DNA of 64,000 nucleotides, taken from the IMG/VR virus record IMGVR_UViG_3300022848_000014, positions 9,734 through 73,733 of that record; one strand, 5' to 3'. This document shows positions 1 through 64,000 of this stretch, piece after piece. The notes beneath the pieces were generated by a model. That model searched no databases. It was given only the letters and a program-made list of their open reading frames with translations, and was not told the origin of the DNA. Source of the DNA: a virus. Every line of letters begins with the position of its first letter. Within the stretch, counting starts at the first letter, position 1. The position numbers were made by a program, and so were the translations under genes.

Positions 1-1503
1 TTCATCACCCTCAACGGTTCGGACTGCCTCGCCAAGGATGTTCCCCACCACCTGCCATGACAAAGTACCTGAATTATTGTATCGCTCCCAAAGATCCCCG
101 TTACTCTCATTCAAGGCTACGGTTCCTAAAGGTTGCGCCAATGATCCTGGGTCCCCTGTAATCACGATGAAACTAGCCCCATCTTCACCTTGCAATGATG
201 CTGCCAGTTCAGAGCTCAACTGAAGGTTGTAATTTGTAGTTGTTCCGGCTATAATTGAAGTGATGGATATTGAACCATCGGGACTTACAAACGTGGCATC
301 TAATCCACTTCCACCCAACACTGCTGTTACAGGTGTAACCTTTCTTGATAGCCCATCAGGGTTCTCATCACATCCACAATCACACCCCGTCTCGCCAAAA
401 ATATTTTTGATTTGTGTAAGTAGAGTCCGATAGCCAGTTTGCCCACAGTAACGAATGAGCCTAGCCAATTGGATTTTGCTTGATATTTGCAGTAATTGCT
501 TACCCAATGATGCGGCCTTTGACTGGTCTGTGCATAGTGCATCTTCGTACCTTTTTATTAGACTCTCATAGCAACCAGTAATGCAACATAGACTCTCGGA
601 ACAATCTACAAGATGTGCTTTTGATGCAATCAATGTGCTCTCGACATAAGTATTCCTCTTTGCATCTAAAATAAATTGCATCGACCTCTCAACAACAAAA
701 CTGTATGTCCCAGTGTAAAGCTCTGACAGTTTCTTTGATTGTGAAGAAAAAACCACATCAGAAGGTGGATTCACGGCATTCTCAGGATACTTTATGGTTG
801 CTATTCTAGTGTCCGTTCCAATGTCATACGCAAAGAGAGTGTTGTCAGTAAATTCAATGGTTCCATAATCACAATCAGAAACCGCTTCAATACTTAATTC
901 AGGATAAGAGAAAATGTAGCTGAATGACTTTAGGGTCTGCTCATAGCTTATAGTCCCCAAAGTAGCAGCCTCATCAGTAGGAACCGAAACGTCAGGCAAA
1001 GTAGAACCCAAGTTGATCGTAGGGAACCCACTAGAATCATAAGTAACAGATACTATCGTGTAAGTTCCAGCATTTGGTGCCGCCCCACCTCCCAAGACAG
1101 CATTTATACTCACATCTATGGACTCATCGATAAGTAATACTTGACTAATCTTGATGGCAGTTGCGCTAATAAAGCTGAAATTATATGAACCAGAATTCTT
1201 GGTCCTGGTGTTCATTTCATAATTGTAAACACCTTGGACAGGAGCGTCAGTAGCAATATCTTCATTCAGTGACCCCAGGGTAAACACCCTGCTTACATCA
1301 TAGTCGATGTCTGGTGATTCATAGTCAGTGTTTAGGTGAATCACTTCTCCCGTTGGATCGGTGACTTTAAAAACACTATCTACTTCAGTTTCATCCAGGC
1401 CCAAAGAAGTTAGGTTGGTTATATCTTCAAGTTTTAAAGATGAGATGTTATTCTCTGCATCTGAGGCATCAATAACAAAAGTTTGCTTAGTCTGGAAGCT
1501 CAT
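1..1503 (-). CDS. Virion structural protein (tail hub/fibre-like), 3'-truncated by window edge, >500 aa
   Basis: Not in the ORF track because it has no stop in the window. ATG at 1503 (MSFQTKQTFVIDAS...); the N-terminus and the last 600 nt were translated by hand in the same frame without stops. Cys-rich segment LCCITGC...GCDCGC, then a fibre-like GEDGASF..GDP..GDLW..W..GNI motif; lies downstream of the capsid genes. Confidence 0.7.
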   Translation of the reverse strand, partial: MSFQTKQTFVIDASDAENNISSLKLEDITNLTSLGLDETEVDSVFKVTDPTGEVIHLNTDYESPDIDYDVSRVFTLGSLNEDIATDAPVQGVYNYEMNTRTKNSGSYNFSFISATAIKISQVLLIDESIDVSINAVLGGGAAPNAGTYTIVSVTYDSSGFPTINLGSTLPDVSVPTDEAATLGTISYEQTLKSFSYIFSYPELSIEAVSDCDYGTIEFTDNTLFAYDIGTDTRIATIKYPENAVNPPSDVVFSSQSKKLSELYTGTYSFVVERSMQFILDAKRNTYVESTLIASKAHLVDCSESLCCITGCYESLIKRYEDALCTDQSKAASLGKQLLQISSKIQLARLIRYCGQTGYRTLLTQIKNIFGETGCDCGCDENPDGLSRKVTPVTAVLGGSGLDATFVSPDGSISITSIIAGTTTNYNLQLSSELAASLQGEDGASFIVITGDPGSLAQPLGTVALNESNGDLWERYNNSGTLSWQVVGNILGEAVRTVEGDE

Positions 1504-1530
1504 GTCTTATAGATTTATGGGTGCAAAATA

Positions 1531-1565
1531 ACGAAAGCCCTGATTCGTAGAACCAGGGCTTTCGT
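1531..1565 (-). terminator. Intrinsic terminator-like hairpin
   Basis: ACGAAAGCCCTG...CAGGGCTTTCGT 12-bp stem just after the 1587..2561 stop; T-rich tail on the minus strand. Confidence 0.65.
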
Positions 1566-1586
1566 ATTTGAATAAACAACGACTTC

Positions 1587-2561
1587 TTAATTGTCGGAGT
1601 CACCAGCATCTTCAGGTGCGCTATCTATACTCTTCACGGCTGTTTGAAGAGCTTTCAAGCTCCTTGGGTTATTTTCCAAATGCCTTATAAGCACCTCTTC
1701 TTTTTGATTTGCTTGGTTTCCGCTAAGTTTCAGAAGCACTCCTGCGGATTTACTACCTTTTTCATCAAAGAATGTCCAACACTTATTGTTGTTCACATAT
1801 TTCAAGATGTTTGAGTCAATGGCGATTGAAAGAGATTGCTTGATCTCATCTTTAACATCGGGCTTACTTAAGCCTTCGTACTTCGCCTTGAACTCTGTGT
1901 AGTTCCTATCAATACTCTGATGAATAGCTGGGTTCTCAAGGATACTAAAGAGCTTGCTTCGGATGATGTTGATGTCATCTTTCTGGCTATTCACCACTCT
2001 GTACATGGCGGCAATGTCACGGAGATCAGATTCAGAACCTACCTCAAGGATGAAATTGTCAACACTTGTTCGAAGTGAACGTTTGCTCATTTTTTCCTCG
2101 GCTACTTTTTCTGCAATCTCAATTTTTAGCCATGGCCTGTAATTGCCATCTTTTTCTGCTGCAGATATACCAGCAATCGAGTTGCTGATCATTGGGCAGT
2201 AGAGGCCAAAGAACAATTGTCTCTCTAGGTCTTCAACATGCCATTTGTCCCTGAAGTAAACAGACTTTGGCTCAAAGTCATCTCTCTTTGTTGCTGGATT
2301 GAAGTAACTGCTTTCATAATATCGAAACACATCGCTGGTTCCGTTAGTGTTTTGAACAGTCTGCAAAAGTGCGAGTGGAAGGCCAGGTGGTGATGCCTTG
2401 CTTTTCTCCACATCTTTTGATGCTCTTAATTCTTGTGGATCAGTATACATCCTATCTGGATGCCAAACCAATACTAAATGACCATTCTTATCGAGAAGCT
2501 TGGCCAGCTTGTCTTTATCTGCCTTGGTAGGTTCGTAAAGAACTCCATTTTTCGTTATCAT
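1587..2561 (-). CDS. Capsid-associated protein (positional equivalent of the crAss-like gene downstream of MCP)
   Basis: 324 aa ORF immediately downstream of MCP; assignment by synteny. Confidence 0.5.
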   Translation of the reverse strand: MITKNGVLYEPTKADKDKLAKLLDKNGHLVLVWHPDRMYTDPQELRASKDVEKSKASPPGLPLALLQTVQNTNGTSDVFRYYESSYFNPATKRDDFEPKSVYFRDKWHVEDLERQLFFGLYCPMISNSIAGISAAEKDGNYRPWLKIEIAEKVAEEKMSKRSLRTSVDNFILEVGSESDLRDIAAMYRVVNSQKDDINIIRSKLFSILENPAIHQSIDRNYTEFKAKYEGLSKPDVKDEIKQSLSIAIDSNILKYVNNNKCWTFFDEKGSKSAGVLLKLSGNQANQKEEVLIRHLENNPRSLKALQTAVKSIDSAPEDAGDSDN

Positions 2562-2582
2562 AATCTATAATTGGGGTTTAAA

Positions 2583-2610
2583 ATAGGGGAAGACAAATGC
2601 CTTCCCCTAT
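2583..2610 (-). terminator. Intrinsic terminator-like hairpin after MCP
   Basis: ATAGGGGAAG...CTTCCCCTAT 10-bp stem followed by T's on the minus strand. Confidence 0.7.
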
Positions 2611-2625
2611 GATGATTTAATTAGA

Positions 2626-3996
2626 CTAGCTTACTGTAACCAGGGCCCACTTTTCACCGTTTGCATTTTGCGAACCAATGTGTGTTCTCTGGAAAGTGTT
2701 TCTGTCATCAAACTGATTTACTTTCAGTCCCATTCCAGCACCACCTACTGACCATACCTCGGCTCGACGGTCATAAGCACCCAATTTCTTGTAGCGCATA
2801 CCCATTTCTTCGAGGTACTTACCATTTTCTGGATCAACAAACTTGTTGAGTGAGTGGAACAAGCTCCAATCAGTCATTTGAAAGTTAGTCGCTCCAAAAG
2901 TGGTTGGATTCGCGAAGTTTGAATTTCGCTTCAACATGTAGGTACGCCCACTCTTTGTGAAGTACTTAAAGTTGATCACGGAATCCTTAGCAGGACGACC
3001 ACCATACAAGTCTGCTTGCGCTGTATCAATAGCGTAGCTGATGTTGGTATCGTTGTGGTAAGTCTTCAACGAATTCTCGATGTTCTGGTATCGAGTTGGC
3101 CCTGACTGAACGCAAATGTAGTTTCCTACATGATTGGCCTCAAGGGTCAAATCAATTACATCGAAATCAGGAACATCAAAAGCACCAGAAGCTTTCGGTA
3201 ATGGATTCGCACGTCTTCGGGCATATTGGTAAGCACCTTCAGTAGTAAGAATCTTACGCTTCGTGTCAGGATCAATCATGGTTGAGTTGACCGTTCGCTT
3301 TTGGAAGGTGAGGGCACCATCCATTTTCAGCATTGTACGGTAATCCAACTGAGCCTGTCCTTCCCAGTAGTAAGAATTGAACTCTTTCCCTGCGAGTTTC
3401 AACCAAGTTTGGTTGGTCATCTCAGTACCAGTAACACCGATTGTTTCTTTGATAATTTGCATATCATTGTTACGCTCGACAGTACCAGTAACAACTCCTT
3501 CAGGTTGTCCAGAACCTTCAGAGAACGCACCAGAGATGATGATAATCTCATCACCCGTAGCAACAAGACCAAAGTTATCTGTTTGATCGTTCAACTTGAT
3601 GGTAATAGATGGACTTGCAGGAGTCGTGGTGTCAATATCCCAGATTACACCCGTTACCTCATTCTTCAACATGACAGTATCGAATCGACGTGGGTAAAAT
3701 CTGTTCTCATCATCCATGCTTTCTGTAGCAAGGACGAGCACTAAGTCATTCCCATCACCTGGGGCTGCGACTTCTGTTTCAACTTTGAAGGTGCCATGGT
3801 AACGCTTAAGCTCAAAGTGGCTAAAGGTTTCCTGTGCGACTTCTTTTTCAAACATCAATTCCTTCAGCATCATAAAGTGACTCTTTCCTTGGTCGCCGTA
3901 TGGTCGGAATAATGATTGCAATTTCTCTGGTTTGTGTAGGTCGAAACCTGACACTATCTCAGATGCGAATATTGCGGCAATTGAACTTACTTCCAT
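2626..3996 (-). CDS. Major capsid protein, crAss-like
   Basis: 456 aa; order portal-scaffold-MCP; HK97-like motifs (FSEGSGQP, N.MQIIKE, TTEG); followed by a terminator. Confidence 0.8.
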   Translation of the reverse strand: MEVSSIAAIFASEIVSGFDLHKPEKLQSLFRPYGDQGKSHFMMLKELMFEKEVAQETFSHFELKRYHGTFKVETEVAAPGDGNDLVLVLATESMDDENRFYPRRFDTVMLKNEVTGVIWDIDTTTPASPSITIKLNDQTDNFGLVATGDEIIIISGAFSEGSGQPEGVVTGTVERNNDMQIIKETIGVTGTEMTNQTWLKLAGKEFNSYYWEGQAQLDYRTMLKMDGALTFQKRTVNSTMIDPDTKRKILTTEGAYQYARRRANPLPKASGAFDVPDFDVIDLTLEANHVGNYICVQSGPTRYQNIENSLKTYHNDTNISYAIDTAQADLYGGRPAKDSVINFKYFTKSGRTYMLKRNSNFANPTTFGATNFQMTDWSLFHSLNKFVDPENGKYLEEMGMRYKKLGAYDRRAEVWSVGGAGMGLKVNQFDDRNTFQRTHIGSQNANGEKWALVTVS

Positions 3997-4027
3997 TTTG
4001 TTTTGAAATTATGGGGTTAAACTATTA

Positions 4028-5179
4028 TCAACCTTGACGTTTACCCATAGCCCACTCAAATGCAATATCAGAATCGGTCTTAAGACTTCCTGAAGTATTT
4101 CTAGGATCACCATCTTTTGGATCGATTGCGGAAGGATTTGTGTATTGTTTTCTAAATTCTTCATCAGTCAACCCTCGTACATTTGTTGCATGGCTTGCCA
4201 TAATTTCCTTAATGTTGGAGGCTACAGCCATAGCATATACGTTATTGATGTTCTGTTGATACGCCTTTTGGTCATAAGGGTCTTTCAACCCGGCCTGATT
4301 TCTGACTATAGACTCTTTCATTGAAGTAACAGTCTTTTCATCAAACTTAAATTCGTATGGTATCCCTTCCGCAGGTGCATAAACGAATTTACTCAAGCCG
4401 TCGGTCATTTTATCAACTACTCCGCGTAGTTTATCCGATGTTTCGGAAAATAACTGCTGACGATCCTTTTGCTGCTTCTCGTAATCCACAGCTTCGGGCT
4501 TTTTGATTTTGCTTTGGTACTCAGTGATTTTCTTTAACGCCTGATTAGCATCAACCTTCATGTCCATGGCAATGTCTTCATTGTCATTGGCTTCAAATTC
4601 TTCCGCAGATTCAAAGCCATACTTCTTGAGGATTCGCCTCTTGAAGTAGTCGGGGTTATCAGCATATTCAGGGTTATCAATAATTTCCTGAGTAATTAAT
4701 GCGTCAAGTGGATTGGCAGCAGCAGTCTCTTTTGATATTCCTTTGATTCTTTGGAATATAGGATAACTAATGATGCCAGTTTCTTTTGCAAACGAATTGA
4801 ACTCAGCTATACTATCGTCTGCCCAATCAATGCTTGCTGAAGCTTTCGCTTCTAATATTTTTTTCTCTTCCTGATAGGAAGTTTCTCTCTCTTTTGATGA
4901 GGTGTAAAGTTTGTGAATGTCGTCTACATTCTTTGCTTCTTCACCAAACTTCTCAGTAAACATCTTGCCCAATCGCTCCTGAAAACGAGTGTCAAAAGCA
5001 ACATCTTCTGGCGTTGGTGGAGCAGGTGGAGCAGGATCATTACCTGGTGGCACTAATGGTGCTGGTGGCACTGGTGGTGTTGGTGGTGCTGGTGGTGCTG
5101 GATCATCTCCTTTAGTGGGATCGTTTGCTATACCATCATCAATCATAAATTGTAAGTGTGCTGGAACTTCTACTGCCAT
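4028..5179 (-). CDS. Scaffold-like head assembly protein
   Basis: 383 aa, acidic and helical, Pro-rich N-terminal repeats (DPAPPAPPTP x2), between portal and MCP. Confidence 0.6.
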   Translation of the reverse strand: MAVEVPAHLQFMIDDGIANDPTKGDDPAPPAPPTPPVPPAPLVPPGNDPAPPAPPTPEDVAFDTRFQERLGKMFTEKFGEEAKNVDDIHKLYTSSKERETSYQEEKKILEAKASASIDWADDSIAEFNSFAKETGIISYPIFQRIKGISKETAAANPLDALITQEIIDNPEYADNPDYFKRRILKKYGFESAEEFEANDNEDIAMDMKVDANQALKKITEYQSKIKKPEAVDYEKQQKDRQQLFSETSDKLRGVVDKMTDGLSKFVYAPAEGIPYEFKFDEKTVTSMKESIVRNQAGLKDPYDQKAYQQNINNVYAMAVASNIKEIMASHATNVRGLTDEEFRKQYTNPSAIDPKDGDPRNTSGSLKTDSDIAFEWAMGKRQG

Positions 5180-5196
5180 TGTTTATTTATTTGTTA

Positions 5197-5204
5197 CAAA
5201 CATA
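5197..5204 (-). promoter_or_regulatory. Bacteroidota -7 promoter element TATGTTTG
   Basis: Matches TAnnTTTG, 18 nt upstream of the scaffold ATG; same GTATGTTTGTA context as 11869-11876. Confidence 0.55.
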
Positions 5205-5210
5205 CAAATA

Positions 5211-7517
5211 TTATACAACTGCGTTGATGCTTTTATTATTGTCTTGAGTCGCCTTCATTCCAGCCACGATTTTGGCCTTCTCGATTTCTTTGTCTGCTAG
5301 TTGCAATTTTAGCTTACTCTCAGCCGCAAGCTTCATTTCGAGTCTAGCGGTTTCTCCCTCTTGTGTGGCCTGTTCTTTTTTAGCTTCTTCTTGCTTAAGC
5401 TGAATGGCGCTTTGCTGTGCGCTTTCCTGCATAGCCTCACGTCTCTTGTTGCCAGCCTCTTCCCTCTCACGGATAATCATGTCAAGACGCTTCTGGGTTT
5501 CCTTAAGGTTTCCCCCTTCTACCATTTGCTCAACAAGGATGTAGTCTGCATGGCTTATTCCTGGTTGGCCATCACTCCCAGCATTCATTGCTGCCAAGGC
5601 CGATGCTAAGATGCGCTCTTTTATACGTGTGTCTGGTCTGAGTTTTAGTGCAATCGATATATCCCTGAAGCTTTTTCCCCCAGGAAGGTAGAGTCCTTGA
5701 ATAAATGTTTTGCCAATAGCACTTGAGTAATACTCCCTTGCTTTAGGGCTCCAATGTATTGATTCTCGGATTTTAGTAATGCCGACTTCAGTAAACCTTA
5801 GCTTGAGATGGTGATACTTTGTGATGATGGGCTTTAAGTTATTGTTTGTGTTCCCATACATTATTTCACTCAACGCGGAAGATTGTCTTTCGGGGACTCC
5901 TGCTCCACCTGAAGCTTCTGGCGTGATCCCTGATGTTTCTTGGATGAAAGCTCTGTTCAACTCAAATGCAGATATGAACTCTTGCATCTGTGTTCCCATT
6001 CCACCAGGTAGTTCATAGACTGGCTTTGATGCTCCGGGTATTGGTGTTCCGTTTTTGGTGGTTGCCCGATACAAAACATGTCCTTCATTGAGGGTCATTC
6101 GGAGAATATCCGTTCCCTTCATTTTCTTATCCTTAATGCCCATACTCGATACTGATTCGAAGTTCACGGCTAGTCCAGGTGGTCTTGCTTTTGTAAGGGC
6201 ATTTTGATACTTCACCCACGCTACCTGCATGTTTCTAAGATTTGGAATACAACGTTTAGTGATCGATGGTCCACGGAGTTTCACAATCTGAAGGGGAATC
6301 ATTGGGACACCATCTTTGTATGAAACATCATACTCTTGCCCATAATTAAAGACATGATCGGTTCCAATAACCCAGGACTGGGTGTAGAGAACTGGACTAT
6401 CATATCGATATGCCCCCTTGCGATCATCTGCCCAATATGTTGCTTCATTACTCTTGACCCTTCCACTCTTGGTCACAACCTTTCTGCGGTACTCCGATTT
6501 ACTTCCAAGAAACCAGCCTTTTAAAACATCTACTCGAAAGCTATCATAACCCCAGTTTTGGCGTGTCTCATCGTAATTCGCATAAGCATCAAACCCCCCT
6601 TGAGCACTAAAGATTTCCTTATTGATTCCAAAGTAAGTTAGGGCTAAAGATTTTAGTTGCTCTTCACTAAATTCACCACTCTTACGAAGGTCTTCAATTG
6701 TCATAGATGAGAAATAACCCCCGTACTTTTGGTTGTCAAACTCATCATCTCGGTCATACTTGGCAATACAGAATTCAGGCTGTCTGTACTTAAATGTAGT
6801 CTTTTGCGTGTGGCGGTCGGTGACGGTTTCCGCTGCCATGTAGCCCACATCAACAGCATCTTCAATGAACTTTTCTTTTAGTTCGTATAGCTTACTGTCA
6901 TTTTCAAGAACTTGGGAAAGTTTCTCGATGCCAATTTCTGCAGTAACACGAATACCCCCTAGTGACTCATAAAGGTTTAGGTCATTGAGGTCTTTCGGTT
7001 TCCAACTATTGTCTTCAGGGATTTTTGCTTCGGTGGCCTGGTCCACTTTATTTATGATGCCTTCCAAAATAGTGTCAGCATACATTTGCCATTTTTTCTT
7101 CTCCTTCTCGTCAGTGCTATACTTATCTACAGCCTCGGCAAATGTTTGGAAATCGATGTCCTCAAACATACCTAGAATTGTTTGCTTGAACTTAACCATG
7201 ATCGGCAAGATAGAGGGATCGATGTTACTCATTCCCTTCCTGTTCTTCTCCATTTCTTCATCCGATCCTTTCTTCCCATAGTTTGGGAAAACAAGACTCA
7301 TAGCATCTGACTCTGGCTGCGTCCCGTTCCCAAACCTGCGGAGCATAGCAAATTCTTCCCTTCGGCTATATGGCACTGAAGTCCTGTCATTACAGTACTC
7401 AGCCATGATTGCCTTGGCTATTTGCATGTGCCATTTACTGTCTTTTTTCTCTTCGGGAATGAACTCATTTGGAAATTGACTGATTCCAGAGTAGCTTGAT
7501 TCGTTTAAATATGCCAT
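5211..7517 (-). CDS. Portal protein, crAss-like
   Basis: 768 aa directly downstream of TerL; IQETSGITPEASGG portal-like motif; C-terminal coiled coil. Confidence 0.8.
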   Translation of the reverse strand: MAYLNESSYSGISQFPNEFIPEEKKDSKWHMQIAKAIMAEYCNDRTSVPYSRREEFAMLRRFGNGTQPESDAMSLVFPNYGKKGSDEEMEKNRKGMSNIDPSILPIMVKFKQTILGMFEDIDFQTFAEAVDKYSTDEKEKKKWQMYADTILEGIINKVDQATEAKIPEDNSWKPKDLNDLNLYESLGGIRVTAEIGIEKLSQVLENDSKLYELKEKFIEDAVDVGYMAAETVTDRHTQKTTFKYRQPEFCIAKYDRDDEFDNQKYGGYFSSMTIEDLRKSGEFSEEQLKSLALTYFGINKEIFSAQGGFDAYANYDETRQNWGYDSFRVDVLKGWFLGSKSEYRRKVVTKSGRVKSNEATYWADDRKGAYRYDSPVLYTQSWVIGTDHVFNYGQEYDVSYKDGVPMIPLQIVKLRGPSITKRCIPNLRNMQVAWVKYQNALTKARPPGLAVNFESVSSMGIKDKKMKGTDILRMTLNEGHVLYRATTKNGTPIPGASKPVYELPGGMGTQMQEFISAFELNRAFIQETSGITPEASGGAGVPERQSSALSEIMYGNTNNNLKPIITKYHHLKLRFTEVGITKIRESIHWSPKAREYYSSAIGKTFIQGLYLPGGKSFRDISIALKLRPDTRIKERILASALAAMNAGSDGQPGISHADYILVEQMVEGGNLKETQKRLDMIIREREEAGNKRREAMQESAQQSAIQLKQEEAKKEQATQEGETARLEMKLAAESKLKLQLADKEIEKAKIVAGMKATQDNNKSINAVV

Positions 7518-7519
7518 AG

Positions 7520-9973
7520 TTAAAATGCAGTTTCGTACCAGTCGCTAATATCGATATAATCATCGTCTACTAAATTAGTGGTACCAATATTGTTATTAAG
7601 AGAGTGCGGTGGGTTCATGTTATTTGAGGTTATCAAACACCCGCCACCAGCAGTAAATTGATCATAATCAGTCATCTCTTCTATCCCATCAATTTCTGAG
7701 CACTCAGAAAGTTGTCGTATATGGTTGTCCCGTCTCCCGTGCTTTTCAATGTAATCCCTCCATGAGTTTACTATGTCGTTTTTACTCCCAGTCTGAGAGT
7801 TAAAACCTGGCGTAATCTTTTTCTTACCCGTAGCTTCATTGGTGAAATAATAAAGGAAATGATGGTTGTTTGTTCGCTCTAGGAACTTCCATATATCTGG
7901 AACGTTTATCTCTGGGCTTATTTGACAACCATAGTACATGCATGCCCATAGTAACTGCTTGTTCCCGTCATCAGATATTTTAGGGCGATCAATGTAATCA
8001 GCCACAAACCTATGACTCTGCCACTCAGTTATTGGTACAGTCGAATCATCGATGAGGTGATTTCTATTCATAAAAATAGAACCAGCCATGTCGCTCATTC
8101 GCTTATGCTCAGTCTTATTGAATTTAAAAGGATCTCCTGAAGCTATGAATGCTTTCCCGTTGTCAGGCATCATATTCCCATCGCCATCTCTGACCCATTT
8201 GTTTGAGTATTCAACCGGTAGGATAAGGCTATTATGCCACTTAGGATTTCTTTTGTCCTCTACCCAGTAAACCATCTGGTCTTGCTCTTCAAAGTCAAAG
8301 TACCCCTTTTGAGTAGCTGTCTTTTCGAACTCAAGCTGATTGACCCTATCATTTAGGATCGCAATATTGAATCCAATGTCTGAGGTGTTCTTTCGGAAAC
8401 AGTCACGGTATCGCGTTGGGTGCAATCGTAGGTGCTCATTTAGATCACTCATGGCCTTAGGATCATCGGAAGTTCGCAACTGCTGCTCTTTTATCTTGAG
8501 GTGCATCTTGGCACCATAGTCTTTTCCAATAAATTCTTCTTGCTGGGGTGTCGGCTTGCTAATGACACTCTCACCATAGTAGCCGATAAAACCTTGGAGT
8601 CCATCGTAGGCTGGCATGAATATATCGACGAGCATTGTTGTTGTCATCCCCAGTGCATTTCTCTCATCGTACTTAGATGCTTCACATAGCTTGTAGTAGT
8701 TTGCCCCACCTTTTTTTGTCATCTCACCTACTGTAGATGTTTTGATTGTGAACCCGACCATCTCTGCACCATCTCCCATACTCAAGCAGTTTTTGGTGTT
8801 GTCGTGGCCAGCATATACATCTCTCAGGACTGTTTTCCCACATTCATCTTCATGGAATACGAGTAGCTTTGATTGATCAAAATACATCTCAGAGGCCGTC
8901 GATGCAAAATCGATTTTTGATCCAAGACCCTTTTTGGACATGGCGTGTGCCCCACCTTTCTTTACTGTCTGGGCTTTCGGTTTAAGGGACAATTCATTCT
9001 TGGCATCATCGGAACCTTCGTACTCTGGCTTCATCCACCAAGGAAGTTCACGGAATGGCATCATAGTCATATCCCTAAAAGCTCTCCTAGCATGAACCTC
9101 ATCCATTGATAGAATTCCAGAGTATGCGTTTAATGTCAGGATTGTCTTTAAAAGCATGTACCAATCTGCCCTAAATGTGGCTCCTTCCCTCCTGTGTTTC
9201 GGATAATTCATTCCGATCACGGTCCTGGTCTTCATGTCAATTACCCAAAAACCTTCGACCGCCTCATAAGCAGAGAGGGTGTAGCCATACTCTACCGACT
9301 CGTTCTGTAAATAAACCTCATACTCATCAGCCTGTTGCTGCGTACCAAAATATTTTGTCTTTAACTTTTTGCCCTCAAACCACGTAGCCTTAAAATGAAA
9401 TGGGGCTTCTGTTGTTTTCTCAAAGTGCATGAGGGCAATCCACCAGCGCCTATCTCTATCTCGATAGTGGGGAGAACCAATATCCATTTTGCCAAAATTC
9501 ATGTGGGCAAAATGAAACCCTTCTATAAAGGTGGGTTTGCCGTTAATGAAGCACCAGTATCCAAAGAGGGTATAGTACCACATTTTTCGCATCCAGTTGA
9601 GCTCTTCTTTGTACTCGACTTGATTCTTGGTAAGAAACAACCAAAGGTCTTTAAGTGTCGCGCTGTCTTCCTCTTTTTTTCCCTTTTCATCTAGTTTGTC
9701 CCGCATGAATTCGTCATACAAACTATCAAGTTTATGGGGCATCTTCTGCTTCTGGAACTTCTGCTTTGCCGCAGGTAATCCATAGCCATCAATGAGCCTC
9801 CAATCTGGGGAAGTAGGCGTGTAAATTCGAATAGTCCCAAGGTCTTTGTCGTCTTCGTGGTACTCCACAAAATCCTCTTCCCTCTTGTAATCCTTTAAGA
9901 TAGACCAATCGAGAGTGCCGTATTTCTCCTTCTTGTAAGCTTCAAAATTAATCGGTAAATCCAGATAACCCAT
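7520..9973 (-). CDS. terL: Terminase large subunit
   Basis: Walker A-like PKHRREGAT, Walker B FHEDECGK, RNase H-like nuclease motif ASGDPF and C-terminal YDQ; 817 aa upstream of portal. Confidence 0.85.
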   Translation of the reverse strand: MGYLDLPINFEAYKKEKYGTLDWSILKDYKREEDFVEYHEDDKDLGTIRIYTPTSPDWRLIDGYGLPAAKQKFQKQKMPHKLDSLYDEFMRDKLDEKGKKEEDSATLKDLWLFLTKNQVEYKEELNWMRKMWYYTLFGYWCFINGKPTFIEGFHFAHMNFGKMDIGSPHYRDRDRRWWIALMHFEKTTEAPFHFKATWFEGKKLKTKYFGTQQQADEYEVYLQNESVEYGYTLSAYEAVEGFWVIDMKTRTVIGMNYPKHRREGATFRADWYMLLKTILTLNAYSGILSMDEVHARRAFRDMTMMPFRELPWWMKPEYEGSDDAKNELSLKPKAQTVKKGGAHAMSKKGLGSKIDFASTASEMYFDQSKLLVFHEDECGKTVLRDVYAGHDNTKNCLSMGDGAEMVGFTIKTSTVGEMTKKGGANYYKLCEASKYDERNALGMTTTMLVDIFMPAYDGLQGFIGYYGESVISKPTPQQEEFIGKDYGAKMHLKIKEQQLRTSDDPKAMSDLNEHLRLHPTRYRDCFRKNTSDIGFNIAILNDRVNQLEFEKTATQKGYFDFEEQDQMVYWVEDKRNPKWHNSLILPVEYSNKWVRDGDGNMMPDNGKAFIASGDPFKFNKTEHKRMSDMAGSIFMNRNHLIDDSTVPITEWQSHRFVADYIDRPKISDDGNKQLLWACMYYGCQISPEINVPDIWKFLERTNNHHFLYYFTNEATGKKKITPGFNSQTGSKNDIVNSWRDYIEKHGRRDNHIRQLSECSEIDGIEEMTDYDQFTAGGGCLITSNNMNPPHSLNNNIGTTNLVDDDYIDISDWYETAF

Positions 9974-10706
9974 ACTTAACGTTTAACTTCTCTTGGTGTT
10001 TTGATACCATCTCCGTGGATCGGTCTTGGCGCTCATCTCTTTTCCTCTTGTATGGTGAGGTCCCTGGTAACGGATCTTCCTTATTCTTGAATGAGGCCGC
10101 TATGTCCTCTGGCCTAAGCCCCAGCTTTTCAAGCTCCACATAGTCAAGGAAACGACCCTTCATCCGATTCATATTGTCCTCAGCCATTAAGTCAGTCGTC
10201 ACAGACTCAATCTCAGCTTGGGTACGCTTAATAGTATCGAAGGATGTAGCCGCCCCCTGACTTAGTTTCTCCTGTGCAATGTAATAACCTTCCTGAAGAC
10301 TCACTAAATAACTGTACTTGGAACCCCTGTGAAGTCTCACGTATCTGAAGATCATCTTCAAAACCGCTTCATTGTTGTTCATTAAAACATCATTTACCGT
10401 ATCCGAATAGTCACCCTCTTCATTTGGATCAACACCTGCCAGATGCATAGCATTGTACTTACGCAACTGAATATTCTCAATGTTTAATCTCAAGGGACTA
10501 TTGTAGTCATACATGTAAACAATGTACTTGATCAACACTGACTTCTTAATGTTCGGAATCTTAACGATAAACTCATCGAATTCCATGAAAATGGGAAACC
10601 TTACGAGTGGATTCTGTTTAGCCGTTAGCCTATGAATATTTACCGATAAACGATCAAACTGATCATCAGCGAAATTGTAAAGCTTATAATTTATCATACG
10701 GGTCAA
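9948..10706 (-). CDS. Hypothetical protein, possible terminase small subunit
   Basis: 252 aa overlapping the TerL start; positional only. Confidence 0.4.
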   Translation of the reverse strand: MTRMINYKLYNFADDQFDRLSVNIHRLTAKQNPLVRFPIFMEFDEFIVKIPNIKKSVLIKYIVYMYDYNSPLRLNIENIQLRKYNAMHLAGVDPNEEGDYSDTVNDVLMNNNEAVLKMIFRYVRLHRGSKYSYLVSLQEGYYIAQEKLSQGAATSFDTIKRTQAEIESVTTDLMAEDNMNRMKGRFLDYVELEKLGLRPEDIAASFKNKEDPLPGTSPYKRKRDERQDRSTEMVSKHQEKLNVKYGLSGFTD

Positions 10707-10926
10707 ATTTAATTATTACTTGGACTCTCTGGTTGTCTTTGCCCCGATTATAATCCCTGCGCTCAATAGTGTATGTGACACCAAGGAACCGTGCACGAGA
10801 ATCTACTTGAGACTCTAATACAGCAAATGTAGCAACACTCATCTTTGTCGTGACTATCGAAACAGAGTCACCAGGATTCGGATCATCTGGGCTCAAACTG
10901 TCCTTGTAATTATAGTGCCAGCTCAT
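10684..10926 (-). CDS. Hypothetical protein
   Basis: 80 aa, overlaps both neighbours in the operon. Confidence 0.55.
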   Translation of the reverse strand: MSWHYNYKDSLSPDDPNPGDSVSIVTTKMSVATFAVLESQVDSRARFLGVTYTIERRDYNRGKDNQRVQVIIKFDPYDKL

Positions 10927-11852
10927 AGATTGCTCATGTCAAACAACTCCTGATCAGTCATCGGCCTACCACCAACTTCCATCTTTGATAAAATATGGCG
11001 AATAGGTGTCCTATACAACTTCTCCCCCAGTACAGCATTGCCATCATTCTGCAGCTGTATCTTAAGACCCTTGTGCAAAACAACTAAATCACCAGCAGCA
11101 ACGTCCCCAGTGTCAGGCGCAAAATCCTCGCTGTACCATTCCACTTTCGATCCTACATACCTTACCCTACCATACTTTACACTCTCCCTATTATTCAAAT
11201 GGGCTAACATACGGCTCTCACGCATAACCTCATCCTCTACTGGCTCAAACAATACCCAACCATTTAACGGGAAAACATCCGTGTCGTCCTTGTCATAAAG
11301 CTTCTTCCCCTCTTCAAATATAGCAACCCCCTTAGACCGAAACCTTACAATGAAATCCCTGTAATTTACCATGCAGTATAAATCACCTGTCCCAATGTCA
11401 ATCACTGCACGGTGATCCCCCTTCGCATCTCCTAACCCTAGTGCCTGGGTTATCCCAAGGAAGCGCACCAGTACCCTATCTCCTACCTCAACCTCTATTA
11501 CCCCGAACTGATCGAAATCTGTCCTCTGGTCTTGTGCCTTGGCCAAACGTAAACCATCAGGCAACGATACAACCTCTACATACGTAGGTGCCCACTCATT
11601 CTGATGAAACTTAGTGTTCACACTCATGGCAAAACCATCTACAGACGACTCTATGATCTCCGTGTCACCCCTCGGTACTTTTACCAATACATGATTGTTT
11701 ATCATCCCCATACCTAAAATGCTATCCAGGGTCATCTCTAAATAACGAGGTCGCTGTATGTCATAACTCTTATCCCTACGCTCCTTATACTCCCGCTGAT
11801 TAACTTCTACCTCAGAACTTAATACACTGTCTTCATCTATTGTTATTCCCAT
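10923..11852 (-). CDS. Tandem two-domain GroES/Cpn10-like protein
   Basis: Two GroES-like units: INNHVLVK...EVVSLP...VEVGDRVLV and PLNGWVLFEP...GRVRYVG...VAAGDLVVL. Confidence 0.6.
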   Translation of the reverse strand: MGITIDEDSVLSSEVEVNQREYKERRDKSYDIQRPRYLEMTLDSILGMGMINNHVLVKVPRGDTEIIESSVDGFAMSVNTKFHQNEWAPTYVEVVSLPDGLRLAKAQDQRTDFDQFGVIEVEVGDRVLVRFLGITQALGLGDAKGDHRAVIDIGTGDLYCMVNYRDFIVRFRSKGVAIFEEGKKLYDKDDTDVFPLNGWVLFEPVEDEVMRESRMLAHLNNRESVKYGRVRYVGSKVEWYSEDFAPDTGDVAAGDLVVLHKGLKIQLQNDGNAVLGEKLYRTPIRHILSKMEVGGRPMTDQELFDMSNL

Positions 11853-11868
11853 TGCTATGTTTTTCCTA

Positions 11869-11876
11869 CAAACATA
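11869..11876 (-). promoter_or_regulatory. Bacteroidota -7 promoter element TATGTTTG heading the head operon
   Basis: TAnnTTTG 17 nt upstream of ATG 11852. Confidence 0.55.
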
Positions 11877-12578
11877 CGTTATTGTAACTTATTCACACTT
11901 GTAGTATTGCTACAATAGGGTTCCAGACGATACGATTTTATGAGGGGGGTCTAATCATAATAGGGCCAGGCACCGTGCGCATTGGGGAAACGGCAAACAC
12001 AGACCCCGCCCCCCGTTTCTGAATGAAGCGATAAAACAAGCGATTTTAAAGCATTCAAGACACCCCACGGGTAAAGCGTATAGATAAAGCTGATAGAAGC
12101 GATAGAATAGGGTCTCCATCGTGTGTAGAGGCAGCACCCTGCAATTGATAGCCAAGCAGTTAGAAGCCTACTTAACATAATAGCAATTATGGGACGACCA
12201 CAATAGCGACAGCAGCAGCACCACCACAGGAAGGGAGCCAATGATATGCGAGAGGCTAACACGTTGAAGCAAAGCAAGTAACCCTATTCAATACCCTTTA
12301 AAACGTAGGCCGTGCCAATCTTGACCTTTGTTTACCTGCTTTGTTTATGTTATGGGATGTAATGAGGTGGAACGCTTGGCCTACTTAAGGGAGAAGGGCA
12401 ACCGTGCAAGCCTTAAGACGTTTAAACCTGATCAATTCGCTTTTATTGGTCTTATTATACGTGTTCAAGTGTTCAATACCTTTATTTCCTGAAGCACGAA
12501 CAGCCCACCAATAGGGCAACACAGAACGAAAGTAAAATAAATTTTCCTAAACGTTAGGTTTAACCATTTAATAAGCCG

Positions 12579-12586
12579 TAGATTTG
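12579..12586 (+). promoter_or_regulatory. Bacteroidota -7 promoter element TAGATTTG heading the early region
   Basis: TAnnTTTG upstream of ATG 12620. Confidence 0.5.
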
Positions 12587-12619
12587 TGGATATATTACAA
12601 ACCGCAAAAACACACACAA

Positions 12620-12841
12620 ATGAAAATTTCCGCAATCAAATTAATTTCCACCTTTTTAGCGTTCACCTTTACAGCCGCAATTATAATCTACATTATTGCT
12701 ACAATGGCAAACGGACGCTTTACCAACCCATCTGAATGGAGCGAAGGAAGCCGAATTTTTTGTACAATCATTTCATTACTTGGAGGAATGTTGCTTACAG
12801 CGTATCACTTCGATATTACTCAATCTGAAAACGAACTTTAA
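12620..12841 (+). CDS. Small two-TM membrane protein
   Basis: Two hydrophobic segments; start moved to ATG 12620, downstream of the promoter element. Confidence 0.6.
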   Translation: MKISAIKLISTFLAFTFTAAIIIYIIATMANGRFTNPSEWSEGSRIFCTIISLLGGMLLTAYHFDITQSENEL

Positions 12842-12869
12842 TAAATACAAACCAACAAACAAATAAATT

Positions 12870-13130
12870 ATGAAAAATGCTTTTTTTATTACCGGTCTAA
12901 TCTTCGCAAGCTTTGCAGCCACTGCGCAAACAATGACAAAGGACGAAAACGGAAATTTCGTTCAGGTCAAAGCAGAGACAGCCGTACACGACAGCACAAC
13001 CACACACACGGCCAAATTTAACGGAAAGAAAGATGAACCCGTATACATTGGCAAACGTGGTGGAATGTATGTAATACGATACGCTAAAAAGTCAGGTAAA
13101 TTTTACCGCAAGTACTTGAAAAGAGAGTAG
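12870..13130 (+). CDS. Secreted basic protein
   Basis: Signal peptide (MKNAFF...AATAQ); basic C-terminus VYIGKRGGMYV...SGKFYRKY. Confidence 0.65.
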   Translation: MKNAFFITGLIFASFAATAQTMTKDENGNFVQVKAETAVHDSTTTHTAKFNGKKDEPVYIGKRGGMYVIRYAKKSGKFYRKYLKRE

Positions 13131-13144
13131 AAGCCACTGAAGCC

Positions 13145-13187
13145 ACCACCGCCCCACAATTTAAAACGTTGTGGGGTTTTTGGGTGC
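13145..13187 (+). repeat. 43-bp intergenic hairpin repeat, copy 1
   Basis: ACCACCGCCCCACAATTTAAAACGTTGTGGGGTTTTTGGGTGC. Confidence 0.95.
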
Positions 13188-13230
13188 CAGACTTTTGGCA
13201 AAAAAACCACAAATAAAAAAACCCAATACC

Positions 13231-13539
13231 ATGCAAGACAAGAGAAGAATAAATTTCGAATTTCACAACGAACGCCTAGAGTTAAACCGTTTCGATATTA
13301 TTGCGCTCGACAAATTAGGTGGAGACTTATTTAGACGCCAAAGCTTTTATGCAGATAACGTTGTTTGGTTTGATTGCCTTGGCCTATTCAAACTAAACAC
13401 TAGTGACATGTTTTGTATTTTACAGAATGACAACGAACCAAGCAAATTTTACCAGTTCGACTTCATTAACGACCTTTTCGATTTGTTGGATGATGAACTG
13501 AATGTAATTGAAACGGGCATAAACTTACTAGATATATAA
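13231..13539 (+). CDS. Early hypothetical protein
   Basis: ATG 13231 after repeat 1 and an A-rich leader. Confidence 0.65.
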   Translation: MQDKRRINFEFHNERLELNRFDIIALDKLGGDLFRRQSFYADNVVWFDCLGLFKLNTSDMFCILQNDNEPSKFYQFDFINDLFDLLDDELNVIETGINLLDI

Positions 13540-13678
13540 AGATGAACACCAACCTAACAAAACAAGAAAAAATAATTATTGCACTACTCAGAGGACACCA
13601 CCTAGAACCCGCAGAGATTGAGATAGCAAAACAACAAGTCCAAGCCCTTAATTTAAACCTAAAAACACGAATACCAAG

Positions 13679-14059
13679 ATGAAAAGCAAAGCGATAATTT
13701 CCAACATCAAGACATCTATAATGGGCACAATAAAATTCGATATGACCGCAAAAGGTCACAGAGGCACACAAAATTTTATTTGTTATCCGATAACAGAAGA
13801 AACCAAATTGATCACAATCCAAAGCGGCAAACGCATTGGAAAATATGACCCCGAGACCGGGATAATATTACTATCAAAAAGCCGTGCGAACAGTTCATAT
13901 TTTCACCATCTTCAAATGGATAATTTAACAGCCGTAGAAATTGACCCGCTAGAAAATCAAGAGTTGAAGATGAAAATATTCACGACCTCAGGAAAAAAAG
14001 TAGGAGAGTCAATAGTGAAATCTAACAACTCAGGAGCCATTAACATCTTTGAGATGTAG
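13679..14059 (+). CDS. Early hypothetical protein
   Basis: 126 aa ORF ending just before repeat 2. Confidence 0.7.
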   Translation: MKSKAIISNIKTSIMGTIKFDMTAKGHRGTQNFICYPITEETKLITIQSGKRIGKYDPETGIILLSKSRANSSYFHHLQMDNLTAVEIDPLENQELKMKIFTTSGKKVGESIVKSNNSGAINIFEM

Positions 14060-14076
14060 GAGATACTCAAGCCAAA

Positions 14077-14119
14077 ACCACCGCCCCACAATTTAAAACG
14101 TTGTGGGGTTTTTGGGTGC
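14077..14119 (+). repeat. 43-bp intergenic hairpin repeat, copy 2
   Basis: Identical to copy 1; near-identity extends ~30 nt further (CAGACTTTTGG-AAAAAAACCACAAATAAAA). Confidence 0.95.
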
Positions 14120-14155
14120 CAGACTTTTGGTAAAAAAACCACAAATAAAATTGAT

Positions 14156-14965
14156 ATGAATACTTCAAAAATTACCCCAGTGAAAACACTCAAGGCAGGA
14201 TTAGAAATTTATGAAACTTATAACCAATGGCAAGAAAAAGACGGAGCCTTATATTTTGCGGGAATTGGAATTATAATAAGCGGAAGAATGCACGAAGCAG
14301 ACACCGCCTATAATAAAAATTGGCAAAATAAATTCGTTGGCGAATTGCAATTGACATATATCGACCCCGATAAAAAAATGAGCGAAACGTTCTATACAGA
14401 AGGGACTTTCGGAATAACAATTTTTGCCGCAAATTCAGAAGATTTTATTTTGCAGTGTGAGAACTACCTTAATAAAAACTTTGAGGGGTTGAAGGAATAC
14501 TACAGAGAAGCAGACGAAACTGGGAGAATAGTAAGAAAAGTAAGAAAAAGAACGCCTAAGAACACGCAAACAAATAGACAAATAGGCAAAATAGCCGGGT
14601 GCATAGAATACGCATTTAGACAAAGCCACAAAAGAAAATCAGATCGATATGAATTTAAAGATATTGGAATGGAATCATTAACGGGAGAAGATGCAAAAAT
14701 GCGAGATTATTACATAAACAGAAGCAACAACAGACGCAACACAGACATAAAATATCAAAATAAACTGCAAAAATCATTTTTGAATCAATTCGGTTTCACG
14801 TTGAAAAGTGTAGTATTTAATTTTAAATTTTGTTTGCATTCTTTCGAAGCCAATCTACTAAAAACAAAAGGTATAGGAAAAGAAGAAGGGCAAAAACTTA
14901 AAGAAGTACTAACCGACAAAGAATTCAGAACAATTCAAAAAGCATTTAGATATTACAATTTCTAA
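14156..14965 (+). CDS. Early hypothetical protein
   Basis: 269 aa between repeats 2 and 3. Confidence 0.75.
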   Translation: MNTSKITPVKTLKAGLEIYETYNQWQEKDGALYFAGIGIIISGRMHEADTAYNKNWQNKFVGELQLTYIDPDKKMSETFYTEGTFGITIFAANSEDFILQCENYLNKNFEGLKEYYREADETGRIVRKVRKRTPKNTQTNRQIGKIAGCIEYAFRQSHKRKSDRYEFKDIGMESLTGEDAKMRDYYINRSNNRRNTDIKYQNKLQKSFLNQFGFTLKSVVFNFKFCLHSFEANLLKTKGIGKEEGQKLKEVLTDKEFRTIQKAFRYYNF

Positions 14966-14982
14966 AGATCTGCTTATTGCAA

Positions 14983-15025
14983 ACCACCGCCCCACAATTT
15001 AAAACGTTGTGGGGTTTTCGGGTGC
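14983..15025 (+). repeat. 43-bp intergenic hairpin repeat, copy 3
   Basis: One T>C difference from copies 1 and 2. Confidence 0.95.
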
Positions 15026-15045
15026 AAACCCTTAACACTTAAAAA

Positions 15046-15348
15046 ATGGATTCATTCGAAACAAGATACAGCACATTAAAAAAATGTATCAAATTGAGAC
15101 AACAAGCGGAAAAAAGCGAAAATATTACAGAGGTGCGAAATCTTGTAAATAATATTTTTGAGATTCACACGATACACAGCCAACAAATTAAAGCCAAAAT
15201 AAAAGGGAAAGACTTTACTGATGTTCACGGTTTAGATTTTAATGTTTGGGCATACGATACGGAATACGATATAGAGAAAGTTTACTACTCAATCAAAGAC
15301 AAATACCATTCTTTGCATTGGGATAAATACGGGTATAACGCTTATTGA
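15046..15348 (+). CDS. Early hypothetical protein
   Basis: 100 aa between repeats 3 and 4. Confidence 0.7.
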   Translation: MDSFETRYSTLKKCIKLRQQAEKSENITEVRNLVNNIFEIHTIHSQQIKAKIKGKDFTDVHGLDFNVWAYDTEYDIEKVYYSIKDKYHSLHWDKYGYNAY

Positions 15349-15362
15349 TTACTAAAGCCGAA

Positions 15363-15405
15363 ACCACCGCCCCACAATTTAAAACGTTGTGGGGTTTTCG
15401 GGTGC
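15363..15405 (+). repeat. 43-bp intergenic hairpin repeat, copy 4
   Basis: Identical to copy 3. Confidence 0.95.
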
Positions 15406-15493
15406 AGGTGCAAGAGCTCAGGAACCAACACCGCACAACATTCTCCAGGCCCGAAGCCAAGACCGCATTGAAAAACCCAAAAAACACAATAAA

Positions 15494-15928
15494 ATGCCAA
15501 GAATAGAAATTGTAGAATACATTTTACCCTCTCATCTTGCAAACTATCTGATCAATGGAGACGCAGACAATTTGACAAGCGAAGAGCAGAAAGAGATTGA
15601 CGATTTTTGCGAAGAACATGATGTAAGATGTACGGACGCAGACACAGAGAACGACTATTTTAGCCCTAGCAATGATATGACAGGGTACAGACTAGCGGGA
15701 GACGTTTGTAAATTCACATTTGTAAGGAATAACCCAATAGACTACTTTGAAAAGTACGAACTATTGCCACCAACAGCGAGAGCAATTGTAGGGCTGTTTT
15801 CAGATATTCAATCTAACAAGGGACTGTCTTACGAAGATTGTAAATACTTTCTAATGCTAATGGAGCGAATAGGGTATACATTTGACTATGACTTAAGGGC
15901 AGAACCTTTTAATCTCAGATTGATTTAA
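15494..15928 (+). CDS. Early acidic hypothetical protein
   Basis: ATG 15494 (MPRIEIVEY...YLINGDADNL); the track's upstream extension runs through repeat 4. Confidence 0.65.
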   Translation: MPRIEIVEYILPSHLANYLINGDADNLTSEEQKEIDDFCEEHDVRCTDADTENDYFSPSNDMTGYRLAGDVCKFTFVRNNPIDYFEKYELLPPTARAIVGLFSDIQSNKGLSYEDCKYFLMLMERIGYTFDYDLRAEPFNLRLI

Positions 15929-16077
15929 CCCGAAATAAAGCGAGATGAAAAAAACGACAAAAGCTATTTTTGATAGCCTAAAGCAAGAACTTAAGCAAGT
16001 CAAGACAACCAAGGATAAAGCACTCATTAAATTTGCGGAAGTGATAATTTTACAGCACAATAAATACCTATAAAATA

Positions 16078-16365
16078 ATGGAATCAAATACAGAATTATT
16101 GAATCTCGAAAAGAAAAAAATCGAATTATTCAACAAAATTGGCAGACGGAAAAAAGAAATGTCTAAGGAACTGTTCACGCAAAAAGAAATTTTTGAAACG
16201 CCACAGATCAATGACAAATTATTTGACTTGTCACCAAGCTTGGAAGCCGGTCAATCTACTCTTCAGGAATTGAAAGACGAGTACAAAATCATTTCGAGAA
16301 TTATTGCCGACATCAAAGAGTCTATTCGTCAGAGCAAAAAATGGAAGCAAAGCAGTATTAAATAG
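16078..16365 (+). CDS. Hypothetical coiled-coil protein
   Basis: 95 aa ORF in the early operon. Confidence 0.6.
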   Translation: MESNTELLNLEKKKIELFNKIGRRKKEMSKELFTQKEIFETPQINDKLFDLSPSLEAGQSTLQELKDEYKIISRIIADIKESIRQSKKWKQSSIK

Positions 16366-16421
16366 TTGTAGTATAGTTACAAATAGTGTATATTCGCATT
16401 TATAAACCACAAACGATTGAC

Positions 16422-16670
16422 ATGAAGAAAAAGGAATTTTCAACAAAACCAGCACTTAAAGGACAGTTAGCACATATCTTTCTCTTTTTTGATGAAGATA
16501 ATTGTGAGAGAGCAGTTCAATTTCTAAATAGTACAGAAATAGCCGAAATAAGGTTCGCTAAAATATTTCCGGGCAGAAAAGACCATGACGGGGTAGAGAT
16601 AGAATGTTATGGGGGTGAGAGGGAAGGATTTGTGCCTGAATTCTTAGAAGCAATGAAACCACAAAAATAA
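16422..16670 (+). CDS. Hypothetical protein
   Basis: ATG 16422 after a TATATTCG promoter-like element and AAACCAC leader. Confidence 0.6.
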   Translation: MKKKEFSTKPALKGQLAHIFLFFDEDNCERAVQFLNSTEIAEIRFAKIFPGRKDHDGVEIECYGGEREGFVPEFLEAMKPQK

Positions 16671-16677
16671 GAATACC

Positions 16678-16911
16678 ATGAAAACAGCAAATTTCGTAGA
16701 ACAAAGGAACCTTTTTGATCAAAAAGATCAAGAAACACAGAAGCGAGAATCTGAAGAAAAAGAGGAATACAAAGAACGCCAAACCGCAGCCCACAGTGAA
16801 ATGAGAGAAGCCATTAATGATGGAATAGCATCTTATGGGGACTTAGAGGATATTTGCCTTGGTCATGGGGTTGATTGCGACGAAATTGAAATGATCTTAC
16901 TTGGCTACTAA
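16678..16911 (+). CDS. Hypothetical acidic protein
   Basis: 77 aa ORF. Confidence 0.6.
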   Translation: MKTANFVEQRNLFDQKDQETQKRESEEKEEYKERQTAAHSEMREAINDGIASYGDLEDICLGHGVDCDEIEMILLGY

Positions 16912-16984
16912 ATTTGTGTTGGTTGTAAGTCCAATAAATTGTGAACACGGCCCTTCATTGGGTTGTAAACAAACCACAAATAAC

Positions 16985-17290
16985 ATGAAAATTATAAAAG
17001 TAACATACGCAATAAATGGGGCAGAAAGCAATACGGACATTTACCCCACGCATTCCTCTCATTTCACGAAGTTTTTTTTCAATTTTGAGATATGTATTCA
17101 TTCTGAGGATAAGCCAATAGACTCAATTGGAATTCATAATGATATTGTCCTCAGAAGCCACAACGAACTCAGGGAATACGCAATCAAAGAAGCCAAAAGT
17201 TGGGGACACGAGCATTTTGATATGTATCAAGAGGTATGTATATCGAAGAACTTGAACTTTATTTCACACAACGCTGAATACCACAAATAG
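16985..17290 (+). CDS. Hypothetical protein
   Basis: ATG 16985 after an AAACCACAAA leader. Confidence 0.6.
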   Translation: MKIIKVTYAINGAESNTDIYPTHSSHFTKFFFNFEICIHSEDKPIDSIGIHNDIVLRSHNELREYAIKEAKSWGHEHFDMYQEVCISKNLNFISHNAEYHK

Positions 17291-17291
17291 T

Positions 17292-17762
17292 ATGAATAAG
17301 CAAATAGAAATATTCGAGGAACTGTACAAATTTGCAGAGATAGATGTTACTTACAAGCGCAGGGTGAAAGCTAAGGATAGAGTCAAAATAACACAGTCAA
17401 GTGACTTTTACAATGGCATTAAACCATATTACGGGGAACAGTTAGAATATAAGGAGAAATTTTTTGTTGCAGCACTGAATAGGGCTAATAAAATTGTAGC
17501 CATCTCAAAAATTTCTGAAGGAGGTATCTCAGGGACAGTAGTTGATCCTAGAATTATAATGCAAATGTTACTACTTAATAACGCAAGCGCATTTATTATA
17601 AGTCATAACCACCCAAGCGGAAGTCTTAATCCAAGTGAGTCGGATATTCACTTAACAGAAAAGCTTAAAAAAATAGGTAACCTTTTGGAAATTAAATTGC
17701 TCGACCACATAATTGCAGCAGAGGAAGGGTACTACTCATTTGCTGATGACGGGAAAATATAA
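17292..17762 (+). CDS. radC: RadC-like JAB domain protein
   Basis: E.F...LNRAN, HNHPSGSLNPSESD, LLDHII, YYSFADDG motifs. Confidence 0.9.
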   Translation: MNKQIEIFEELYKFAEIDVTYKRRVKAKDRVKITQSSDFYNGIKPYYGEQLEYKEKFFVAALNRANKIVAISKISEGGISGTVVDPRIIMQMLLLNNASAFIISHNHPSGSLNPSESDIHLTEKLKKIGNLLEIKLLDHIIAAEEGYYSFADDGKI

Positions 17763-17783
17763 CAACTCATTAAAACTGAAGAT

Positions 17784-18266
17784 ATGAATGACAATGAATT
17801 TAAAACCTACCAATGCGAAGTTGAAGCCTTCTCTGATGTATGGTTATTTATGACACACACACCCGGTACAGTTCACGGGTACGAACTGAAAGGTGATGCA
17901 AGCGTAGTTGGTAACTTAACACTGCTATTTCATAGTCTACTATCATTGGAAGAGATTAAAGCGATTCTGAAGGATGTGATGGATGGACACGTAATGGAGA
18001 GAACAGTTAAAGAATGGAATGGTGAGAATGACCTTGGCCAGTTCAAGTATCAAGAAATAAAAAACATCTTAATAGCAAGAGCCAAAATTTGCGTAGAACG
18101 CGGATTTAACCACTTTGTACATGAGATACAGCGACCGCTGGATTACCAAAGAGTGATAAGAGACATAGGAAAAGATACCAATGGATATATTACCATTTCC
18201 TCTTTTCTGAAGCCAACAAAAAACACTAACACTACTGAAATCGTATTCAGAATCATAACAAAATAG
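17784..18266 (+). CDS. Hypothetical protein
   Basis: 160 aa ORF. Confidence 0.65.
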   Translation: MNDNEFKTYQCEVEAFSDVWLFMTHTPGTVHGYELKGDASVVGNLTLLFHSLLSLEEIKAILKDVMDGHVMERTVKEWNGENDLGQFKYQEIKNILIARAKICVERGFNHFVHEIQRPLDYQRVIRDIGKDTNGYITISSFLKPTKNTNTTEIVFRIITK

Positions 18267-18335
18267 ATATGAAAAGTACAAGACAAGCAATTCAATTTTA
18301 ACGTCAAAATTGAAGCGCAGGACATTAAAGAGTCA

Positions 18336-18755
18336 ATGGTAATGTTGTCCCTATTGACGGCTGAAGAGACGCGGATGACGAGCGCGACTGAAGCGAATGT
18401 TGGCAAGATGTTGCCAGAACACGCATTTCAGGTAATGACTCAAGACCCTGAAGAAAAAGATAGATATGTATCACTTATGGAGACACACTACCTTGTTTCG
18501 GAAGCCATAGTAGTAATGCGTATGCAAGGGGAAGATACGCAGCCAATAGATTTTCGGGAATTCTACGATAATGGAGGTACCGGAATGCTGATGGAGGCAG
18601 CTAGACTAATTGCTGAAAGATTTGAAGCGAAATACTCTGACTTCGATTGGAATGCTGAAGTCGATATTAATGAACCAAGTTATTGGGAAGCAGTTGAAAC
18701 ATTTGTAGGCCAAACCGATTGGTTGAATATTTACAATAATAACCCGGCAACATAA
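18336..18755 (+). CDS. Hypothetical acidic protein
   Basis: 139 aa ORF; start uncertain. Confidence 0.6.
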   Translation: MVMLSLLTAEETRMTSATEANVGKMLPEHAFQVMTQDPEEKDRYVSLMETHYLVSEAIVVMRMQGEDTQPIDFREFYDNGGTGMLMEAARLIAERFEAKYSDFDWNAEVDINEPSYWEAVETFVGQTDWLNIYNNNPAT

Positions 18756-18927
18756 TGAGAGGAAAAGAAAGTATAGCCAAGACCAAGAAGGTAATGGTAG
18801 GACTCGGAATTATTGTGATAGGAATCTTTGCACAAGACTACGAAATGGGAGTGGCATTTTGGTTTTTTCTTGTTGGGATATTTGTAGTAGTTAGCTAAAG
18901 AATAATTTTCACTTAATTTGTAAGATA

Positions 18928-19224
18928 ATGACAACAACGAAGTCAATGATCAAAAATACTGATGTTAGAAATCTAATCGAAACAGCCCGGGACAAGGGTT
19001 GTTTCTTTTGGACTGCCAAACTACCATACACAGTTGATATGGTTCAGGAGGTGATAATTGTCAAGACTGAAGGAGGACTCAAAGCTATTCGTATGCAAGA
19101 GCTCATAATGGAGCCAGAATTTATGAAAGCAGTTGCAGGGTCACAAGAATACTTGTTGCAAAGGTACAAGAAGGGATTGTGGACTAATTTTGTTCACGCA
19201 TTAATAACTCAAGAAGAAAGGTAG
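18928..19224 (+). CDS. Hypothetical protein
   Basis: 98 aa ORF. Confidence 0.6.
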   Translation: MTTTKSMIKNTDVRNLIETARDKGCFFWTAKLPYTVDMVQEVIIVKTEGGLKAIRMQELIMEPEFMKAVAGSQEYLLQRYKKGLWTNFVHALITQEER

Positions 19225-19494
19225 ATGATACTCATATTTAGAATTTCGGATGGAAAGCCGATCAAGACAGTTACTACACTTAAGGAAGCTTCAGAAGCTA
19301 CCGGGTGCGATATGGGCAATATCTCAAATATTATCAAGGGTACTATTGACCAGAGTAAGGGCTATACATTCGTAAAGACAGATGGGACTCTGAGCAGAAT
19401 ACTTTGCTCGACATTGGTAGATGATTATTTTAGAATACGGGAGAACAGTCTTAAGGACTACATTTGTAAAAAACAAAGTGGAAATTATGTTTGA
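19225..19494 (+). CDS. NUMOD1-type HTH DNA-binding protein
   Basis: G..IK...TLKEASEATGCDMGNISNIIKG....SKGYTF pattern. Confidence 0.7.
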   Translation: MILIFRISDGKPIKTVTTLKEASEATGCDMGNISNIIKGTIDQSKGYTFVKTDGTLSRILCSTLVDDYFRIRENSLKDYICKKQSGNYV

Positions 19495-19680
19495 GACATT
19501 TGCAAAGAGAAACCCGTCAGAAGGTTTTAAGATGGACGGAGAAAACAAGCTCATTTCCTCCGGGCACACAATAGTAAAAGAAGCAGGTAAAATTGTATGT
19601 CAAAAAGACGGACCCTGGGATACCGTGTTTTCCGTTCCCGAAAATATAAGCTACGCACTTTTTGAAAAACTGATGTTCGA

Positions 19681-20034
19681 ATGTTTAAGTTAGATGAATT
19701 CAAAAACCAAAGGAGCCTATTTGCGTCGAAGCGAATAGGCTCTGATGGTAGGAGTGAGTTGAGTGGTAGAAATATTGACTTGAATAATGTTTGTTGCTAC
19801 GCACATATTTTACCCAAAGGTTCGTACCCACACTTAAAACTTGTTGCAAAAAACATAATCCTGGTCCACCCAGATGAGCACACTATACGAGACCAAGGAA
19901 CTGTTCAACAAGAAAAACAGTACAAAGAGAGGTACCCCGACACGAATTGGGAGACTTGGGACTTAAGGAAAGAAGAGATGCTAGAAATTCACGCACTAAA
20001 CAGTAAGTCCAGAATAGCGTTTGTGAAAAAGTGA
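19681..20034 (+). CDS. HNH-like nuclease-fold protein
   Basis: AHILPKGSYPHLK...NIILVHPDEH. Confidence 0.55.
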   Translation: MFKLDEFKNQRSLFASKRIGSDGRSELSGRNIDLNNVCCYAHILPKGSYPHLKLVAKNIILVHPDEHTIRDQGTVQQEKQYKERYPDTNWETWDLRKEEMLEIHALNSKSRIAFVKK

Positions 20035-20036
20035 TT

Positions 20037-21258
20037 TCATGATATTATCTCTAGGGAATCTAAGTAATGATTGTAGCACGGATCCTCCCAATGCTGGATT
20101 TCTGACTTTTCATGGGTATCCTCATCCACCATGTACAAGAGAGTCACCTTTGAAGTATCATACGGATAGTATTCAGTTTCATAGAGCTCACCCACTTTCG
20201 GGATACGACCATTTGAATGAGTGATCCTTACTATCATGATTTTATATCTGTTTAGTTTTATTTGATTTTGAATACCACGTCACTGGATGAAGCTCTTGGC
20301 TTTCTTCCCTCTGAAGTGCGGTTAATAGTTGCGACCTGTAAACCTCAACATGAAATCGAAACATTCTAGTATTTCCCTTGATTGGTTTCTTTACCGCTGA
20401 AGCAACGTGGTAGACACTGTTTGATTGCTTCTGACCTATAGCTACAAGAAAATCATCTTCTTTTACACCTCCTTTCCATACAGGCATGTCGATATAAAGC
20501 TTTCTTAATCGATCAGGCATTTTATTTTTGTTTTTCAAGTTCAATGTCTAATGCCTTTTTCGCTGCGGTCATTGTAGTTTTGGATGCGTTGTAAATTAAT
20601 CGATAGACACTACGATCTATGTATATCTTACAGAGACTTTGGAATCGATGTTGGATTTGTGCTGTAAGATTATTCAGTAAATCAAACCTATGCTGTGCGT
20701 AATTCTCAAGCATTGCCAGTATTTTTAGCTTGAAGTTAATACTTACCTCTGAGTCGATCCACTGAGGATTATTCTTGTTCTCATAAAGGTGTTTGACTGA
20801 ATCTTGCAAGTCCAAAAGGAATACAAATATTTCCTCTGGCTCGTCAGTTTCCTGAAGCCACTTTTGCTTCTCCTTCGCGTAATCCGTATCTATTTTATCT
20901 TGTATTATCATGATATTTTGTAGTCTATTAATTGACTCTTTCTGTAAAAAAATGGCTCTACGTCTTCATCCATGTCAAAAAGTCTCATTATCACTTCGCC
21001 ATCGTCATCAACGGCAAACCCATCACACTTTTTAATGGTCATTCCACCTTCTACAAAAAGGGTAATAATTTTACCGTTCACACCTGGATACTCTTTGCTT
21101 CCAAGTATTTGGGCCAACTCGTCTCTTCTCATTGTTTTAAGCTCGATAATAAAGTGGAGCTTCTTTAAAGTGATCTCTGCGCTACTTGCCATTTGTCTAA
21201 TAAGTTTTTGCTGCTTGTGCTTGAATAAAACTCTTCGCTGTCGTGTAACTTTTTCCAT
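20037..21258 (-). CDS. Four small hypothetical ORFs at the end of the replication operon (20037-20237, 20242-20544, 20522-20911, 20908-21258)
   Basis: Contiguous or overlapping minus-strand ORFs. Confidence 0.55.
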
Positions 21259-22433
21259 GTTTCTCTGACTTCTATGAATTGTCTGGATAAGCCAAAATTC
21301 ATAGACAATTCTATTGCCTTTATGTTTTTCAAATGAGGGTTTTCAATACTCTCAAGGTAATTCACCATTGTATCGAAGAACTGTCCATCAAGTTCGTTGT
21401 CTTTTGCCAAAAATGATATGCCCCCAACCGATTGGCTAAAGTCATACTTTAAATGCTCTTTTAAATAGTCATCTGGGTCTAAGTTCTCTGGCATTGGAAG
21501 GAATTTTGGTTCCACACCTGAGTCTAGGAATAACCGAACGACTCTACTAGTTGCTTTTATACCTGCTTTGTCCCCATCATAGATGATTGTCCAATTCTTA
21601 GTCAATCTGAGGCATTCTTTTATCTGACCCTCAGTGAAAGACGTACCTAAAGGACAAAGGGTATTCTCATGCTTGTATTCATGCGAGGTGATAACGTCAG
21701 GGTTTCCTTCGAGCAGTATTCCATGATCTAACTTAACGATTGCGGACCTGGATTCAAAGATTCCATACAAAACGTTTGATTTAACGAATAGCTCAGTTTC
21801 TCTGCCATTGATATACTTGTACTCCTTGCCACCATCGATTCTTCTACCAGTGAATGATATGATAGACCCACTTCTTGATCTTATTGGAAAAATGAGCCTC
21901 CCACGCATTAAATTGTGCCCATTTTCACTGATGAGCCCACAGTTTTTGAAATGGCGATCATAATCTGCAGACGGAGTCATTGGGCAGTAGCCCAGTGCCC
22001 ACTTTTTAATTTGCTCTTGACTAAAGCGGGAAGCGTATTTCTGCGCTGAAGCCGACTGTTCAAGTAATGAGATAAAATAAGCTGACAGAATAGAAGCTGA
22101 AGCTTGTATCTGGGATCTTTTGGTTAAAAGTTCTTGAGGCACATCGTCCCCTAGTTCGATCCCGTACATTTCACCTAAGAAACGCATGGCATCTGGATAC
22201 TCAAGCCCCTCCATTTCCTCTACAAGAGTAATTGCATCACCACCCTTTCCCGACGAGAAATCCTTAAATATTTGCTTCGATGGGGAGAATAGGCAGCTTG
22301 CAGTGTCTTCATCACCAAAGGGTGACAAGCACTTCCAATTCGCGCCAGACTTAACCAGATTGAGATTGTAATGCCTTGCCACCTCTAGGATGTCTAGCTT
22401 TTCGCTTAATTCTGCCAGCTTTATGTGATTCAC
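21165..22433 (-). CDS. dnaG: DNA primase
   Basis: Zn-finger-like CLSPF.DEDTAS...FKDFSSGKGGD; RLIFPI, FTGR, KYIN..ET.LF.KS..LYG; TOPRIM EGNPD and YDGDKAG, DPD. Confidence 0.92.
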   Translation of the reverse strand: MNHIKLAELSEKLDILEVARHYNLNLVKSGANWKCLSPFGDEDTASCLFSPSKQIFKDFSSGKGGDAITLVEEMEGLEYPDAMRFLGEMYGIELGDDVPQELLTKRSQIQASASILSAYFISLLEQSASAQKYASRFSQEQIKKWALGYCPMTPSADYDRHFKNCGLISENGHNLMRGRLIFPIRSRSGSIISFTGRRIDGGKEYKYINGRETELFVKSNVLYGIFESRSAIVKLDHGILLEGNPDVITSHEYKHENTLCPLGTSFTEGQIKECLRLTKNWTIIYDGDKAGIKATSRVVRLFLDSGVEPKFLPMPENLDPDDYLKEHLKYDFSQSVGGISFLAKDNELDGQFFDTMVNYLESIENPHLKNIKAIELSMNFGLSRQFIEVRETWKKLHDSEEFYSSTSSKNLLDKWQVAQRSL

Positions 22434-22435
22434 GT

Positions 22436-24034
22436 CTATAGATTTAAATCATCTAGTGAATCATTAAGGAACTCGTCTAATGCTTCATTGGACATCTCAA
22501 GCATAGCGTCATCAACATCTAAGGCTGAGTCTGGGAACTTAGTATTGTATTTATCTTCAAAAGTCGGGAAGAGTCTACCATCTTTCTCAGCAAAAGCCCG
22601 CATAACTTTATGCAACAACTTATGGTGTCTCGGCTTATCAGGACTCCCATCACCCCATATAATACCCATTCTATTGCCTGAAACTTCGGCTATATCTGGG
22701 GTTCCTTTGTCTTCGGGAAGCTCTGAAGATTTTTGTGGCAGGTGTGGTCTCTCCGTTGCTTTCTCAGTGTTTCTCTCTTCTCGTTTCAACTCAACCTCTG
22801 GATACTTTTTTATAAAGAAAGCCTCCATTTGATTTTCGTCTTCCGCAAAAGTTTCAGTAAGCTCAAGCAAGCGTCCAGTGGTTTTTCGTCCAGGGATTTT
22901 ATCGACCCATCCCAAAAGAGCTGCAGGTGCTTTTGCATTAAGGAAGGTGATCATTTCCCCCCCATTGTCACACTGCTTAACAAGTTCGTGCCATGGTGGT
23001 GTTCCCTCGTTTTCTTTCGTCTCTTGAAATGGATCAGTACCATTGGGACTCTGTTCAAAGCGAAGCTTAAGTGCTCTTCCTTCCTCAATCGTTCCTGTCA
23101 CTGGATTCCCAAGGTTATAACTGTTCTCATCAAGACTCTCTAAATCTTGTATTGATAAGTTGTCAGTTTCTGGCGCATAAGACCATATTTTCCCCTCAAA
23201 GACCCCCTTAAGTTGTGGTTCTTGTGAGATGTGACCACCCGCATCTTCGGTCTTTCCTTTTACTCTGTCAACTAATTTCTTAGTCACACTACCATTCTCC
23301 TTCTCCTGCTTGGTGGCTTCTGACATGTCCATCTCATGTCCATTTAACTTCACAGTATTACCCAGACCTTTTTTGTAGTCCGTGTACTCTTCGGTCAAGA
23401 CAATGTTGCGTAGGATGTCACCAAAAAAGTCACGCACAACAAATCCTAAGGCTCGGTACATGCACATTCTTTCGGGATAGTCCCTCCAAAATTCAGAATC
23501 CTTGCCTTTAAGATCTGGATTGTAGAGTCCTGCTTTCTTCGCGTCTTCAATAGAGTAAGACCTTTCAAACGTAACTTCTGAACCCCCTATCTTTCTTTTC
23601 CCAGAAATGTAAAAAGTAAAACTACCATCTCTAATTGAGCCTTTGTAGTTTTCGTTCCATGCAAGGACAGCCCCAGAAGCAAATATTTTGGCCTTAGCAA
23701 TGTCGCCTTTGATCATAAAGCGACCATCACCAGTTGGGATGACTTGGCCAATAGACTCTGCCCATCCAAATCCGTTTTCAATACCGAATTCAATTACTGA
23801 AGCAATGATCCCTACTTTATTCTCAGAAGTCGCTATACGATCTGGGAGGGGTACATTGCTTGCAAGCCATTTTAGAAGCTTCTCGTAGTCTTCTAATGTT
23901 TCAACAGTTGTTAGTCGGGTGCTGATAAACCCTTTGTGTTCATTATGCATCATAGTTATTTGATTTATTTGTAACATATTGAGGTGTTGATATTTTTTAA
24001 TTACATCTGGGTCAAATTGTAATGGTATCTTCAT
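22436..24034 (-). CDS. RecT-like single-strand annealing protein with long C-terminal extension
   Basis: YSIEDAKKAGL...W.DYPERMCMYRALGFVVRD.F.D.L motif; near the YqaJ exonuclease. Confidence 0.6.
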   Translation of the reverse strand: MKIPLQFDPDVIKKYQHLNMLQINQITMMHNEHKGFISTRLTTVETLEDYEKLLKWLASNVPLPDRIATSENKVGIIASVIEFGIENGFGWAESIGQVIPTGDGRFMIKGDIAKAKIFASGAVLAWNENYKGSIRDGSFTFYISGKRKIGGSEVTFERSYSIEDAKKAGLYNPDLKGKDSEFWRDYPERMCMYRALGFVVRDFFGDILRNIVLTEEYTDYKKGLGNTVKLNGHEMDMSEATKQEKENGSVTKKLVDRVKGKTEDAGGHISQEPQLKGVFEGKIWSYAPETDNLSIQDLESLDENSYNLGNPVTGTIEEGRALKLRFEQSPNGTDPFQETKENEGTPPWHELVKQCDNGGEMITFLNAKAPAALLGWVDKIPGRKTTGRLLELTETFAEDENQMEAFFIKKYPEVELKREERNTEKATERPHLPQKSSELPEDKGTPDIAEVSGNRMGIIWGDGSPDKPRHHKLLHKVMRAFAEKDGRLFPTFEDKYNTKFPDSALDVDDAMLEMSNEALDEFLNDSLDDLNL

Positions 24035-24747
24035 TAAAACGGAAGGTCATCTGGTGGCATACTTTCATGGTTGGGCAAGTCCATACCCGTCTCTTGCTTG
24101 CCTGGCGTACCCGAAAATGATCTATCTTCAGGTAATGCATCTAAAGCTGGGGCTGGTTTTGCTGCCGGACCATCACGATCTGGAATACCAGGGCAATTTG
24201 GCTTGATCTTTTCCGCAATGATCTTCTCCATCATTTCATTTATTGCAGTATGATCGTATACGTCTTTGCCGTTGATGACATGCTTTGTTGATTTTGGCAA
24301 TTGATCCATACTCCATCTCCAACCATACATACCGTCTTTACCGCTTGTACCAGGTTCCCGAACACAAAGGGAACTGTATCCACTCTTGTTCTCGTAGACA
24401 CTAATATTAAGCTCCTTTCCTGCCTTGATTTCTGCTTCACAAGCGGATAGAGTGTTTATCAAAGACCTCCCAAGCATTGAGAAGCTAGAGTCAACTTTGT
24501 GGATCGGTTCATCCTCGCCAAAATCAAATGAGAATACAATTTTCTTGTACTCTTCTCCTTTTTGGCTTTTCTGGGACTTCACCTCAATATCAACCAACTT
24601 ACCCTCTATGTAAGAGTAGTTTTCAATGGGTGTCCATTTGCCCTCCAATTTTGCTAGTTCAGAGAAATATGTTTTCTTTTCCAGCTTGTCAAACCTGAGT
24701 TGTAGAAAGACAAACTTGTTACCTGCTGAGTTACCTTTTCCTGCCAT
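24034..24747 (-). CDS. Single-stranded DNA-binding protein-like
   Basis: Beta-rich core; acidic C-terminal tail ending DDLPF. Confidence 0.6.
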   Translation of the reverse strand: MAGKGNSAGNKFVFLQLRFDKLEKKTYFSELAKLEGKWTPIENYSYIEGKLVDIEVKSQKSQKGEEYKKIVFSFDFGEDEPIHKVDSSFSMLGRSLINTLSACEAEIKAGKELNISVYENKSGYSSLCVREPGTSGKDGMYGWRWSMDQLPKSTKHVINGKDVYDHTAINEMMEKIIAEKIKPNCPGIPDRDGPAAKPAPALDALPEDRSFSGTPGKQETGMDLPNHESMPPDDLPF

Positions 24748-25232
24748 TAGATTAAATTTTTAGCGTAGTGCGCCATTAATAGTGCGTCTACTTTAGGGTT
24801 AGTGAATTTTATGTGTGGATATAATCGTTCGGCTATCTGACGTAGCCTGTTTTTGTGTTCTACTTTACTCTCTCCTTTTACAACGACAAGCCCTATGGCT
24901 TTCTGCCATGTTCGCGGAGTAACCATGTGTGTTTCTGCTTGGACTATCTCAGCAAACATTTTGCATTTACCGTTATTTTCACCAAAACTGAAGGAAGATA
25001 CTACCCCCTGCTTTGGCATTGCGTGAACCTTTTCCATTACGCACCGAATACCCATGACTTTTGAATATGGTCGCCATGTCTGGGCAAACAACACTAAGTC
25101 ACGTTCTGTTGGCTTCTTACTGAATTCAAAAAATGTGCATTCGCTGGGAGTCACCATGTCATTAATAACAGCGATACAGCCGCTACTCCCCCCTGGGTCT
25201 ATTCCAATGTTGATTGAGTGTGATTGAGTCAT
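24747..25232 (-). CDS. RuvC-like Holliday junction resolvase
   Basis: IGIDPG, EKVHAMPKQGVVSSFSFG, P.TWQK, DALLMA. Confidence 0.88.
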   Translation of the reverse strand: MTQSHSINIGIDPGGSSGCIAVINDMVTPSECTFFEFSKKPTERDLVLFAQTWRPYSKVMGIRCVMEKVHAMPKQGVVSSFSFGENNGKCKMFAEIVQAETHMVTPRTWQKAIGLVVVKGESKVEHKNRLRQIAERLYPHIKFTNPKVDALLMAHYAKNLI

Positions 25233-25482
25233 GTACTAATATTCTGGTTGGTGTAATTGATCTTATGATTCCTAATTCTGTGTCTGCAACTAATCCTATG
25301 ATTTCCGATAGCTGATGAGTGCCCCCGTGTCCGTCCCCTATGAGTGTAATTTCATTGCCCCAGTGAAGGAATGTCCCTAGTCTTGGTAAGAATCCACTCT
25401 TTGGGTCATAATCTTCATACTGGGTATCAATCTCATCGTAATCGTCAGTCCATAGGTAATAGACTAGATCTCCTTCGATCAT
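25183..25482 (-). CDS. Hypothetical protein
   Basis: 99 aa ORF in the operon. Confidence 0.55.
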   Translation of the reverse strand: MIEGDLVYYLWTDDYDEIDTQYEDYDPKSGFLPRLGTFLHWGNEITLIGDGHGGTHQLSEIIGLVADTELGIIRSITPTRILVHDSITLNQHWNRPRGE

Positions 25483-26639
25483 AGGTTAAAGTCTAGTTTA
25501 CTGACATTTCCCTTCAATTCCTTTTCGTCGAATTCTTCGCCAATTTTGGTGGTCATCATGTTGGATTTACCCATTCTTAAATATCCATCATCAAAGACTA
25601 TTTCGCGCACCTGATTGTCTACCAATAAACCCATGAGTTCATTATATCGACGGTCTTGCATCTGCTTGATAACCTTGCCGTACTTTTTGGCTAATTCATA
25701 TTGACGAAGCTTGGTGTAAGACTTAAATGTGCCTTTCATGTAAGAACGCTCACGCTGGAATTTACCAGATTTCCATCTTCTGTATGCCTCTGTGCTGTTC
25801 GGTCCTGGCTGAAGGTTGTCGATTGCCTCATAAAGCTTTGCGGCCTCAGAAACACGTCCTTTTGCCTCGGCTTGCCTTGCTTCCATAAAGAATCTACGGG
25901 CAGGTAACACGCGATTAAACCACCAATCTTTGGAAACTTCTATGATGATTTCAGCAAGTTCTTTATCACGTTCATAATACCTGACGCTAAAGTGTTGACC
26001 AGCTTTCTTGATTGCAATCTCAGCATAATCAGATTCAGTTACCACCATTTGTTGATGAAGCTGAATCACATATTGAGTAGGCATCCCAGTCTCATACCCT
26101 TTACCAGTGTACTCACCAATCGTTTTGATTTCTAAAGGTGCCGCCTTTAATAGTGGCTCTCCCGTGATCATGTTTGCGGACCCAGGGGCAATAGCCATAT
26201 CTAAACTTGAAAAAAGCCAAGGCATTTTTTGATTGACTAAGTAGTATTTAGTCTCAAGTGACTTTCTGATTAGGTACTGATCTAATTTACCTGAGTCAAT
26301 CCATTTCTTGTGGTTGGCAATATAACCCTCAGGGGTTCCATCCCAAAATTGCCATACTTCACCAATAATGGGTTCATCGGTATGGCCCCAGAATGTAAGT
26401 TGATTACTAAATTCTACTGGTGTCTCCCTGCCAATCTTATGCTCAAACATTTCAGCAGGAGATGGTGCGTATTCATTGATCGGTAGTCCCGTATCAACAT
26501 CTTCAATAAGCTTTGCCATTTCTGAAGCACCAATACCCCCAGGGTAATCGGGTATGCCAGTTGTTCTAAATCTGAACCACTCAGGGCTATGTGCTTTTAT
26601 AGCGAACTTGTGAAAATGATCTTCTGTAAATATTTCCAT
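25479..26639 (-). CDS. YqaJ-like viral recombinase/exonuclease
   Basis: EWFRFR..GIGASE, WGH..EP, SSLD, LEIKT, Y.IQLHQQM. Confidence 0.85.
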   Translation of the reverse strand: MEIFTEDHFHKFAIKAHSPEWFRFRTTGIPDYPGGIGASEMAKLIEDVDTGLPINEYAPSPAEMFEHKIGRETPVEFSNQLTFWGHTDEPIIGEVWQFWDGTPEGYIANHKKWIDSGKLDQYLIRKSLETKYYLVNQKMPWLFSSLDMAIAPGSANMITGEPLLKAAPLEIKTIGEYTGKGYETGMPTQYVIQLHQQMVVTESDYAEIAIKKAGQHFSVRYYERDKELAEIIIEVSKDWWFNRVLPARRFFMEARQAEAKGRVSEAAKLYEAIDNLQPGPNSTEAYRRWKSGKFQRERSYMKGTFKSYTKLRQYELAKKYGKVIKQMQDRRYNELMGLLVDNQVREIVFDDGYLRMGKSNMMTTKIGEEFDEKELKGNVSKLDFNL

Positions 26640-28267
26640 ATTCTGTCGAATTGTGGTTTTAGTAATTTTAATTGTGCCTTGCGAATCTCTAAGTTCAAGC
26701 CATTTTCATCAGCTATTCCTAATTCATTGCAATCGGTTACAAACATATCAAAATCTTGGTTAATATTCAGGAAAGCGGTTGGATTATTATCCAAAGCCTC
26801 AATAGACATTCTATTCGTCCAAATATGTTCTACCAATCTGGAACAACTTTGACTCTGGTCGAATATTACAAGGAGTGCTTCCATTTCTTTGTCCCACTTC
26901 TCAGTCTCATAAATGTATGCCTCAAGCTGGTGCCTTTGTTCCGCTGGTATTGCTTCAAGATCATATTTATTTTGTGCTGCCTTTCTTTTAGCAATCAATT
27001 CAATCTTAGTTCTTAGATACTGGGTTTTGAAATGACTAATGCTTGCGCTTAATTGGGCGTGAACACTAACATCAATGCTTTGATCACCAAAATATCGATT
27101 CTTGTATTTTATTTGATCCATTTTTTTAGGTCTTTGATTAGATTGTTTAGCTCATCCCTCTTTGCTTCTAGGGTTATTTCGTCTTTTTTAAGTTTGCTGT
27201 TTTCTAGTTCCAATTCAGAAATTTGCTTCTGCATCATAACGAATGTGGCCTGACACCTAGAGATGTACTGAAAACTATAATCAAGAGCACCTAAAGCTTC
27301 TTTCTTTCGCTCAAAGGCAGGGGCTTCATTAATAGCTTTGACAGCCGCTTGGTGGTACTGCCTCACCGATTCCATTTTAAGTAAGTCAGTGTTTGTCTCT
27401 GCGGATATAAATTGGTCAAATGGCATTCCTTCGCTCATTGTTCATCGCTTTTTGCCTCTTGGCTGGTTCTTTTTTAGTTAGGATTTTCTTTGCCGCTTTG
27501 ACAGAATCCCTAAGTTCTGCGGGTATATTTGCTTGCTGGAAAAATGTTGCATTGTGATCCATTTGATCAAGAAAATCAAGTTGGTCTCTGGACATACCTT
27601 CTATGATCCTTTTACCATCCGTTGTCCACATGTAGTGATCTTCCTTGAGTATTCGCCCAATGACAGGGTGTTTATGCTGATTGGCCATCCTCTTCAAGAT
27701 AGAGGTGTACATATCTTGATCGGTTGTTGGTCTAATCATTTTATGCTGCAACATTTTAGCTATAACTATTTTGTAGTGGTCTTTAGAGTATGGCCCACCA
27801 AAGGAGTTAACGAGGTTGTAGCTGATGCTATGTATTTTCCAGAATTTCACCGCTTGCAGATATGTGTTGTACATACCCAGAATAATTAAGAAGTGGTCTG
27901 TAGTGAGCTTAAAATGCCGACTCTGAAATTTAGCTTTTAAGAAAGGTACTGAAGCGAAATTGATAAATATAGGGTTGCGCTGATGTCTGTTGACTTTCTT
28001 TTTCAATTCATGGTATGACTCTGCCATGCATTGTCGCTTTACCGCAAACCTAAAAGCTCCCTTGTAGGTATCAAACTCATCTTTGAATTTACACTTACCT
28101 AGAATGTGGCCATACCTCACAGCATACTGATGTGCATTTGGGTCCACAGCAGGATCAATCTTTCCGAATTTCATGTAAACGGATTTGTCCATGTAAATTT
28201 TACGCAGGTAATGGGCACTTATTCTACGGTAAATCAAGTGCTTTTCCAACGGAGTTAGCTTTGCCAT
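26597..28267 (-). CDS. Three hypothetical ORFs (26597-27121, 27109-27438, 27416-28267)
   Basis: Overlapping minus-strand ORFs between helicase and YqaJ. Confidence 0.6.
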
Positions 28268-29210
28268 CTATTTGCTTGGGGTATAAGTTAATTCCTAATT
28301 TCTTCTGATAGTATCTGTGCCTTTTTGCATCCCACTTAACGATGACCCGCTTAACGTAAGACCCCTGCTCTTTTACTTCTTCAGGCTTCTGCTTACCATA
28401 GAGTATGACCGAATCATTTTGCTCGTAGGGAAAGCCAGGTTCGATGTCAAGGTAGGTTGGTGGCCTCCATATTCCAATCATTGCCATTCCCCGTCGAAAC
28501 CACTCTTGGCCATGGGCTAATTCTTGAGGGTCTGGCGCTGGATAATAGAGCTGCATTTGGCCATCTATCTTAATTGCTACTTTTTTCTGGTCACGTAAAT
28601 GGACAACTACAATGTTGTAGCGCATTTTCTTGTCTGCATTTTTCCGTATCCAGATCAATTCCTTCTGAAGGACAATATCTCGACTGGGTTGTGATCTCCA
28701 ATCTATCTCAAGCTCATCAATCGGATCGACAAGTGTTATCTGGAATTCAATACCAAGTTCTTTCTCTACTTGATCCACTCTATTATACCAGTCTCTTAAG
28801 GCAACTTGCTCTTCAGTTCCCTTTTCCTCGTGGTCCAGGATAACGAAGTGCTCATAGACAAATGCTTCAGCAGTCATCCTTTCGGTCTTCGTCATTTGAT
28901 TATTGAAGGTGTCGATGTAGTCTTTCTCTGCTACCATCTCTGCAAGCTTCCTATAGATAGTGGCTGGCTTACCGGTCTCTGGGGACATTAGTATTGTCTT
29001 CATACCATATAGGATAGCCATATCAATAAGTAGGTCAAAGACCCATTGGGTTTTACCCGTATGCGGTGGGCCGTACACGTAGAGTGTAGTACCAAGGACT
29101 ACGGAGAATGGTTCGTGATAAACCTTAAGGGACTGCTTGTATCCACGTCCCACACCCTCATCGTATACCTTGTGCATTGTATCTCTGTGCTCGTCTAGTC
29201 TGCTAAACAT
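28224..29210 (-). CDS. SF4 (DnaB/twinkle-like) replicative helicase
   Basis: Walker A GPPHTGKT, catalytic SPE, Walker B LVDP, VVH. Confidence 0.8.
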   Translation of the reverse strand: MFSRLDEHRDTMHKVYDEGVGRGYKQSLKVYHEPFSVVLGTTLYVYGPPHTGKTQWVFDLLIDMAILYGMKTILMSPETGKPATIYRKLAEMVAEKDYIDTFNNQMTKTERMTAEAFVYEHFVILDHEEKGTEEQVALRDWYNRVDQVEKELGIEFQITLVDPIDELEIDWRSQPSRDIVLQKELIWIRKNADKKMRYNIVVVHLRDQKKVAIKIDGQMQLYYPAPDPQELAHGQEWFRRGMAMIGIWRPPTYLDIEPGFPYEQNDSVILYGKQKPEEVKEQGSYVKRVIVKWDAKRHRYYQKKLGINLYPKQIDGKANSVGKALDLP

Positions 29211-29378
29211 TTATTTAGTTAGTTTTTTTTCCACTTTTTCAATCCAAATAACAACATCCATAAGATCACAAGTGGGTATTCCTCGATCACATTCTGAGTC
29301 ATAATTATTAATACGCCTCATAAGTTCATCCTTAAACTTTTGAGCCGATACATTTTTTAATTTCTTCTTCATGATTAA

Positions 29379-29462
29379 CATATTTCTCCGTAAGTACTCC
29401 GAAAGACGTTGCTCAACAGTCGCTTAATGCCATTCGAAGAGAACGGCACGAAGCTTAGTGTT
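29379..29462 (+). repeat. 84-bp array-anchor element (putative attI-like site), copy A
   Basis: Reverse complement of 45051-45134 with 2 mismatches; ends in the GTT core; internal hairpin GCTT-TGCC-TTC/GAA-GGCA-AAGC. Confidence 0.85.
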
Positions 29463-29473
29463 AGCTGCAAGTG

Positions 29474-30307
29474 CTACGTTCCAGTTTTAATTGAAAGTTC
29501 GTACATATCAGCCGTAATAATATTTTTTTCTCCCACCCTCTCTTTTGAGATTTGATACATATCAAAATCATTTTCAATGCCAATGTAGTTTCTTTTTGTT
29601 TCAAAACAAGAAAGTCCAGTTGTATTACTTCCGCAAGTATTATCAAGAACCCAATCATTTTCATTTGAGTAGGTTTTAACAAGGTATTTAATCAACTCCA
29701 GTGGTTTTTGAGTTGGATGTAATGCTGATTTTTGTTTATCAGTAGCAAAACTCAAAACACTTTTCGGGTATCGTTCTGTACTATCATAAGTTGTAAGCCC
29801 ATGTTCACCATAGTTAGTAGTCTTTTTAGAGTTTCTTTTATGCTTTGCTGTGCTTACCTTTCTTTCGTGTCCAGTAGTCTTTTGTGGGTTATACGTTGGT
29901 AATCTCTTGTAGAATACCAGTATGTCTTCGTGGCTTCTCAATGGCATTCTTTTAGCGTTTAAGTGTCCTGTTGGGGTTGTTTTTTGCCAAATTAGATTAT
30001 ATCTATGTAGCTTCTCATTTGAGAGCATCAACCTTGCAGAAAATTTATCCTGTCCGAAAAGAACTATTGCCCCATTTTTAACTATTATTCTTTCGTATTG
30101 CTCCCAAAGTAAATTCAAATCAATGAGTGAATCCCATTTATTCTTAGTTACACCATAAGGTAAATCACAACAAATTAGGTTTATGCTTTGGTCGGGTATT
30201 TGTTTCATCATCTGAAGGCAGTCTCCAAACCAAAGAATGTTTTTGGTTTTTTCAAAACCATCTTTGCCACCGCTCAAAAAAATATTATTACTACGTTCGT
30301 TTTTCAT
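29474..30307 (-). CDS. DNA N6-adenine/N4-cytosine methyltransferase (beta class), cassette A1
   Basis: DLPYG, HPTQKP, DNTCGS motifs. Confidence 0.92.
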   Translation of the reverse strand: MKNERSNNIFLSGGKDGFEKTKNILWFGDCLQMMKQIPDQSINLICCDLPYGVTKNKWDSLIDLNLLWEQYERIIVKNGAIVLFGQDKFSARLMLSNEKLHRYNLIWQKTTPTGHLNAKRMPLRSHEDILVFYKRLPTYNPQKTTGHERKVSTAKHKRNSKKTTNYGEHGLTTYDSTERYPKSVLSFATDKQKSALHPTQKPLELIKYLVKTYSNENDWVLDNTCGSNTTGLSCFETKRNYIGIENDFDMYQISKERVGEKNIITADMYELSIKTGT

Positions 30308-30339
30308 ATCAAAGTTTTGTGTTTAAAATCCGCACCAGT

Positions 30340-30437
30340 CAGCTAACATGGTATATAAAAAATAGCCTATTAAAGTTCGGTGTATAATATCAATGTTTGT
30401 GGTCAGGCTACTTTTCATATACCTGTCCGTTAGCAAC
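30340..30437 (+). repeat. attC-like palindromic site A1
   Basis: CAGCTAAC-ATG-GTATAT..TAGCCT...AGGCTA..ATATAC-CTGTCC-GTTAGCAAC. Confidence 0.8.
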
Positions 30438-30445
30438 AATAAAAA

Positions 30446-30643
30446 TTATTCCTCCCACCAGTAAAGCACCTTAAAGAAGCTCTTTATCATTTCAGGAACA
30501 TCCCATTCATCACCTAACCAAGTGCTTTCCCCTTCACCATTGTTACAAGAAGGTGCATTGTTTTTTATTCTGTATTTACCAACAGAAGTTGGTTGTCTTT
30601 CGTTTGTGCTTACCCAAGCCATAATTTTAAAAGTTGCTAACAA
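30446..30643 (-). CDS. Small hypothetical protein, cassette A2
   Basis: MAWVSTNERQP...W (DUF551-like N-terminus); probable true start at the ATG near 30622. Confidence 0.6.
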   Translation of the reverse strand: MLATFKIMAWVSTNERQPTSVGKYRIKNNAPSCNNGEGESTWLGDEWDVPEMIKSFFKVLYWWEE

Positions 30644-30729
30644 AAGCTATAAATAAAAGCCTTGTTAAGGTTTGTGTGTGAATTGAACTTTGTGTTGAAG
30701 GCTTCAATTCATAGCCTAGTCATTACCTG
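30633..30729 (+). repeat. attC-like palindromic site A2 (core mutated GTT>ATT)
   Basis: GTTGCTAAC-AAAA-GCTAT..AAGCCTT...AAGGCTT..ATAGC-CTAGTC-ATTACCTG. Confidence 0.75.
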
Positions 30730-30736
30730 CAAGTGC

Positions 30737-31876
30737 TTAGACTTGTGCTAAACTTGAAGATTCGTGCTTATCATCCCGTAATAATATTTTTTTTCTCCCC
30801 TCTTTTGATTCTGCTAATATTAGAGCTTTGAATATTTGAAATGCAACCTGGGGTACAATTGCATTTCCGTATGCTTTTATTGATTCTTGTCGCCATTTAG
30901 GAAAGGTAATTCCGTCCAGTTGGTTGGAAATCCCATCATTTCCGCTACAAATTGGGGATTGAGTTGGCCATCTACCATCATAGTAAGTCCAACTTGCTTT
31001 CCTTTCTCCAAACGATTCAGAACGCATTTGTCCTTTGGGTTTCCCCTGTTCCTGTTGTCGCTTGCATTCGGTGTCGGCAACATTCCTTTTTGATTCCACT
31101 TCGCTACCGTTTCTTCCAAATTCCCTTTGTTCCTGTTTGCTAATTTCTCGCTGTTTAGATTGCATCCGTTTACTTGGTTCGCTCTCGGTGTCGGTATTAA
31201 TCCCTGAGATATTTGATGTGATAATGTTGTTTGAACTTTCGTTCCGTCTTTCCTGTACCAAGAGGTTTCCTTCCAAATCCAACCTTTTTCTTTTGCTCTC
31301 TCTGGCGTTATGTTCGCCATTGGATTTGCGCTCGGTGTTGATAGCAATAAACCAGACCCTATCTCTTCTATGGGGAGCGTTGACGGCAGCAGCTGGAAGT
31401 ACACACGGTTGTACTTTGTACCCTTCATTTTCCAAGTCAGCTTGCACCTCGTTGAAAACCAATCCGTCATTCCAACTAATGAGACCAGAAACATTTTCTG
31501 CCACAACATATTTGGGTTTAATCTCTCGAATTGCTCTAAGCATTTCTGGCCAGAGGTGTCGGTCATCTTCTTTACCAAGTCTTTTACCTGCTGAGCTGTA
31601 AGGTTGGCAGGGGAATCCTCCTGTGAGGATGTCAATTTTTCCTCTGTGAATAGAGAAGTCTGTTTTGGTAATGTCTTCATAAGATATTGCTTTAGGCCAG
31701 TAATGTTTTAGTATTCGTTGACCAAATTCGTTCCATTCGCAATGAAATACGTTTTCCCACCCCATCCATTCAGCAGCTAAATCAAAGCCACCAATTCCAG
31801 AGAACAGAGAACCGTGTTTTAGGCTATCGCCTAATTTGCCATCGCTCAAAAAAATATTATTACTACGTTCAGTCAT
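30737..31876 (-). CDS. DNA C5-cytosine methyltransferase (alpha polypeptide), cassette A3
   Basis: SLFSGIGG, GGFPCQP, ENV, RDRVW, GNAIVPQV. Confidence 0.92.
   Translation of the reverse strand: MTERSNNIFLSDGKLGDSLKHGSLFSGIGGFDLAAEWMGWENVFHCEWNEFGQRILKHYWPKAISYEDITKTDFSIHRGKIDILTGGFPCQPYSSAGKRLGKEDDRHLWPEMLRAIREIKPKYVVAENVSGLISWNDGLVFNEVQADLENEGYKVQPCVLPAAAVNAPHRRDRVWFIAINTERKSNGEHNARESKRKRLDLEGNLLVQERRNESSNNIITSNISGINTDTESEPSKRMQSKQREISKQEQREFGRNGSEVESKRNVADTECKRQQEQGKPKGQMRSESFGERKASWTYYDGRWPTQSPICSGNDGISNQLDGITFPKWRQESIKAYGNAIVPQVAFQIFKALILAESKEGRKKILLRDDKHESSSLAQV
30877..31680 (-). CDS. Nested alternative-frame ORF, putative MTase beta polypeptide (TRD/motif IX)
   Basis: 267 aa open frame inside the C5 MTase; repeated L(L/I)PTP units and LNPQFVAEMMGFPTNWT. 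Confidence 0.65.
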   Translation of the reverse strand: MKTLPKQTSLFTEEKLTSSQEDSPANLTAQQVKDLVKKMTDTSGQKCLEQFERLNPNMLWQKMFLVSLVGMTDWFSTRCKLTWKMKGTKYNRVYFQLLPSTLPIEEIGSGLLLSTPSANPMANITPERAKEKGWIWKETSWYRKDGTKVQTTLSHQISQGLIPTPRANQVNGCNLNSEKLANRNKGNLEETVAKWNQKGMLPTPNASDNRNRGNPKDKCVLNRLEKGKQVGLTMMVDGQLNPQFVAEMMGFPTNWTELPFLNGDKNQ

Positions 31877-31910
31877 TTAATTAAAGTTTGTGTTTATTAA
31901 TCGCACCAGT

Positions 31911-31970
31911 CAGGTAACACGCTATAAAAGCCATTGAAAAAACGGCTCTTATAGCTATTCGTTAGGCACA
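31911..31970 (+). repeat. attC-like palindromic site A3 (60 bp)
   Basis: CAGGTAAC-AC-GCTATAAAAGCC...GGCTCTTATAGC-TATTC-GTTAGGCACA. Confidence 0.8.
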
Positions 31971-31983
31971 ATTAAAACAAACT

Positions 31984-32817
31984 TTATTGCATATTAATTT
32001 CGCTCTCCGTTTCGCTTCTTTTATCTAAGTCGTTTATCCCACACATACCATTACAATCAAACAATGGTTTAGGCTCTCTACCTTTCATCATACTAATATC
32101 TTTCATTTGTGGGTAGTCTTTATGTGGTTTTAGAAATACTAATCCACCGCCTTTACTTTGGTCTTTCAACATAGTTATTGGCTTACCTTTAACATTTGTT
32201 AGTTCATGCTCCATCGCTGCCATTTTATCAAATTTATCAGGAAAGTCTCTACTCATTTTCTGCCAATATCCAATTCCACCTTGTACGCATCCAGTCTTAA
32301 AACAATTGTTATTTAAGAACCCTAATTGATACATATTTGGAACTTCAATACTTGCATCTTGTACAATCTTAATACAATCCTTTTTATTCAATCCATGCAT
32401 CATTAAAGGAAATAAAGGTTTTGTTTGTGGATGGTTTAAAACCATCCCTTTTGCTCTCTTATATTCGTCAAGTTCAAACCCAAAAATTTGATGTTTCCAT
32501 TCATTAGTCTTTTCCCACGTTTCACGTACTTGCCTTTTCATTTCAGAACTACATACAGCACCCTTAGCATTGTTCAGTGCTTTGTATCTTCGCCAAACTG
32601 CTTGAACGCTTTCGTGCTTTGTACTACTTATAGTCTCAATCTCTATGCCATACCAATCGGCACAGTCTTTCATAAATCGGTAAGTATCATCGTCTTCATT
32701 ATGTGTATCAATAAAAATAATTCTTACATTTTCTTTACCATACAAATCAATTCCAATTTTACAAGCTACCGCACTTGTAATTCCACCACTCCACCAGCCA
32801 ATTATCTTATATTTCAT
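31984..32817 (-). CDS. PAPS-reductase/PP-loop family protein, cassette A4
   Basis: WSGGITSAVAC PP-loop, C..EMK, NNC..GCVQGG.GYW. Confidence 0.8.
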   Translation of the reverse strand: MKYKIIGWWSGGITSAVACKIGIDLYGKENVRIIFIDTHNEDDDTYRFMKDCADWYGIEIETISSTKHESVQAVWRRYKALNNAKGAVCSSEMKRQVRETWEKTNEWKHQIFGFELDEYKRAKGMVLNHPQTKPLFPLMMHGLNKKDCIKIVQDASIEVPNMYQLGFLNNNCFKTGCVQGGIGYWQKMSRDFPDKFDKMAAMEHELTNVKGKPITMLKDQSKGGGLVFLKPHKDYPQMKDISMMKGREPKPLFDCNGMCGINDLDKRSETESEINMQ

Positions 32818-33218
32818 ATTGCAAATGATTTTAAATATTCCACACCATCTTCTAATGTGTCAAAAACAATATCAGAAACCTGTGTTACAAAGGATAAGTA
32901 ATTATCTTTTATTGTTTCGTGATTTGGTTCAAGTACAGTTATAACCGTTTTACCCAATCCTTTAGCATAACCAGCCTCACAACATAAACCAATACAGCTC
33001 GTGTTTGTTTTTTCAATATAAACAAATAGTATATCACTTTGCTTTATAAAATGCAAATCCCATTTTCCGTACTCATTCACATTCATAATAACCCTTTCGT
33101 TATTCTTAAACTCTTTATCTTTTGGGTTAATCCATTCAATATTATCAGAACATTCTTTTACTTTATTAGCCCAATCGCTCTTAAAACCACCAGCTAAATA
33201 TGTTTTTTGTTTTATCAT
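32814..33218 (-). CDS. Nucleoside 2-deoxyribosyltransferase-like protein, cassette A4
   Basis: YLAGGF, WINP, WDL..I..SD, G...EAGYA..LGK. Confidence 0.8.
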   Translation of the reverse strand: MIKQKTYLAGGFKSDWANKVKECSDNIEWINPKDKEFKNNERVIMNVNEYGKWDLHFIKQSDILFVYIEKTNTSCIGLCCEAGYAKGLGKTVITVLEPNHETIKDNYLSFVTQVSDIVFDTLEDGVEYLKSFAI

Positions 33219-33251
33219 TGTATATATTTTTCATATTTTATAATTAATAAC

Positions 33252-33387
33252 TGTGCCTAACACGGTATAAAAATAATAGCGGTTTTAGGTCTTTATTTAA
33301 GGTTAGTAATATTTATTTAATTCTGTTCTTAATCGTTTGGTTCGTGCGTTTCAATCCGCTACTATTCTTATACAACACGTTACCAAC
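33252..33387 (+). repeat. attC-like palindromic site A4
   Basis: TGTGCCTAAC-ACG-GTATAA.AATAATAGCGG...CCGCTACTATT.TTATAC-AACAC-GTTACCAAC. Confidence 0.8.
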
Positions 33388-33395
33388 AATAAAAA

Positions 33396-33554
33396 TTACT
33401 CGTATTGGTCGCTGTCTTTTATCGTTTCAAGAGCACTAATCCTGTCTTGTAAAACTTTCTTCTCTCTCATTAATAACATTATATCTTCTTCCGCTTTTTT
33501 CAAATATAATTTAGTATCCTTTATTGCTGCATCAATTTTTGTCATTTTACTCAT
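33396..33554 (-). CDS. Small coiled-coil protein (52 aa), distal cassette remnant
   Basis: Read by hand: MSKMTKIDAAIKDTK...DQYE*; flanked by GTTACCAACAATAAAAATTA, nearly identical to the start of cassette A2. Confidence 0.5.
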   Translation of the reverse strand: MSKMTKIDAAIKDTKLYLKKAEEDIMLLMREKKVLQDRISALETIKDSDQYE

Positions 33555-33943
33555 GGTGTCTTGTGCTTTTCAGTTTTGTATACGATTCCTCCTGGTACGA
33601 AAACTTTACCGTTGTATTTTAGGTGTTCATCCTTGTTGTCCGTCCAAAATAATTCAAAATCGGAATAAACACTAAGATCATCTCGATCAGAGTAGACGCG
33701 AAACTTCATCGACTCTTCTTTTCTTAGCTTCAGGATAGCCTCTCCCTCACCCACGAAAATATACTCATGTCCGTAGTCTGCTGTCAATGACTCCACATAT
33801 ACTTCTGAAGGGAAATACAAGTGATAGGTAGTTTTCTGTGCTTTACACGAATTGAATAGGAAGAAGGTTAAGAAAATTATTCCTGCAGCGAGGGCGCTTA
33901 ATGTGTAAATGTACTTGCCAATAAAATGATCAGTCCTTGTCAT
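33551..33943 (-). CDS. Membrane-anchored hypothetical protein
   Basis: N-terminal TM segment. Confidence 0.6.
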   Translation of the reverse strand: MTRTDHFIGKYIYTLSALAAGIIFLTFFLFNSCKAQKTTYHLYFPSEVYVESLTADYGHEYIFVGEGEAILKLRKEESMKFRVYSDRDDLSVYSDFELFWTDNKDEHLKYNGKVFVPGGIVYKTEKHKTP

Positions 33944-33955
33944 GTTGCTTTTTTT

Positions 33956-34363
33956 TTATTGTTGTTTAATTTTACGTGGAAGCCTCAGGTACCATCTATT
34001 TCCTAAGGGCCTCATACTTTTAAGTTCAAAGACAAGAGCATCAATGAACTCTCTATCATACTTGTCTTTTTCTAACTTAAGACAATTCCTACGATTGAAA
34101 ATAATATTTAAGTTTCGATCAAAGTACTGCCGAATTTGTGCTGAGGTAAACTTTCTCTTGTTTTTATGTGGAAGCCTCAGGTACCATTTATTCCCTAGCA
34201 CCCTGAAGGTTTGAACTCCATCAAAAAGAATGTCATTGTACACCTGCTCATAGGTGTATATTTCTATTTTCTGACAATTACCACGATTGAAAATAAGATT
34301 TAAGTTTCGGTCGAAGTACTGCCGAATTTGTGTTTGGGAAAACTTTCTAAAATAATTTCTCAT
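33956..34363 (-). CDS. Hypothetical protein with internal tandem duplication
   Basis: RKF...QIRQYFDRNLN.IFNR.NC...LGN.WYLRLP occurs twice. Confidence 0.7.
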   Translation of the reverse strand: MRNYFRKFSQTQIRQYFDRNLNLIFNRGNCQKIEIYTYEQVYNDILFDGVQTFRVLGNKWYLRLPHKNKRKFTSAQIRQYFDRNLNIIFNRRNCLKLEKDKYDREFIDALVFELKSMRPLGNRWYLRLPRKIKQQ

Positions 34364-34529
34364 CTATTTATCTGTTTACCTTGGATTATCTCCATGTGCT
34401 TAAGGTTGTATTGGTGTCGTGGCTGATGTAGATTACAAAACTTGAGACTCCAACACGCCCCTTTATCGCGAACCAACCACTCTGAAGTAGCTCTTTTACC
34501 ACAATTGCATTTCCCATGAACCGCCACGG

Positions 34530-35105
34530 CTAATTTCCTGAAAACATTCCTGTGGATGCCTCTGGTGCTTTTGGGTCTGGCATAGAAAGGTATCGGTCAA
34601 GTATCTTGTCCCTTAAGATGTACTCTGGGGTCAAATACTTCATTCCATTCTCTTGGTGAAACGAATCCATCTTTGCCCGATAAATAGCTTTGTGTATTTC
34701 CTGAATGCCATATTTTTCGAAAGCTTCAGCAAAGATCTTCTTAGAGCTTTTATCACCCCTCGACTTCTTGCTGGTAATCTCATTGAATCGCTTGATAAAC
34801 TCCTTGTACTGGGGGTGATTGGTGATGCTGATCTGCTTAAGCTTAAGAAGCTTGTAAACATTAGCTTCCATATCTTTTAGGGTCCCTGGCACTCTCTCAA
34901 GGACTCCACACAAAATAAGTTCGTCTACCGCAAACCATTCCTCACGTCTCTCATAAACCAAGACTTGATTATTACGGAGTTTTATAGGTGTGTCGCTTGG
35001 ACTCTCCTTTTGACGAATCGCCAAACATATTAGTCTCAAGTAAGACTGAAATGTTTCGGGTGAATGGGTATTGAGGTGATTGAAATCACTTATGTCTAAT
35101 AGCAT
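34530..35105 (-). CDS. Replication initiator-like protein with conserved phage C-terminal domain
   Basis: FN.IT.K...MKYLTPEYILR...DRYL (Phg_2220_C-like). Confidence 0.6.
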   Translation of the reverse strand: MLLDISDFNHLNTHSPETFQSYLRLICLAIRQKESPSDTPIKLRNNQVLVYERREEWFAVDELILCGVLERVPGTLKDMEANVYKLLKLKQISITNHPQYKEFIKRFNEITSKKSRGDKSSKKIFAEAFEKYGIQEIHKAIYRAKMDSFHQENGMKYLTPEYILRDKILDRYLSMPDPKAPEASTGMFSGN

Positions 35106-35415
35106 GTTTTGGGGTCTTTAAGTAATTGATTGCGGTTTCATTCATCAAAATAAACTTGGGGCCAGTCATTGGGTCTAACTCCCCTTTGGCATTAAGTTTA
35201 GGAAACGGATAGACAACTTCAAAGATTGATGTTCCTGGCTCTATCTTACGCGAAATTGTTGATAGCCCTACTCTGGCTAATGACGCAAACACACCTATAG
35301 GAATCGCGTTCCACCGCAGGTAATACCTTGCGCTTTCTCGGTCTACACCCTGTTTGACTATTTGTTCCTGAAGATCAATATTGAGACCCAGGACTGGCCT
35401 TAGTTTATATGTCAT
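35086..35415 (-). CDS. Hypothetical protein, possible HTH
   Basis: First gene after the 35434 promoter; FASLARVGLSTISRKI. Confidence 0.55.
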   Translation of the reverse strand: MTYKLRPVLGLNIDLQEQIVKQGVDRESARYYLRWNAIPIGVFASLARVGLSTISRKIEPGTSIFEVVYPFPKLNAKGELDPMTGPKFILMNETAINYLKTPKHAIRHK

Positions 35416-35433
35416 TTGTGGTTTATTTGATTA

Positions 35434-35464
35434 CAAATGTAGCAGACTATTCTAGGAAAACAAA
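35434..35464 (-). promoter_or_regulatory. Bacteroidota housekeeping-sigma promoter TTTG-N19-TACATTTG
   Basis: Exact -33/-7 consensus with a 19-nt spacer, upstream of the leftward replication arm. Confidence 0.8.
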
Positions 35465-35472
35465 TTTTACAA

Positions 35473-36156
35473 TTAGAATTGTATTACTGAGTATTGAATT
35501 CCAATTCCAATGTTTAACCCAAAACCGTTGTCCCCAATGCCATAAGACACTGAGGGACCAACGCTGAATCTTTTTGGCTTCAAGCTGTAATTGAAAGAGC
35601 TCAGGTCTTGGGTATAGGTATCTGGATTTAATGATGTCGCCATTATCTGTAGCGTATCGGGTCTGAATAGATTCTTCTCCCTATGTACACTGTAATCAAA
35701 CTTGTTCAAAATCCTCTGCTGAAGGTTAAGGCTGTCTACCCCCATTGTTACAGTTCCTTCTATCCACTCCGTACTGAAGGAGGATTGATAGACAGGCATA
35801 CTATCACGGTATTCGATTATTGTGACCTCATCTGTGCCAATGTCGTATAGAGTCTCTACATCATGGCTTATAGCGGTAATTGTGTTCTTAAGGTCTTTTA
35901 GGGTATTCTGGATTCTCAGGTTTGTCCCCTCTAATCCACGAAGGGCTAACAACTGATCCCGATTCTGAATCTCTAGGGAATTCTTTTGAGCCACTTGATG
36001 ACCATGCTTGTTCTGCCAGGACCGCAGACTATCATTGAGGGCTATTTCATTCTTCTTAAATGTTTGAGTCCTTTGATTGGATTCAACAATAACACCTGCG
36101 GAACAGGCTATTGCTATTATGGCTACTAACCATGCTACCTTTTCATTCATACTCAA
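35473..36156 (-). CDS. Spanin-like envelope protein
   Basis: N-terminal TM/signal, coiled coil, C-terminal amphipathic beta hairpin ending in F (FSVGPSVSYG...IGIGIQYSVIQF). Confidence 0.5.
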   Translation of the reverse strand: MSMNEKVAWLVAIIAIACSAGVIVESNQRTQTFKKNEIALNDSLRSWQNKHGHQVAQKNSLEIQNRDQLLALRGLEGTNLRIQNTLKDLKNTITAISHDVETLYDIGTDEVTIIEYRDSMPVYQSSFSTEWIEGTVTMGVDSLNLQQRILNKFDYSVHREKNLFRPDTLQIMATSLNPDTYTQDLSSFNYSLKPKRFSVGPSVSYGIGDNGFGLNIGIGIQYSVIQF

Positions 36157-36207
36157 ATGTATAAAAAAACCCCCATCTGCTTAAGATGAGGGTCAAACCT
36201 AACACTA

Positions 36208-36684
36208 CTATGAAAAGTTATGCCAACCAGGATTAATGTGCAAGAAAGAACTTGACAATCCTGAATTGAATATCCTATTATAGTCTCCGGGGTCTATATG
36301 CGCTGAGGCTGTCTTGTCGGGTAGTTCCAGGGCAGGAGGATTTTCAATATTTAGGTTATAAGTCCAGTATCGACTTTCCCTTGAGTCTGCTTCATGCTTC
36401 AAGTAGCAATTACAATAGGAATACTCTAAGTCTTCCTCTAATGTAACGAACATGTCGCCAGCTTCAGGGAATAGAGTCATTTCCAGACTTGAATAGACAC
36501 CGATAGTAAAATCGTTGTCAAGGGTCACATCAACTATGCTGATGTCAGGTGGGGCTTCTTCCACAGGGAATACCGTCGAGGCACTTGCGGAGAAAGAGAA
36601 CACCAAGATGGCCATTAAGCCGAACAGTGTTTTTTTCATCTTTTTGTTTTTAGTATAATAACATTTGATTCCAAACATAGCCAC
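36208..36684 (-). CDS. Secreted hypothetical protein
   Basis: Signal peptide MKKTLFGLMAILVFSFSASA from the internal ATG near 36639; followed by a terminator-like hairpin at ~36163-36193. Confidence 0.55.
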   Translation of the reverse strand: MAMFGIKCYYTKNKKMKKTLFGLMAILVFSFSASASTVFPVEEAPPDISIVDVTLDNDFTIGVYSSLEMTLFPEAGDMFVTLEEDLEYSYCNCYLKHEADSRESRYWTYNLNIENPPALELPDKTASAHIDPGDYNRIFNSGLSSSFLHINPGWHNFS

Positions 36685-37324
36685 AGATTTCGGTAAATCC
36701 TAATTAGTCTGATCTTCCGTTATTAACATTCATGCTGTTAATATCAGTCTAACAACTTTGTAATTGACTGAAAATCAAAATGCCCAGCACTTCGGGTACT
36801 GGGCATTTACTTCGAATAAAAAAATTGCTGTCTAAGTTTCGCTCGTTTGCGATACATTTGACGCTATGAAATTGGTATCGCACAATAGTACTCTAATTTC
36901 TTCTGAAGCAAAAACAATAGTCGAGTCTATCCGAGCAGGATGGGCTTTTTTTATATACATACCCTCCACGATGCAGTTTTCAGCTCTTTACTGCGTGATC
37001 AACAGAGAGAATAATAAAGTGGGGAGACTCTTAAGACAGACCATATCAAAAAAGTGGGGGCAACGCACACACACGACCCCCGACTTGGAAATTAACAAAA
37101 GATATATCTGATGCACAAAATTACACGTTTTTTTGGATTAGAAAAGCGGAGTAATCTGGTGGAATGCCAGTTCAAGGGTGTAGACGCTTAATGGGTAGTA
37201 AGTCTAAGCATTGCTTTAAATAGCTTTAGACTGAAGGTTCTTGCCTTTCCAAGGATAAAGTGTGAGGTATGTCCAATCGCCAACGACTTGTAGAAAAGTT
37301 GCAAACAAAACTTTTGGCTAAAAA

Positions 37325-37355
37325 TTTGCATCCAATCAAAACCTTATTACATTTG
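37325..37355 (+). promoter_or_regulatory. Bacteroidota housekeeping-sigma promoter TTTG-N19-TACATTTG
   Basis: Exact consensus; drives the rightward arm; ATG at 37374. Confidence 0.8.
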
Positions 37356-37373
37356 TCTCAAACCACACGTAAA

Positions 37374-37577
37374 ATGAGTAAAGATTTAAGCAAATACCAA
37401 GACGCATTTTTTGTCAGGCAAGAAGAAAAACAAGTAGCTAATTACAATGATGCTCTGGTTGACCCTAGAACTCGCGATGGCCTTGTGCCAGCATTCGCAT
37501 TCCAATTTATGATGAAGACCTATGACAAGCATCTGGGTCATGATATTGGGCGAATGATATTTATTGGATCAAACTAA
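37374..37577 (+). CDS. Hypothetical protein
   Basis: Start re-assigned downstream of the promoter. Confidence 0.6.
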   Translation: MSKDLSKYQDAFFVRQEEKQVANYNDALVDPRTRDGLVPAFAFQFMMKTYDKHLGHDIGRMIFIGSN

Positions 37578-37659
37578 ACATTGGCAGTGGGCATTGTGAA
37601 AACATCTTTTTTTGTGGTTAAGAAAAGTATTCGCAGTGCCCCTGCTTTAATTTAAAACC

Positions 37660-38037
37660 ATGGCAGAACTATTTAACCGTAATAAAGTAGCATCTAAAGG
37701 ATTGCACAATTACATCCAACGAATGCTTAAGGCAAAGGATAAACGCGAAGTCTTGAAATTATTGCGGGACTATGCGCCCATCACCAACAAAGCACAGCGA
37801 CTTATCCTTGGGTTAAAGCCAAACTACTTTAATGTGTTCATGATGCAGAGGGTAGAATACTACACCAATAAGCATGTGAGTGATGAAATGGTGATGTTAA
37901 GAGAAGTATTCGTTCCAGAATTATTGGAGCAAATCAAGGAGATAGCCGTTAAGGAAAATCGGAACGAAGAGAAGTTAGTCAAGAATTATATTTTAGGTAA
38001 AAACATAAAATCCAAACCGTATGTCAAAGAAAAATAG
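37660..38037 (+). CDS. Hypothetical protein
   Basis: 125 aa ORF. Confidence 0.6.
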   Translation: MAELFNRNKVASKGLHNYIQRMLKAKDKREVLKLLRDYAPITNKAQRLILGLKPNYFNVFMMQRVEYYTNKHVSDEMVMLREVFVPELLEQIKEIAVKENRNEEKLVKNYILGKNIKSKPYVKEK

Positions 38038-38314
38038 TGCAATTCCTGTTGGGGATAGAGTACTTGTAATCCCTGATCAAGCCCAGCAAGAGATGTTTGG
38101 GCTTATGATTCCCTCTCAAGCTCAAAAGAAAGTCCAGACTGGTAGAGTAATAGCTGTTGGTAAAGGGAAGGGCGAATTGGAAATGCAGACAAAGGCTGGG
38201 GATACAATTCTCTACAGTGACTTTGCTGGAACTGAAATCAAAATCGATGATGTTGTTCATATCATCATGCGTGAAACCGATGTTTATTGCATCCTTAAAA
38301 ATGAAGAAGTATGA
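38021..38314 (+). CDS. groES: Co-chaperonin GroES
   Basis: PVGDRVLV, GLMIP..A..K, GRVIAVGKG, KAGDTILYSDFAGTEIK. Confidence 0.95.
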   Translation: MSKKNSAIPVGDRVLVIPDQAQQEMFGLMIPSQAQKKVQTGRVIAVGKGKGELEMQTKAGDTILYSDFAGTEIKIDDVVHIIMRETDVYCILKNEEV

Positions 38315-40068
38315 GAAAAAAGTTAATTGAATTCGATAATGCCAAGGAAAAGATGGCTCTAGGGGCTAATAAACTGGCAAGGGCTGTTTCATGTACCCTG
38401 GGACCAAAAGGTAGGAACGTTGTGCTCTATCTTGAAGATGGCCGAATGCACACGACAAAAGATGGTGTGACTGTAGCACTCTTTACAAAGTTCTTTGATC
38501 AAATAGAAGATGCTGGTGCCACGTTCCTTCAGGATGCATCAAAGAAAACGGTTCACCAGTCAGGTGATGGGACAACTACTTGTACACTCGTAGCCAATGC
38601 GCTCATCCAGCAAGGGGTGACATACCTCAAGGATAAGATGCACTCTGCTGTGGAGTACACAGATGGAATTCAAAAAGCCTCTAGGAATCTAATCGAAGAG
38701 TTGGTGCAGGAGTCAATCGAAATCAATGGGGATTTAGATATGATTGAGAATGTTGCTAGGATAAGTGCCAACAACGATGCTGAACTAGGGAAAATCATCC
38801 GTGAAGCTATTGAGGCTGTGGGTTTAGATTCCATCATTCAGGCAGACGACAGTGGGGACAACACCACTTCAGTTAAAGTAGTAGATGGAATGGAATTCCA
38901 AAATGGATTCAAGCACCCTTACTACATTAATGACCATAAGGGTCGGTGTGTGTTTGATGACAAGAGTGACAAGGTGAAAGTGATCATTATAGACAATGAC
39001 CTTACGACACTGAAGCAAGTAATTATGATGATGAAGCATATTGGGGAGAACAACCTGAAGGCTGTCATTGTATGCAATCAAATGATTGGTGAAGCAGATA
39101 GTGTAGCCCTTGTCAATGTCCAAAATAATGGGCTAAAGGTTTGTGTAGTCAATGCCCCAGGCATGGGGGACCGAAGACGGGCTTATCTCAGGGATTTAGG
39201 GATATTCACTGGTGCCACGGTAATCGGTGATGAAACGGGCACGGAGATCGAAAATTTCAAGCCAGAATGGATGGGTACTTGTGAGAAGTTTGTGGCAGAT
39301 GCTAAGACCTCCCGATTCATTATGGGGGGTAACGTTCCTGACGTTGTTCAGGGCGATATTGATTCTTTGAAATTAAAGATGGTTAAGCCTGGCCCAGAGA
39401 GTTCAATGGAAGCAAGGGCTAATTACACAAGGCAAAAGCAAGAAGTAAAGGATCTCTACGAAAAGAAGAAGTTGATTACAAATGAGATCGGAAGTATTGA
39501 GACTCAAATTGGTAATACAACAGATGCCTTTGCTATCAAGAAGCACAAAGAACGCATTCAGAGGCTCAAGGGTAAGGCTGCAATCATCTTAGTAGGGGCA
39601 CAGACCACTCAAGAGCTTCGTCAAAAGAAAGATCGAGTAGATGATGCCATAAAAGCTACTCAAGCTTCAGTTGAGGAAGGAATCGTGCCTGGTGGTGGTG
39701 TCAGCTTCTATAATGCCATGAAAAGGGTAACGCTTAATGATCCTTATGCTGGTGATGAGACACCTGAGCAAATAGGTTACTACGCATTCCTAGATGTGAT
39801 GTCTGAAGTTCTGATTAAGATTTGCGAAAATTCAGGGTATGACGTTGCCTCTACTATAGCAAAGATGGAAGCTCGGAAAGACATGCAATTTGGTCTTAAC
39901 GCAAAGAGTGGTGAATTCTGCAACCTGATAGACGCAGGGATCATCAATCCTACTAAAGTTGATCGTGTAGCAATTGAAAACGCGACATCTTCAGCTTGCA
40001 CAATGCTATTGTCGGAGTGTGTTATATACCCCGATCCTGAAGCATTTGAAGAGGTGCCCCAGCAATAA
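38311..40068 (+). CDS. groEL: Chaperonin GroEL
   Basis: TLGPKGRNV, TKDGVTVA, GDGTTT, ISANND, EEGIVPGGG, GIINPTKV. Confidence 0.95.
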   Translation: MRKKLIEFDNAKEKMALGANKLARAVSCTLGPKGRNVVLYLEDGRMHTTKDGVTVALFTKFFDQIEDAGATFLQDASKKTVHQSGDGTTTCTLVANALIQQGVTYLKDKMHSAVEYTDGIQKASRNLIEELVQESIEINGDLDMIENVARISANNDAELGKIIREAIEAVGLDSIIQADDSGDNTTSVKVVDGMEFQNGFKHPYYINDHKGRCVFDDKSDKVKVIIIDNDLTTLKQVIMMMKHIGENNLKAVIVCNQMIGEADSVALVNVQNNGLKVCVVNAPGMGDRRRAYLRDLGIFTGATVIGDETGTEIENFKPEWMGTCEKFVADAKTSRFIMGGNVPDVVQGDIDSLKLKMVKPGPESSMEARANYTRQKQEVKDLYEKKKLITNEIGSIETQIGNTTDAFAIKKHKERIQRLKGKAAIILVGAQTTQELRQKKDRVDDAIKATQASVEEGIVPGGGVSFYNAMKRVTLNDPYAGDETPEQIGYYAFLDVMSEVLIKICENSGYDVASTIAKMEARKDMQFGLNAKSGEFCNLIDAGIINPTKVDRVAIENATSSACTMLLSECVIYPDPEAFEEVPQQ

Positions 40069-40105
40069 TTGAATGCAATTAGTTAAACCCTAAATACAGA
40101 GTAAA

Positions 40106-40369
40106 ATGCCAGAATTAGATAACGGTGAACCCCAAGCGTCAAGACCATTGACTTTTGGTGAGAAAGCAGTGGGACTAAGATTTAACCCAGGCGGTATGAC
40201 TGAAGTAGATGAGTGCAAATCTATCTTTGCAGAAGCAATTGATCAAATGCATGATTTCCGAGAGTTGGAAAGCTCTACCAAAGGTCAAAAGCGTCATGCT
40301 TCTATTGCCATTACAGAACTTGAGTCAGCACAAATGAGAGCCGTTAAAGCTCTTACTTGGAAAGACTAA
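40106..40369 (+). CDS. Acb2/Tad1-like protein (putative cyclic-nucleotide sponge)
   Basis: GEKAVG..FNP...K...A..ID...RHASIAITELESAQMRAVKA helical-hairpin motif. Confidence 0.6.
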   Translation: MPELDNGEPQASRPLTFGEKAVGLRFNPGGMTEVDECKSIFAEAIDQMHDFRELESSTKGQKRHASIAITELESAQMRAVKALTWKD

Positions 40370-40375
40370 AGTAAA

Positions 40376-40448
40376 GCCAAGGCTCATTTGCAAATTGTCT
40401 TTCATTGTGGCGGGTAGTAGGAGAATCCTACGACAAATGGGTCTTGGT
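40376..40448 (+). ncRNA. Structured intergenic element, copy 1
   Basis: Outer stem GCCAAGGCTCATTTG/CAAATGGGTCTTGGT, inner hairpin GTAGGA/TCCTAC; related to 40943-41013. Confidence 0.55.
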
Positions 40449-40452
40449 AAAT

Positions 40453-40559
40453 TCGGAAGTGGCGAAATGGTAGACGCTATTAATAGGATGATGTTGGTGG
40501 AAAAGAAAAGCGCACCCAACTAAAAAACATCCATGTAGGTTCGAATCCTGTCTTCCGAA
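40453..40559 (+). tRNA. tRNA-like RNA with no canonical anticodon arm
   Basis: Acceptor TCGGAAG/CTTCCGA, Leu-type D arm TGGCGAAATGGTAGACGC, T loop GGTTCGAATCC; central ~57 nt forms a long irregular hairpin. Confidence 0.65.
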
Positions 40560-40599
40560 CTAATAATCAAATAATTTATATTCATCTAAAAACCGCAAA

Positions 40600-40932
40600 A
40601 TGAACGAAGCAAAAATGTCAGAACCAGGATCAAGACAGACCTGTTCATCAGTATTACGTGATATTACTGATTCAATAGGCCATACCCAAGATGTTCTAAA
40701 CGAACTAGAGCGTAATATGGGTCAATTCTTTGACTCTTCCTCAGAAGATGATGCCAAAGGGCCCATAGCTGCAGAAGCAAAAAACTCCTTGAATGGTGAG
40801 ACAATCCATGAGGTAGTGTTTGGTCATGGTGACAAGTTTTCTTTTCACACGCTAAACCAAATTGCCCACTTAACTAGTACACAGTCGAGTCAATTGACAA
40901 GGATTATGGATCAAATAAACACGAACCTTTAG
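40600..40932 (+). CDS. Hypothetical protein
   Basis: 110 aa ORF. Confidence 0.6.
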   Translation: MNEAKMSEPGSRQTCSSVLRDITDSIGHTQDVLNELERNMGQFFDSSSEDDAKGPIAAEAKNSLNGETIHEVVFGHGDKFSFHTLNQIAHLTSTQSSQLTRIMDQINTNL

Positions 40933-40942
40933 TAAAACATAA

Positions 40943-41013
40943 GCCAAGACCCATTTGCTTTTTACAAATTGTAACTCGGCATGGGAAACTCCCATTAGTA
41001 GGTGGGTCTTGGT
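40943..41013 (+). ncRNA. Structured intergenic element, copy 2
   Basis: GCCAAGACCCATTTGC...GTAGGTGGGTCTTGGT, inner hairpin ATGGGA/TCCCAT. Confidence 0.55.
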
Positions 41014-41035
41014 AATTTTATAAACCACAAAAAGA

Positions 41036-42209
41036 ATGATTATTACAGCCAAACCAATTCGAATCGGTACTTCTGGGAGCAATGGTAAGTTCCGAAAAGA
41101 AGTTTCCTCATTGTACGACATTCATAAATGGATGAGTGAAAAGAGTGGTGAAATGCTAACGGTTAAGCTTAAGAAGAATCAACTTTTCTCTCAGCCCAAG
41201 ACTCATGCCGAAAGCCGTGAACAAGAGTATGCGATAAGACACCACGCAAAAAATTTCAGATCGGCAGGAGAAGGTTTACGATCAAGCCCCTTTACTTTTT
41301 GAGTAAATGAATAATTCAAAAAACATATTAGAGTCTTTTGATTTTCTGGACGAGCTAGGTAAAAGCTGGTCTAAATCCAGAATGAATGAGCCTGGCAGGA
41401 TTGTCAGAACATCTAAGGGTGTCATTGGGAGGATAGTAAACTCAGAGCCTTCAGTTACAAAGGGGAAAATAGCAGTCTATACCAAGGAAGATACTATCTT
41501 GTGTAGCCCTGACTCACTAAGAACAATTGGATTCATAAACTAAGATGAACGAGGATCACTTTGAATTTATAGAGTATCGGATGTCCATTATTGATGGTCT
41601 AGTCAGGAAAATAGCAGTTTACCGTGAGCGCCCAATTGTTGTGACTGGGAAGTTTATAGGGTTTAAAGAAATAGATTTTGATGAAATTGACCAGTTCCAA
41701 GACTCATGGACTGAAGAAGAGAAAGAATTATACAATCCAAACCACAATAATCTAAAACGCTAATGTCAACAGATGAAATTTATACTACTGGATTCCATGT
41801 AAAATCTTATGAAATCGTTACTGATTTTCTAGAGGAATTAACTTACAATGATCAATTTCACCCCGAAGGTGAGAGAACTGTTTTTGTCACAAAAACAAGG
41901 GAGGTTCCTGTTATTCTTTACAACACCGTTCTGTCTATAGACAAACCTGTTAAGGCTGGTAATCACTATATGGAAATGGAGACTGAAGCACTCTTTATTG
42001 CTGTGGGGACGGAGCTAGTGAGTGTTAAACTCTTGAATGAAGTTGAATTGTTTGCTTATAGCTCTCCTGTTAAATTGGTGCTTGTTAGTTCACCCTTTGA
42101 TGAAGCTGGCCAAGGATTACATCTTGGGGAAGAAGACATGCATTTGCGAGTACGTCCAATGTCACCACTAGACTGCTTTCCTGGTCCCATACCTACTGAA
42201 GAAGATTAA
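41036..42209 (+). CDS. Four small hypothetical ORFs (41036-41302, 41307-41543, 41545-41763, 41763-42209)
   Basis: Tightly packed plus-strand ORFs. Confidence 0.6.
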
Positions 42210-42231
42210 TCTACAATGATCGTTAATATCA

Positions 42232-42693
42232 ATGTACATATCAAAGAAAACAAGGGAGGTAGTCCGGTTGAAGTTTGGGGGGCTCTGCGCCTATTCTGGG
42301 ACTGTATTAGAGAGCGATTGGCAAGTAGATCACCTTAAGCCTTTGATTAGGGGTTATGATGGAGCCCCACGGTTTCCTGAGAGGCATTCAATTGATAACA
42401 TGGTTCCTTCTCAAAAAATCATTAATCATTACAAGGGAACACTCGATCCAGAAACCTTTAGGTCTTGGTATCTTGGGGGACTCCATGAGAGGCTGAAGAA
42501 ACTCCCCCGAAAAACTAGGGTCAAGAACACAAGAAACAGGAAGAGGTATTTAAGGCGTGTTGCCTCATTCTTTGATATTACACCTGACACGCCATTTTCA
42601 GGAATCTTTTATTATGAAATACATAAACCACAACATGGGACAATTAGAGGAAACACCAGAAGAAAAATCAAAAAGATCAGCACAACTAATTGA
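42232..42693 (+). CDS. HNH endonuclease
   Basis: KFGGLCAYSG...WQVDHLKP...NMVPS...NHYK. Confidence 0.8.
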   Translation: MYISKKTREVVRLKFGGLCAYSGTVLESDWQVDHLKPLIRGYDGAPRFPERHSIDNMVPSQKIINHYKGTLDPETFRSWYLGGLHERLKKLPRKTRVKNTRNRKRYLRRVASFFDITPDTPFSGIFYYEIHKPQHGTIRGNTRRKIKKISTTN

Positions 42694-42961
42694 GATGGCC
42701 AAGCTGTATCTGCTTCAGATTGACGAAAATCACTTAGAATCAGTGTCAACCCAGCTACACACACAAGCATCTAGGCAGGAGTCAATGTCCATCATTAATA
42801 TGCATTACTATCCAGAGAAGACGCAAATACTAAGAGCTCAGGCTGGTGCTTTGGGTGCTTTGTTGTCATTTATTAGTCATCTCAAGGAAATCGATCAGTT
42901 GAAAAAGACCTTAGACAAAGCCAAGCAGGGTAGGGAGCAAATAGATAGATTGTTTTTGTAG
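42635..42961 (+). CDS. Hypothetical protein
   Basis: ATG 42635 after an AAACCAC leader. Confidence 0.55.
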   Translation: MGQLEETPEEKSKRSAQLIEMAKLYLLQIDENHLESVSTQLHTQASRQESMSIINMHYYPEKTQILRAQAGALGALLSFISHLKEIDQLKKTLDKAKQGREQIDRLFL

Positions 42962-42964
42962 TTC

Positions 42965-43270
42965 ATGCGTCACAAAGCCTATAAAACTGACTACAGTTGG
43001 CATTATCTTCAGATCAAGGAAAGATTGAAGAATGCTTTCATAAAGGATGGATTCAGTAGATCTTTTTATGGTGATTACTTGAGTAAGGAAATACTCTATA
43101 GCCTCCTGTTTGAATTCAGAGTGGGTGATCCACCTAACTGTAGCTCTAGGGGCTCAAAGAAAGATTGGAGAGACTGGCATATTGTTCTTGAGACTCATGG
43201 GACTTGGCTCAAGTTTTATCAGTTCTATCTTTGTTCAGTTGATATTTATGAATGGAATAAAATAAAATGA
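42965..43270 (+). CDS. Hypothetical protein
   Basis: 101 aa ORF. Confidence 0.5.
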   Translation: MRHKAYKTDYSWHYLQIKERLKNAFIKDGFSRSFYGDYLSKEILYSLLFEFRVGDPPNCSSRGSKKDWRDWHIVLETHGTWLKFYQFYLCSVDIYEWNKIK

Positions 43271-43282
43271 AAACAGAGCAAA

Positions 43283-43507
43283 ATGAAAAACAATAAAATT
43301 ATAAGCAGTTTTAAATATTGGGCAATCACTAGAAAATGGTTGTGGCAAAGAGTCGTTTTTGATAATGGTGTTGTTGGCAGAAACTATCACAGATATGACC
43401 ATATCTTGTATTCTTATTGTCAAGGAATGGGTGATAATGGAGAGTATGGAGGTATTAATACCGTAATAAAATTACAAGTGGAATCATCTATGCGTAATTG
43501 TGCCTAA
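43283..43507 (+). CDS. Hypothetical protein, distal cassette remnant of array B
   Basis: Stop codon lies within the TGTGCCTAAC core. Confidence 0.55.
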   Translation: MKNNKIISSFKYWAITRKWLWQRVVFDNGVVGRNYHRYDHILYSYCQGMGDNGEYGGINTVIKLQVESSMRNCA

Positions 43508-43565
43508 CGGTTTGTATATGAAATCGGCTGACGATAGGAAGCTGTTTTATATACCGTGTTAGCCA
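43499..43565 (-). repeat. attC-like palindromic site B2
   Basis: Plus strand: TGTGCCTAAC-GGTTT-GTATATGAAA...TTTTATATAC-CGT-GTTAGCCA. Confidence 0.8.
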
Positions 43566-43602
43566 TCTGGCTGTGGTAAATTAAGAACTAAAATTAAATA
43601 GA

Positions 43603-44247
43603 ATGAAAATATTAATAGCTTGTGAGGAGAGCCAAGAAGTTTGTAAGGCTTTCCGAGAAATAGGATTTGAGGCTTATAGTTGCGATATGCAAGAATGTAG
43701 TGGTGGTAAACCTGAATGGCATATTGTAGGTGATGCAGTTGTAGAAGCGTATAGTGGTAAATATGACCTTATGATAGCGCACCCACCTTGCACTTATATT
43801 AGTAGAGCTGGTGCAAGATGGATGTACCCAACAGCAGGAAATTTAAGCCAAGAAAGATTTAATAAAGCAATGGAAGCGAAGGATTTGTTTATGAAATTAT
43901 TGAACGCTCCTATACCTTATATTGCTGTTGAGAACCCAACATTGTTAAAAGTAGTTGGATTGCCTAAACAAAGCCAAGCGGTGCAACCTTATGAATACGG
44001 ACACCCTTATAGTAAAAGAACTCTGCTGTGGATTAAAAATTTACCACTATTAAGCCCAACCAAAATAGTAAGCGAATATAAGCCGTACTTACCAAGTAAT
44101 ACAGGGGGCAAAAAACGAGGGCAGAAATATCAATTTAAGAACATAAGCCAAAAGGAAAGCAGTAAAACTTTTAGCGGAATTGCAAAAGCTATGGCTGAAC
44201 AATGGGGAAACTTCATTAAAAGCGATAATGTAGCAGCTTGTGGCTAA
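43603..44247 (+). CDS. Phage-type C5-methyltransferase-like protein, cassette B2
   Basis: ILIACEES, AYSCD, DLMIAHPPCTY, VENP, PYEYGHP..KRT.LW, AMAEQWG. Confidence 0.8.
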   Translation: MKILIACEESQEVCKAFREIGFEAYSCDMQECSGGKPEWHIVGDAVVEAYSGKYDLMIAHPPCTYISRAGARWMYPTAGNLSQERFNKAMEAKDLFMKLLNAPIPYIAVENPTLLKVVGLPKQSQAVQPYEYGHPYSKRTLLWIKNLPLLSPTKIVSEYKPYLPSNTGGKKRGQKYQFKNISQKESSKTFSGIAKAMAEQWGNFIKSDNVAACG

Positions 44248-44312
44248 CGTGTTGTATATGATTAAGCGATAGCGACCCTTTTTAGGGTTAATTATATACG
44301 GTGTTACCTGCA
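44241..44312 (-). repeat. attC-like palindromic site B1
   Basis: Plus strand: TGGCTAAC-GTGTT-GTATATGATTAA...TTAATTATATAC-GGT-GTTACCTGCA. Confidence 0.8.
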
Positions 44313-44335
44313 GTACGGATTATTAAAAACGAAAT

Positions 44336-45040
44336 ATGAAAAGAAACAAAATATATTTAGGGGATTGTTTAGAGTTGATGCCTAAACACGTAGAAGATAA
44401 AAGCGTTGATATGATTTTTTGCGATTTACCTTATGGAACAACACAAAACAAATGGGATAGCGTTATACCTTTTGAGCCACTTTGGGAACAATATAAGAGA
44501 GTTATAAAAGATAATGGAGCTATTGTGTTATTTGGCTCACAACCTTTTACAAGTGCTTTAATTATGAGTGAACCTAAAATGTTTAAATACTCTTGGTATT
44601 GGTTAAAAAATAGAGCTACTGGAGTTTTAAACTCTAAAAAACAACCGTTAAGAAATATTGAAGAAATTTGTGTTTTTAATATAAAGAAATATAACCCACA
44701 AGGATTGATTGAGGTGAACCAACCAAGTAGAAACAGCAAGAAAGATTACGATAACTATGGGAAAGGAACTAGTAAACAATACACTCAAAAATACACAAAC
44801 TACCCAAAGCAATTGATTGAGTTTAATAGCGTGCAAAGAACAACGCACCCAACAGAAAAGCCATTAGATTTAATTGAATATATGATTAAGACTTACACAA
44901 ATGAAGGTGATTTGATACTTGATAATACTTGTGGAAGTGGAACAACTGGAAGAGGAGCGAAGAACTTAAACAGAGATTATATTATGATGGAGCAAGAAGA
45001 GAAGTATTATGACATTGCTTGTAAAAGACTACTAACTTAG
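44336..45040 (+). CDS. DNA N6-adenine/N4-cytosine methyltransferase (beta class), cassette B1
   Basis: DLPYGTT, HPTEKP, DNTCGSGTTG. Confidence 0.92.
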   Translation: MKRNKIYLGDCLELMPKHVEDKSVDMIFCDLPYGTTQNKWDSVIPFEPLWEQYKRVIKDNGAIVLFGSQPFTSALIMSEPKMFKYSWYWLKNRATGVLNSKKQPLRNIEEICVFNIKKYNPQGLIEVNQPSRNSKKDYDNYGKGTSKQYTQKYTNYPKQLIEFNSVQRTTHPTEKPLDLIEYMIKTYTNEGDLILDNTCGSGTTGRGAKNLNRDYIMMEQEEKYYDIACKRLLT

Positions 45041-45050
45041 TATTGCAGGT

Positions 45051-45134
45051 AACACTAAGCTTCGTGCCGTTCTCTTCGAATGGCATTAAGCGACTGTTTA
45101 GCACCGTCTTTCGGAGTACTTACGGAGAAATATG
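45051..45134 (-). repeat. 84-bp array-anchor element (putative attI-like site), copy B
   Basis: Inverted copy of 29379-29462, 82/84 identical. Confidence 0.85.
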
Positions 45135-45140
45135 GGTTTT

Positions 45141-45262
45141 AAAAAAATAGCTCACATCTCCTGAGCCTGGGCCGACACCTCCCGCAGTTGTATGTTGTCG
45201 CCAGTTTCATGCTTCAGGTACCCTCCACATGACGCAGAATTCAGGCCCGGACATGTGAGCTA
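45141..45262 (-). ncRNA. Candidate ~120-nt structured small RNA
   Basis: TAGATTTG promoter element at 45268-45275; closing stem ATAGCTCACAT..TCC..GCCTG/CAGGC..GGA.ATGTGAGCTAT followed by a T7 run. Confidence 0.5.
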
Positions 45263-45272
45263 TAGTGCAAAT

Positions 45273-45908
45273 CTAGCTTTTTATCCAATCTGAGCAAACA
45301 TGTATTTCACTCTTATGTCTGAGTCGCATAAATACCCCATGGCCTTCTCGTGATCCTGCGCTATTGGTGTTCCCCTCTACTGTAAGGACGTACCCATCCC
45401 CGAAGTCCATTACAATTACCCCCACATGAGCCACACGCTTTAGTCTAGTGAAATAGAGTCCAAAAGTCCAACCTTGTTGGAATGTAATATGATCGCCATC
45501 GATACCCCTTTGCCAGACAATTTTATCTTTTGGAAACCAACAGGGACTCCATGCGGGACAGGACGGACCTTCTAATCCTATACTCAGGAGTCCATAGTTT
45601 GCGAAGCAAGCACAATATGGGTTTCCAGGCTCAACTCCGCACCCATTGAAGAAAAGATCGATTAGCGGACCTCTATTGGAGGCGTTATCCTCTTTTGCCC
45701 CCAGATATGATTTCAGGGTATCCACATACCATTTTTCTGTGGGCCTGGGTACTGAGATGTCTAGGTATACTGTGTCTCGGATGAATATACTATCCTTTTT
45801 CAAGGGCTCTTGGTATGTATCTGTTATAGTATGGCCGCTATCATTGCAGCCGCACAAAGAACAAAGAATGCATAGATAGATAAGAAAAATAGGGGTCTTC
45901 TGAAGCAT
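45273..45908 (-). CDS. CHAP-domain peptidoglycan hydrolase (endolysin)
   Basis: PYCACFA (catalytic Cys), HVGVI (His), TVEGNT; hydrophobic/lipoprotein-like N-terminus. Confidence 0.85.
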   Translation of the reverse strand: MLQKTPIFLIYLCILCSLCGCNDSGHTITDTYQEPLKKDSIFIRDTVYLDISVPRPTEKWYVDTLKSYLGAKEDNASNRGPLIDLFFNGCGVEPGNPYCACFANYGLLSIGLEGPSCPAWSPCWFPKDKIVWQRGIDGDHITFQQGWTFGLYFTRLKRVAHVGVIVMDFGDGYVLTVEGNTNSAGSREGHGVFMRLRHKSEIHVCSDWIKS

Positions 45909-46267
45909 TGGAATTCTGGTTTTTCGGTTTTTCGTATTGTCTTAATATCATTCACAAACTCACTATCTAATCCTACCCCTTCACCATCTGGATCGGTGAA
46001 GTAGTCAGTGACTAATGGGAAGAACCTCTTAAGCATGTACCAAGCGCCCATTAAGACGATTGAGAACACACCGATACCCGCCAGAGACGACATTAGGTAC
46101 CTCATTGATATTGCTGGCATTTCATCCGGGCCAAAAATGTACCCAAGGCCGTACAACCCCCCATATACAATTCCAACCCACACTAGGATATTAATAACGT
46201 CTTTCCCCATTACCAGGGACCAAGCTTTCTTGATCAATTTAATTGATTTACTTTTTTGCATTTTCAT
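45824..46267 (-). CDS. Holin-like membrane protein
   Basis: Three hydrophobic segments; overlaps the endolysin. Confidence 0.55.
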   Translation of the reverse strand: MKMQKSKSIKLIKKAWSLVMGKDVINILVWVGIVYGGLYGLGYIFGPDEMPAISMRYLMSSLAGIGVFSIVLMGAWYMLKRFFPLVTDYFTDPDGEGVGLDSEFVNDIKTIRKTEKPEFQCFRRPLFFLSIYAFFVLCAAAMIAAIL

Positions 46268-49200
46268 CTTTCATTTTTTGAATTGATAAATCTCGTTTGG
46301 CTTTACGCTCTTCGTCTCTTATTTTTTTTGCTGCAGCTCTTTCTAGTGCAACTTTAACTCCAGGCCCCTTTTCAAGAGCTAGTTCCCATGTTTTCTGTGT
46401 AATGTCTACCTCATACTTTTTAGCCATCATATCCTCTAAAGCTTTTTGGGCTGTTCGATTAATTCCTGGCTTATCAGGATTAACCACTTCCTTAAGATAT
46501 GAGTAGTGAACTAATTTTTGTTCTTTCTCAGTGATCCTTTCTTGTGGGATTTTCTCGATGTAGTTGTAGAGGGTCATTGTATATCGATAAGTCTCGTCGT
46601 CTAGGTCTTCAACAAACCTACGGACTAAAGGCATTTGGTTCACACTTCCCTCTTTATCAAAAGTAGCTATGCGAACTGCTTCTTGGGCTATACCCCCAAA
46701 AACCTCATTCATTATGTAGTCAAAAGTCTCTGGACTAATACTCACACCCATTTTGTCATAGAGTTGTTGGGCACCCTCTATGTAGGCTTCATTTGTACTT
46801 TTATGGTAAATCTCATGATCAGCCTTTCCAATAGTAAATTTCGGATAAATTGGACTCATCTTATAATCTTTATTCATGGAGACCTCAGCACTTTGGGAAG
46901 CAAGTACTGGCAAAAAGGCACTTACCCAGTTAGCTTGGTTCCCACTCACAGGGTCAACCACCATTTGTACCGAATGCAATTGATTAAAGAAAGCTCTGGC
47001 TGGTGTGATCCTGCCAGATTGAAGGTCATAAGCAGCTTCACCCATTGACATAAATAGTCTTAGGAAAGAATAGGATTTCGGAATCTTGAAGGGCTTTGTT
47101 GGTTCAACTGGATTATAGATGTAAGTGTTCTGAGTCCAGTCCATCGGTGATTCGGTCATCATTTTTAGCTCATCCTCTTCATCCATCATGCTGTAGAGTA
47201 GCATTTTGTTTAGGTAGGCAAATGAGGCTGCTGCTGCCAGAGCTTTTCTACCAGACTTTGACTTGAGTAATTGCCCAGTCTTGGCCACACCCTGTATTCC
47301 TGCATTAAGGAAAAGGTACATGCTATTGAGAATAGTCATTTGAGACCCTTTTTTCTCAAAGTTTAGGGATATGTTTTTAGCGGCTCCCGCAGCCTGTTGT
47401 GGGGATAACCCTGCATCCCTGAGTGATGCATATACGGCTAGTCTGTTGGACATCTCAAAAACCTCATTGATTCCTAAGGCTGTGTCCATCATGGCGTGAA
47501 GCGTCTCTTTGGCCATGTTTGTCCCTTTGTTTGCTTTAGACTTCTCACCAAGTTTTTTTAAGCTGTCAACCTGATCTTGTATCTGGCCATAGTTAGCCCA
47601 TGACATGTACATCCCTTCAGCCCTTGCCTCACTCAGATATTGCATCATGTCACCCCCTTGGTCTGTGGCACCAAAGTAGTTTTTAGCAATTGTGGGTCCA
47701 GCAATACGAAGGTTTGCTAGATATGCACGTCGAATTCCCTTTAAGTCATATCGATCTTTTTCCACTCCTAAGTTTGCAAGGACATCCTGTGTATCACGAG
47801 CAAAGTTGGGAACACCAAAGAATATGTTAAGGGATGTTATGAGAGACCGTTGGAAATTAGTCATTGCCCCAAAACCTTTGATAATTTTGCCCTCCCACTT
47901 TCCTGTCTTTCGATTACTTGGGATAAGCGCATTATAGAGTCCTTCATGCCTAACCTCAAGATAAACGATTTTACCCCCGGGCATACGAACCTTTACTGAG
48001 TTCGTTTTCACATTGTCAGGAACAAGGTCATTGTAAGAGATTATGTCTCCCGTATCTGGATCGATGTCAGGTATTCCTCTTGCGGTATGCACTTTCCATA
48101 CTGAAGGATCGGCATTTTGACGAGCAAGTTCCACGAGCGCTCTATTGGCATTATTCTTCTCTACTTTCTCAATGGTTTTGGCCAGGTTTACTACCGCTTG
48201 ATTTAATGGGTCATAGACTTGCTCTGAAGTATATGAGCCCCTTCCTTCAGCGGCCAGGATGTCAGGAGAAGTGCTACCACCTTTTTTCTTTGACTTTGAG
48301 TTAAAGAATGCAGGGTCAATAACAACGGGCATGTAGTTTGACCATTCAATATCTGATCCTGTTTTATCCCCATTTAGTAGGGCTTGGTATTGCTTTTCGT
48401 CGATGAAATCGTTTTCATAGAGTATATCAAGATTCTTTTCCAAAACTTCCTCCCTGAATTCTTGGGCAAACTCATCTAGGTCTTTACGCTTTCCATCATA
48501 GCTATCTAATATGGCCTGTGCGTCTTTATCGCTCATTCTGGCTCCTTCCTCTACAATTCGATATAATTCCACCTCATTGTTCTCGATAGCCTCAATTTGG
48601 GCAGCGTAGAACTGTTGTCCTCTTGTGGTTTCAGCATTTTCCATCTTAGCAGTTAGTTGAGCAACTTTTTCTTCCTGCTTCTTGATTGACATATCCCTGA
48701 GTCTTGCATTACGCTCAGGAACGTGAAGGGCGTACATGAATTGGGAAAGGTCTGTGAGTGTTAATCCCTTCTTTTTCATTCTTCCATTAAGGGAAGCTTT
48801 GTTCTGCTTTCTCTTTTCAAATACGGTGCTTCTGCCTGATATTTGGAAAGTGGTACCAGGGTCCGCGCCATAAATATAGGTCTTGAGTGCATCGATTTGT
48901 TCTGCAGTCTTTGATCTAACAAGCTCTCGTTTCGTGTAAGCATTAAGTGCGTCTGGTAAGTTTTTACCCTTAAGCTTCTCGATAGACTGTTGAATTTTCT
49001 TAAGCCATATATCCCCATCTTGGAAAGCTTGCCTGAAGCTGGTAAACGTTTCAAAGCCTTCTGTTTTAGATAGGGGTATTGTCATGCCAGATTCATTCAG
49101 AAAATCAATTTCCCTTTGAACCCTTCCCATTAGGACATCGGCCAATTTCTCATCCATGCCTAGTTTATCTACGACAAACCTCGTGATTGCTGCAGGGTCA

Positions 49201-52200
49201 GCGCCTCCTTGCATGGCCATTACGATTGAAGCTCGAATCTTCATGAAGTCCCTTGACATGTTGACTGTCATAAACTCCTTGTAAAGGTTCTCATTACGAA
49301 GCTTACCATCAAACATTGCTCTCAAGTGAGGGGAAAGCGCCTGATTCATGGTAAGCTCTTCAGCCACTTTTTGGGTAAATCCCTCTAGTGTCAAGTTCTC
49401 AATTTCCTTGGCATTCAATTTACCAGACCACATACCAGAGGCTATGAGGGGCTTAGTAAATTGATTGAATGCTGTGCTTAAGAACTTGCGAAATTTCTTT
49501 CTGAAGTTGTCGGGCTGCTTATCAACCTCTAAAGCTTTATCGGCTATGGCATCAGTCAACGCATCTAAGTATGGGTTCCTAGACTTCCTTTTTTTGGCTT
49601 CTGCCAAATACTTTGTGCCTTCCATCATTTCCTTCACTTGATGAAGTAACTCAGGTCGGTTTTGCATTGCTGGGAGTATCCATGCTTTTGCAAAAGTCTT
49701 GAAAGTTTCCTTTGGGGTGATTGTGGCAGGATTGAAGTAGATGTTCCCATCCATGCTCACAATTACTTGTTGCCCCGCATATTCATCTCCGAGTGCTTCA
49801 ACTTGCTCTTTGAATTCTGAGAAGTCAAATGAAACTTTTAGTCCAGGGAATGCTTTACCCAGTGCAGTTGCAATCTTGGACGCATATCTGGTATTGGCCT
49901 CAGTTGACTCTTGCGTGTCTGGGAGTGTTACCGATTGCATATCGATACCTTCGAAAGCCTGTATAACTTGATCCCCCAATAGATCCCCAAAAGTCATCAC
50001 GGCCATTGCCTCTGCACCGTTGTATCCTTCAGCTTCTAAAGCCGCAATGATTTCCTCATTAGTAAACCCTTGTGATTGCAGCAATTCTATAATGGCCTTA
50101 ATCTCTGCGTGTTCATTAAATCCTACTTGGAAGAGGGGTTTGCTCTCAGCCTCGACTTTATCAATTTCAACATTACGATCATCAAATACGACATAATTTG
50201 CGTCGGTGTATTCCTTATTCCGTGGTTTTGGTATACCCATGGAGAGTGTTCCAACAGGATAGCGGATGCCATCGATTCCTTTATGGGTCAACCTCATTGA
50301 TGCTTGTTGTGGACTCATGTATTTAGTGAGCGTAAAATACAAGAAAGCTCCACTAAAGAGATCCGCATCAGTTAAGAGCTCGACTAATTTATCAGTGTCA
50401 TTATCAAGATCGTATTGCTCGTTAAAATGCTCCATGAGCACCTCATGTAAATCTGGTTCAGCAGCGTATGTTTTCCCATCATTTGTGTCAAAATAAATTT
50501 CGTAACCTAGTGCCTCATAATCACCTTGCTCTGAATTGCTTACATCAACAGCTACACTGTTTGGGTCTGGTACTTCTAATATTCTACGAAGTTGATCTTC
50601 TGGCAGTGCGTTTTTCCATTCTAGGTACTCGTATTCACTTGGTTCTTTCCCTTTATGAATGGTAGTATGATAAACTTGGCCACCACCAATTGTCCATGGC
50701 TTAACCTCTCCGCTTTTTATTAGTGGAACAATTTTGGCAAAGGCAGCAGCTTTTTTATGTGTGGAGCTTTCTTTATTTGGATCATTCTTAGCCCCTTCAG
50801 CCCACTTCTTCTCAAAGTATTCTGCCCTCTTAATGTAATCGGCCTTGAGTCTAGGGGATGCATTCATGAGGTTTGATTCAAACACCTGATCTAAAGCCTC
50901 TCTCTCGTTATAATCAAAATCTAAAGGATCTCCGTCTTTTGATTTGATTTCCCAATTTTTAGTGTCTTGAATTTTTCGTGAGAGTGTTGTAGCATAATCC
51001 TGGGCTATTTCTTTTTTACTTGTGAAATAGAGGCCATAGCCAAAAGCTTGAGCACCCTCACCAGTCCCAATCTTATCTGAGTTGAACTTATCAAATAAAA
51101 ATGGTGTTCCGTGATATGCTCTGACTTCTTGGCTGGTCCCTTGATTTCCAAAAAGGATTATTTGTTCTTCTCTTGATATTGGTGATCCATCCCCATAATT
51201 TTCAGTCGCAGATGGTGGGGTTTCCTTTCGTTGTCGAGGACTCATTGCAGCCCTGTTCTGTACGTTTCTAGCCTCAGTCTCTCCCGCTAGTGATTGGTAT
51301 AGCTTGTGAGCCACATCACTAGGGACTCTTTTAGAAATTATTGCTGTTTTCTCTGAGGTTAATTCTTCGGATTTGAGTGTTTCAATTTCAGCTAGTAAAA
51401 AATCACGTCTACCATCAAGTGTTTCTAAAGCTTCTTGTAACACTAAACTTACGGGCTTACCTAAGTTCGCATCTTCGCTCTGAGAACTGAAATACATTAA
51501 TTCAGTTGATGCATCATAGGAGCCTAATTTCTCAGTCCCAAAGTTACCTTGTATAAGAGCATTAAGATTGTCTTTAGCTACCCTTTCCTCTCTTTGAAGT
51601 TTCTGAATTTCATCCGTTAAATATCCATTTTCATCAGGTCTTTCTTTTTTATTCAGGTCATACAGTTCTTCTGTCTCTTTCTTTTTTTGCCTAAAAAGAA
51701 GTGTCAGATCAGAAAGTTCATTTCTAAACGCTTCATCAGTCTGAAATTTATTAAGAACATCCTGAGTAACCTTTTTGCTATCAGATACATCTAGCAGGTC
51801 TTTTCTGGTTGCAGTGATTGCAGACGTAGAAAGTTCATTTTGCTTGCTTGCAGGTAGAGATGCTATGACTGATTGTGGATTGCCTCCCATAGCAAAACCT
51901 TCAATCATTTGAATAGCGTGTTGCAGTTCGTGTATGAAGGTCGATCCCTTGTCTTGAGCGTATGGAGTTACTTGAAGCACTTTTGTTTCAGAGTTGTAAG
52001 ACCCCTGAAGCCCCCCGAAATCCATGAAGCCACCTTTTTTTGATATTTTAATATCAAGAAGAGCTGGGTAAAGCTTGAATATTTCTTCGTATGGACTAAT
52101 GACTTCGGTTATTGAAACTGTTTCAGTACCAAAAAGTTTCTGTGTAGCGAGAGCTTCAAACGCTTCAGTATTGAACATTGGTGGTTGTACTTCATACTTC

Positions 52201-55200
52201 CACTTTCCGTCAGTACCTCTTGCCCATCCTGTTAATCCACGAATGTATTCTGCACCATCTTTAATTCCTGGGTTTAGGTTGTTCTCTAATAATTGCGCCC
52301 GGCCTAACTTCTCCTTGACTTCATTATTCAGATTAGCATTTGAACCCACAAACTGGAATAAGGCTTTCCCATTTGGAGATAGACTATTTGGGTCTATTGG
52401 ACCACCTTCTTCAGGTGTTAGTTTCACACCTAGCTCTTGCCCTCCCAGTAGATCGAATATAGCTCCATCTAGGAATTCATCGAGGGTCATCTTGTCAATG
52501 GATTCTGTCTTTTGCATGAAGAAGGTTTCACCCAAATATGCTTTCATCTTCTCGATCCAGGCAGTGAACTTATCTACCATGGCCTTTGAGCCTAGTGCCT
52601 TACTTAAGTTCTTGGCACCCCTCATCCCGATCGCTTGTACTAAAGCCTCATCTCGTTTCTCGTATTCAGTTAGGTGTGCATAGGCAGGATTGTTCTTGAT
52701 CTCTTGGAATATGGCAGTTTCCTTCATCAACTGATTGGCCTCATTGTAAAGGTCATAGTTGGTGGCCTTCATGTGCTCAATGTAGATGTGGGCAAACTCA
52801 TGTATGGCAGTATCCCTAGTTGCTGCTTGTGGGTTTATGTAGACTTTTCCGTTCCAATAAAACCCTTTGACTTTGTTGGTGTCCACGGGTATTCCCATCT
52901 CCGCAGACACTTTGGCTGCTGCTTCATTAAACGCTTCTTGATCATAAACCACTGGAACCTTAATTGCCTCAAGTAATTGCTTGATGGAGTTCCCTATGAA
53001 TTCGGAAACACCTTTGCGCCTGGTCTTAATTACATCGGTAGCAGCCTTAGTTCGTACTTGGAAAGGAGTGTCTGGAACTGGTTCATTTGCCTTTGCTTCA
53101 GCTTTTTTAGCATCGTCCTTTTTGATTTGGGCCTGGGCACTTAGTTTGTTGAATTTTTTCCCAGTGAGTTCCCCCATTAATTCATCAATGGCAACTTGCC
53201 CAGGTGTTCGGCTAATTCCATTAGGATTGGCAATCATAAAGTCCACGATGTCATTACCGTCTACCTGAACAGCTTCGGTACCCGTGTCCCCTTCTCCTTC
53301 TGAGATATTGTCAGCTAGTTTTGCAATATCTGAAACTATTTTTTCCCCTTTCTTGGCAAACCATGTTTTCGCAAGGTTGAAAGTGATGTTTGTCGCATTG
53401 CTGTTTCTGATAAAGTCTTCTCTCGATATAGAGTTCTTGCCTAAGTTCTCAGATATGAGTCTATCCATTTGGCTCAGACTTGATTGCTGAAGAGTCTGAT
53501 CCATGTATGCCTCAGAAAGACTTGTTTTAATCTCGTCTAAAATCGTATCATATTGATCGCGGATTTTGTCAGACATTTCCTGTAAGTGGGCTTCTGTGTT
53601 GCCAGGGTCTTTTATAATCTTCTGCTCTGTTTCGTACTGAATATCTTGCATTATTTGACTTGGAACAATCTCTTGGCTCCCGAATATCTCATCCTTGATA
53701 CGTTGTACAACATCAAATATCTTTTTGACTGCTTCAGTAGACTTGGGCGGTGCTGGCTGGCGTTTGGCATTTTTACCCCTCTTAGTCTTTACCACTTTAG
53801 CTTTAGGGGCTTTAGTGGATGAGAGTCCTTCCGATAAAGCTTCAGTAGATTTTTCTAGGTTTCCTCCCTTGACTGCTTTTGTGACTTTTTCTGCAATTGG
53901 GTTTTTGTCAGTCTTACCTTCAGTTTGAACAGGCTTGTCGGGCTTTGGATCACCATCAGTTTTAGTGTCAGCTTTGTTCTCGACTTTTCCATCTGTTTTC
54001 TTTTTTGCCTCTAGTAAGGGAGAAATTAGTTTGTCATACTTCTGGTAAATCGCATCAAACTTCTTCTTGTCAGAATCCGAAAGTTTAGATCGATCTACTT
54101 TACCGTCTACCCTTGCTTCATCTATGTTTGGAATGGCTTCGGATAGTTCGGTTTGCTCTTCTGCTCGAAGTGTTTCTACCTTTTTTGTTACTTCTTCTTG
54201 CTCCCGTACTTCGGTGTCGGTTTCGGCTTTATTGTCTTTTTTACTTGGTAGGTCTTTTTTACTGGCTTTTTCATCTGCTTTTTTCTTTTTTATGGATTCA
54301 TCAAGAATGGCATTTGCTTCAGCAACATTCTTCATTGATCCAGCATTATAATCTTCAACACCTTTTCGAACTAATCCTGCAAGGATTTCCCTGTCCTGTT
54401 CAGACATTTCCATAGGGCTGTCATAGCCCATTCTCTTTAAGCCTTCATCATTAAAGAAATTCCAGACATCTAATTCATCTTTAAATTTAGTAGCCTCTTC
54501 AATCTCACTGGCTCTATCTTGAACTATCTCTTCTGCCCTTTGTTGGGCTTCTCTTTCGGGAGTAGATTGTTTTAGTCCAAGGTCTTCTGCTTTTCCTGTT
54601 TCTTTTAGTTGTTCCCAGGAGTCATAGGTTTGATCCCCGTCAGTATAGCTACCATCTTCCATTCGAACAAACGTCCAACCATCTGAAGCGGTAACAGAAG
54701 ATGGCTCATCATCAATATCATCATCAATATCATCATCTATGAATTCATCGGCATCAGCATCGTCAGCATCGGCATCATCATCAATATTATCATCTATGAA
54801 TTCATCGGAATCAGCATCGGCTTCTTTTGCGGCTAAGTCTCTTGCGTTTTCTTTCTCAGCGTCAAGTTGGCTTTGCCTTTTTGATACATTTTCATCAGTC
54901 AAGTCTGGCATTTCACCTTCCCTTGATGGATCGTTTTCTATGTCGCTTTCGATACTCTTTTGCGCTTCGTCTTTGGTTGTCTTTTTAATTGGTTTCTTCT
55001 TCTTAACTGGCTCTGCCTTGTCATCGATCTTTGGTTGATTAGAGGTTTTTCCAGGTTCACGTTTAATACCGAGTATGTCATCCATCTCAAGTTGAAGTTC
55101 CGCAGCTCTTGTTTTCCCCCTTGCTCGGACAGCAGCATTAGCCCCGTCCATATCACGCTCAAGCTTGGTAGCCTCCATCATCAAATTGGTGAACCTCATT

Positions 55201-57242
55201 TGATTTTCTGTAGTCAACTTTTTGGGTATGAACTTTACCACTTCCCTAAGATCATTTAGCTGCTGAAGCCCCTCAAGTTTAATTGATTCGTCTACACCGT
55301 TTTTATCATAGTAAAGCTCTAGGTCTTTGCGTAAAATCTCAAAACCCTTTTCATTGGAAAGAGTTTCTTTCATTTGGCCAAAGGTTCTTTTTCTTCCTCC
55401 CAGGATAGATGTTATCGCAGTAATAAGGAACCCACCATATCCACCACCAGCAGTATTCTCTCCAAGCGCTTTTTTCCACTCTTCAGTTAAAAAGTCTGGG
55501 CTATTAAATTTTGTTGCACCATCTTTTACAAGTTTGTCATACCCCTTTTGCATCAGGTCTTGTAGCTCAAACTGAGAAGCTTCAGTAAGTGCTTCCTCTA
55601 GCGTTCCTAGAGCCAGGTCTTTCCCGTTTTCTTTGACATACTTACCAATAGCTGCTTTAATTGATTTGCCCTCTATTTTTATTGCACCACTTAATACCTG
55701 ATCAACAATGTATTTTTGAAGCTGCTTTTTTCCGAGCGCACTTATTGCTTTACTGGCTCCCCAGTACTCAAGCATAGTACCTATTGGAGCGTAGACAGCA
55801 GCTAGTCTTGAGGCATCAGCGTAGGGAATACCAGCGTCCATTGCAGTCATCATCATTTCATCTGCTGACAGGGCTGCACCAACAGCCATACCCGCTGTGG
55901 GTCCAGCTAAAGCCGTTGCTGCTGTCATCTGTACTAATTGACCCATAACTTGGCCTGTAAGTCTCACAGTCCCTTTGCCAAACTCATCACGTTGGTCAAC
56001 AGGTGTGCTCATCCATTCCGAAGCGTCTTGACCCATTTTCCACATTGCTGCCATACCGATATCTTCCATATCATGCTGTGCTTGACCGTATATAGCGAAT
56101 GCTTTTAGTGATTCTGGTACATCTCCCCCTGAGCTTAGAATTGCATCATAGATAAACCTCTCAGGAGCTCTCAATGCTCCATCCACAGCAGCCACAAGAC
56201 TCGTTGCTAGTCTAGGTAGATTACCTACTGTGTTATTGGAAATTTCTTTGGCTAAAATTTCAGTCCTTCCTTGTAGATCACTACTAACGTCACCCATTAA
56301 TCGATTGTACTCATAAAGGTCATTTTGGGTGTTGTATACTTGAGCCGCAAGGTCTTCAATACCTGGATTAAGTTGGTTTTTTATGGCCGCTTCAATTTCA
56401 TCGATCTGTTCCTGAGGGGCACCGTTTTGCTTAAGCATGTTGACCGTCTTGATCAATTCATACTTAGCTGCTTCAGCCTCTACTTTTCTTTGAGTGAGGT
56501 CTGAGAGTTCTTCGAAAGTTTGCTCGTACATCACCTGACCACTATTGAGAATGTCCTCTCTAAGTAAGTCTGCTTTTTCGGCATTTTCTTTCAGTGCTTT
56601 TTTAAGAGGTGCATTCTGGCTAATATGTCTTAAAACGAATTCCTCTGTTGAGCCCTTATCAAGGGACTTCCATTCTTCTGACTGAGCCCGTAGTACTTGA
56701 ACGCCATTGCTTGGGGCATAGTTATAGGTCTTTGGAAGCTGGACTGGACCATCACCCATTATGTATTCTGCCTCTTCCCTGTCTTGATCTCTAAGCTGAA
56801 GGGCAATAGCAGGATCGGTTAGATCAAGACCTGATCGATCAATAGTTTTTTGAATATCCCTTTTAGCCTTAGATAATCTGTAGTCATCTTCGGTTGGAAG
56901 CCTGTATCTTAGAGGTTCTGTTTGAGCTCTTGTGTCAGGAAGGTCTAAACCATGCTCAGACCTTGATACTTCTTGTTTCTTTTGGTAAGCGGTTTGAGCA
57001 CCTGCTGGGTTTTCGGCTGGTGCTGCTGCTGGGCCTTTTGGTTTCCATGAGCCTTTTGCGAATTGTACGGATTCCTCTTCAGTGTCAAACTCAAATACTT
57101 CACCCCTTTTTATTGCTTCTTCCCATGCAGCATCACCCTCAAGCTGAATCCACTTATCAGGATTATCACTTTGATCTTTGGGGTCTTTAGGGAACAGTGT
57201 GGGGTAGGCTATGAATTTACCATCTGAATCCCCGCTTGCCAT
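46248..57242 (-). CDS. Giant polyvalent virion (ejection-type) protein; true start probably upstream via frameshift
   Basis: 3664 aa; zincin HEFAH; LPD23-like TGW.RG.DGKWKYE/HELQHAIQ/Y..LAGE.EARNVQ; ART-like YHGT..FDKF...GEGAQAFGYGLYFT...GIDGIRY...YVVFD; LPD38-like C-terminus. Confidence 0.8.
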   Translation of the reverse strand: MASGDSDGKFIAYPTLFPKDPKDQSDNPDKWIQLEGDAAWEEAIKRGEVFEFDTEEESVQFAKGSWKPKGPAAAPAENPAGAQTAYQKKQEVSRSEHGLDLPDTRAQTEPLRYRLPTEDDYRLSKAKRDIQKTIDRSGLDLTDPAIALQLRDQDREEAEYIMGDGPVQLPKTYNYAPSNGVQVLRAQSEEWKSLDKGSTEEFVLRHISQNAPLKKALKENAEKADLLREDILNSGQVMYEQTFEELSDLTQRKVEAEAAKYELIKTVNMLKQNGAPQEQIDEIEAAIKNQLNPGIEDLAAQVYNTQNDLYEYNRLMGDVSSDLQGRTEILAKEISNNTVGNLPRLATSLVAAVDGALRAPERFIYDAILSSGGDVPESLKAFAIYGQAQHDMEDIGMAAMWKMGQDASEWMSTPVDQRDEFGKGTVRLTGQVMGQLVQMTAATALAGPTAGMAVGAALSADEMMMTAMDAGIPYADASRLAAVYAPIGTMLEYWGASKAISALGKKQLQKYIVDQVLSGAIKIEGKSIKAAIGKYVKENGKDLALGTLEEALTEASQFELQDLMQKGYDKLVKDGATKFNSPDFLTEEWKKALGENTAGGGYGGFLITAITSILGGRKRTFGQMKETLSNEKGFEILRKDLELYYDKNGVDESIKLEGLQQLNDLREVVKFIPKKLTTENQMRFTNLMMEATKLERDMDGANAAVRARGKTRAAELQLEMDDILGIKREPGKTSNQPKIDDKAEPVKKKKPIKKTTKDEAQKSIESDIENDPSREGEMPDLTDENVSKRQSQLDAEKENARDLAAKEADADSDEFIDDNIDDDADADDADADEFIDDDIDDDIDDEPSSVTASDGWTFVRMEDGSYTDGDQTYDSWEQLKETGKAEDLGLKQSTPEREAQQRAEEIVQDRASEIEEATKFKDELDVWNFFNDEGLKRMGYDSPMEMSEQDREILAGLVRKGVEDYNAGSMKNVAEANAILDESIKKKKADEKASKKDLPSKKDNKAETDTEVREQEEVTKKVETLRAEEQTELSEAIPNIDEARVDGKVDRSKLSDSDKKKFDAIYQKYDKLISPLLEAKKKTDGKVENKADTKTDGDPKPDKPVQTEGKTDKNPIAEKVTKAVKGGNLEKSTEALSEGLSSTKAPKAKVVKTKRGKNAKRQPAPPKSTEAVKKIFDVVQRIKDEIFGSQEIVPSQIMQDIQYETEQKIIKDPGNTEAHLQEMSDKIRDQYDTILDEIKTSLSEAYMDQTLQQSSLSQMDRLISENLGKNSISREDFIRNSNATNITFNLAKTWFAKKGEKIVSDIAKLADNISEGEGDTGTEAVQVDGNDIVDFMIANPNGISRTPGQVAIDELMGELTGKKFNKLSAQAQIKKDDAKKAEAKANEPVPDTPFQVRTKAATDVIKTRRKGVSEFIGNSIKQLLEAIKVPVVYDQEAFNEAAAKVSAEMGIPVDTNKVKGFYWNGKVYINPQAATRDTAIHEFAHIYIEHMKATNYDLYNEANQLMKETAIFQEIKNNPAYAHLTEYEKRDEALVQAIGMRGAKNLSKALGSKAMVDKFTAWIEKMKAYLGETFFMQKTESIDKMTLDEFLDGAIFDLLGGQELGVKLTPEEGGPIDPNSLSPNGKALFQFVGSNANLNNEVKEKLGRAQLLENNLNPGIKDGAEYIRGLTGWARGTDGKWKYEVQPPMFNTEAFEALATQKLFGTETVSITEVISPYEEIFKLYPALLDIKISKKGGFMDFGGLQGSYNSETKVLQVTPYAQDKGSTFIHELQHAIQMIEGFAMGGNPQSVIASLPASKQNELSTSAITATRKDLLDVSDSKKVTQDVLNKFQTDEAFRNELSDLTLLFRQKKKETEELYDLNKKERPDENGYLTDEIQKLQREERVAKDNLNALIQGNFGTEKLGSYDASTELMYFSSQSEDANLGKPVSLVLQEALETLDGRRDFLLAEIETLKSEELTSEKTAIISKRVPSDVAHKLYQSLAGETEARNVQNRAAMSPRQRKETPPSATENYGDGSPISREEQIILFGNQGTSQEVRAYHGTPFLFDKFNSDKIGTGEGAQAFGYGLYFTSKKEIAQDYATTLSRKIQDTKNWEIKSKDGDPLDFDYNEREALDQVFESNLMNASPRLKADYIKRAEYFEKKWAEGAKNDPNKESSTHKKAAAFAKIVPLIKSGEVKPWTIGGGQVYHTTIHKGKEPSEYEYLEWKNALPEDQLRRILEVPDPNSVAVDVSNSEQGDYEALGYEIYFDTNDGKTYAAEPDLHEVLMEHFNEQYDLDNDTDKLVELLTDADLFSGAFLYFTLTKYMSPQQASMRLTHKGIDGIRYPVGTLSMGIPKPRNKEYTDANYVVFDDRNVEIDKVEAESKPLFQVGFNEHAEIKAIIELLQSQGFTNEEIIAALEAEGYNGAEAMAVMTFGDLLGDQVIQAFEGIDMQSVTLPDTQESTEANTRYASKIATALGKAFPGLKVSFDFSEFKEQVEALGDEYAGQQVIVSMDGNIYFNPATITPKETFKTFAKAWILPAMQNRPELLHQVKEMMEGTKYLAEAKKRKSRNPYLDALTDAIADKALEVDKQPDNFRKKFRKFLSTAFNQFTKPLIASGMWSGKLNAKEIENLTLEGFTQKVAEELTMNQALSPHLRAMFDGKLRNENLYKEFMTVNMSRDFMKIRASIVMAMQGGADPAAITRFVVDKLGMDEKLADVLMGRVQREIDFLNESGMTIPLSKTEGFETFTSFRQAFQDGDIWLKKIQQSIEKLKGKNLPDALNAYTKRELVRSKTAEQIDALKTYIYGADPGTTFQISGRSTVFEKRKQNKASLNGRMKKKGLTLTDLSQFMYALHVPERNARLRDMSIKKQEEKVAQLTAKMENAETTRGQQFYAAQIEAIENNEVELYRIVEEGARMSDKDAQAILDSYDGKRKDLDEFAQEFREEVLEKNLDILYENDFIDEKQYQALLNGDKTGSDIEWSNYMPVVIDPAFFNSKSKKKGGSTSPDILAAEGRGSYTSEQVYDPLNQAVVNLAKTIEKVEKNNANRALVELARQNADPSVWKVHTARGIPDIDPDTGDIISYNDLVPDNVKTNSVKVRMPGGKIVYLEVRHEGLYNALIPSNRKTGKWEGKIIKGFGAMTNFQRSLITSLNIFFGVPNFARDTQDVLANLGVEKDRYDLKGIRRAYLANLRIAGPTIAKNYFGATDQGGDMMQYLSEARAEGMYMSWANYGQIQDQVDSLKKLGEKSKANKGTNMAKETLHAMMDTALGINEVFEMSNRLAVYASLRDAGLSPQQAAGAAKNISLNFEKKGSQMTILNSMYLFLNAGIQGVAKTGQLLKSKSGRKALAAAASFAYLNKMLLYSMMDEEDELKMMTESPMDWTQNTYIYNPVEPTKPFKIPKSYSFLRLFMSMGEAAYDLQSGRITPARAFFNQLHSVQMVVDPVSGNQANWVSAFLPVLASQSAEVSMNKDYKMSPIYPKFTIGKADHEIYHKSTNEAYIEGAQQLYDKMGVSISPETFDYIMNEVFGGIAQEAVRIATFDKEGSVNQMPLVRRFVEDLDDETYRYTMTLYNYIEKIPQERITEKEQKLVHYSYLKEVVNPDKPGINRTAQKALEDMMAKKYEVDITQKTWELALEKGPGVKVALERAAAKKIRDEERKAKRDLSIQKMKDENAKK

Positions 57243-57295
57243 TAAGACTGAAGATTGTTCCTTAGGGTCTTCGGAAAGGGCTACTGATCCACTCC

Positions 57296-57619
57296 TTATT
57301 TTACGGGCTTTTTTAATATTCTCCTTACTTGTGCCCAGAAATTTGTTGGGTTTTTCTTCTGGTTTTTCAGACGAACTGGACGTTTTTTTTTTGAGCCATC
57401 TTGTGGTGAAGGGCTCATCATGCTTGATACAAACTGCTTTTTATAGGAATTGACTTTATCTGAGCCGGCTATTCCCTGACTCTTGAGATAGGGTCTGCCA
57501 TAAGTTTCAAAAAAAGAATCCAGAATAGCATCTTTCTTTGTGCTATCAGCTTCCGTGAATAATGGATTTGCCTTTAATTGGGAAATTGCTTCTGAGTATG
57601 TTTTTTTAGGATCAGGCAT
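57296..57619 (-). CDS. N-terminal module of the giant protein (pre-frameshift ORF)
   Basis: A10 run at 57383-57392; the -1 frame is open from there into the 3664-aa ORF. Confidence 0.7.
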   Translation of the reverse strand: MPDPKKTYSEAISQLKANPLFTEADSTKKDAILDSFFETYGRPYLKSQGIAGSDKVNSYKKQFVSSMMSPSPQDGSKKKRPVRLKNQKKNPTNFWAQVRRILKKPVK

Positions 57620-57625
57620 GATTTT

Positions 57626-59080
57626 TTAATTTGTAGTTAGTGTATCGGAGGCGGTACCGTTTAAGATGTTACTTATGATAGCATCTAATTTTTCTCCGTC
57701 AATTGTTACTTGTGGTGCTGATTGTGCGTCATAAGCATCGCTTGCCCCTTGCAGAAATTCATCGACTGATGCTGGCGCTTGATTAAACCGAAGTTCTCCG
57801 ACAGCATTTTCATAAGCGCGAGTAATGTTTGGTCTGATTATCCTTTGCTCTTCCAGCATTTCTTGAGTCAAAGGAATGTAAATTGTTTCGGTTTCTGTCT
57901 TAATACTTTTTTTACTTAAGTCTTTCCTGATTATTTCTGACTGCTGTTCAACAGTCATCTCATCTGTGACCGTGCCTTCATCAAAGTATTTGCCGTTTTC
58001 TAAAGCAGCAGTAACTTCCTGATCAGTAAAATCTTCAGGCTCTTTTTTGGATTTATACTTGCGCTGACCCATCATGATGTGCTGCCTATCTGACGTATTG
58101 ATCATTAGTTGCTGGGGCCAAAACTCAGAGAGGTTAGTAGTTGTCTCTACCCCATCATTATCGTAAAAAGTAGTATTCCCATACGCTTCTGATTGTCTTG
58201 GGAAAAACTCAGTCACAGCCCCTACTGTTATGGTGTTGTCCCCCATTGTTAAGGAATTTACTGTTGGACCGCTGTTGCTTCTCCTTACTCTTCCTGCGGC
58301 TACGTCTTGGTTATCGACATCTCCATAAACATTTGTTCGAATATAAGTAGATGCAGTTGCATCACCGTATTTAGTATTGTTTCTGCGCTTAACAAAATTC
58401 ATCATTTGACTCTCATTCGACCAGAAATTCTTGTCAATACCCTTCTGATAATACTGTCTTCCCTCTTCGGTTGTAGCAACCCACTCAAGGGCTTGTTCTT
58501 CAAAATAAGGCTTATCAAAATCAGAGCTTTTCAGAACGTCAGGAAGATCATGCGGTATCCATTCATCTTCTTTTCGAACGAGTAGTGGCTTATTGAATTC
58601 TTCACGTTCTTGAACACTCAGGGACATGTACTCTTCTTGATTTGCTAGACTCTGTTCAATATCAAAGTAGTCACCCGCTTTTTGTGTCTGAAGCTTGCTG
58701 TTTGCCTTATTGAATAATACTTTTTGCTGTGCTGATAGATCGACATCATTGGATAGGCTTTCAGTTAATTCATCAACTTCAGCTAATGTTTCCTTATTGA
58801 CACCTTTAGCACGGAATATTTCACGGGCTTGGGCTCTGACTGTTTCTTTTTTTTCTGTCAGTTCTCCATTGACATCTTTATTGAAACCCTTGGTTAAATT
58901 GACATCGACTTTTTCAGCTTTTGCTTTTTGAACTTTCTTCTCACTAATTTCTGTCTGTATGCGAAGGTTGTCGGTCGCTAATCCATCTCTTAACTGCTCT
59001 CCTGCAATTGAAGTTCCAAATACTTGAGCTTCGCCACTACCCTCATTACCACTGAAATTACGTCCTTTTGAATTTGCCAT
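57626..59080 (-). CDS. Putative internal virion protein
   Basis: 484 aa helical protein upstream of the giant protein. Confidence 0.55.
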   Translation of the reverse strand: MANSKGRNFSGNEGSGEAQVFGTSIAGEQLRDGLATDNLRIQTEISEKKVQKAKAEKVDVNLTKGFNKDVNGELTEKKETVRAQAREIFRAKGVNKETLAEVDELTESLSNDVDLSAQQKVLFNKANSKLQTQKAGDYFDIEQSLANQEEYMSLSVQEREEFNKPLLVRKEDEWIPHDLPDVLKSSDFDKPYFEEQALEWVATTEEGRQYYQKGIDKNFWSNESQMMNFVKRRNNTKYGDATASTYIRTNVYGDVDNQDVAAGRVRRSNSGPTVNSLTMGDNTITVGAVTEFFPRQSEAYGNTTFYDNDGVETTTNLSEFWPQQLMINTSDRQHIMMGQRKYKSKKEPEDFTDQEVTAALENGKYFDEGTVTDEMTVEQQSEIIRKDLSKKSIKTETETIYIPLTQEMLEEQRIIRPNITRAYENAVGELRFNQAPASVDEFLQGASDAYDAQSAPQVTIDGEKLDAIISNILNGTASDTLTTN

Positions 59081-59102
59081 TTTAAATTAGATAGTGTCAG
59101 TA

Positions 59103-59831
59103 TTAAAATTCCCAATATGGGTCGCTTTTTGAGTCTGCGCCTGGTTGTTCATAGTTGGGGTTTGGTATGTTAACAGTGTCGGTAGGATTAGTGAGTCCTT
59201 CAGAAGTGGTCTCTTTTTTTTTACCCTCACCCTCACTAAGTTTTTTAAGAAGAGCAGCCCAATCCATGTTCTCGCCCAATGCACTAGCATTTGCGGAAAT
59301 TCCATCTAAAGCACCAAACATATTTTGAAGTCCCGATCCTTTGAGTGAACTTGCTAATGCAGCGTCATCAAGGAATGGTTGCATTTCATTTGTATCAAAC
59401 TGCATTTTCTCCCAACTGGCCATAGTATTGAGTTGACGGTTTAACTGTCCCTGATTCTTGTCTTTTCTCTCAGCGCCCTTGATGGCTAGGCCAAGGACAC
59501 TATCATTAGTGCTCTCACCAATACCCATGGCAGCTTCTAGTAATTGAGCAGGATTCCTTGCTCCTTCACGAGCACCTGCCAGGGACCTGGATGCGGACTT
59601 ATCTAATTGTTGCTCATAAACACCTTGAGCAGGAAGTAGGTTTTCTGAAGCAAGCTGCTTTGATCGTTCTAGTGCTTCAAGCGCGGACTTAGGTATGTCC
59701 ATGTACGGTCTCTCAAGCCCGTCCTCTAGCTTGTTTCCCCGTATATTTTGCACTATACCCATTGTGCCCTTAAAGATGTCGGGGGCAAAGCTTGCAAGTT
59801 TTAAAGCTGCTGATGCTGTGAGTGGGTCCAT
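59103..59831 (-). CDS. Putative internal virion/ejection protein
   Basis: MDPLTASAAL N-terminus, Ala/Gly/Gln-rich helical; preceded by TATTTTTG (59849-59856). Confidence 0.6.
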   Translation of the reverse strand: MDPLTASAALKLASFAPDIFKGTMGIVQNIRGNKLEDGLERPYMDIPKSALEALERSKQLASENLLPAQGVYEQQLDKSASRSLAGAREGARNPAQLLEAAMGIGESTNDSVLGLAIKGAERKDKNQGQLNRQLNTMASWEKMQFDTNEMQPFLDDAALASSLKGSGLQNMFGALDGISANASALGENMDWAALLKKLSEGEGKKKETTSEGLTNPTDTVNIPNPNYEQPGADSKSDPYWEF

Positions 59832-59934
59832 AACGAATTGAATTTTACCAAAAATAAAGAAGCAAAGATATATATCCTTGCTTCTCTGTAATCTTTATCA
59901 ACGAATGAACGTTACTTCTGCGTTTGTTAAGGCT

Positions 59935-61215
59935 CTACAAGCCTAGTTGACTTATCGTTTTTCCAAGATCATCCTCACTAATTTCTATTAACGAAGATTT
60001 TTTCCGTGAAAACGTTAAACTGAATCGTTCGGCATTTCCTAAGGTCTTGTAACGTTTTCTAGTAATTCTTCCTTTTTGAATAATAGCTAATTCAAGAATA
60101 TCTTCAGGAGAGAGAAGAACGTGATAGAATGAAAGGGTGTAATGCTTTGCCCCGCCTACTTCCGTATATTCAATTTTCTCTAATCCCCCGTCTTGCAATT
60201 CTGTTACCTCTGGCTCTACTACCTCTGGTTCTATTACCTCTGGTTCTATTACCTCTGGTTCTACTGGGTTCGGTAAACCCTTAACCCATCTTTGCATGAA
60301 ATTTCCAAATTTTGCTATCCCATTTCTACCGTACAAAGCAAAAGGATGATGATCAATTTTATACTTTTCTTGGTAAGTGGCTGGGTTTGATTTTGAGTAA
60401 AATACATGGAAGCCGAATCTATCTATTGACCCGATAGCTTTAAAAACAGTGTCAAAAAGATCCCTTGTTTTCGGATGATCTGCCCCATAATAACTACCCA
60501 TTTCTGTGATAACAGGAGTAGTTATATCGTTTAAAAAATCAAGACTCAAATTTTCAAAAGAAATCTCTTCATCACCATTGTCTTGCCCTGCTGGGGAAAG
60601 ATAAATATGGTAAGCAGTATGCACCCAGCTAGGAATATTAGCTCCAAAAATGTCATTTAAAGCAGTCTTAACTTTTACATTCCACTCACGTCGATAATAC
60701 ATTATGGCACTATTAGAACTATCGTAAGAAGCTCCGCAAACAATAACAGGTATAGTATTAATGTCAACACATGCTTCCCTCGAAACAAAAAATCTTTTTA
60801 GATCATAAATGTAATCTTCAACTGAGTATTGTTTAGAAACACCATTTTTGTGCAAATGGCCAAGAGCAAACTTTCTGAGGTACGTTTCGTTTGAAAACTC
60901 AATAGCTACCAATTTTGGAGTCAACAAATTTATTTTTTGGACTATTTTCAGTTGATTTTCAAAAGTGTCGTTTATGTTCCATACCCAAATAATATTAAGA
61001 CCGTGCTCATTGACATACGAAGCCATTTCTTGCAACTTTATATCATCAATGATGAAATGTCTATTTGAAGGTAATTGAGACTCTGGAACGTCTTCTATTT
61101 TTGCATAGGTCTTCATGGACTGTGTTCCCCCAGGAAGTCGAAGAGTAGTTACTTTATCAATAATAGGGAGACATTTCGAGAAATCAGTGTCGTCGAGCTT
61201 AGTTGTTACAATCAT
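59935..61215 (-). CDS. Glycoside hydrolase-like TIM barrel (clan GH-A-like)
   Basis: LRLPGGT, IEFSNE (acid/base), H.Y, VITEMG (nucleophile); EPEV(I/V) linker repeats. Confidence 0.55.
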   Translation of the reverse strand: MIVTTKLDDTDFSKCLPIIDKVTTLRLPGGTQSMKTYAKIEDVPESQLPSNRHFIIDDIKLQEMASYVNEHGLNIIWVWNINDTFENQLKIVQKINLLTPKLVAIEFSNETYLRKFALGHLHKNGVSKQYSVEDYIYDLKRFFVSREACVDINTIPVIVCGASYDSSNSAIMYYRREWNVKVKTALNDIFGANIPSWVHTAYHIYLSPAGQDNGDEEISFENLSLDFLNDITTPVITEMGSYYGADHPKTRDLFDTVFKAIGSIDRFGFHVFYSKSNPATYQEKYKIDHHPFALYGRNGIAKFGNFMQRWVKGLPNPVEPEVIEPEVIEPEVVEPEVTELQDGGLEKIEYTEVGGAKHYTLSFYHVLLSPEDILELAIIQKGRITRKRYKTLGNAERFSLTFSRKKSSLIEISEDDLGKTISQLGL

Positions 61216-61255
61216 TATGTCAAGGGTTTAGTTGAAATTTGACACAAGGTATGAA

Positions 61256-61543
61256 TTAGTCAACAAATTCATTATTTCGTTGCTCTATCGCTAAGTTCAA
61301 ACGCTTTCGCTCAAGGTCTAGGCGCTTTGACTCTTCCTCGATCAATTTGATTTTAAACTCTTGTCTAGCAAGTTTAATTCTAAAGATGTTGTAAATCATC
61401 AATACGGCTATTGCTAAACTACCAAGTGCCTCAACGTAAGGGAGCCCTCGAAATAATGCCCAAGTATAGTAGCCTCCTAAGACTACGTTCATCCATACCC
61501 ATTGGATTTCTCCATGAGCTCCTTCTAGTAAATGTTTTATCAT
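61256..61543 (-). CDS. Small membrane protein (holin-like)
   Basis: Two TM segments plus a charged coiled-coil tail. Confidence 0.5.
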   Translation of the reverse strand: MIKHLLEGAHGEIQWVWMNVVLGGYYTWALFRGLPYVEALGSLAIAVLMIYNIFRIKLARQEFKIKLIEEESKRLDLERKRLNLAIEQRNNEFVD

Positions 61544-62460
61544 GTGGTCAGCTTATTAATTATCCAGGTGTATATGTTGGCCCCAGGCGGGTTATTCGTA
61601 ACGTAAGTGCATTCTAATCCCCTAAGGTCAGCTATGTCTTTAAACTTCTGACTGAAATTAGGGTGGTGAATTAAGTCTCCAAATTCGGTAGGGTCATCAG
61701 TAGAATCGTTATTTTCTATGTACACAGGAACACCGACAGGATTGAATAGCTTATGTAGGTCTAAGCGTTCCCCGTAATTCCTTAGAGATAATGTGTCAAA
61801 ATCTTCAACATTTCCAGTGGCGGGTATTGGCATCCCGTAAAAAGGATATATCAGGTCTTTTATATCATTGTTTGCTAACAGGGAGGTAAAATTCCAAGTA
61901 GTGAAAAAGTCTCCCCACTTTCGAAAATTTAAAGGTTGAGGTCTTCTTGCGGCTACAAAGTTAGGAGTGGTTGACTCACCCCTGAAGTTGGTTGACCCTG
62001 CTAGTGCTAAATTGACGCTTGAGAAGTAAACACACATTCCCGCACCAGCCGACTTGCCATACATGCAAACATTATTTTTGTCTATCCCAAATAAATCCGC
62101 ATCGAATTTTATTCTCTGGATTGCATCCCGCACATCGGAGTATGCTTTTTTAACACCATCCCTATCAGTTCCGTCTGTAATAACAAATCTGTAGTTCAGG
62201 GAGATTACGGCAATATCAGCATCTATTAATGAGTTTAGGCCATTGGCTTCAACTGATGAGTTATAGACCCCGGCTTTACTTCCGCTAACGTAGCCCCCAC
62301 CGTGGATAAAAATAAGCAAAGGCTTAATTGCCGCACCCCCTATTGGTTTGTAAAAATCAAGGTCGCCTCTTTCTACACCCTTGTACTTTATGTCTTGATA
62401 ATACAAGGTGTTTATTGCAGAGAGAGGTCCGGGTAATGCTGATGGCTCTGGTAATGTCAT
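61540..62460 (-). CDS. Alpha/beta hydrolase (HSL-like esterase)
   Basis: IHGGGY oxyanion motif, LNYR, GKSAG nucleophile elbow, C-terminal D...HHP. Confidence 0.85.
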   Translation of the reverse strand: MTLPEPSALPGPLSAINTLYYQDIKYKGVERGDLDFYKPIGGAAIKPLLIFIHGGGYVSGSKAGVYNSSVEANGLNSLIDADIAVISLNYRFVITDGTDRDGVKKAYSDVRDAIQRIKFDADLFGIDKNNVCMYGKSAGAGMCVYFSSVNLALAGSTNFRGESTTPNFVAARRPQPLNFRKWGDFFTTWNFTSLLANNDIKDLIYPFYGMPIPATGNVEDFDTLSLRNYGERLDLHKLFNPVGVPVYIENNDSTDDPTEFGDLIHHPNFSQKFKDIADLRGLECTYVTNNPPGANIYTWIINKLTT

Positions 62461-64000
62461 GTTGCTTTCATTTTTAGCGTTAAAATAATTGTTCCTCTAT
62501 TACATACGTCTGCCGTAACGTCAATTCTCCCTACTAATATTTCAGGGTCATCCACATCAGCATTAATTGTGTGATCCCCTTTTAATCCGTTGTCCCCTGA
62601 CCCAGCCGTTACGGTCGCAATATCCCCCGATCCAACTCCCTGCACTATCTTGAAAACACCTTCGAAATCCGCACTCTGATTAGCCCCTTGTAAAGACACA
62701 ATGGTAAACGTGTCAGATATACCTAAACCCGTGTTGTTTGATGGGTTACATGGATGGTTAGTCCCTGTGGCTGAATTTGACGTTGATGTGAAGTAAAGGG
62801 TAGTAGTATCTACACTAAGCCACTTACTTCTTGATGTGTCATACTCAAACATCTTTCCTATATCCGTCCTAAAGAACCTCTGATAATCATTTGGAACTAG
62901 AGGGAATGCTGTTCCGCTTTTAGCCCCAGAGTCCTGCGCTTGGCTGTTGGTGTATATCTGCCTAATAACTCCATCAGGTAAATCATCGAGAGTTGGTGAA
63001 ACATCTCCCAAAGTAGGGTTTATTCCCAAAATTGACTGCACAATATCAACACCCTGAATTCCATCTATGGTGTCTGCATCGAATGCAATCTTTATTCTAG
63101 TAATAAAGTCTGCGGTAAGCATTTGTCTCACCCTATTCCCTGGGCCCATAAAGACCATGTATTCTGGCGGCACTGCTGACAAGTCTCTTTCCTCTGTTGT
63201 GGTAAGAGTAGGACCATTGTATCCTGCCCTATACTTTGGTGATGCTTCAGTAAGCCAATCAGCAGCAAGAAGAACTTCAGTAATAACAGTCCCGTCACTC
63301 AGAGATGTTCCCACAAAATCTTCAGCCATCCAAATACGTCCAGCTATCTTGACCCATCGGTAAAGGTTTCCGTCATGATCTTCTAGGTAATCTAAAGGTG
63401 GCTCACCAAGGCCGTCAAATACAAATCGAATCCCGATACCCTCATTGGAGCCAGCATCTCCATTGACAATAGAACCATTCTCAGTAAGAATTATTCTCTT
63501 ATCCGTTCCGTAACGAAAAGCCGCATAACCATTTCCATTCGGATAGCCGCCATTTGCCTGAGACACATACCCCGCAGGATAAGCGTTAAATTGATAATCA
63601 TCCGTTCCTGCCCAACTGCTTGGATCAGTAGATTGTCTTGGCCATGCGGGGTGATTGTCTGCCGTAATATTGAATGTAACAAAGGTGTCGGCCACCTTGC
63701 TCCCCTTTAGTTTGACACCATCATCACCAACATAAGCGAGTAGCGCAGCCATTTCTAATTCCGTAGGCATTCTCCATCCAGTAGGGGGGAGAAGCGCATT
63801 ATTGGCGGTATCCGCATCATACAGATTACCGTAGCCCTTGGCCTCATCCAGATCAAAACTCACCCGATCCAGAATGAGATCAGTTGTGTCGTCTTTGTAA
63901 TCGCTATCAATAAGGTTGTCCTGATCTTTGTTGACCATTTGAGCATAGGAAGGAGTCCCTTCAACAGTAAATAGTTGAGCAACCGTAGCTAGGTCTTCTG
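62457..64000 (-). CDS. Tail fibre/receptor-binding protein with Fib_succ_major (FISUMP)-like domain; probably 5'-truncated
   Basis: Frame stays open from 63938 to the window end; YGNLY, P.GWRMPT, FNAYPAGY, GIGIRFV, D.DGNLY..VKI.GRIWMAED. Confidence 0.7.
   Translation of the reverse strand, partial: EDLATVAQLFTVEGTPSYAQMVNKDQDNLIDSDYKDDTTDLILDRVSFDLDEAKGYGNLYDADTANNALLPPTGWRMPTELEMAALLAYVGDDGVKLKGSKVADTFVTFNITADNHPAWPRQSTDPSSWAGTDDYQFNAYPAGYVSQANGGYPNGNGYAAFRYGTDKRIILTENGSIVNGDAGSNEGIGIRFVFDGLGEPPLDYLEDHDGNLYRWVKIAGRIWMAEDFVGTSLSDGTVITEVLLAADWLTEASPKYRAGYNGPTLTTTEERDLSAVPPEYMVFMGPGNRVRQMLTADFITRIKIAFDADTIDGIQGVDIVQSILGINPTLGDVSPTLDDLPDGVIRQIYTNSQAQDSGAKSGTAFPLVPNDYQRFFRTDIGKMFEYDTSRSKWLSVDTTTLYFTSTSNSATGTNHPCNPSNNTGLGISDTFTIVSLQGANQSADFEGVFKIVQGVGSGDIATVTAGSGDNGLKGDHTINADVDDPEILVGRIDVTADVCNRGTIILTLKMKAT

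Follow-up and report, generated by a model that had tools for sequence, protein, structure and literature searches.

A salt-lake phage carries a probable array of mobile gene cassettes of an Xer-served, integron-like system

In a 73.7-kb phage genome from a salt lake, a block of genes for DNA modification is interrupted by palindromic sites of the form AAC...GTT, which raises the question of whether these genes are mobile cassettes and, if so, which kind of enzyme moves them. Integrons are usually regarded as being defined by IntI with its extra domain and as rare in Bacteroidota. All feature coordinates given here refer to the window, the 64,000-nt stretch of this genome that was analyzed. 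The locus (array A) consists of four minus-strand gene cassettes with four covarying hairpin sites between them and begins with a fifth hairpin of another kind (the anchor). Each cassette reads, on the plus strand, TTAxxxx, cargo, x'x'x'x'TAAC, hairpin, and G, and the features are as follows.

29379..29462, minus strand: anchor element S1, a hairpin (AAC at 29415-29417, GTT at 29460-29462) plus 33 conserved bases up to the ATG of the next ORF
29461..30429, plus strand (as written on the top strand): cassette 1, TTAGCTG ... CAGCTAAC, hairpin S2, G
29474..30307, minus strand: N6/N4 DNA methyltransferase, 277 aa (PF01555, 2.4e-27)
30339..30437, minus strand: hairpin site S2, attC-like (model R1, 97 bits, E 1e-19), 19-pair stem, minus-strand fold
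30430..30722, plus strand: cassette 2, TTAGCAAC ... GTTGCTAAC, hairpin S3, A
30446..30622, minus strand: 58-aa ORF, no family match in Pfam or PHROGs
30633..30730, minus strand: hairpin site S3 (R1, 50.3 bits), final base A, not G
30723..31961, plus strand: cassette 3, TTACCTG ... CAGGTAAC, hairpin S4, G, with 8-bp complementary ends
30737..31876, minus strand: C5 cytosine DNA methyltransferase, 379 aa (PF00145, 4.9e-51)
31910..31969, minus strand: hairpin site S4, short-loop class (R1, 43.8 bits; minus-strand fold z-score -3.6)
31962..33381, plus strand: cassette 4, with two genes, TTAGGCACA ... TGTGCCTAAC, hairpin S5, G, with 10-bp complementary ends
31984..32817, minus strand: PAPS-reductase-like (PP-loop) protein, 277 aa (PF01507, 3.3e-6; phrog_424, 1.6e-49)
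32814..33218, minus strand: nucleoside 2-deoxyribosyltransferase-like (NDT-like) protein, 134 aa (PF15891, 1.3e-9)
33253..33387, minus strand: hairpin site S5, long-loop class, the last site (R1, 33.9 bits), after which the backbone begins TTACCAAC

The original prediction had been that each complete unit begins with a core that is the reverse complement of its own far end. We found all eight core motifs where they had been placed, at 29460 (GTTAGCTG), 30340 (CAGCTAAC), 30429 (GTTAGCAAC), 30633 (GTTGCTAAC), 30722 (ATTACCTG), 31911 (CAGGTAAC), 31961 (GTTAGGCACA), and 33252 (TGTGCCTAAC), and the ends of units 1 to 4 are indeed reverse complements over 8, 9, 8, and 10 bases, respectively. Beyond the shared TAAC/GTTA, the matching variable bases come to 4 + 5 + 4 + 6 = 19 over the four units, for which our own arithmetic gives a chance of ~4^-19. 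The two cores within a single site, again as predicted, do not match each other, their agreement being limited to TAAC (GCTAAC in S2), and no partner for GTTGGTAAC was found beyond S5 further along array A. Cassettes 1 and 3 have ~75-nt ends in common. Pfam and PHROGs agree that the cargo is DNA modification (N6/N4 methyltransferase, C5 methyltransferase, and the PP-loop and NDT-like pair), whereas the predicted AT richness of the block relative to its flanks proved to be only modest (GC 0.33-0.41 versus 0.40-0.43).

To characterize the hairpins we used a covariance model, R1, trained on the sites of other contigs plus S2. Of the five AAC...GTT hairpin sites, S2 to S5 are significant matches to R1, whereas S1 (10 bits) is of a different sequence class. 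Across the whole 73.7-kb genome R1 has exactly six matches, four in array A and two in a second array, array B, as follows.

43500..45134, plus strand: array B, the same system in the opposite orientation (R1, phrog_757, PF01555)
43500-43566 and 44240-44311: array B sites (R1, 30 bits each)
43603-44247 and 44336-45040: array B methyltransferase genes (phrog_757, PF01555)
45046-45134: second copy of the anchor, nearly identical to that of array A

Two weaker candidates were rejected as sites, one at 12252-12357 (R1, 14.9 bits) and one at 40928-41025 (R1, 15.7 bits), the latter lacking AAC/GTT and resembling a plain stem after a gene. Covariation is observed at 16 of the 19 stem pairs, a value reached in none of 500 shuffles, and slid controls gave far lower values. 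All sites have TAAC ... GTTA cores, in line with the inverted RYYYAAC/GTTRRRY cores that characterize the imperfect hairpins of attC sites, with a strict RRRY fit in some cores only. The spacer is asymmetric, with 5 nt on one arm versus 1-3 nt on the other (a 5/2 bulge), and the stem contains an invariant G.T pair. The family pattern, TAACG-5nt-stem...stem-nT-GTTA, is met by the four array A and two array B matches, and R1 also matches bacterial arrays. A wider survey with R1 returned 140 matches in 61 sources, nearly all of them viral contigs, and many of these are arrays with cores complementary at 9/9 positions. Sites in three contigs (L025, L089, and L097) are ~90% identical to S3, and a site in Cellulophaga phage phi17:1 is 77% identical.

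If these units are mobile, homology should break at their boundaries, and the original prediction had proposed looking for the same cassettes, bounded exactly at GTT, elsewhere. We found them in other viral contigs, with homology breaking inside GTT. Cassette 1 is 89% identical over 972 bp to positions 3730-4700 of contig L070, with both limits of homology inside GTT, and cassette B1 of array B is 99.6% identical to its match in L098; homology of a whole cassette is delimited inside GTT at both ends in the pairs window-L070, window-L098, and L067-L053. Overall, we observed 14 viral and 4 bacterial breakpoints at sites, all at the same site end and none at the other, the bacterial sample being small (three independent pairs). 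The 8-10 bp end matches in the four units and the homology limits inside GTT fit a cassette-type crossover at G|TT. A megablast search with window positions 27000-36000 against cultured phages gave no match, and a search for related loci with the 328-aa neighbor protein gave no relative.

A lack of variation in cassette order or presence among related phages had been set beforehand as a ground for refutation, and in natural populations both order and context do vary. Contig pieces from the salt-lake metagenome terminate at 29460, 30428, and 30724, and in three runs pieces of cassette 2 (30428-30724), showing 0 differences, occur in other contexts at a depth of 13-73 versus 1-7 for the backbone (3-70 times the backbone). 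Cassettes 1, 2, and 3 sit after other hairpins in salt-lake contigs; a different hairpin arm precedes 30723 (cassette 3) in one contig, and elsewhere cassette B1 directly abuts the anchor hairpin, as checked by a DNA sequence search. The base before TT at 30722 varies between A and G in these contigs. Two contig loose ends were checked by DNA search and the remaining ones were read from contig alignments, and gaps in contig cover were not counted as evidence. No circular cassette junction was seen among the salt-lake contigs (contigs only, no raw reads), and a circular intermediate is inferred. Run X5 contains a joint of 29473 to 30428 that lies off the core and may be a misplaced similar cassette end.

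Which enzyme could act on these sites? It had been predicted that the integrase would lie elsewhere in the phage genome or come from the host, since no recombinase was visible in the window. The window does lack one, but so does the rest: we found no tyrosine (PF00589) or serine (PF00239) recombinase in the whole genome, leaving a supply from outside. Other phages and Flavobacteriia-type chromosomes have arrays filled with sites of the R1 family, and there we observed these to adjoin an Xer-like tyrosine recombinase without the IntI insert. Such a recombinase, absent from the present genome, stands at the array entry end in L236, L178, L237, L049, L245, and L246. L236, a bacterial array, shows 9/9 complementarity in 11 of its 12 site pairs, and the partner of the last core is found 34 nt away from the stop codon of a 385-aa recombinase that aligns end to end with XerA and has 24 residues opposite residues 180-246 of VchIntIA (67 residues). 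The sister-array recombinase scores 202.7 bits against TIGR02249, below the IntI cut-off of 265. A 271-aa homologue is encoded right after the arrays of phage contigs L049, L245, and L246. In bacterial arrays the cassettes and the recombinase gene point in the same direction, and the 3' end of this gene abuts the entry site. Sites were present in 30 of 151 sampled Bacteroidia genomes (about a fifth), and no canonical IntI above the cut-off was present in any of the 151.

The integron-like reading of the locus is thus supported by its GTT boundaries, order variation, and modification cargo, but not in its classical form, given the Xer-like recombinase beside sister arrays, the reversed gene strand, and the lack of an integrase in the genome. 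We consider it likely that the four gene cassettes of array A are truly mobile and that they belong to an Xer-served integron-like system commonly found on Bacteroidia chromosomes and in the phages of these bacteria.

The place at which cassettes enter is suggested by the anchor, whose hairpin spans 29415-29462 and is not an R1 match. It is repeated at the end of array B (~85 bp, nearly identical), and its hairpin core recurs unchanged in four more viral contigs, which surfaced solely in a pattern scan of viral contigs; a blastn-short search of loci L001-L239 with the anchor element found nothing. Two contigs, L240 and L243, are 99.2% identical beginning exactly at the anchor AAC and unrelated upstream of it. 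From its position, its conservation, and these two comparisons, we infer that S1 is a candidate attI-like insertion site, with crossover between G29460 and T29461. The suggestion that the 56-aa ORF after the anchor preserves the start of a recombinase is unsupported, because this ORF has no similarity to the L049 phage recombinase.

By analogy with integrons, we propose that each hairpin would fold from single-stranded DNA, so that AAC comes to lie next to GTT, and that a tyrosine recombinase would exchange strands between G and TT, either excising a cassette circle or inserting one at S1, the conserved hairpin of the anchor. The enzyme would most likely be Xer-like, without the IntI-specific insert, although no recombinase has been assayed on these sites. 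Because the phage has neither a tyrosine nor a serine recombinase of its own, recombination would occur in trans, with the enzyme supplied by the host's own array or a co-infecting phage; it has not been shown in the unidentified host, and both the single-strand mechanism and its action on the phage are inferences. The cargo may form an exchangeable DNA-modification set directed against host restriction, comprising two methyltransferases, the PAPS-reductase/NDT pair, and a small ORF, to which array B would add two methyltransferases. That these enzymes protect the phage from host restriction is probable, but this too is inferred.

Orientation sets the phage cassettes apart. All array A cargo genes lie on the bottom strand, failing the classical requirement for top-strand genes with attC 3' of the gene, and the same is true of 60 of 64 cassettes at viral loci versus 1 of 29 at bacterial loci. 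As a consequence each hairpin lies 5' of its own gene and moves together with this downstream gene. The genes would be on the folding strand, and the phage operon would read through them toward the anchor. In the sample compared, viral and bacterial loci have hairpins in common but not cargo. One speculative reading, which we regard as possible but put forward with clear reservations, is that two cassette pools share one recombination machinery and are kept apart by orientation, since a cassette crossing between pools would be antisense to local transcription and silent; integrase-less phages with an invariant S1-type hairpin as phage attI would then borrow an Xer-like recombinase from the host or another phage to capture anti-restriction genes during infection.

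The position of the hairpins on the sense strand directly upstream of each gene, where they fold better via G-U pairs, could also mean that they act at the RNA level or in regulation, as processing sites, as terminators, or as PeSL-type promoter stem-loops, the genes being swapped by homologous recombination between repeats such as the ~75-nt ends of cassettes 1 and 3, perhaps through the RecE-like and RecT-like proteins that the phage encodes. We think this very unlikely, in that breakpoints are confined to one triplet rather than spread along a repeat, unit-specific complementary cores go unexplained, the sites show neither T-tail intrinsic terminators nor an excess of promoters, and bacterial sites are antisense to their genes and adjoin a recombinase. 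We give least credence of all, and very little, to a fossil array, assembled elsewhere, vertically inherited, and no longer recombining in the present lineage; the missing recombinase and the terminal A of S3 in place of G would suit it, but a single lake holds cassettes identical to those of the window (0 differences) in several other contexts.

The AAC/GTT cores, G|TT breakpoints, and cassette-end signature are also classical features, and the array could be a classical CALIN, its sites being normal attC sites on which a canonical host IntI acts. According to Qi et al. 2023 (PMC9892861), the sites of Polaribacter phage P12002L form a CALIN, and IntI1 recombined P12002L_attC2, a site in the anchor position. 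In the same study, however, P12002L_attC1, which we find to be a member of the R1 family, was predicted by HattCI only, and of the six sites it alone was not recombined by IntI1. IntegronFinder 2.0 reports almost no Bacteroidetes integrons (PMC9024848). Also contrary to a classical CALIN are the insert-less sister-array recombinases (202.7 bits against the cut-off of 265), the absence of IntI over the cut-off from all 151 Bacteroidia genomes when 30 have sites, and perhaps the 5/2 asymmetric spacer and invariant G.T pair, which seem to stand in place of the extrahelical bases and roughly symmetric unpaired spacer of attC sites (no reference attC set was aligned). We therefore regard this alternative as unlikely and retain the reading of array A as mobile cassettes of an Xer-served system.

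Three known systems invite comparison. PeSLs of T4-type phages are mobile regulatory cassettes composed of an early promoter and a stem-loop and are thought to act via homologous recombination. Like them, the present sites are stem-loops 5' of small phage genes and are tied to modular gene shuffling, but with no promoter excess and one-triplet breakpoints they do not meet the PeSL definition, and they have unit-specific cores and a site-specific recombinase beside sister arrays. IMEX are phages or islands that exploit host Xer recombinases, and in the CTX phage of Vibrio XerCD recombines a folded single-stranded attP. The present phage, likewise without an integrase, would use an Xer-family enzyme on a hairpin of single-stranded DNA; CTX integrates a whole genome at dif, whereas here single genes would move inside arrays, at dedicated sites, through an array-linked paralogue. 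Phage attC clusters with methyltransferases are already published (Qi et al. 2023, PMC9892861), and we found no description of an Xer-type integron-like system in the literature. With classical integrons and CALINs, including these phage CALINs (PMC9892861), array A shares promoterless cassette arrays, imperfect hairpins with AAC/GTT cores, a G|TT crossover, cassette starts that complement their own far ends, and an entry end marked by a site of a separate kind; with the phage CALINs it further shares methyltransferase cargo in virulent phages, P12002L_attC1 belonging to the R1 family. It differs in the Xer-like recombinase without the IntI insert that is associated with its sister arrays, apparently in its 5/2 spacer and invariant G.T pair, and in the failure of IntI1 on the single R1-family member assayed (PMC9892861). 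Integron cassette logic on a plain Xer-like recombinase, with sites in about a fifth of sampled Bacteroidia genomes and in many of their phages, makes an origin of integrons from Xer testable and suggests a route by which virulent phages could trade anti-restriction methyltransferases one gene at a time, and the cultured Cellulophaga and Polaribacter phages with R1-family sites are usable laboratory systems. Two last differences from classical arrays concern orientation: in bacteria the recombinase gene runs in the same direction as its cassettes, its 3' end abutting the entry site, and in phages the genes are on the bottom strand. The opposite gene orientation of cassettes in phages and in bacteria is a new regularity, one that calls for explanation.

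Array A (29379-33554) is real: an integron-like array of cassettes with DNA-modification genes as cargo, and one that has been active recently. Direct reading of the sequence bore out the original prediction that five AAC...GTT hairpins (S1 to S5) separate its genes, with all eight named core motifs in place, that the inner ends of each of the four units are exact reverse complements (8, 9, 8, and 10 bases), and that the two cores of any single site differ from each other. With the shared TAAC/GTTA excluded, 19 variable positions are matched across the units (chance, ~4^-19). Pfam and PHROGs matches upheld the proposed DNA-modification cargo, and the block is, as claimed, AT-richer than its flanks, although only mildly so. 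All of the genes lie on the minus strand, and the last two overlap:

29474-30307, minus strand, N6/N4 DNA methyltransferase (PF01555)
30446-30622, minus strand, 58-aa ORF
30737-31876, minus strand, C5 methyltransferase (PF00145)
31984-32817, minus strand, PAPS-reductase-like PP-loop protein (PF01507, phrog_424)
32814-33218, minus strand, nucleoside-2-deoxyribosyltransferase-like protein (PF15891)

On the plus strand, each cassette takes the form TTAxxxx, cargo, x'x'x'x'TAAC, hairpin, G, which implies that the hairpin moves together with the gene it sits in front of. No partner for TTACCAAC, past S5, was found further along the array, and array A therefore terminates after S5.

Cassettes 1 and 3 have ~75 nt in common at each end (29460-29545 and 30263-30350 versus 30722-30808 and 31835-31929), taking in the 5' leader, the first ~16 codons (ERSNNIFLS.GK), and the C-terminal tail. 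The catalytic cores of the two enzymes (N6/N4 and C5 methyltransferase) are unrelated, and the arrangement resembles one shared shell enclosing two different enzymes. Separately, cassette 4 opens with 14 bases (GTTAGGCACAATTA, 31961-31974) that recur in reverse complement as the backbone flank (43495-43508) next to the final site of array B, a second array in the same genome, and these junctions may have a shared origin.

A search with a site-derived pattern recovered 112 viral contigs, many with long arrays whose adjacent sites match as 9/9 reverse complements, right core to following left core. Thirteen sites of ~85 nt each aligned well and had compensatory changes in 16 of 19 stem pairs, a level of covariation reached by none of 500 shuffles and far above that of slid controls. 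On the best-folding strand, the consensus reads TAACG, a 5-nt spacer, stem, loop, return stem, nT, and GTTA; the stem holds one invariant G.T pair, and the loop comes in three size classes. R1, a covariance model built from sites of other contigs plus S2, scored S2, S3, S4, and S5 at 97, 50, 44, and 34 bits, respectively, and over the whole phage genome it gave exactly six matches, namely these four and the two sites of array B (43.5 to 44.3 kb; 30 bits each). R1 has 140 matches in 61 sources, nearly all viral contigs, including the cultured Cellulophaga phages phi17:1 and phi18:3 and Polaribacter phage P12002L. A lone hairpin with TAAC ... GTTA ends lies at a gene-strand switch (12252-12357); its membership in the family is not clear (14.9 bits, without a cassette partner).

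Pairwise comparisons of loci showed that the cassettes are mobile and placed the crossover at G|TT. Window 29460-30431 is 89% identical to positions 3730-4700 of viral contig L070, within unrelated flanks, and the identity begins and ends within GTT triplets; loci L067 and L053 likewise have one whole cassette in common, and array B cassette B1 is 99.6% identical to L098. Over all pairwise matches, site-located breakpoints (14 viral and 4 bacterial) fell at the same site end and none at the other. When contigs from four salt-lake metagenome runs were mapped onto window 27500-35500, pieces terminated at 29460, 30428, and 30724, other hairpin arms preceded cassettes 1, 2, and 3 at contig loose ends, and S4 was followed by a different cassette. 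The base before TT at 30722 is A in the window and G in another context, which fits strand exchange immediately ahead of TT. In these contigs, as we checked, the anchor hairpin leads straight into B1, where the window has B2 between them. In three runs the cassette 2 piece (30428-30724) matched the window without a difference, at a depth of 13 to 73 versus 1 to 7 for the backbone. This 58-aa cassette, found in several contexts in the lake metagenomes and far more abundant than the phage backbone, with depths reaching 73 where the backbone has 1 to 4, is a widely shared small gene.

S1, the anchor, falls outside the R1 family (10 bits) and is built to the same plan, with a 14-pair stem, a spacer on either side of it, and AAC and GTT beyond the spacers. 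Together with 33 further bases, it recurs nearly unchanged and inverted at the end of array B, 15.6 kb away, and its core shows no change in four further viral contigs, the flanks of which are otherwise unrelated to the phage. Viral contigs L240 and L243 have 99.2% identity along 4.57 kb, starting exactly at the AAC of the anchor hairpin; ahead of that point lie a four-cassette array in L240 and other genes in L243. The anchor's position is constant, at the array end that carries the recombinase gene in relatives, and we infer that it is an attI-like entry site, a role that has not been shown. The two copies in the window (29379-29467 and 45046-45134) form an inverted repeat bracketing a divergent promoter region; were they to recombine, the intervening 15.6-kb segment would invert. 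L243 has a second, diverged copy of the anchor region (77%) in direct orientation 6.5 kb upstream (10-100 and 6592-6641).

This phage (a 73.7-kb record with 127-bp direct terminal repeats, most of it covered by the window) lacks tyrosine and serine recombinases as well as any homologue of the array recombinase, and PF00589 likewise had no match in five further viral records with arrays, of which two are complete. The phage encodes a primase, RecE-like and RecT-like proteins, a GroEL-like protein, and a virion structural protein; one 3664-aa ORF occupies 46248-57242 on the minus strand. The pattern search also found arrays in Flavobacteriia-type genomes, including Aquimarina, Gelidibacter, and Polaribacter. 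In bacterial locus L236, 11 of 12 neighboring pairs among the thirteen R1 sites examined have 9/9 complementary cores, and 34 nt separate the last core's partner from the stop codon of a recombinase of 385 aa (PF13495 and PF00589). The XerA model gives this protein its best score, and the integron-integrase model scores it under that model's cutoff; it can be aligned with archaeal XerA structures from one end to the other and has 24 residues versus the 67 that hold the IntI-specific domain in the reference integrase VchIntIA. Homologues are array adjacent in two further bacterial loci and occur also in L239 and L120; a 271-aa form lies straight after the arrays, beside the portal gene, in three phage contigs. 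One of the bacterial loci (L237, G009:C5:698000-717999) has several Xer-like recombinase gene copies among its sites, some frameshifted or fragmentary.

Phage and bacterial loci have hairpins in common (up to 88% identity); no common cargo was found in the sample compared. Of the viral cassettes that could be called, 60 of 64 have the cargo ORF on the R1 strand, versus 1 of 29 bacterial cassettes. The recombinase gene obeys this rule too, running sense to the sites in each of three phage loci and antisense to them in each of three bacterial ones. Because the crossover end is identical in both, the bacterial cassettes have the classical layout, a gene followed by its hairpin, whereas the phage cassettes are inverted, with transcription running toward the anchor.

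Virulent phages with integrase-less attC clusters and methyltransferase cargo, P12002L among them, have been described (Qi et al. 2023, PMC9892861). P12002L_attC1, which was predicted by HattCI only and was the sole site of six not recombined by IntI1 (PMC9892861), is an R1 match between two methyltransferase genes, and attC2 of P12002L occupies the anchor position. Almost no integrons were reported in Bacteroidetes with IntegronFinder 2.0 (PMC9024848); we sampled 151 genomes of the class evenly, and 30 of them had R1 sites and none had an IntI over the cutoff. We found no description of an Xer-type cassette system in the literature searched. A single-strand substrate, a circular intermediate, the acting enzyme, and use of the anchor as an entry site have not been shown for array A. 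We conclude that array A relies in this phage on a recombinase supplied in trans and that it belongs to an Xer-type family rather than to the classical integrons.

Follow-up and report, generated by a model that had tools for sequence, protein, structure and literature searches.

The two cassette arrays of a salt-lake Bacteroidota phage, both made up of swappable anti-restriction genes, are closed by the same element, which we call E. Our favored interpretation, held with moderate confidence, is that E serves as a resident site marking the backbone-side end of a phage CALIN, an integron-like cassette array without an integrase.

A near-identical element at the ends of both arrays

A repeat search identified E as an inverted repeat at 29379-29470 (E1, minus strand) and 45043-45134 (E2, plus strand) of the window, by which we mean the whole 64,000-nt stretch of phage DNA that was analysed. 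The copies are 92 nt long and 97% complementary (89/92 positions identical), with 15,572 nt between them; a sequence-only reading of the window had proposed inverted near-identical copies of 84 nt, and these are real and slightly longer than claimed. There were no other copies of E in the entire 73.7-kb virus record, and its 19-nt hairpin GCCATTCGAAGAGAACGGC occurred exactly twice in the window, compared to none expected from shuffled sequences. E1 is located downstream of the MTase A stop codon and is bounded on its other side by the start of a 56-aa ORF, and E2 follows the stop codon of MTase B, with a convergent gene opposite. MTase A (N6_N4_Mtase, 277 aa; 29474..30307, minus strand) is the last cassette of array A, and MTase B (N6_N4_Mtase, 234 aa; 44336..45040, plus strand), with 44% amino acid identity to MTase A, is the last cassette of array B. 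The genes of both arrays are transcribed toward the element, in agreement with the earlier reading. When the two MTase genes and their flanks were aligned, DNA identity increased from about 60% to 97% a few bases past each stop codon and ended at GGAGAAATATG.

The core of E1 (29414..29462, minus strand) reads AAC-ACTAA-GCTT-CGT-GCCGTTC-TCTTC-GAATGGC-ATT-AAGC-GACT-GTTG and is common to four other viral contigs (L187-L190) at about 98%; the core of E2 (45051..45099, plus strand) is the same module ending in GTTT. Three positions differ between E1 and E2, one in the box adjoining the cassette (GCAGCTAAC vs GCAGGTAAC) and two in the box on the backbone side (GTTGAGCAAC vs GTTTAGCACC). Identity had been claimed to stop just past GTT, but it extends 8 nt into the cassette, since a widespread 3' "shell" (..TTGCAGSTAAC) forms the end of both cassettes.

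On the backbone side of E1 is a leader (29379..29413, minus strand) with two CGGAG repeats 11 nt apart, a GGAG ribosome binding site (RBS), and the ATG of the 56-aa ORF (29211-29381). In the orientation of the window these repeats are CTCCG at 29386-29390 and 29397-29401, with the mirror pair at 45112-45116 and 45123-45127. The leader copy at E2 (45100..45164, plus strand) heads only a vestigial 10-codon ORF (ATG at 45132, TGA ending at 45164, as read directly), in contrast to the 56-aa gene at E1. The CGGAG repeats are absent from the flanks of other E lineages, and there was no match in IMG/VR to an exact 22-mer of the flank. The CTCCG repeats described earlier are present, but the flank of about 35 bp that holds them is not conserved in other lineages. 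It is a lineage-specific 5' leader, carrying the RBS and ATG of the downstream 56-aa gene, that was copied along with E and lies outside the conserved core. A blastn search with E, and with the neighboring site S4 plus leader, gave no useful match among cultured phages.

Cassettes and internal sites of the arrays

Array A contains four internal sites, all on the minus strand: S1 (33259..33381), the first site of the array; S2 (31916..31963); S3 (30636..30727), with the form GGTAAT-GACT-stem...stem-TT-GTTAGCAAC; and S4 (30345..30431), with the form AAC-GGACAG-stem...stem-CAT-GTTAGCTG. Array B contains site F (43506..43560), its first, and site G (44246..44305), both on the plus strand. The attC-like sites are clustered, with five at 29.4-33.4 kb and three at 43.5-45.1 kb, and show the two or more sites and lack of integrase that define a CALIN. 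The internal sites have little in common beyond their boxes, and E is the only site in this phage that is repeated, being present twice. An Rfam search of the sites matched no family; Rfam contains no attC model. A tRNA was suspected at 40370-40599 and rejected (no ARAGORN call).

Each cassette carries its own conserved leader, and a 5' "shell", GTTASCTGACTGGTGCG, follows many different hairpins. The start of a cassette is complementary to its own end, with a run of 5-7 nt in nine of ten cassettes (the tenth was mis-located by the script), compared to averages of 0.9 for within-site pairs and 1.1 for non-cognate pairs. The box at the far end of each array was also predicted to be complementary to the backbone-side box of E. 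This was weakly the case (GTTGCTAAC / GTTGGTAAC vs GTTGCTCAAC, with one indel), and the match was left out of the evidence for our explanation. Matches to the shell motif in bacterial genomes were mostly due to chance; those in Bacteroidota look genuine, and there was no array and no nearby integrase in the 8-kb loci around them.

E-type sites are terminal

We compared eight mapped arrays. In all of them the E-type site (AAC-A...ACT-GTT) is the last site on the gene-3' side and is never internal, while the internal sites all start with AAC-G and follow the pattern AAC-G...GT-GTTA. The sequences to the right of E-type sites are backbone and not cassettes. Diverged relatives of E with compensatory changes in the stem, recovered with a covariance model (L025, L014, L005, L113 and L111), are all terminal. 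The earlier suggestion of a discrete site closing each array, with the same polarity as the other sites, is upheld by these comparisons; mid-array copies were looked for as a refutation and there were none in the mapped arrays. E-type sites make up a class of their own, found at the ends of cassette arrays that are integron-like but have no integrase. On balance, we think that E represents a separate subtype, AAC-AC(T/C)AA...(G)ACT-GTT, within the attC-like class of recombination sites.

E could instead be the ordinary last attC of an N6/N4 methyltransferase cassette that was duplicated in inverted orientation together with 40 nt of downstream DNA, with no special role; the identity of E, higher than the 44% of the genes, would then reflect later gene conversion or replacement. 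An N6_N4 methyltransferase does precede both copies of E, five of the six gene-side neighbors of E-family cores are methyltransferases of this family, the RBS and ATG within the repeat are vestigial at E2, and the analogous site in another phage (see below) is called an attC by Qi et al. We consider this explanation unlikely. E-type sites are terminal, have backbone as their right flanks, and differ systematically from internal sites. The E core, moreover, keeps about 98% identity beside MTases that share only about 44% with one another, and beside a non-MTase gene in L190. Obligate travel with the MTase had also been looked for as a refutation of a dedicated site, and the MTase-A cassette is found without E: in L027 and L028 it is 89% identical over a stretch that begins just past the upstream AAC and finishes with its own TAAC, S4 is conserved along with it, and a different sequence replaces E. 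The terminal sequence that follows it in L028 is not E-type and is single-copy. The end sequence after this cassette is single-copy in genome G004, indicating that duplication of the end-site is not universal.

The E core is found on different backbones

The 49-nt core (AAC-ACTAA-hairpin-GACT-GTTG) is near-identical in L187-L190, which have two different backbones. L187 and L190 are 99.2% identical over 4.5 kb from exactly the core onward and are unrelated to the left of it; L188 and L189 match at 99.8% once the core is reached, with different sequence on its left. Both pairs bear out the expectation that in other phages, too, E meets variable cassettes at the AAC/GTT box. The point at which homology starts is always AAC (AAC-ACTAAG), with a different gene-side flank each time, and the three right flanks of the core diverge from GTTG onward. 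Whereas an attC travels with one cassette, the E core has at least six different neighbors on the gene side and three on the backbone side.

A tblastx comparison of this phage with genome G001 (whole record) and with L189 and L190 (short loci only) found nothing in common except MTases and E. The other two E-bearing backbones have no detectable similarity to this phage over the DNA compared. A single-protein search with the backbone ATPase (28224-29210) found no relatives in IMG/VR and none in genome contigs, and relatives in metagenome contigs had 47% identity or less. Separately, an identical ATPase was noted in six contigs, and P0002 is a 77% homologue. The array to the left of E in G001 obeys the rule relating cassette start and end (GTTATGTGT...ACACATAAC-E). 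There are no attC-like hairpins upstream of E in L190, where E's own boxes pair with each other (TTTCAAC/GTTGAAA), and in the L190 lineage E and E' are duplicated as direct repeats, each heading a real gene.

Three E-bearing phage lineages co-occur in the same salt lake. In contigs from this lake, cassette regions had 3-100 times the summed depth of the backbone, and the borders of cassettes are where unitigs stop. In one contig the end of a 214-aa cassette is joined straight to the E core, with no MTase-B cassette between; its depth is about ten times that of this phage's backbone, so it more likely comes from another phage than from a deletion variant. Salt-lake contigs also join E cores to the two other types of flank.

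A 97% inverted repeat around a segment with symmetric, outward-reading ends is also what would be expected if E1 and E2 bounded an invertible 15.6-kb segment holding both arrays, as in Gin/Hin or flip-flop systems. We regard this as very improbable. Gin/Hin-type systems combine a serine invertase with both orientations of the segment. The genome encodes neither an invertase nor a resolvase (no match to PF00239, serine invertase/resolvase, in G000, the record of this phage), and there is no link between the outer flanks of E1 and E2 among the salt-lake joints listed, a weak point since unitigs cannot span the 92-nt repeat. The equivalent repeats are direct in the L190 lineage and in Polaribacter phage P12002L, and flipping the segment would leave every gene-promoter relation as before.

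Fold and strand bias of the sites

The E family has a covarying stem of 17 bp, 100% paired, in which four pairs have changed on both sides and two G.T pairs are invariant. Over the stems of 28 sites, there were 47 G.T pairs and a single A.C mismatch on the sense strand. As single-stranded DNA, E has a modest fold (about -10 kcal/mol, z about -1.6) that is equal on both strands. As in attC sites, AAC/GTT boxes frame an imperfect palindrome with a one-strand folding signature, and the extended RYYYAAC/GTTRRRY consensus is partly present, as judged by eye. The complementarity of cassette start and end and the sense-only G.T richness are each consistent with integron-like recombination acting on a sense strand that has folded. 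The G.T bias would be equally expected of an RNA hairpin.

A less probable but credible explanation is that E acts in RNA, as a regulatory or linker module at operon boundaries (a terminator, insulator or processing hairpin plus a Bacteroidota-type promoter/leader), and that exchange is homologous, with short blocks common to co-infecting phages recombined by a phage exonuclease/annealing system, as proposed for the PeSLs of T4-like phages. Here, in the L190 lineage, and in P12002L, the duplicated unit is E plus leader up to the start codon, and the G.T bias is on the transcribed strand. A YqaJ-type exonuclease module just downstream of E1 makes homologous exchange at short conserved blocks possible, 5' and 3' shells with a 16-nt inverted repeat surround different cores in many contigs, and no recombinase gene was found. 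PeSLs provide a precedent: in the hyperplastic regions of lytic phages, accessory genes are flanked by these short stem-loop plus promoter modules, at which related phages differ by insertions, deletions and replacements (PMC2839356, PMC4122927). However, PeSLs are similar to one another and are proposed to work via homologous recombination (PMC2839356, PMC4122927), and the internal sites here are too dissimilar for that. The sites here are also framed by AAC/GTT boxes and obey the rule of complementarity between a cassette's start and its own end, which has no obvious reason under homologous exchange, and homology breaks at the AAC and GTT triplets rather than being scattered within conserved blocks. 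In addition, there is no U-tract after the E hairpin, E2 and copy B of the P12002L element head no gene, and the P12002L analogue is a bona fide IntI1 substrate (PMC9892861).

The E-bearing phages encode no shared candidate recombinase

PF00589 (tyrosine recombinase) had no match at E<=1 in the 73.7-kb record, nor did it match G001 (94% complete) or G004 (100% complete). Neither G000 nor G001 contains a tyrosine recombinase, Y1 HUH transposase, resolvase or NinG. Y1_Tnp, resolvase and NinG were considered as a shared recombinase and rejected, being found only in G004 (Y1_Tnp and resolvase also in G005). The E-bearing phages encode no shared candidate recombinase able to act on the sites.

Comparison with known integron and phage sites

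Clusters of attC sites with methylase cargo in virulent phages have been published (Qi et al. 2023, Front Microbiol, PMC9892861). In that work, only two attCs were predicted in P12002L, one of which, P12002L_attC2, was recombined by IntI1 into attI1. We found the same site family in P12002L, together with a 77-nt end element, identical to P12002L_attC2, that is repeated at two array ends. P12002L resembles the phage analysed here in several ways: this virulent phage of Bacteroidota lacks an integrase, it carries cassette arrays with orphan N6/N4 methyltransferases at the distal ends of operons, and its box sequences are identical (TTTTTATTGTTGCTAAC, TTTTAATTGTGCCTAAC, GTTAGGCAC). Its end element resembles E in having copies at two array ends with few differences in the cassette-adjoining box, and is unlike E in its sequence, its weak AT-rich fold, and its direct rather than inverted copies. 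P12002L_attC2 is the positional analogue of E. In the available text of Qi et al. (PMC9892861), the element is not presented as repeated, as terminal or as a class apart, and what seems to be new here is the E-type subtype and an E core common to apparently unrelated backbones. Tenacibaculum phage Larrie, which has a 60% MTase homologue, was set aside as a comparison array; there are no AAC/GTT sites around its methylase.

The earlier reading had proposed that E is an attI-like insertion platform. As with attI sites such as attI1, E occupies a fixed place at the end of the array, with the same position relative to crossover polarity; there the platform adjoins the first cassette at a GTT/AAC triplet, and one sequence is kept per platform while cassette sites vary. 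In contrast to attI, E has no adjacent divergently transcribed intI and no Pc reading into the cassettes, all of whose genes read toward E. An attI is a non-palindromic duplex site, whereas E is an imperfect palindrome with a covarying stem, as in attC; the direct repeats flanking E, unlike DR1/DR2, are not conserved between lineages; and a single E core is present on three backbones without detectable similarity over the DNA compared. The role as an anchor is therefore supported, and the likeness to attI is limited by the attC-type hairpin, the lack of a recombinase gene, and the lineage-specific flank. Chromosomal integrons contain reverse-oriented, self-promoted cassettes, with genes on the folding ("bottom") strand and their own promoters, but such cassettes are the exception there. 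In the arrays mapped here, all cassettes without exception are so oriented.

A model for cassette exchange at E

In the model that we favor, that of a resident end-site, E and the intergenic attC-like hairpins would be recombination sites of one class (AAC, spacer, imperfect stem-loop, spacer, GTT), and a cassette would consist of a hairpin, GTTA, its own promoter-like leader, a gene, and ...TAAC. The cargo is mostly orphan DNA methyltransferases, with other DNA-modification genes. Cassettes would be gained, lost or swapped when crossover occurs at E's cassette-side AAC, so that the array grows away from E and the genes read toward it. The crossover may be site-specific, on the folded sense strand (the "bottom strand" of integrons), with the 5' AAC cut between AA and C; the predicted junction of a circular MTase A cassette is ..CAGCTAAC-GGACAG... 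The enzyme would be supplied by the host, and the first guess is an integron-type tyrosine recombinase, given that IntI1 acts on the P12002L analogue. The second copy may have arisen when E, together with the 56-aa gene's leader, was duplicated to where the other gene block ends, and the cassette beside it was then replaced.

Several observations count against this explanation. Homology breaks on both sides of the hairpins, and one 5' shell follows many different hairpins, unlike the one-sided polarity of classical integrons. To this can be added the lack of an encoded recombinase in G000 and G001, the modest fold of E, the RNA-compatible G.T bias, the YqaJ module, and the non-E end in L028. 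A further claim, which we put forward tentatively and regard as possible though doubtful, is that E-type sites form a hitherto unrecognised type of primary capture site, a hairpin-type functional counterpart of attI, of an integrase-less system in Bacteroidota phages, with reversed gene polarity, self-promoted cassettes on the folding strand, and a recombinase from the host or elsewhere.

Implications

Clusters of attC sites in lytic phages have so far been treated as stray integron fragments. Our results suggest that they are organised, with a specific end-site distinct from the internal sites, whose structure is conserved across diverged phages and which in several genomes has been duplicated, seeding a second array. 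The motif AAC-ACYAA..GACT-GTT provides a sequence handle for locating such arrays, and P12002L with its Polaribacter host is a cultured system for testing them. If our interpretation is correct, cassettes for methyltransferases and other counter-defence functions have a landing pad that the phages themselves maintain, which would help explain the fast turnover of anti-restriction genes in natural phage populations. The E core is common, almost base for base, to three co-occurring phages without detectable backbone similarity, and if E-type sites are capture sites, such apparently unrelated phages could trade anti-restriction genes, even whole arrays.

An inverted repeat at the distal ends of two cassette arrays

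The 73,733-bp IMG/VR virus record from which the window is taken (bases 9734-73733) has direct terminal repeats. The closest cultured relatives of the phage are Flavobacterium phages, which are distant; one of its backbone proteins has a 77% homologue in a Cyclobacteriaceae MAG, and many salt-lake metagenomes contain DNA near-identical to the phage. Two gene blocks within 29.4-45.1 kb diverge from a point at ~36.7-36.9 kb, and the terminal gene of each encodes an N6/N4 DNA methyltransferase (MTase A, 29474-30307, minus strand; MTase B, 44336-45040, plus strand; 44% identical to each other). Beyond these genes lies a hairpin-bearing element, E, as a 92-nt inverted repeat, 97% complementary (E1, 29379-29470; E2, 45043-45134), with no further copies in the genome. 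This confirms the sequence-only reading that both arrays end in inverted copies of one element.

In the direction of the genes, both copies read TTGCAG[C/G]TAAC, ACTAA, GCTT, CGT, GCCGTTC, TCTTC, GAATGGC, ATT, AAGC, GACT, GTT[G/T]AGCA[A/C]C and GTCTTTCGGAGTACTTACGGAGAAATATG. When the two loci are compared, DNA identity climbs from ~60% to 97% right past each stop codon, and the similarity ends at an ATG. At E1 this ATG opens a 56-aa ORF, followed by a P-loop ATPase gene and, further along, a YqaJ-type exonuclease gene; at E2 it opens an ORF of only 10 codons that enters the convergent gene. This difference suggests that the last 35 nt of E, which hold both CGGAG repeats, derive from the 5' leader of the 56-aa gene and were duplicated together with the site.

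Within both blocks, attC-like sites (AAC, 4-6 nt, imperfect stem-loop, 2-3 nt, GTTA) occur only at the distal end: S1-S4 precede E1, and F and G precede E2. Their cargo comprises two N6/N4 MTases, a C5 MTase, a pair of PAPS-reductase-like and deoxyribosyltransferase-like genes, small ORFs, and a second, small C5-like MTase recognized by eye only, with no Pfam match. The start of a cassette after GTT was complementary to its own end before AAC over 5-7 nt in nine of ten cassettes from this phage and G001, another virus record (47 kb, 94% complete); the script had placed the tenth wrongly. Control pairs averaged 0.9 nt (within a site) and 1.1 nt (non-cognate). Such complementarity is the footprint that cassettes would be expected to leave if they passed through a circle joined at the box. 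The cassette-side boxes of E1 and E2 differ by a single C/G, each base matching the start of the adjoining cassette.

Several other features of the genome were noted. The plus-strand block at 12-20 kb is headed by an additional AAC...GTTA hairpin site outside both arrays (12258-12351, plus strand; GGCTAAC, then ACGTTG, the stem, TTTAT and GTTATGGG). It contains a type-P3 twister ribozyme (16912-16981, plus strand; 50.9 bits, gathering score 39.9). A hairpin-bearing repeat (ACCACCGCCCCACAATTTAAAACGTTGTGGGGTTTT...) is present four times, and its copies (13145-13218, 14077-14150, 14983-15056 and 15363-15436) are probably terminator/promoter units of this block. The phage encodes a 585-aa Cpn60/GroEL-family chaperonin (38311-40068, plus strand) and, a little past E2, a 3664-aa ORF (46248-57242, minus strand). 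Intergenic region 40370-40599 contains tRNA-like fragments (GGTAGACGC and GGTTCGAATCC); ARAGORN called no tRNA there or elsewhere in the window. A tandem pair of 187-nt units with 76% identity (33970-34348) lies in or beside ORFs at 33956-34363.

E in other phages

We found the 19-nt hairpin of E in four further IMG/VR contigs. Contigs L187 (record G001) and L190 are 99.2% identical over 4.5 kb starting exactly at AAC|ACTAAG, with no relation leftward of this junction. For L188 and L189, identity is 99.8% from the same junction to the contig ends ~130 nt past it, and their left sides differ. The flanks past GTTG differ among the three lineages (this phage, L187/L190 and L188/L189). By tblastx, which covered the whole record for G001 and only short loci for L189 and L190, nothing except MTases and E was shared. 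Four cassettes lie to the left of E in G001, of which the last carries an N6/N4 MTase and obeys the start/end rule; in L189 this side has an MTase ending in GCACTTGTAGGTAAC. Attc-like hairpins are absent upstream of E in L190, where the two boxes of E pair with each other (TTTCAAC/GTTGAAA), as those of an unoccupied site would.

Conversely, the MTase-A cassette occurs without E in contigs L027 and L028. Identity there is 89%, beginning just past the AAC of S4, so that the hairpin is covered, and ending at the cassette's own TAAC; other sequence occupies the position of E. The element thus does not always travel with this MTase family. Judging from these changing neighbors, E neither moves with the methylase nor acts as an ordinary cassette attC. 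The whole records of L027 and L028 encode an IS200/IS605-type Y1 transposase and a resolvase, both absent from the E-bearing phages.

E-type sites as a terminal class

Seven aligned E-family sequences supported a 17-bp structure with every cell paired. In E', a second variant in the L190 lineage, four pairs have substitutions in both arms of the stem (GCTT/AAGC to AAGAA/TTCTT), and two G.T pairs are invariant throughout. Using a covariance model made from these sequences, we identified additional, diverged members in L025, L014, L005, L113 and L111; the last two share a backbone flank and have different stems with compensating changes. All E-type members have AAC followed by AC(T/C)(A/G)A and (G)ACT followed by GTT, and all mapped internal sites have AAC followed by G and (N)GT followed by GTTA. 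An E-type site was the last site on the gene-3' side in all eight arrays mapped (two in our phage, and one each in G001, L198, L014, L025, L113 and L005) and internal in none, so that E was not found mid-array as an ordinary attC. A plain segmental duplication of an MTase with its attC is quite improbable, as it fits neither this terminal-only distribution nor the contrast between 98% identity in the 49-nt E core (AAC to GTTG) and 44% between the MTases.

Polarity, homology breaks and cassette shells

On the gene-sense strand, the outer stems of 28 sites contained 47 G.T pairs and one A.C mismatch, and S4, S2 and G folded better on this strand. On this evidence the sense strand is the one that folds. 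It would correspond to the "bottom" strand of integrons, cut at its 5' AA|C, and the crossover would then fall on E's cassette side, which agrees with the homology breaks at AAC|ACTAAG. By the same analogy, all cassette genes would be reversed relative to classical integrons. The polarity argument of the sequence-only reading holds on this basis. One caveat is that hairpins also have homology breaks on their GTT side: in ~20 viral contigs a variety of hairpins are followed by the same conserved 5' shell (GTTASCTGACTGGTGCG plus leader), and many different sequences follow the 3' shell (ending GCACTTGCAGSTAAC). The E core has a break at each of its two borders.

E might instead be an RNA-level regulatory or linker element exchanged by homologous recombination, like the promoter-early stem-loops of T4-like phages. 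This would account for the leader co-duplicated with E, the sense-strand bias and the nearby exonuclease, but it leaves the box-delimited homology breaks and the start/end complementarity unexplained, and we regard it as rather unlikely.

The MTase A and C5 MTase cassettes have in common a 5' shell (box, leader and N-terminus M.NERSNNIFLS.GK; 30263-30358 and 31835-31929) and a 3' shell (ending GCACTTGCAGSTAAY, near 29516-29531 and 30790-30805). GTAATAATATTTTTTT and AAAAAAATATTATTAC form a perfect 16-nt inverted repeat around each core. This shell encloses cores of 616-1354 nt in ~15 IMG/VR contigs, in some of which its "N-terminal" part is non-coding. Cores are swapped inside it in salt-lake contigs (joints 29531 to 30263 and 30971 to 31349). 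In its main frame, the C5 cytosine methyltransferase (30737-31876, minus strand) has a middle part of low complexity, which is replaced in population contigs; a 267-aa ORF (30877-31680, minus strand) is nested in another frame over the target-recognition region. In L214, from a Bacteroidales MAG (OY764960.1), the cassette leader (cgtGTTAGCTGACTGGTGCGgataatttagtacaaac) lies between two copies of TTTCAATCGCACCATACTGGAATTGAAAT at oriented position ~1138 and looks like a CRISPR spacer against the shared shell.

We compared Logan contigs from four salt-lake runs over 28000-46500. Summed depth in the cassette regions was 3-100 times that of the backbone, and unitig ends coincided with cassette borders (e.g., 29460-30348 and 44277-45055). 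In one contig, with a depth of 30.7, the end of the 214-aa cassette (GTGGCTAAC) was joined directly to the E core and the MTase-B cassette was missing. Because this depth is ~10 times that of our phage's backbone, the contig is more likely to be another phage than a deletion variant. Loose ends from the same lake joined E cores to the L187/L190-type flank and also to the L188/L189-type flank. The contigs show the existence of such forms, and neither their frequency nor the direction of change.

A published analogue and the probable role of E

CALINs (attC clusters without an integrase) with N6/N4 MTase cargo have been reported in virulent phages, including Polaribacter phage P12002L (Qi et al. 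2023, PMC9892861). The P12002L genome has the same site family, with identical box sequences, and a 77-nt direct repeat (97%; 29172-29248 and 37198-37274) at the distal ends of two MTase/Mom arrays. A gene follows one copy, whereas genes converge at the other; the copies differ at two positions, both in the cassette-adjoining box. This element is P12002L_attC2 of Table S3, which was recombined into attI1 by IntI1 from the bottom strand only; the available part of the paper does not describe it as repeated, terminal or a distinct class (PMC9892861). The two-array architecture noticed in the sequence-only reading thus recurs, and the nearest counterpart of the site is an attC already published and shown to function. 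That the E copies are the ends of an invertible segment is highly improbable, since the repeats are direct in other lineages and there is no invertase.

Neither the whole record of our phage nor G001 encodes a tyrosine recombinase, a Y1 HUH transposase, a serine recombinase or NinG. Of the earlier proposal that E is attI-like, the position stands, and probably the role; the build, with its 17-bp paired structure, is best read as attC-like, and neither record has an integrase. The simplest inference is that the host would supply the recombination enzyme, and E is best read as a resident end-site, or anchor, of CALIN-type arrays in phages that carry no integrase of their own.

Follow-up and report, generated by a model that had tools for sequence, protein, structure and literature searches.

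The window analysed here, a stretch of 64,000 nucleotides from a 73.7-kb record (source phage, 74 kb, salt lake), contains an array, termed array B, in the 3'-terminal part of a rightward operon. It spans positions 43496-45134, and its two genes are set among three hairpins of the attC type, namely B1, B2 and the terminal site z. A further array, A, ends in a second, inverted copy of z. The features of array B and the corresponding end of array A are as follows.

43283..43507, + strand: 74-aa ORF, no family found; last backbone-like gene
43506..43560, + strand: site B1 from AAC to GTT; covariance match 43499-43567 (53.7 bits, E 7e-9)
43508..44247, + strand: mobile unit B-1 (B1, 5' leader and 214-aa gene), with AA|C crossover points at both ends
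43603..44247, + strand: 214-aa protein with a C5-methyltransferase fold, from a PHROG match and a predicted structure
44246..44305, + strand: site B2 from AAC to GTT; covariance match 44239-44312 (54.4 bits, E 5e-9)
44248..45052, + strand: mobile unit B-2 (B2, leader and N6/N4 methyltransferase gene), own start and end complementary
44336..45040, + strand: 234-aa N6/N4 DNA methyltransferase (PF01555 N6_N4_Mtase, E 8e-31)
45051..45098, + strand: terminal hairpin site z, attC-like, with A instead of G after AAC
45099..45134, + strand: 36-nt flank of z, shared with the other array end (29379-29414) only
29379..29470, - strand: second z copy with flank, terminating array A; covariance match 29408-29469

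The original prediction described the two genes as a C5-methyltransferase-like gene and an N6/N4 methyltransferase gene, and both genes are of methyltransferase type. Hallmarks of C5 DNA cytosine methyltransferases are the PC dipeptide of motif IV, the ENV of motif VI, an FxGxG motif I and a target-recognition domain. The 214-aa protein matches phrog_757 'DNA methyltransferase' (E 2e-49) and has no Pfam or NCBIfam match, PF00145 included; a sequence search of the PDB gave nothing meaningful. Its AlphaFold model (pLDDT 85.3) retrieved in Foldseek exclusively C5 DNA methyltransferases as top folds, namely M.HaeIII, M.HhaI and DNMT3A (E 4e-6, TM 0.48). In an alignment of 22 homologues PPC and ENP are invariant, an equally invariant ACEESQ takes the place of the glycine-rich motif I, and the 214-aa protein has no target-recognition domain. 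Since the usual cofactor-binding motif I is missing, methyltransferase activity is predicted but not assured. The 234-aa enzyme is, judged from its sequence, probably adenine-specific; adenine-methyltransferase NCBIfam models match it below their own cut-offs. Its gene is a paralogue of an array A gene (29474-30307), with which it forms the inverted repeat I2 (76% complementary). The array genes probably guard the phage DNA against host restriction. As originally noted, both share the + orientation of the operon around them, and they would be expressed within it, reading toward z. A search of the array for terminator-like sites found none on its + strand, and a scan for sigma-70 promoters, the consensus of which does not cover those of Bacteroidota, gave fewer sites than expected by chance. 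No RNA dataset is listed among the public runs which hold the stretch.

The hairpin sites were characterized with a covariance model built on 15 short sites, four of them from the window. In the underlying alignment 82.9% of the cells of the model hairpin are paired and nine pairs show changes on both sides, a quality reached by none of 500 shuffles. With filters switched off, the model detects exactly eight attC-type sites in the 64 kb (E <= 3.4e-4), and the match ranked ninth has an E of 0.68. All eight are intergenic, lie on the coding strand and reside inside the two arrays, five in array A and three in array B. A cruder hairpin scan, which is unspecific (ca. 25 matches in shuffled sequence), had also pointed to a candidate at 12258-12351, which is unsupported by the covariance model.

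AAC and GTT are invariant in all 15 aligned sites with the exception of one AAT. The site feet carry the core and inverse core RYYYAAC / GTTRRRY, exemplified by GCCTAAC...GTTAGCC, GGCTAAC...GTTACCT and AGGTAAC...GTTTAGC, with the purine/pyrimidine rule loosely obeyed. B1 is composed of AAC, a 5-nt spacer, an imperfect stem, a 3-nt spacer and GTT. The 9-bp inner stem is free of bulges in 12 of the 15 sites, and the extrahelical L-box bases of canonical attC sites, which the IntI-specific domain reads, are missing from the stems. In their place a G.T pair is kept at one stem position in 14/15 sites; as it would become C.A on the opposite strand, the coding strand is indicated as the folding strand, and the hairpins presumably fold as single strands. 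In one relative (L016) the loop of B1 is kept and the stem changes are compensated. A copy identical to B1 occurs at L015:3897-3965, and the hairpin body of B2 recurs 5' of a 65%-identical methyltransferase homologue (L098:3903-3976).

The motifs reported in the original prediction are all found at their given positions. The ORF 43603-44247 is bracketed by GTTAGCCA (43558) and TGGCTAAC (44241-44248), and the ORF 44336-45040 by GTTACCTGCAGTAC (44303) and GTATTGCAGGTAAC (45040-45053), the mutually complementary start and end of B-2. Two stop codons indeed lie within TAAC cores (TAA 43505-43507 and TAA 44245-44247), and the ORF 44336-45040 terminates with TAG (45038-45040) just ahead of the core. 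Start and end boxes of one and the same unit are complementary over 8-13 nt in all six units of the window, with boxes differing from unit to unit, and the same complementarity is found in 4/4 units of L001. We interpret it as a footprint left by a circular intermediate. The far-end R box AATTGTGCCTAAC (43496-43508) is situated in the 3' end of the 74-aa ORF, the stop codon TAA of which falls within the core. No start box GTTAGGCACA matching it is present upstream of this ORF, and in one sequencing run (X10) contigs begin at 43497, the depth being ca. 1 before and 19 after. The 74-aa ORF (43283-43507) thus behaves like a part of the backbone rather than a cassette. The reverse complement of the far-end box, GTTAGGCACAATT, is present at 31961 as claimed, but it does not start a cassette: read along the coding (-) strand, it closes a nucleoside-deoxyribosyltransferase/PAPS-reductase unit as its end box and plays the same role in array A as the 43496 box in array B. 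A common cassette pool had been deduced from this shared 13-mer, which is weak evidence; strong evidence is provided by whole cassettes which recur with 99.6-100% identity on other backbones.

Comparison with relatives reveals that the locus varies and that its breakpoints fall on the cores; neither refuting outcome named in the original prediction, an invariant locus or breakpoints away from the cores, was thus observed. An unrelated phage contig, complete at 64.6 kb, carries B-1 at L015:3895-4651 with 99.6% identity across 758 nt. In this and four further relatives (L015-L019, n=5) the right-hand divergence always sets in directly after GGCTAAC, the AAC core of B-1. The contig L008 corresponds to L004 with exactly 471 bp inserted at the AAC of z; the flanks are identical, the insert has the order hairpin, gene, end box, and the backbones are 99% identical, which makes this pair a one-cassette polymorphism. 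In array A, a unit of 297 nt (30427-30723; site A3 and a 65-aa gene) recurs with 100% identity in contigs with the Y backbone. Its limits are AA|T and AA|C, and the T of AAT thus moves along with the unit. The homology of three further contigs (L109, L114, L122) to B-2 stops at 45053. Salt-lake runs show contig breaks at 43497, 44242-44249 and 45055 (a contig of run X5 ends at 45055), a cassette depth far above that of the backbone, and one contig which links B-1 (44242) straight to z. The runs with alternative junctions are labelled 'salt lake metagenome', as are those which hold the whole stretch. Taken together, the L008 insert, the divergence after B-1 and the junction of B-1 with z locate the crossover to AA|C of the coding strand; consequently, the hairpin belongs with the downstream and not with the upstream gene. 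In all 21 phage units the site precedes the gene and the gene lies on the folded-strand side. Both arrays may put the folding strand on the lagging-strand template; GC skew tracks the gene strand only. A second type of exchange is apparent in two relatives, in which the B-1-type gene stands behind a different hairpin (L017) or has none (L018). In both, homology begins in the leader, which suggests that homologous recombination in conserved 'frames' also shuffles genes. A near-identity search with 29000-46000 against GenBank phages yielded no match, and the viral contigs contain no close relative of the helicase-like protein encoded in the flank, which is related solely to Flavobacterium phages at ca. 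24% identity.

The terminal site z keeps one sequence in changing surroundings. Exact copies of its 35-nt core occur in four viral and eight metagenome loci (some records are listed in both collections), distributed over two different backbones with five different left neighbours, and in none of 185,579 species genomes. The 36-nt flank was not found with z on other backbones. The 92-nt ends 29379-29470 and 45043-45134 form the inverted repeat I1 (97% complementary), at which short contigs break, and the two z copies, inverted to each other, bracket 15.6 kb; an inversion of this segment would escape such contigs. We conclude that z is the fixed anchor of the array and occupies the attI position.

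A recombinase gene is absent from the phage. The 73.7-kb record has no match to PF00589, PF00239, PF01797 or TIGR02249 and is thus devoid of a tyrosine recombinase, a serine recombinase and a Y1 transposase; the same search was negative for three other near-complete array-bearing phage records and for Polaribacter phage P12002L. As both a recombinase gene and an attI-like site are missing, the enzyme would act in trans. A tyrosine recombinase, gp037, encoded beside the array of Cellulophaga phage phi18:3 was considered; it shows no BLASTP similarity (best E 3.5) to the Xer-like enzyme described below and only a weak match to the XerD model.

Homologues of this Xer-like recombinase are encoded in ca. 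27 of 301 Bacteroidota genomes. The enzyme aligns with XerA end to end, and 23 of its residues replace 65 of VchIntIA in the segment which bears the IntI-specific insertion. At ca. 20 of 28 loci a conserved attI-like site lies ca. 100 nt or less from the recombinase stop codon, and the adjoining arrays comprise up to 14 or more sites. In the literature searched we found no description of Bacteroidota arrays beside such an Xer-like, insertion-less recombinase. In a Chitinophaga genome bin a phage-type unit directly adjoins the attI-like site of the recombinase gene; its site scores 64.6 bits with the phage-derived model R1, the hairpin core is identical to that of site A4 in 31/31 nt, its gene lies on the sense strand of the site and its leader is similar to that of B-1. 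Given that R1 yields one weak match among 24 bacterial recombinase loci, the family link is based on the shared grammar and this one hybrid locus.

On these grounds we consider it probable that array B is a true cassette array of the integron type which lacks an integrase of its own (a CALIN), is served by a recombinase in trans and is anchored at z. It contains at least two attC sites with no integrase nearby, which defines a CALIN, and the phage lacks the adjacent intI with the IntI-specific insertion that characterizes a complete integron. Mechanistically, each unit joins an attC-type hairpin to a short leader and a single gene of DNA-methyltransferase type, and it would enter or leave through a site-specific crossover at AA|C. 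This point, the 5' foot of the coding-strand hairpin, is where the integron 'bottom' strand is canonically cleaved. The circular unit may recombine with z or with another site, newcomers landing beside z. The recombinase would be supplied by the Bacteroidota host, most probably as the Xer-like tyrosine recombinase without the IntI insertion. The wider proposal that Bacteroidota phages hold their own pool of 'reverse-oriented' cassettes, borrow the Xer-like integron recombinase of the host and dock at z as a dedicated anchor in the role of attI, thereby forming a counter-defence integron, has in our view an even chance of being correct.

Alternatively, the units might be canonical integron cassettes with ordinary attC sites, mobilized by a classical IntI of the host, array B then being a classical CALIN. 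The shared RYYYAAC / GTTRRRY grammar and cleavage position are compatible with this explanation, as is the finding that IntI1 recombined P12002L_attC2 in vivo (PMC9892861). It is nevertheless unlikely in view of inner stems without extrahelical bases, a gene orientation opposite to the canonical one in 21/21 phage units and bacterial arrays of the same grammar which adjoin an insertion-less, XerA-like recombinase; moreover, Bacteroidetes are regarded in the literature as nearly IntI-free. Clearly less probable is a role of the hairpins as regulatory stem-loops (terminators, promoters or RNA-processing sites) with exchange by homologous recombination alone, as proposed for the T4-type promoter-stem-loop cassettes. 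Coding-strand hairpins in which G.T would read as G.U in RNA, exchanges which break in conserved leaders (joints 44326 and 31912) and the absence of a phage-encoded recombinase would suit such a role, yet many independent comparisons break exactly at AA|C, regulation leaves the circle footprint unexplained, the same grammar recurs in bacterial arrays with a tyrosine recombinase and an attI-like site, and the array has no + strand terminator-like sites. A fossil array, acquired once and now immobile in this phage lineage, would fit the far-end box without partner and the lack of a close backbone relative for comparison, but is the least probable explanation of all in the face of units 99.6-100% identical on unrelated backbones, a single-cassette polymorphism between 99%-identical backbones, and the alternative junctions and cassette excess in the 'salt lake metagenome' runs.

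Array B, understood as a trans-served cassette array, represents live exchange of genes that probably counter restriction, a phenomenon described in outline for phages before. Integron cassettes have recently been shown to store bacterial anti-phage defence systems. The array appears as the mirror image of such defence cassettes, the phage storing DNA-modification genes, and the natural variants document an exchange of cassettes between unrelated phages of one lake. If the counter-defence integron is real, phages swap DNA-modification genes as fast as their hosts swap defence cassettes; if the orientation rule holds, the phage and host pools are each expressed in their own platform only. For phage biology and phage therapy, the array points to a fast route for host-range change through restriction evasion. 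The sites z, B1 and B2 offer a testable substrate set for a recombinase class treated as 'not IntI' by the integron field, and the array suggests that standard integron finders miss the system of a whole phylum together with its phage partners.

With respect to known systems, CALINs of virulent phages with methyltransferase cargo have already been published (Qi et al. 2023, Front Microbiol, PMC9892861), on the basis of prediction and IntI1 assays, the divergent site directions in P12002L being read as possible mosaicism. Array B resembles the P12002L CALIN as an attC array without integrase in a virulent-type Bacteroidota phage with N6_N4 methyltransferase cargo; site grammar and the end box AATTGTGCCTAAC are the same, the leader (CTGGTGCG...CACAAAAC) is related, and the methyltransferase genes are ca. 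69% identical in DNA. The crossover side, the attachment of the site to the downstream gene, the conserved anchor, the paired inverted arrays and a non-IntI host recombinase are absent from that report.

Canonical integrons share with the phage arrays the AAC/GTT hairpin sites, AA|C cleavage on the folded strand, the circle footprint and growth from one fixed site. Unlike canonical integrons, sedentary chromosomal ones and the 'inverted integrase' group included, the phage has no IntI, its anchor is a hairpin instead of a double-stranded attI, and its genes occupy the folded ('bottom') strand and are read toward the anchor, whereas in canonical cassettes attC follows a top-strand gene. The action of a host Xer enzyme on the hairpin of one phage DNA strand has a precedent in the CTX-phi attP/XerCD system, although that reaction integrates the whole phage at dif and moves no cassettes within an array. 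The Bacteroidota arrays differ from those of the phages in their sites, which are mostly ca. 124 nt long, higher in G+C and missed by the phage-derived model, in the gene strand (18/20 on the other strand vs 0/21 in phages) and in the anchor, a YAAC-T.GTTTATA site beside the recombinase gene in place of z. They share with the phage arrays the layout of the site, a stem separated from YAAC-G by 5-6 nt and from GTT by 2-3 nt, as well as R boxes of ca. 11 nt which chain from unit to unit, and one bacterial first cassette is of the phage type.

Array B lies in a viral record of 73.7 kb that has direct terminal repeats and derives from salt-lake metagenomes; the window covers 64 kb of it. The only relatives of this phage's helicase-like protein are distant ones in Flavobacterium phages (about 24% identity). 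Between 43283 and 45134 (+), three ORFs are separated by short intergenic elements. The motifs of the original prediction were all found at their positions, including the two stop codons inside TAAC cores (43505-43507 and 44245-44247). With unit limits set by the AA|C rule, i.e. by crossover within the AAC core, the array is composed as follows:

43283-43507 (+): 74-aa ORF, which behaves as backbone
43496-43508: far-end box of array B
43508-44247: mobile unit B-1 (hairpin site, leader and gene)
43603-44247 (+): member of phrog_757, 'DNA methyltransferase' (E 2e-49)
44248-45052: mobile unit B-2
44336-45040 (+): N6/N4 DNA methyltransferase (PF01555, E 8e-31)
45051-45098: terminal hairpin site z, array B copy, followed by a 36-nt flank common to the other array end only
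29415-29462: z, array A copy

The PF01555 match bears out the predicted N6/N4 methyltransferase in B-2; adenine-methyltransferase NCBIfam models also match this ORF, below cut-off. The ORF of B-1 has no match in Pfam or NCBIfam. In fold comparison, the best matches of its structure model, built from 22 homologues (pLDDT 85.3), were exclusively C5 DNA methyltransferases (M.HaeIII, M.HhaI and DNMT3A; E about 4e-6, TM 0.48), and PPC and ENP are invariant among the homologues. The glycine-rich motif I is replaced in this family by an invariant ACEESQ, and a target-recognition domain is absent from the protein; the designation 'C5-methyltransferase-like' is therefore right for the fold, while the methyltransferase activity is putative. 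phrog_757 is a widespread phage family (homologues L015-L094), which possibly represents no ordinary SAM-dependent methyltransferase. Expression of the array genes and an anti-restriction role are likewise presumptive.

Elsewhere in the phage genome, a type-P3 twister ribozyme match above gathering score (RF03154, 50.9 bits; 16912-16981, +) sits within the early + strand gene block, and a GroEL-type chaperonin (38311-40068, +; PF00118, E 6e-57; phrog_5725) is encoded between the two arrays. Two tandem 187-nt copies, 76% identical (33970-34348), lie within or around ORF 33956-34363 just inside the far end of array A, and a single 3664-aa ORF (46248-57242, -) occupies the opposite strand about 1.1 kb past array B.

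Each intergenic element is built around an imperfect stem whose loop varies. Before the stem stand an R box terminating in YAAC and a spacer of 4-6 nt; after it come a spacer of 2-4 nt, GTT and another R box. In an alignment of 15 short sites from the window and other phage contigs, 82.9% of cells are paired and nine pairs are changed on both sides, which none of 500 shuffles equalled. At one stem position 14 of the 15 sites have a G.T pair, which would read C.A on the complementary strand; this favours the coding strand as the folding strand, provided that the sites fold as single strands, as we presume. A covariance model built from this alignment and run with filters off gave eight hits across the window at E <= 3.4e-4. 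Array A holds five of them and array B three, and every one is intergenic and on the coding strand; the next-best match had E 0.68, and the rest of the phage genome yielded no further sites. By these criteria the sites are genuine and confined to the two arrays.

The position of the crossover is visible around z. Both copies of z belong to a 92-nt inverted repeat (97% complementary), and the 35-nt core of z has exact matches at four loci in the viral and eight in the metagenome collection; some of these are one record present in both. In these contigs the backbone to the right of z is one of two and the neighbour to its left one of five, with one neighbour found beside both backbones; similarity reaches no further than AAC to the left and GTT to the right. 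Two contigs about 99% identical over 3.5 kb differ by exactly 471 bp inserted between AAC and z, comprising a hairpin site, GTTATAGGGC, a small gene and GCCCTATAAC; the flanks of this insertion are identical (left, 209/209). Moreover, window 30427-30723, which comprises site A3 and a 65-aa gene, recurs with 100% identity in another backbone; it is bounded by AA|T and AA|C, and the odd core T moves with the unit. Together these data place the crossover, as read from sequence comparison, at AA|C, which on the coding strand lies at the hairpin's 5' foot. Consequently, each hairpin belongs with its downstream gene, and z is a fixed anchor in the attI position, beside which new units enter. The 36 nt beyond z (29379-29414 and 45099-45134) contain two CGGAG repeats 11 nt apart and are common to both array ends of this phage but absent from other backbones; either the array ends have been homogenised or the segment is a putative phage-specific binding site. 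In a different phage backbone, found in the metagenome scan for z, two inverted arrays (L009:8629-9567, -, and L009:12699-13035, +) are separated by only about 3 kb, and both contain the 65-aa unit.

Array B itself varies. Over 758 nt, unit B-1 matches L015:3895-4651 at 99.6% identity; L015 is a complete 64.6-kb phage contig which carries an array of at least six sites and, at >=80% identity, shares nothing else with window 42500-45500. This homologue and four more (87-92% identity) all diverge directly after GGCTAAC, and in one of these four (L016) the loop of site B1 is kept and stem changes are compensated. The B2 hairpin also precedes a 65%-identical methyltransferase in L098, and homology of B-2 to three other contigs stops at 45053. 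Contigs of four salt-lake runs, aligned to the region, break at 43497, 44242-44249 and 45055. One of them (depth 30.7) joins 44242 straight to z, i.e. contains B-1 without B-2, and in another the 65-aa unit of array A directly abuts z. In run X8 the cassette bins reach a depth of 293 versus about 3 for the backbone; in run X10 the backbone is absent and cassettes stand at depth 8-20. The 74-aa ORF lacks an upstream start box matching the far-end box, and X10 contigs begin at 43497. The features listed in the original prediction for array B are confirmed and its cassette reading is supported, relatives varying with breakpoints at AAC cores, with the refinements that the hairpin goes with the downstream gene and that 43283-43507 behaves as backbone. 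Site-specific exchange at AA|C is well supported by these comparisons. However, the B-1 gene occurs behind a different hairpin in L017 and without any hairpin in L018, homology starting in the conserved leader in both, and several salt-lake contig joints fall inside leaders or genes rather than cores. Homologous recombination in conserved 'frames' therefore acts alongside the site-specific route.

No tyrosine or serine recombinase, Y1 transposase or integron integrase was found in the phage record, in three other near-complete array-bearing phage records or in Polaribacter phage P12002L. A search with 21 nt from the commonest hairpin type led to a Chitinophaga genome bin, in which two sites are followed by an attI-like sequence and then, in convergent orientation, by the gene of a 370-aa tyrosine recombinase. 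The latter scores highest with the XerA/integron-integrase model (208 bits), aligns end-to-end with XerA, matches TIGR02249 in two pieces only and, relative to VchIntIA, has 23 residues for the 65 of the segment carrying the IntI-specific insertion. The recombinase adjoining the array of Cellulophaga phage phi18:3 has no BLASTP similarity to this Xer-like enzyme. The first Chitinophaga cassette is of the phage type, with a hairpin core identical to site A4 (31/31 nt), a gene on the site's sense strand and a leader like that of B-1. The product of the second (L175:529-1659, -) is a secreted esterase of the PHB-depolymerase type that bears a sorting tail for type IX secretion, which shows that ordinary ecological cargo travels in bacterial arrays. 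About 27 of the 301 Bacteroidota genomes sampled encode a close homologue of the recombinase (E < 1e-104); at about 20 of 28 loci a conserved YAAC-T.GTTTATA site lies no more than about 100 nt from the stop codon, followed by chained sites of about 124 nt each, at least 14 in one genome. The latter array, with its hairpin sites in 12 kb of a Bacteroidota chromosome (L213; G018:C12:215300-227500), leads to an attI-like site beside a tyrosine recombinase gene of the insertion-less kind. The phage-derived covariance model did not detect the bacterial sites, which are richer in G+C, so that the proposed family link rests on the shared grammar and the hybrid Chitinophaga locus. Genes lie on the site's sense strand in 21/21 phage units, whereas in 18/20 bacterial ones they are opposite to it and co-directional with the recombinase (Fisher 9e-10, the units not being independent); phage cassettes are therefore reversed relative to host cassettes, reading toward the anchor. 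An enzyme of this bacterial type would probably recombine the phage sites.

In the literature searched, we found no report on which side the crossover lies, on units made of a site and its downstream gene, on a conserved anchor, on arrays paired in inverted orientation, on the reversal of the cassette genes or on a connection with an insertion-less recombinase. Where recombinases lacking the IntI domain lie near attC sites, Cury et al. 2016 explicitly dismissed them, and Bacteroidetes are nearly devoid of integrons according to IntegronFinder 2.0. Clusters of attC sites without integrase have been reported in virulent phages (Qi et al. 2023, PMC9892861), among them P12002L with two predicted methyltransferase cassettes and one site recombined by IntI1. 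As array B and the P12002L array are homologous in kind, the basic phenomenon is already published. The AA|C crossover position seen in the phage arrays corresponds to the canonical cleavage position on the integron bottom strand.
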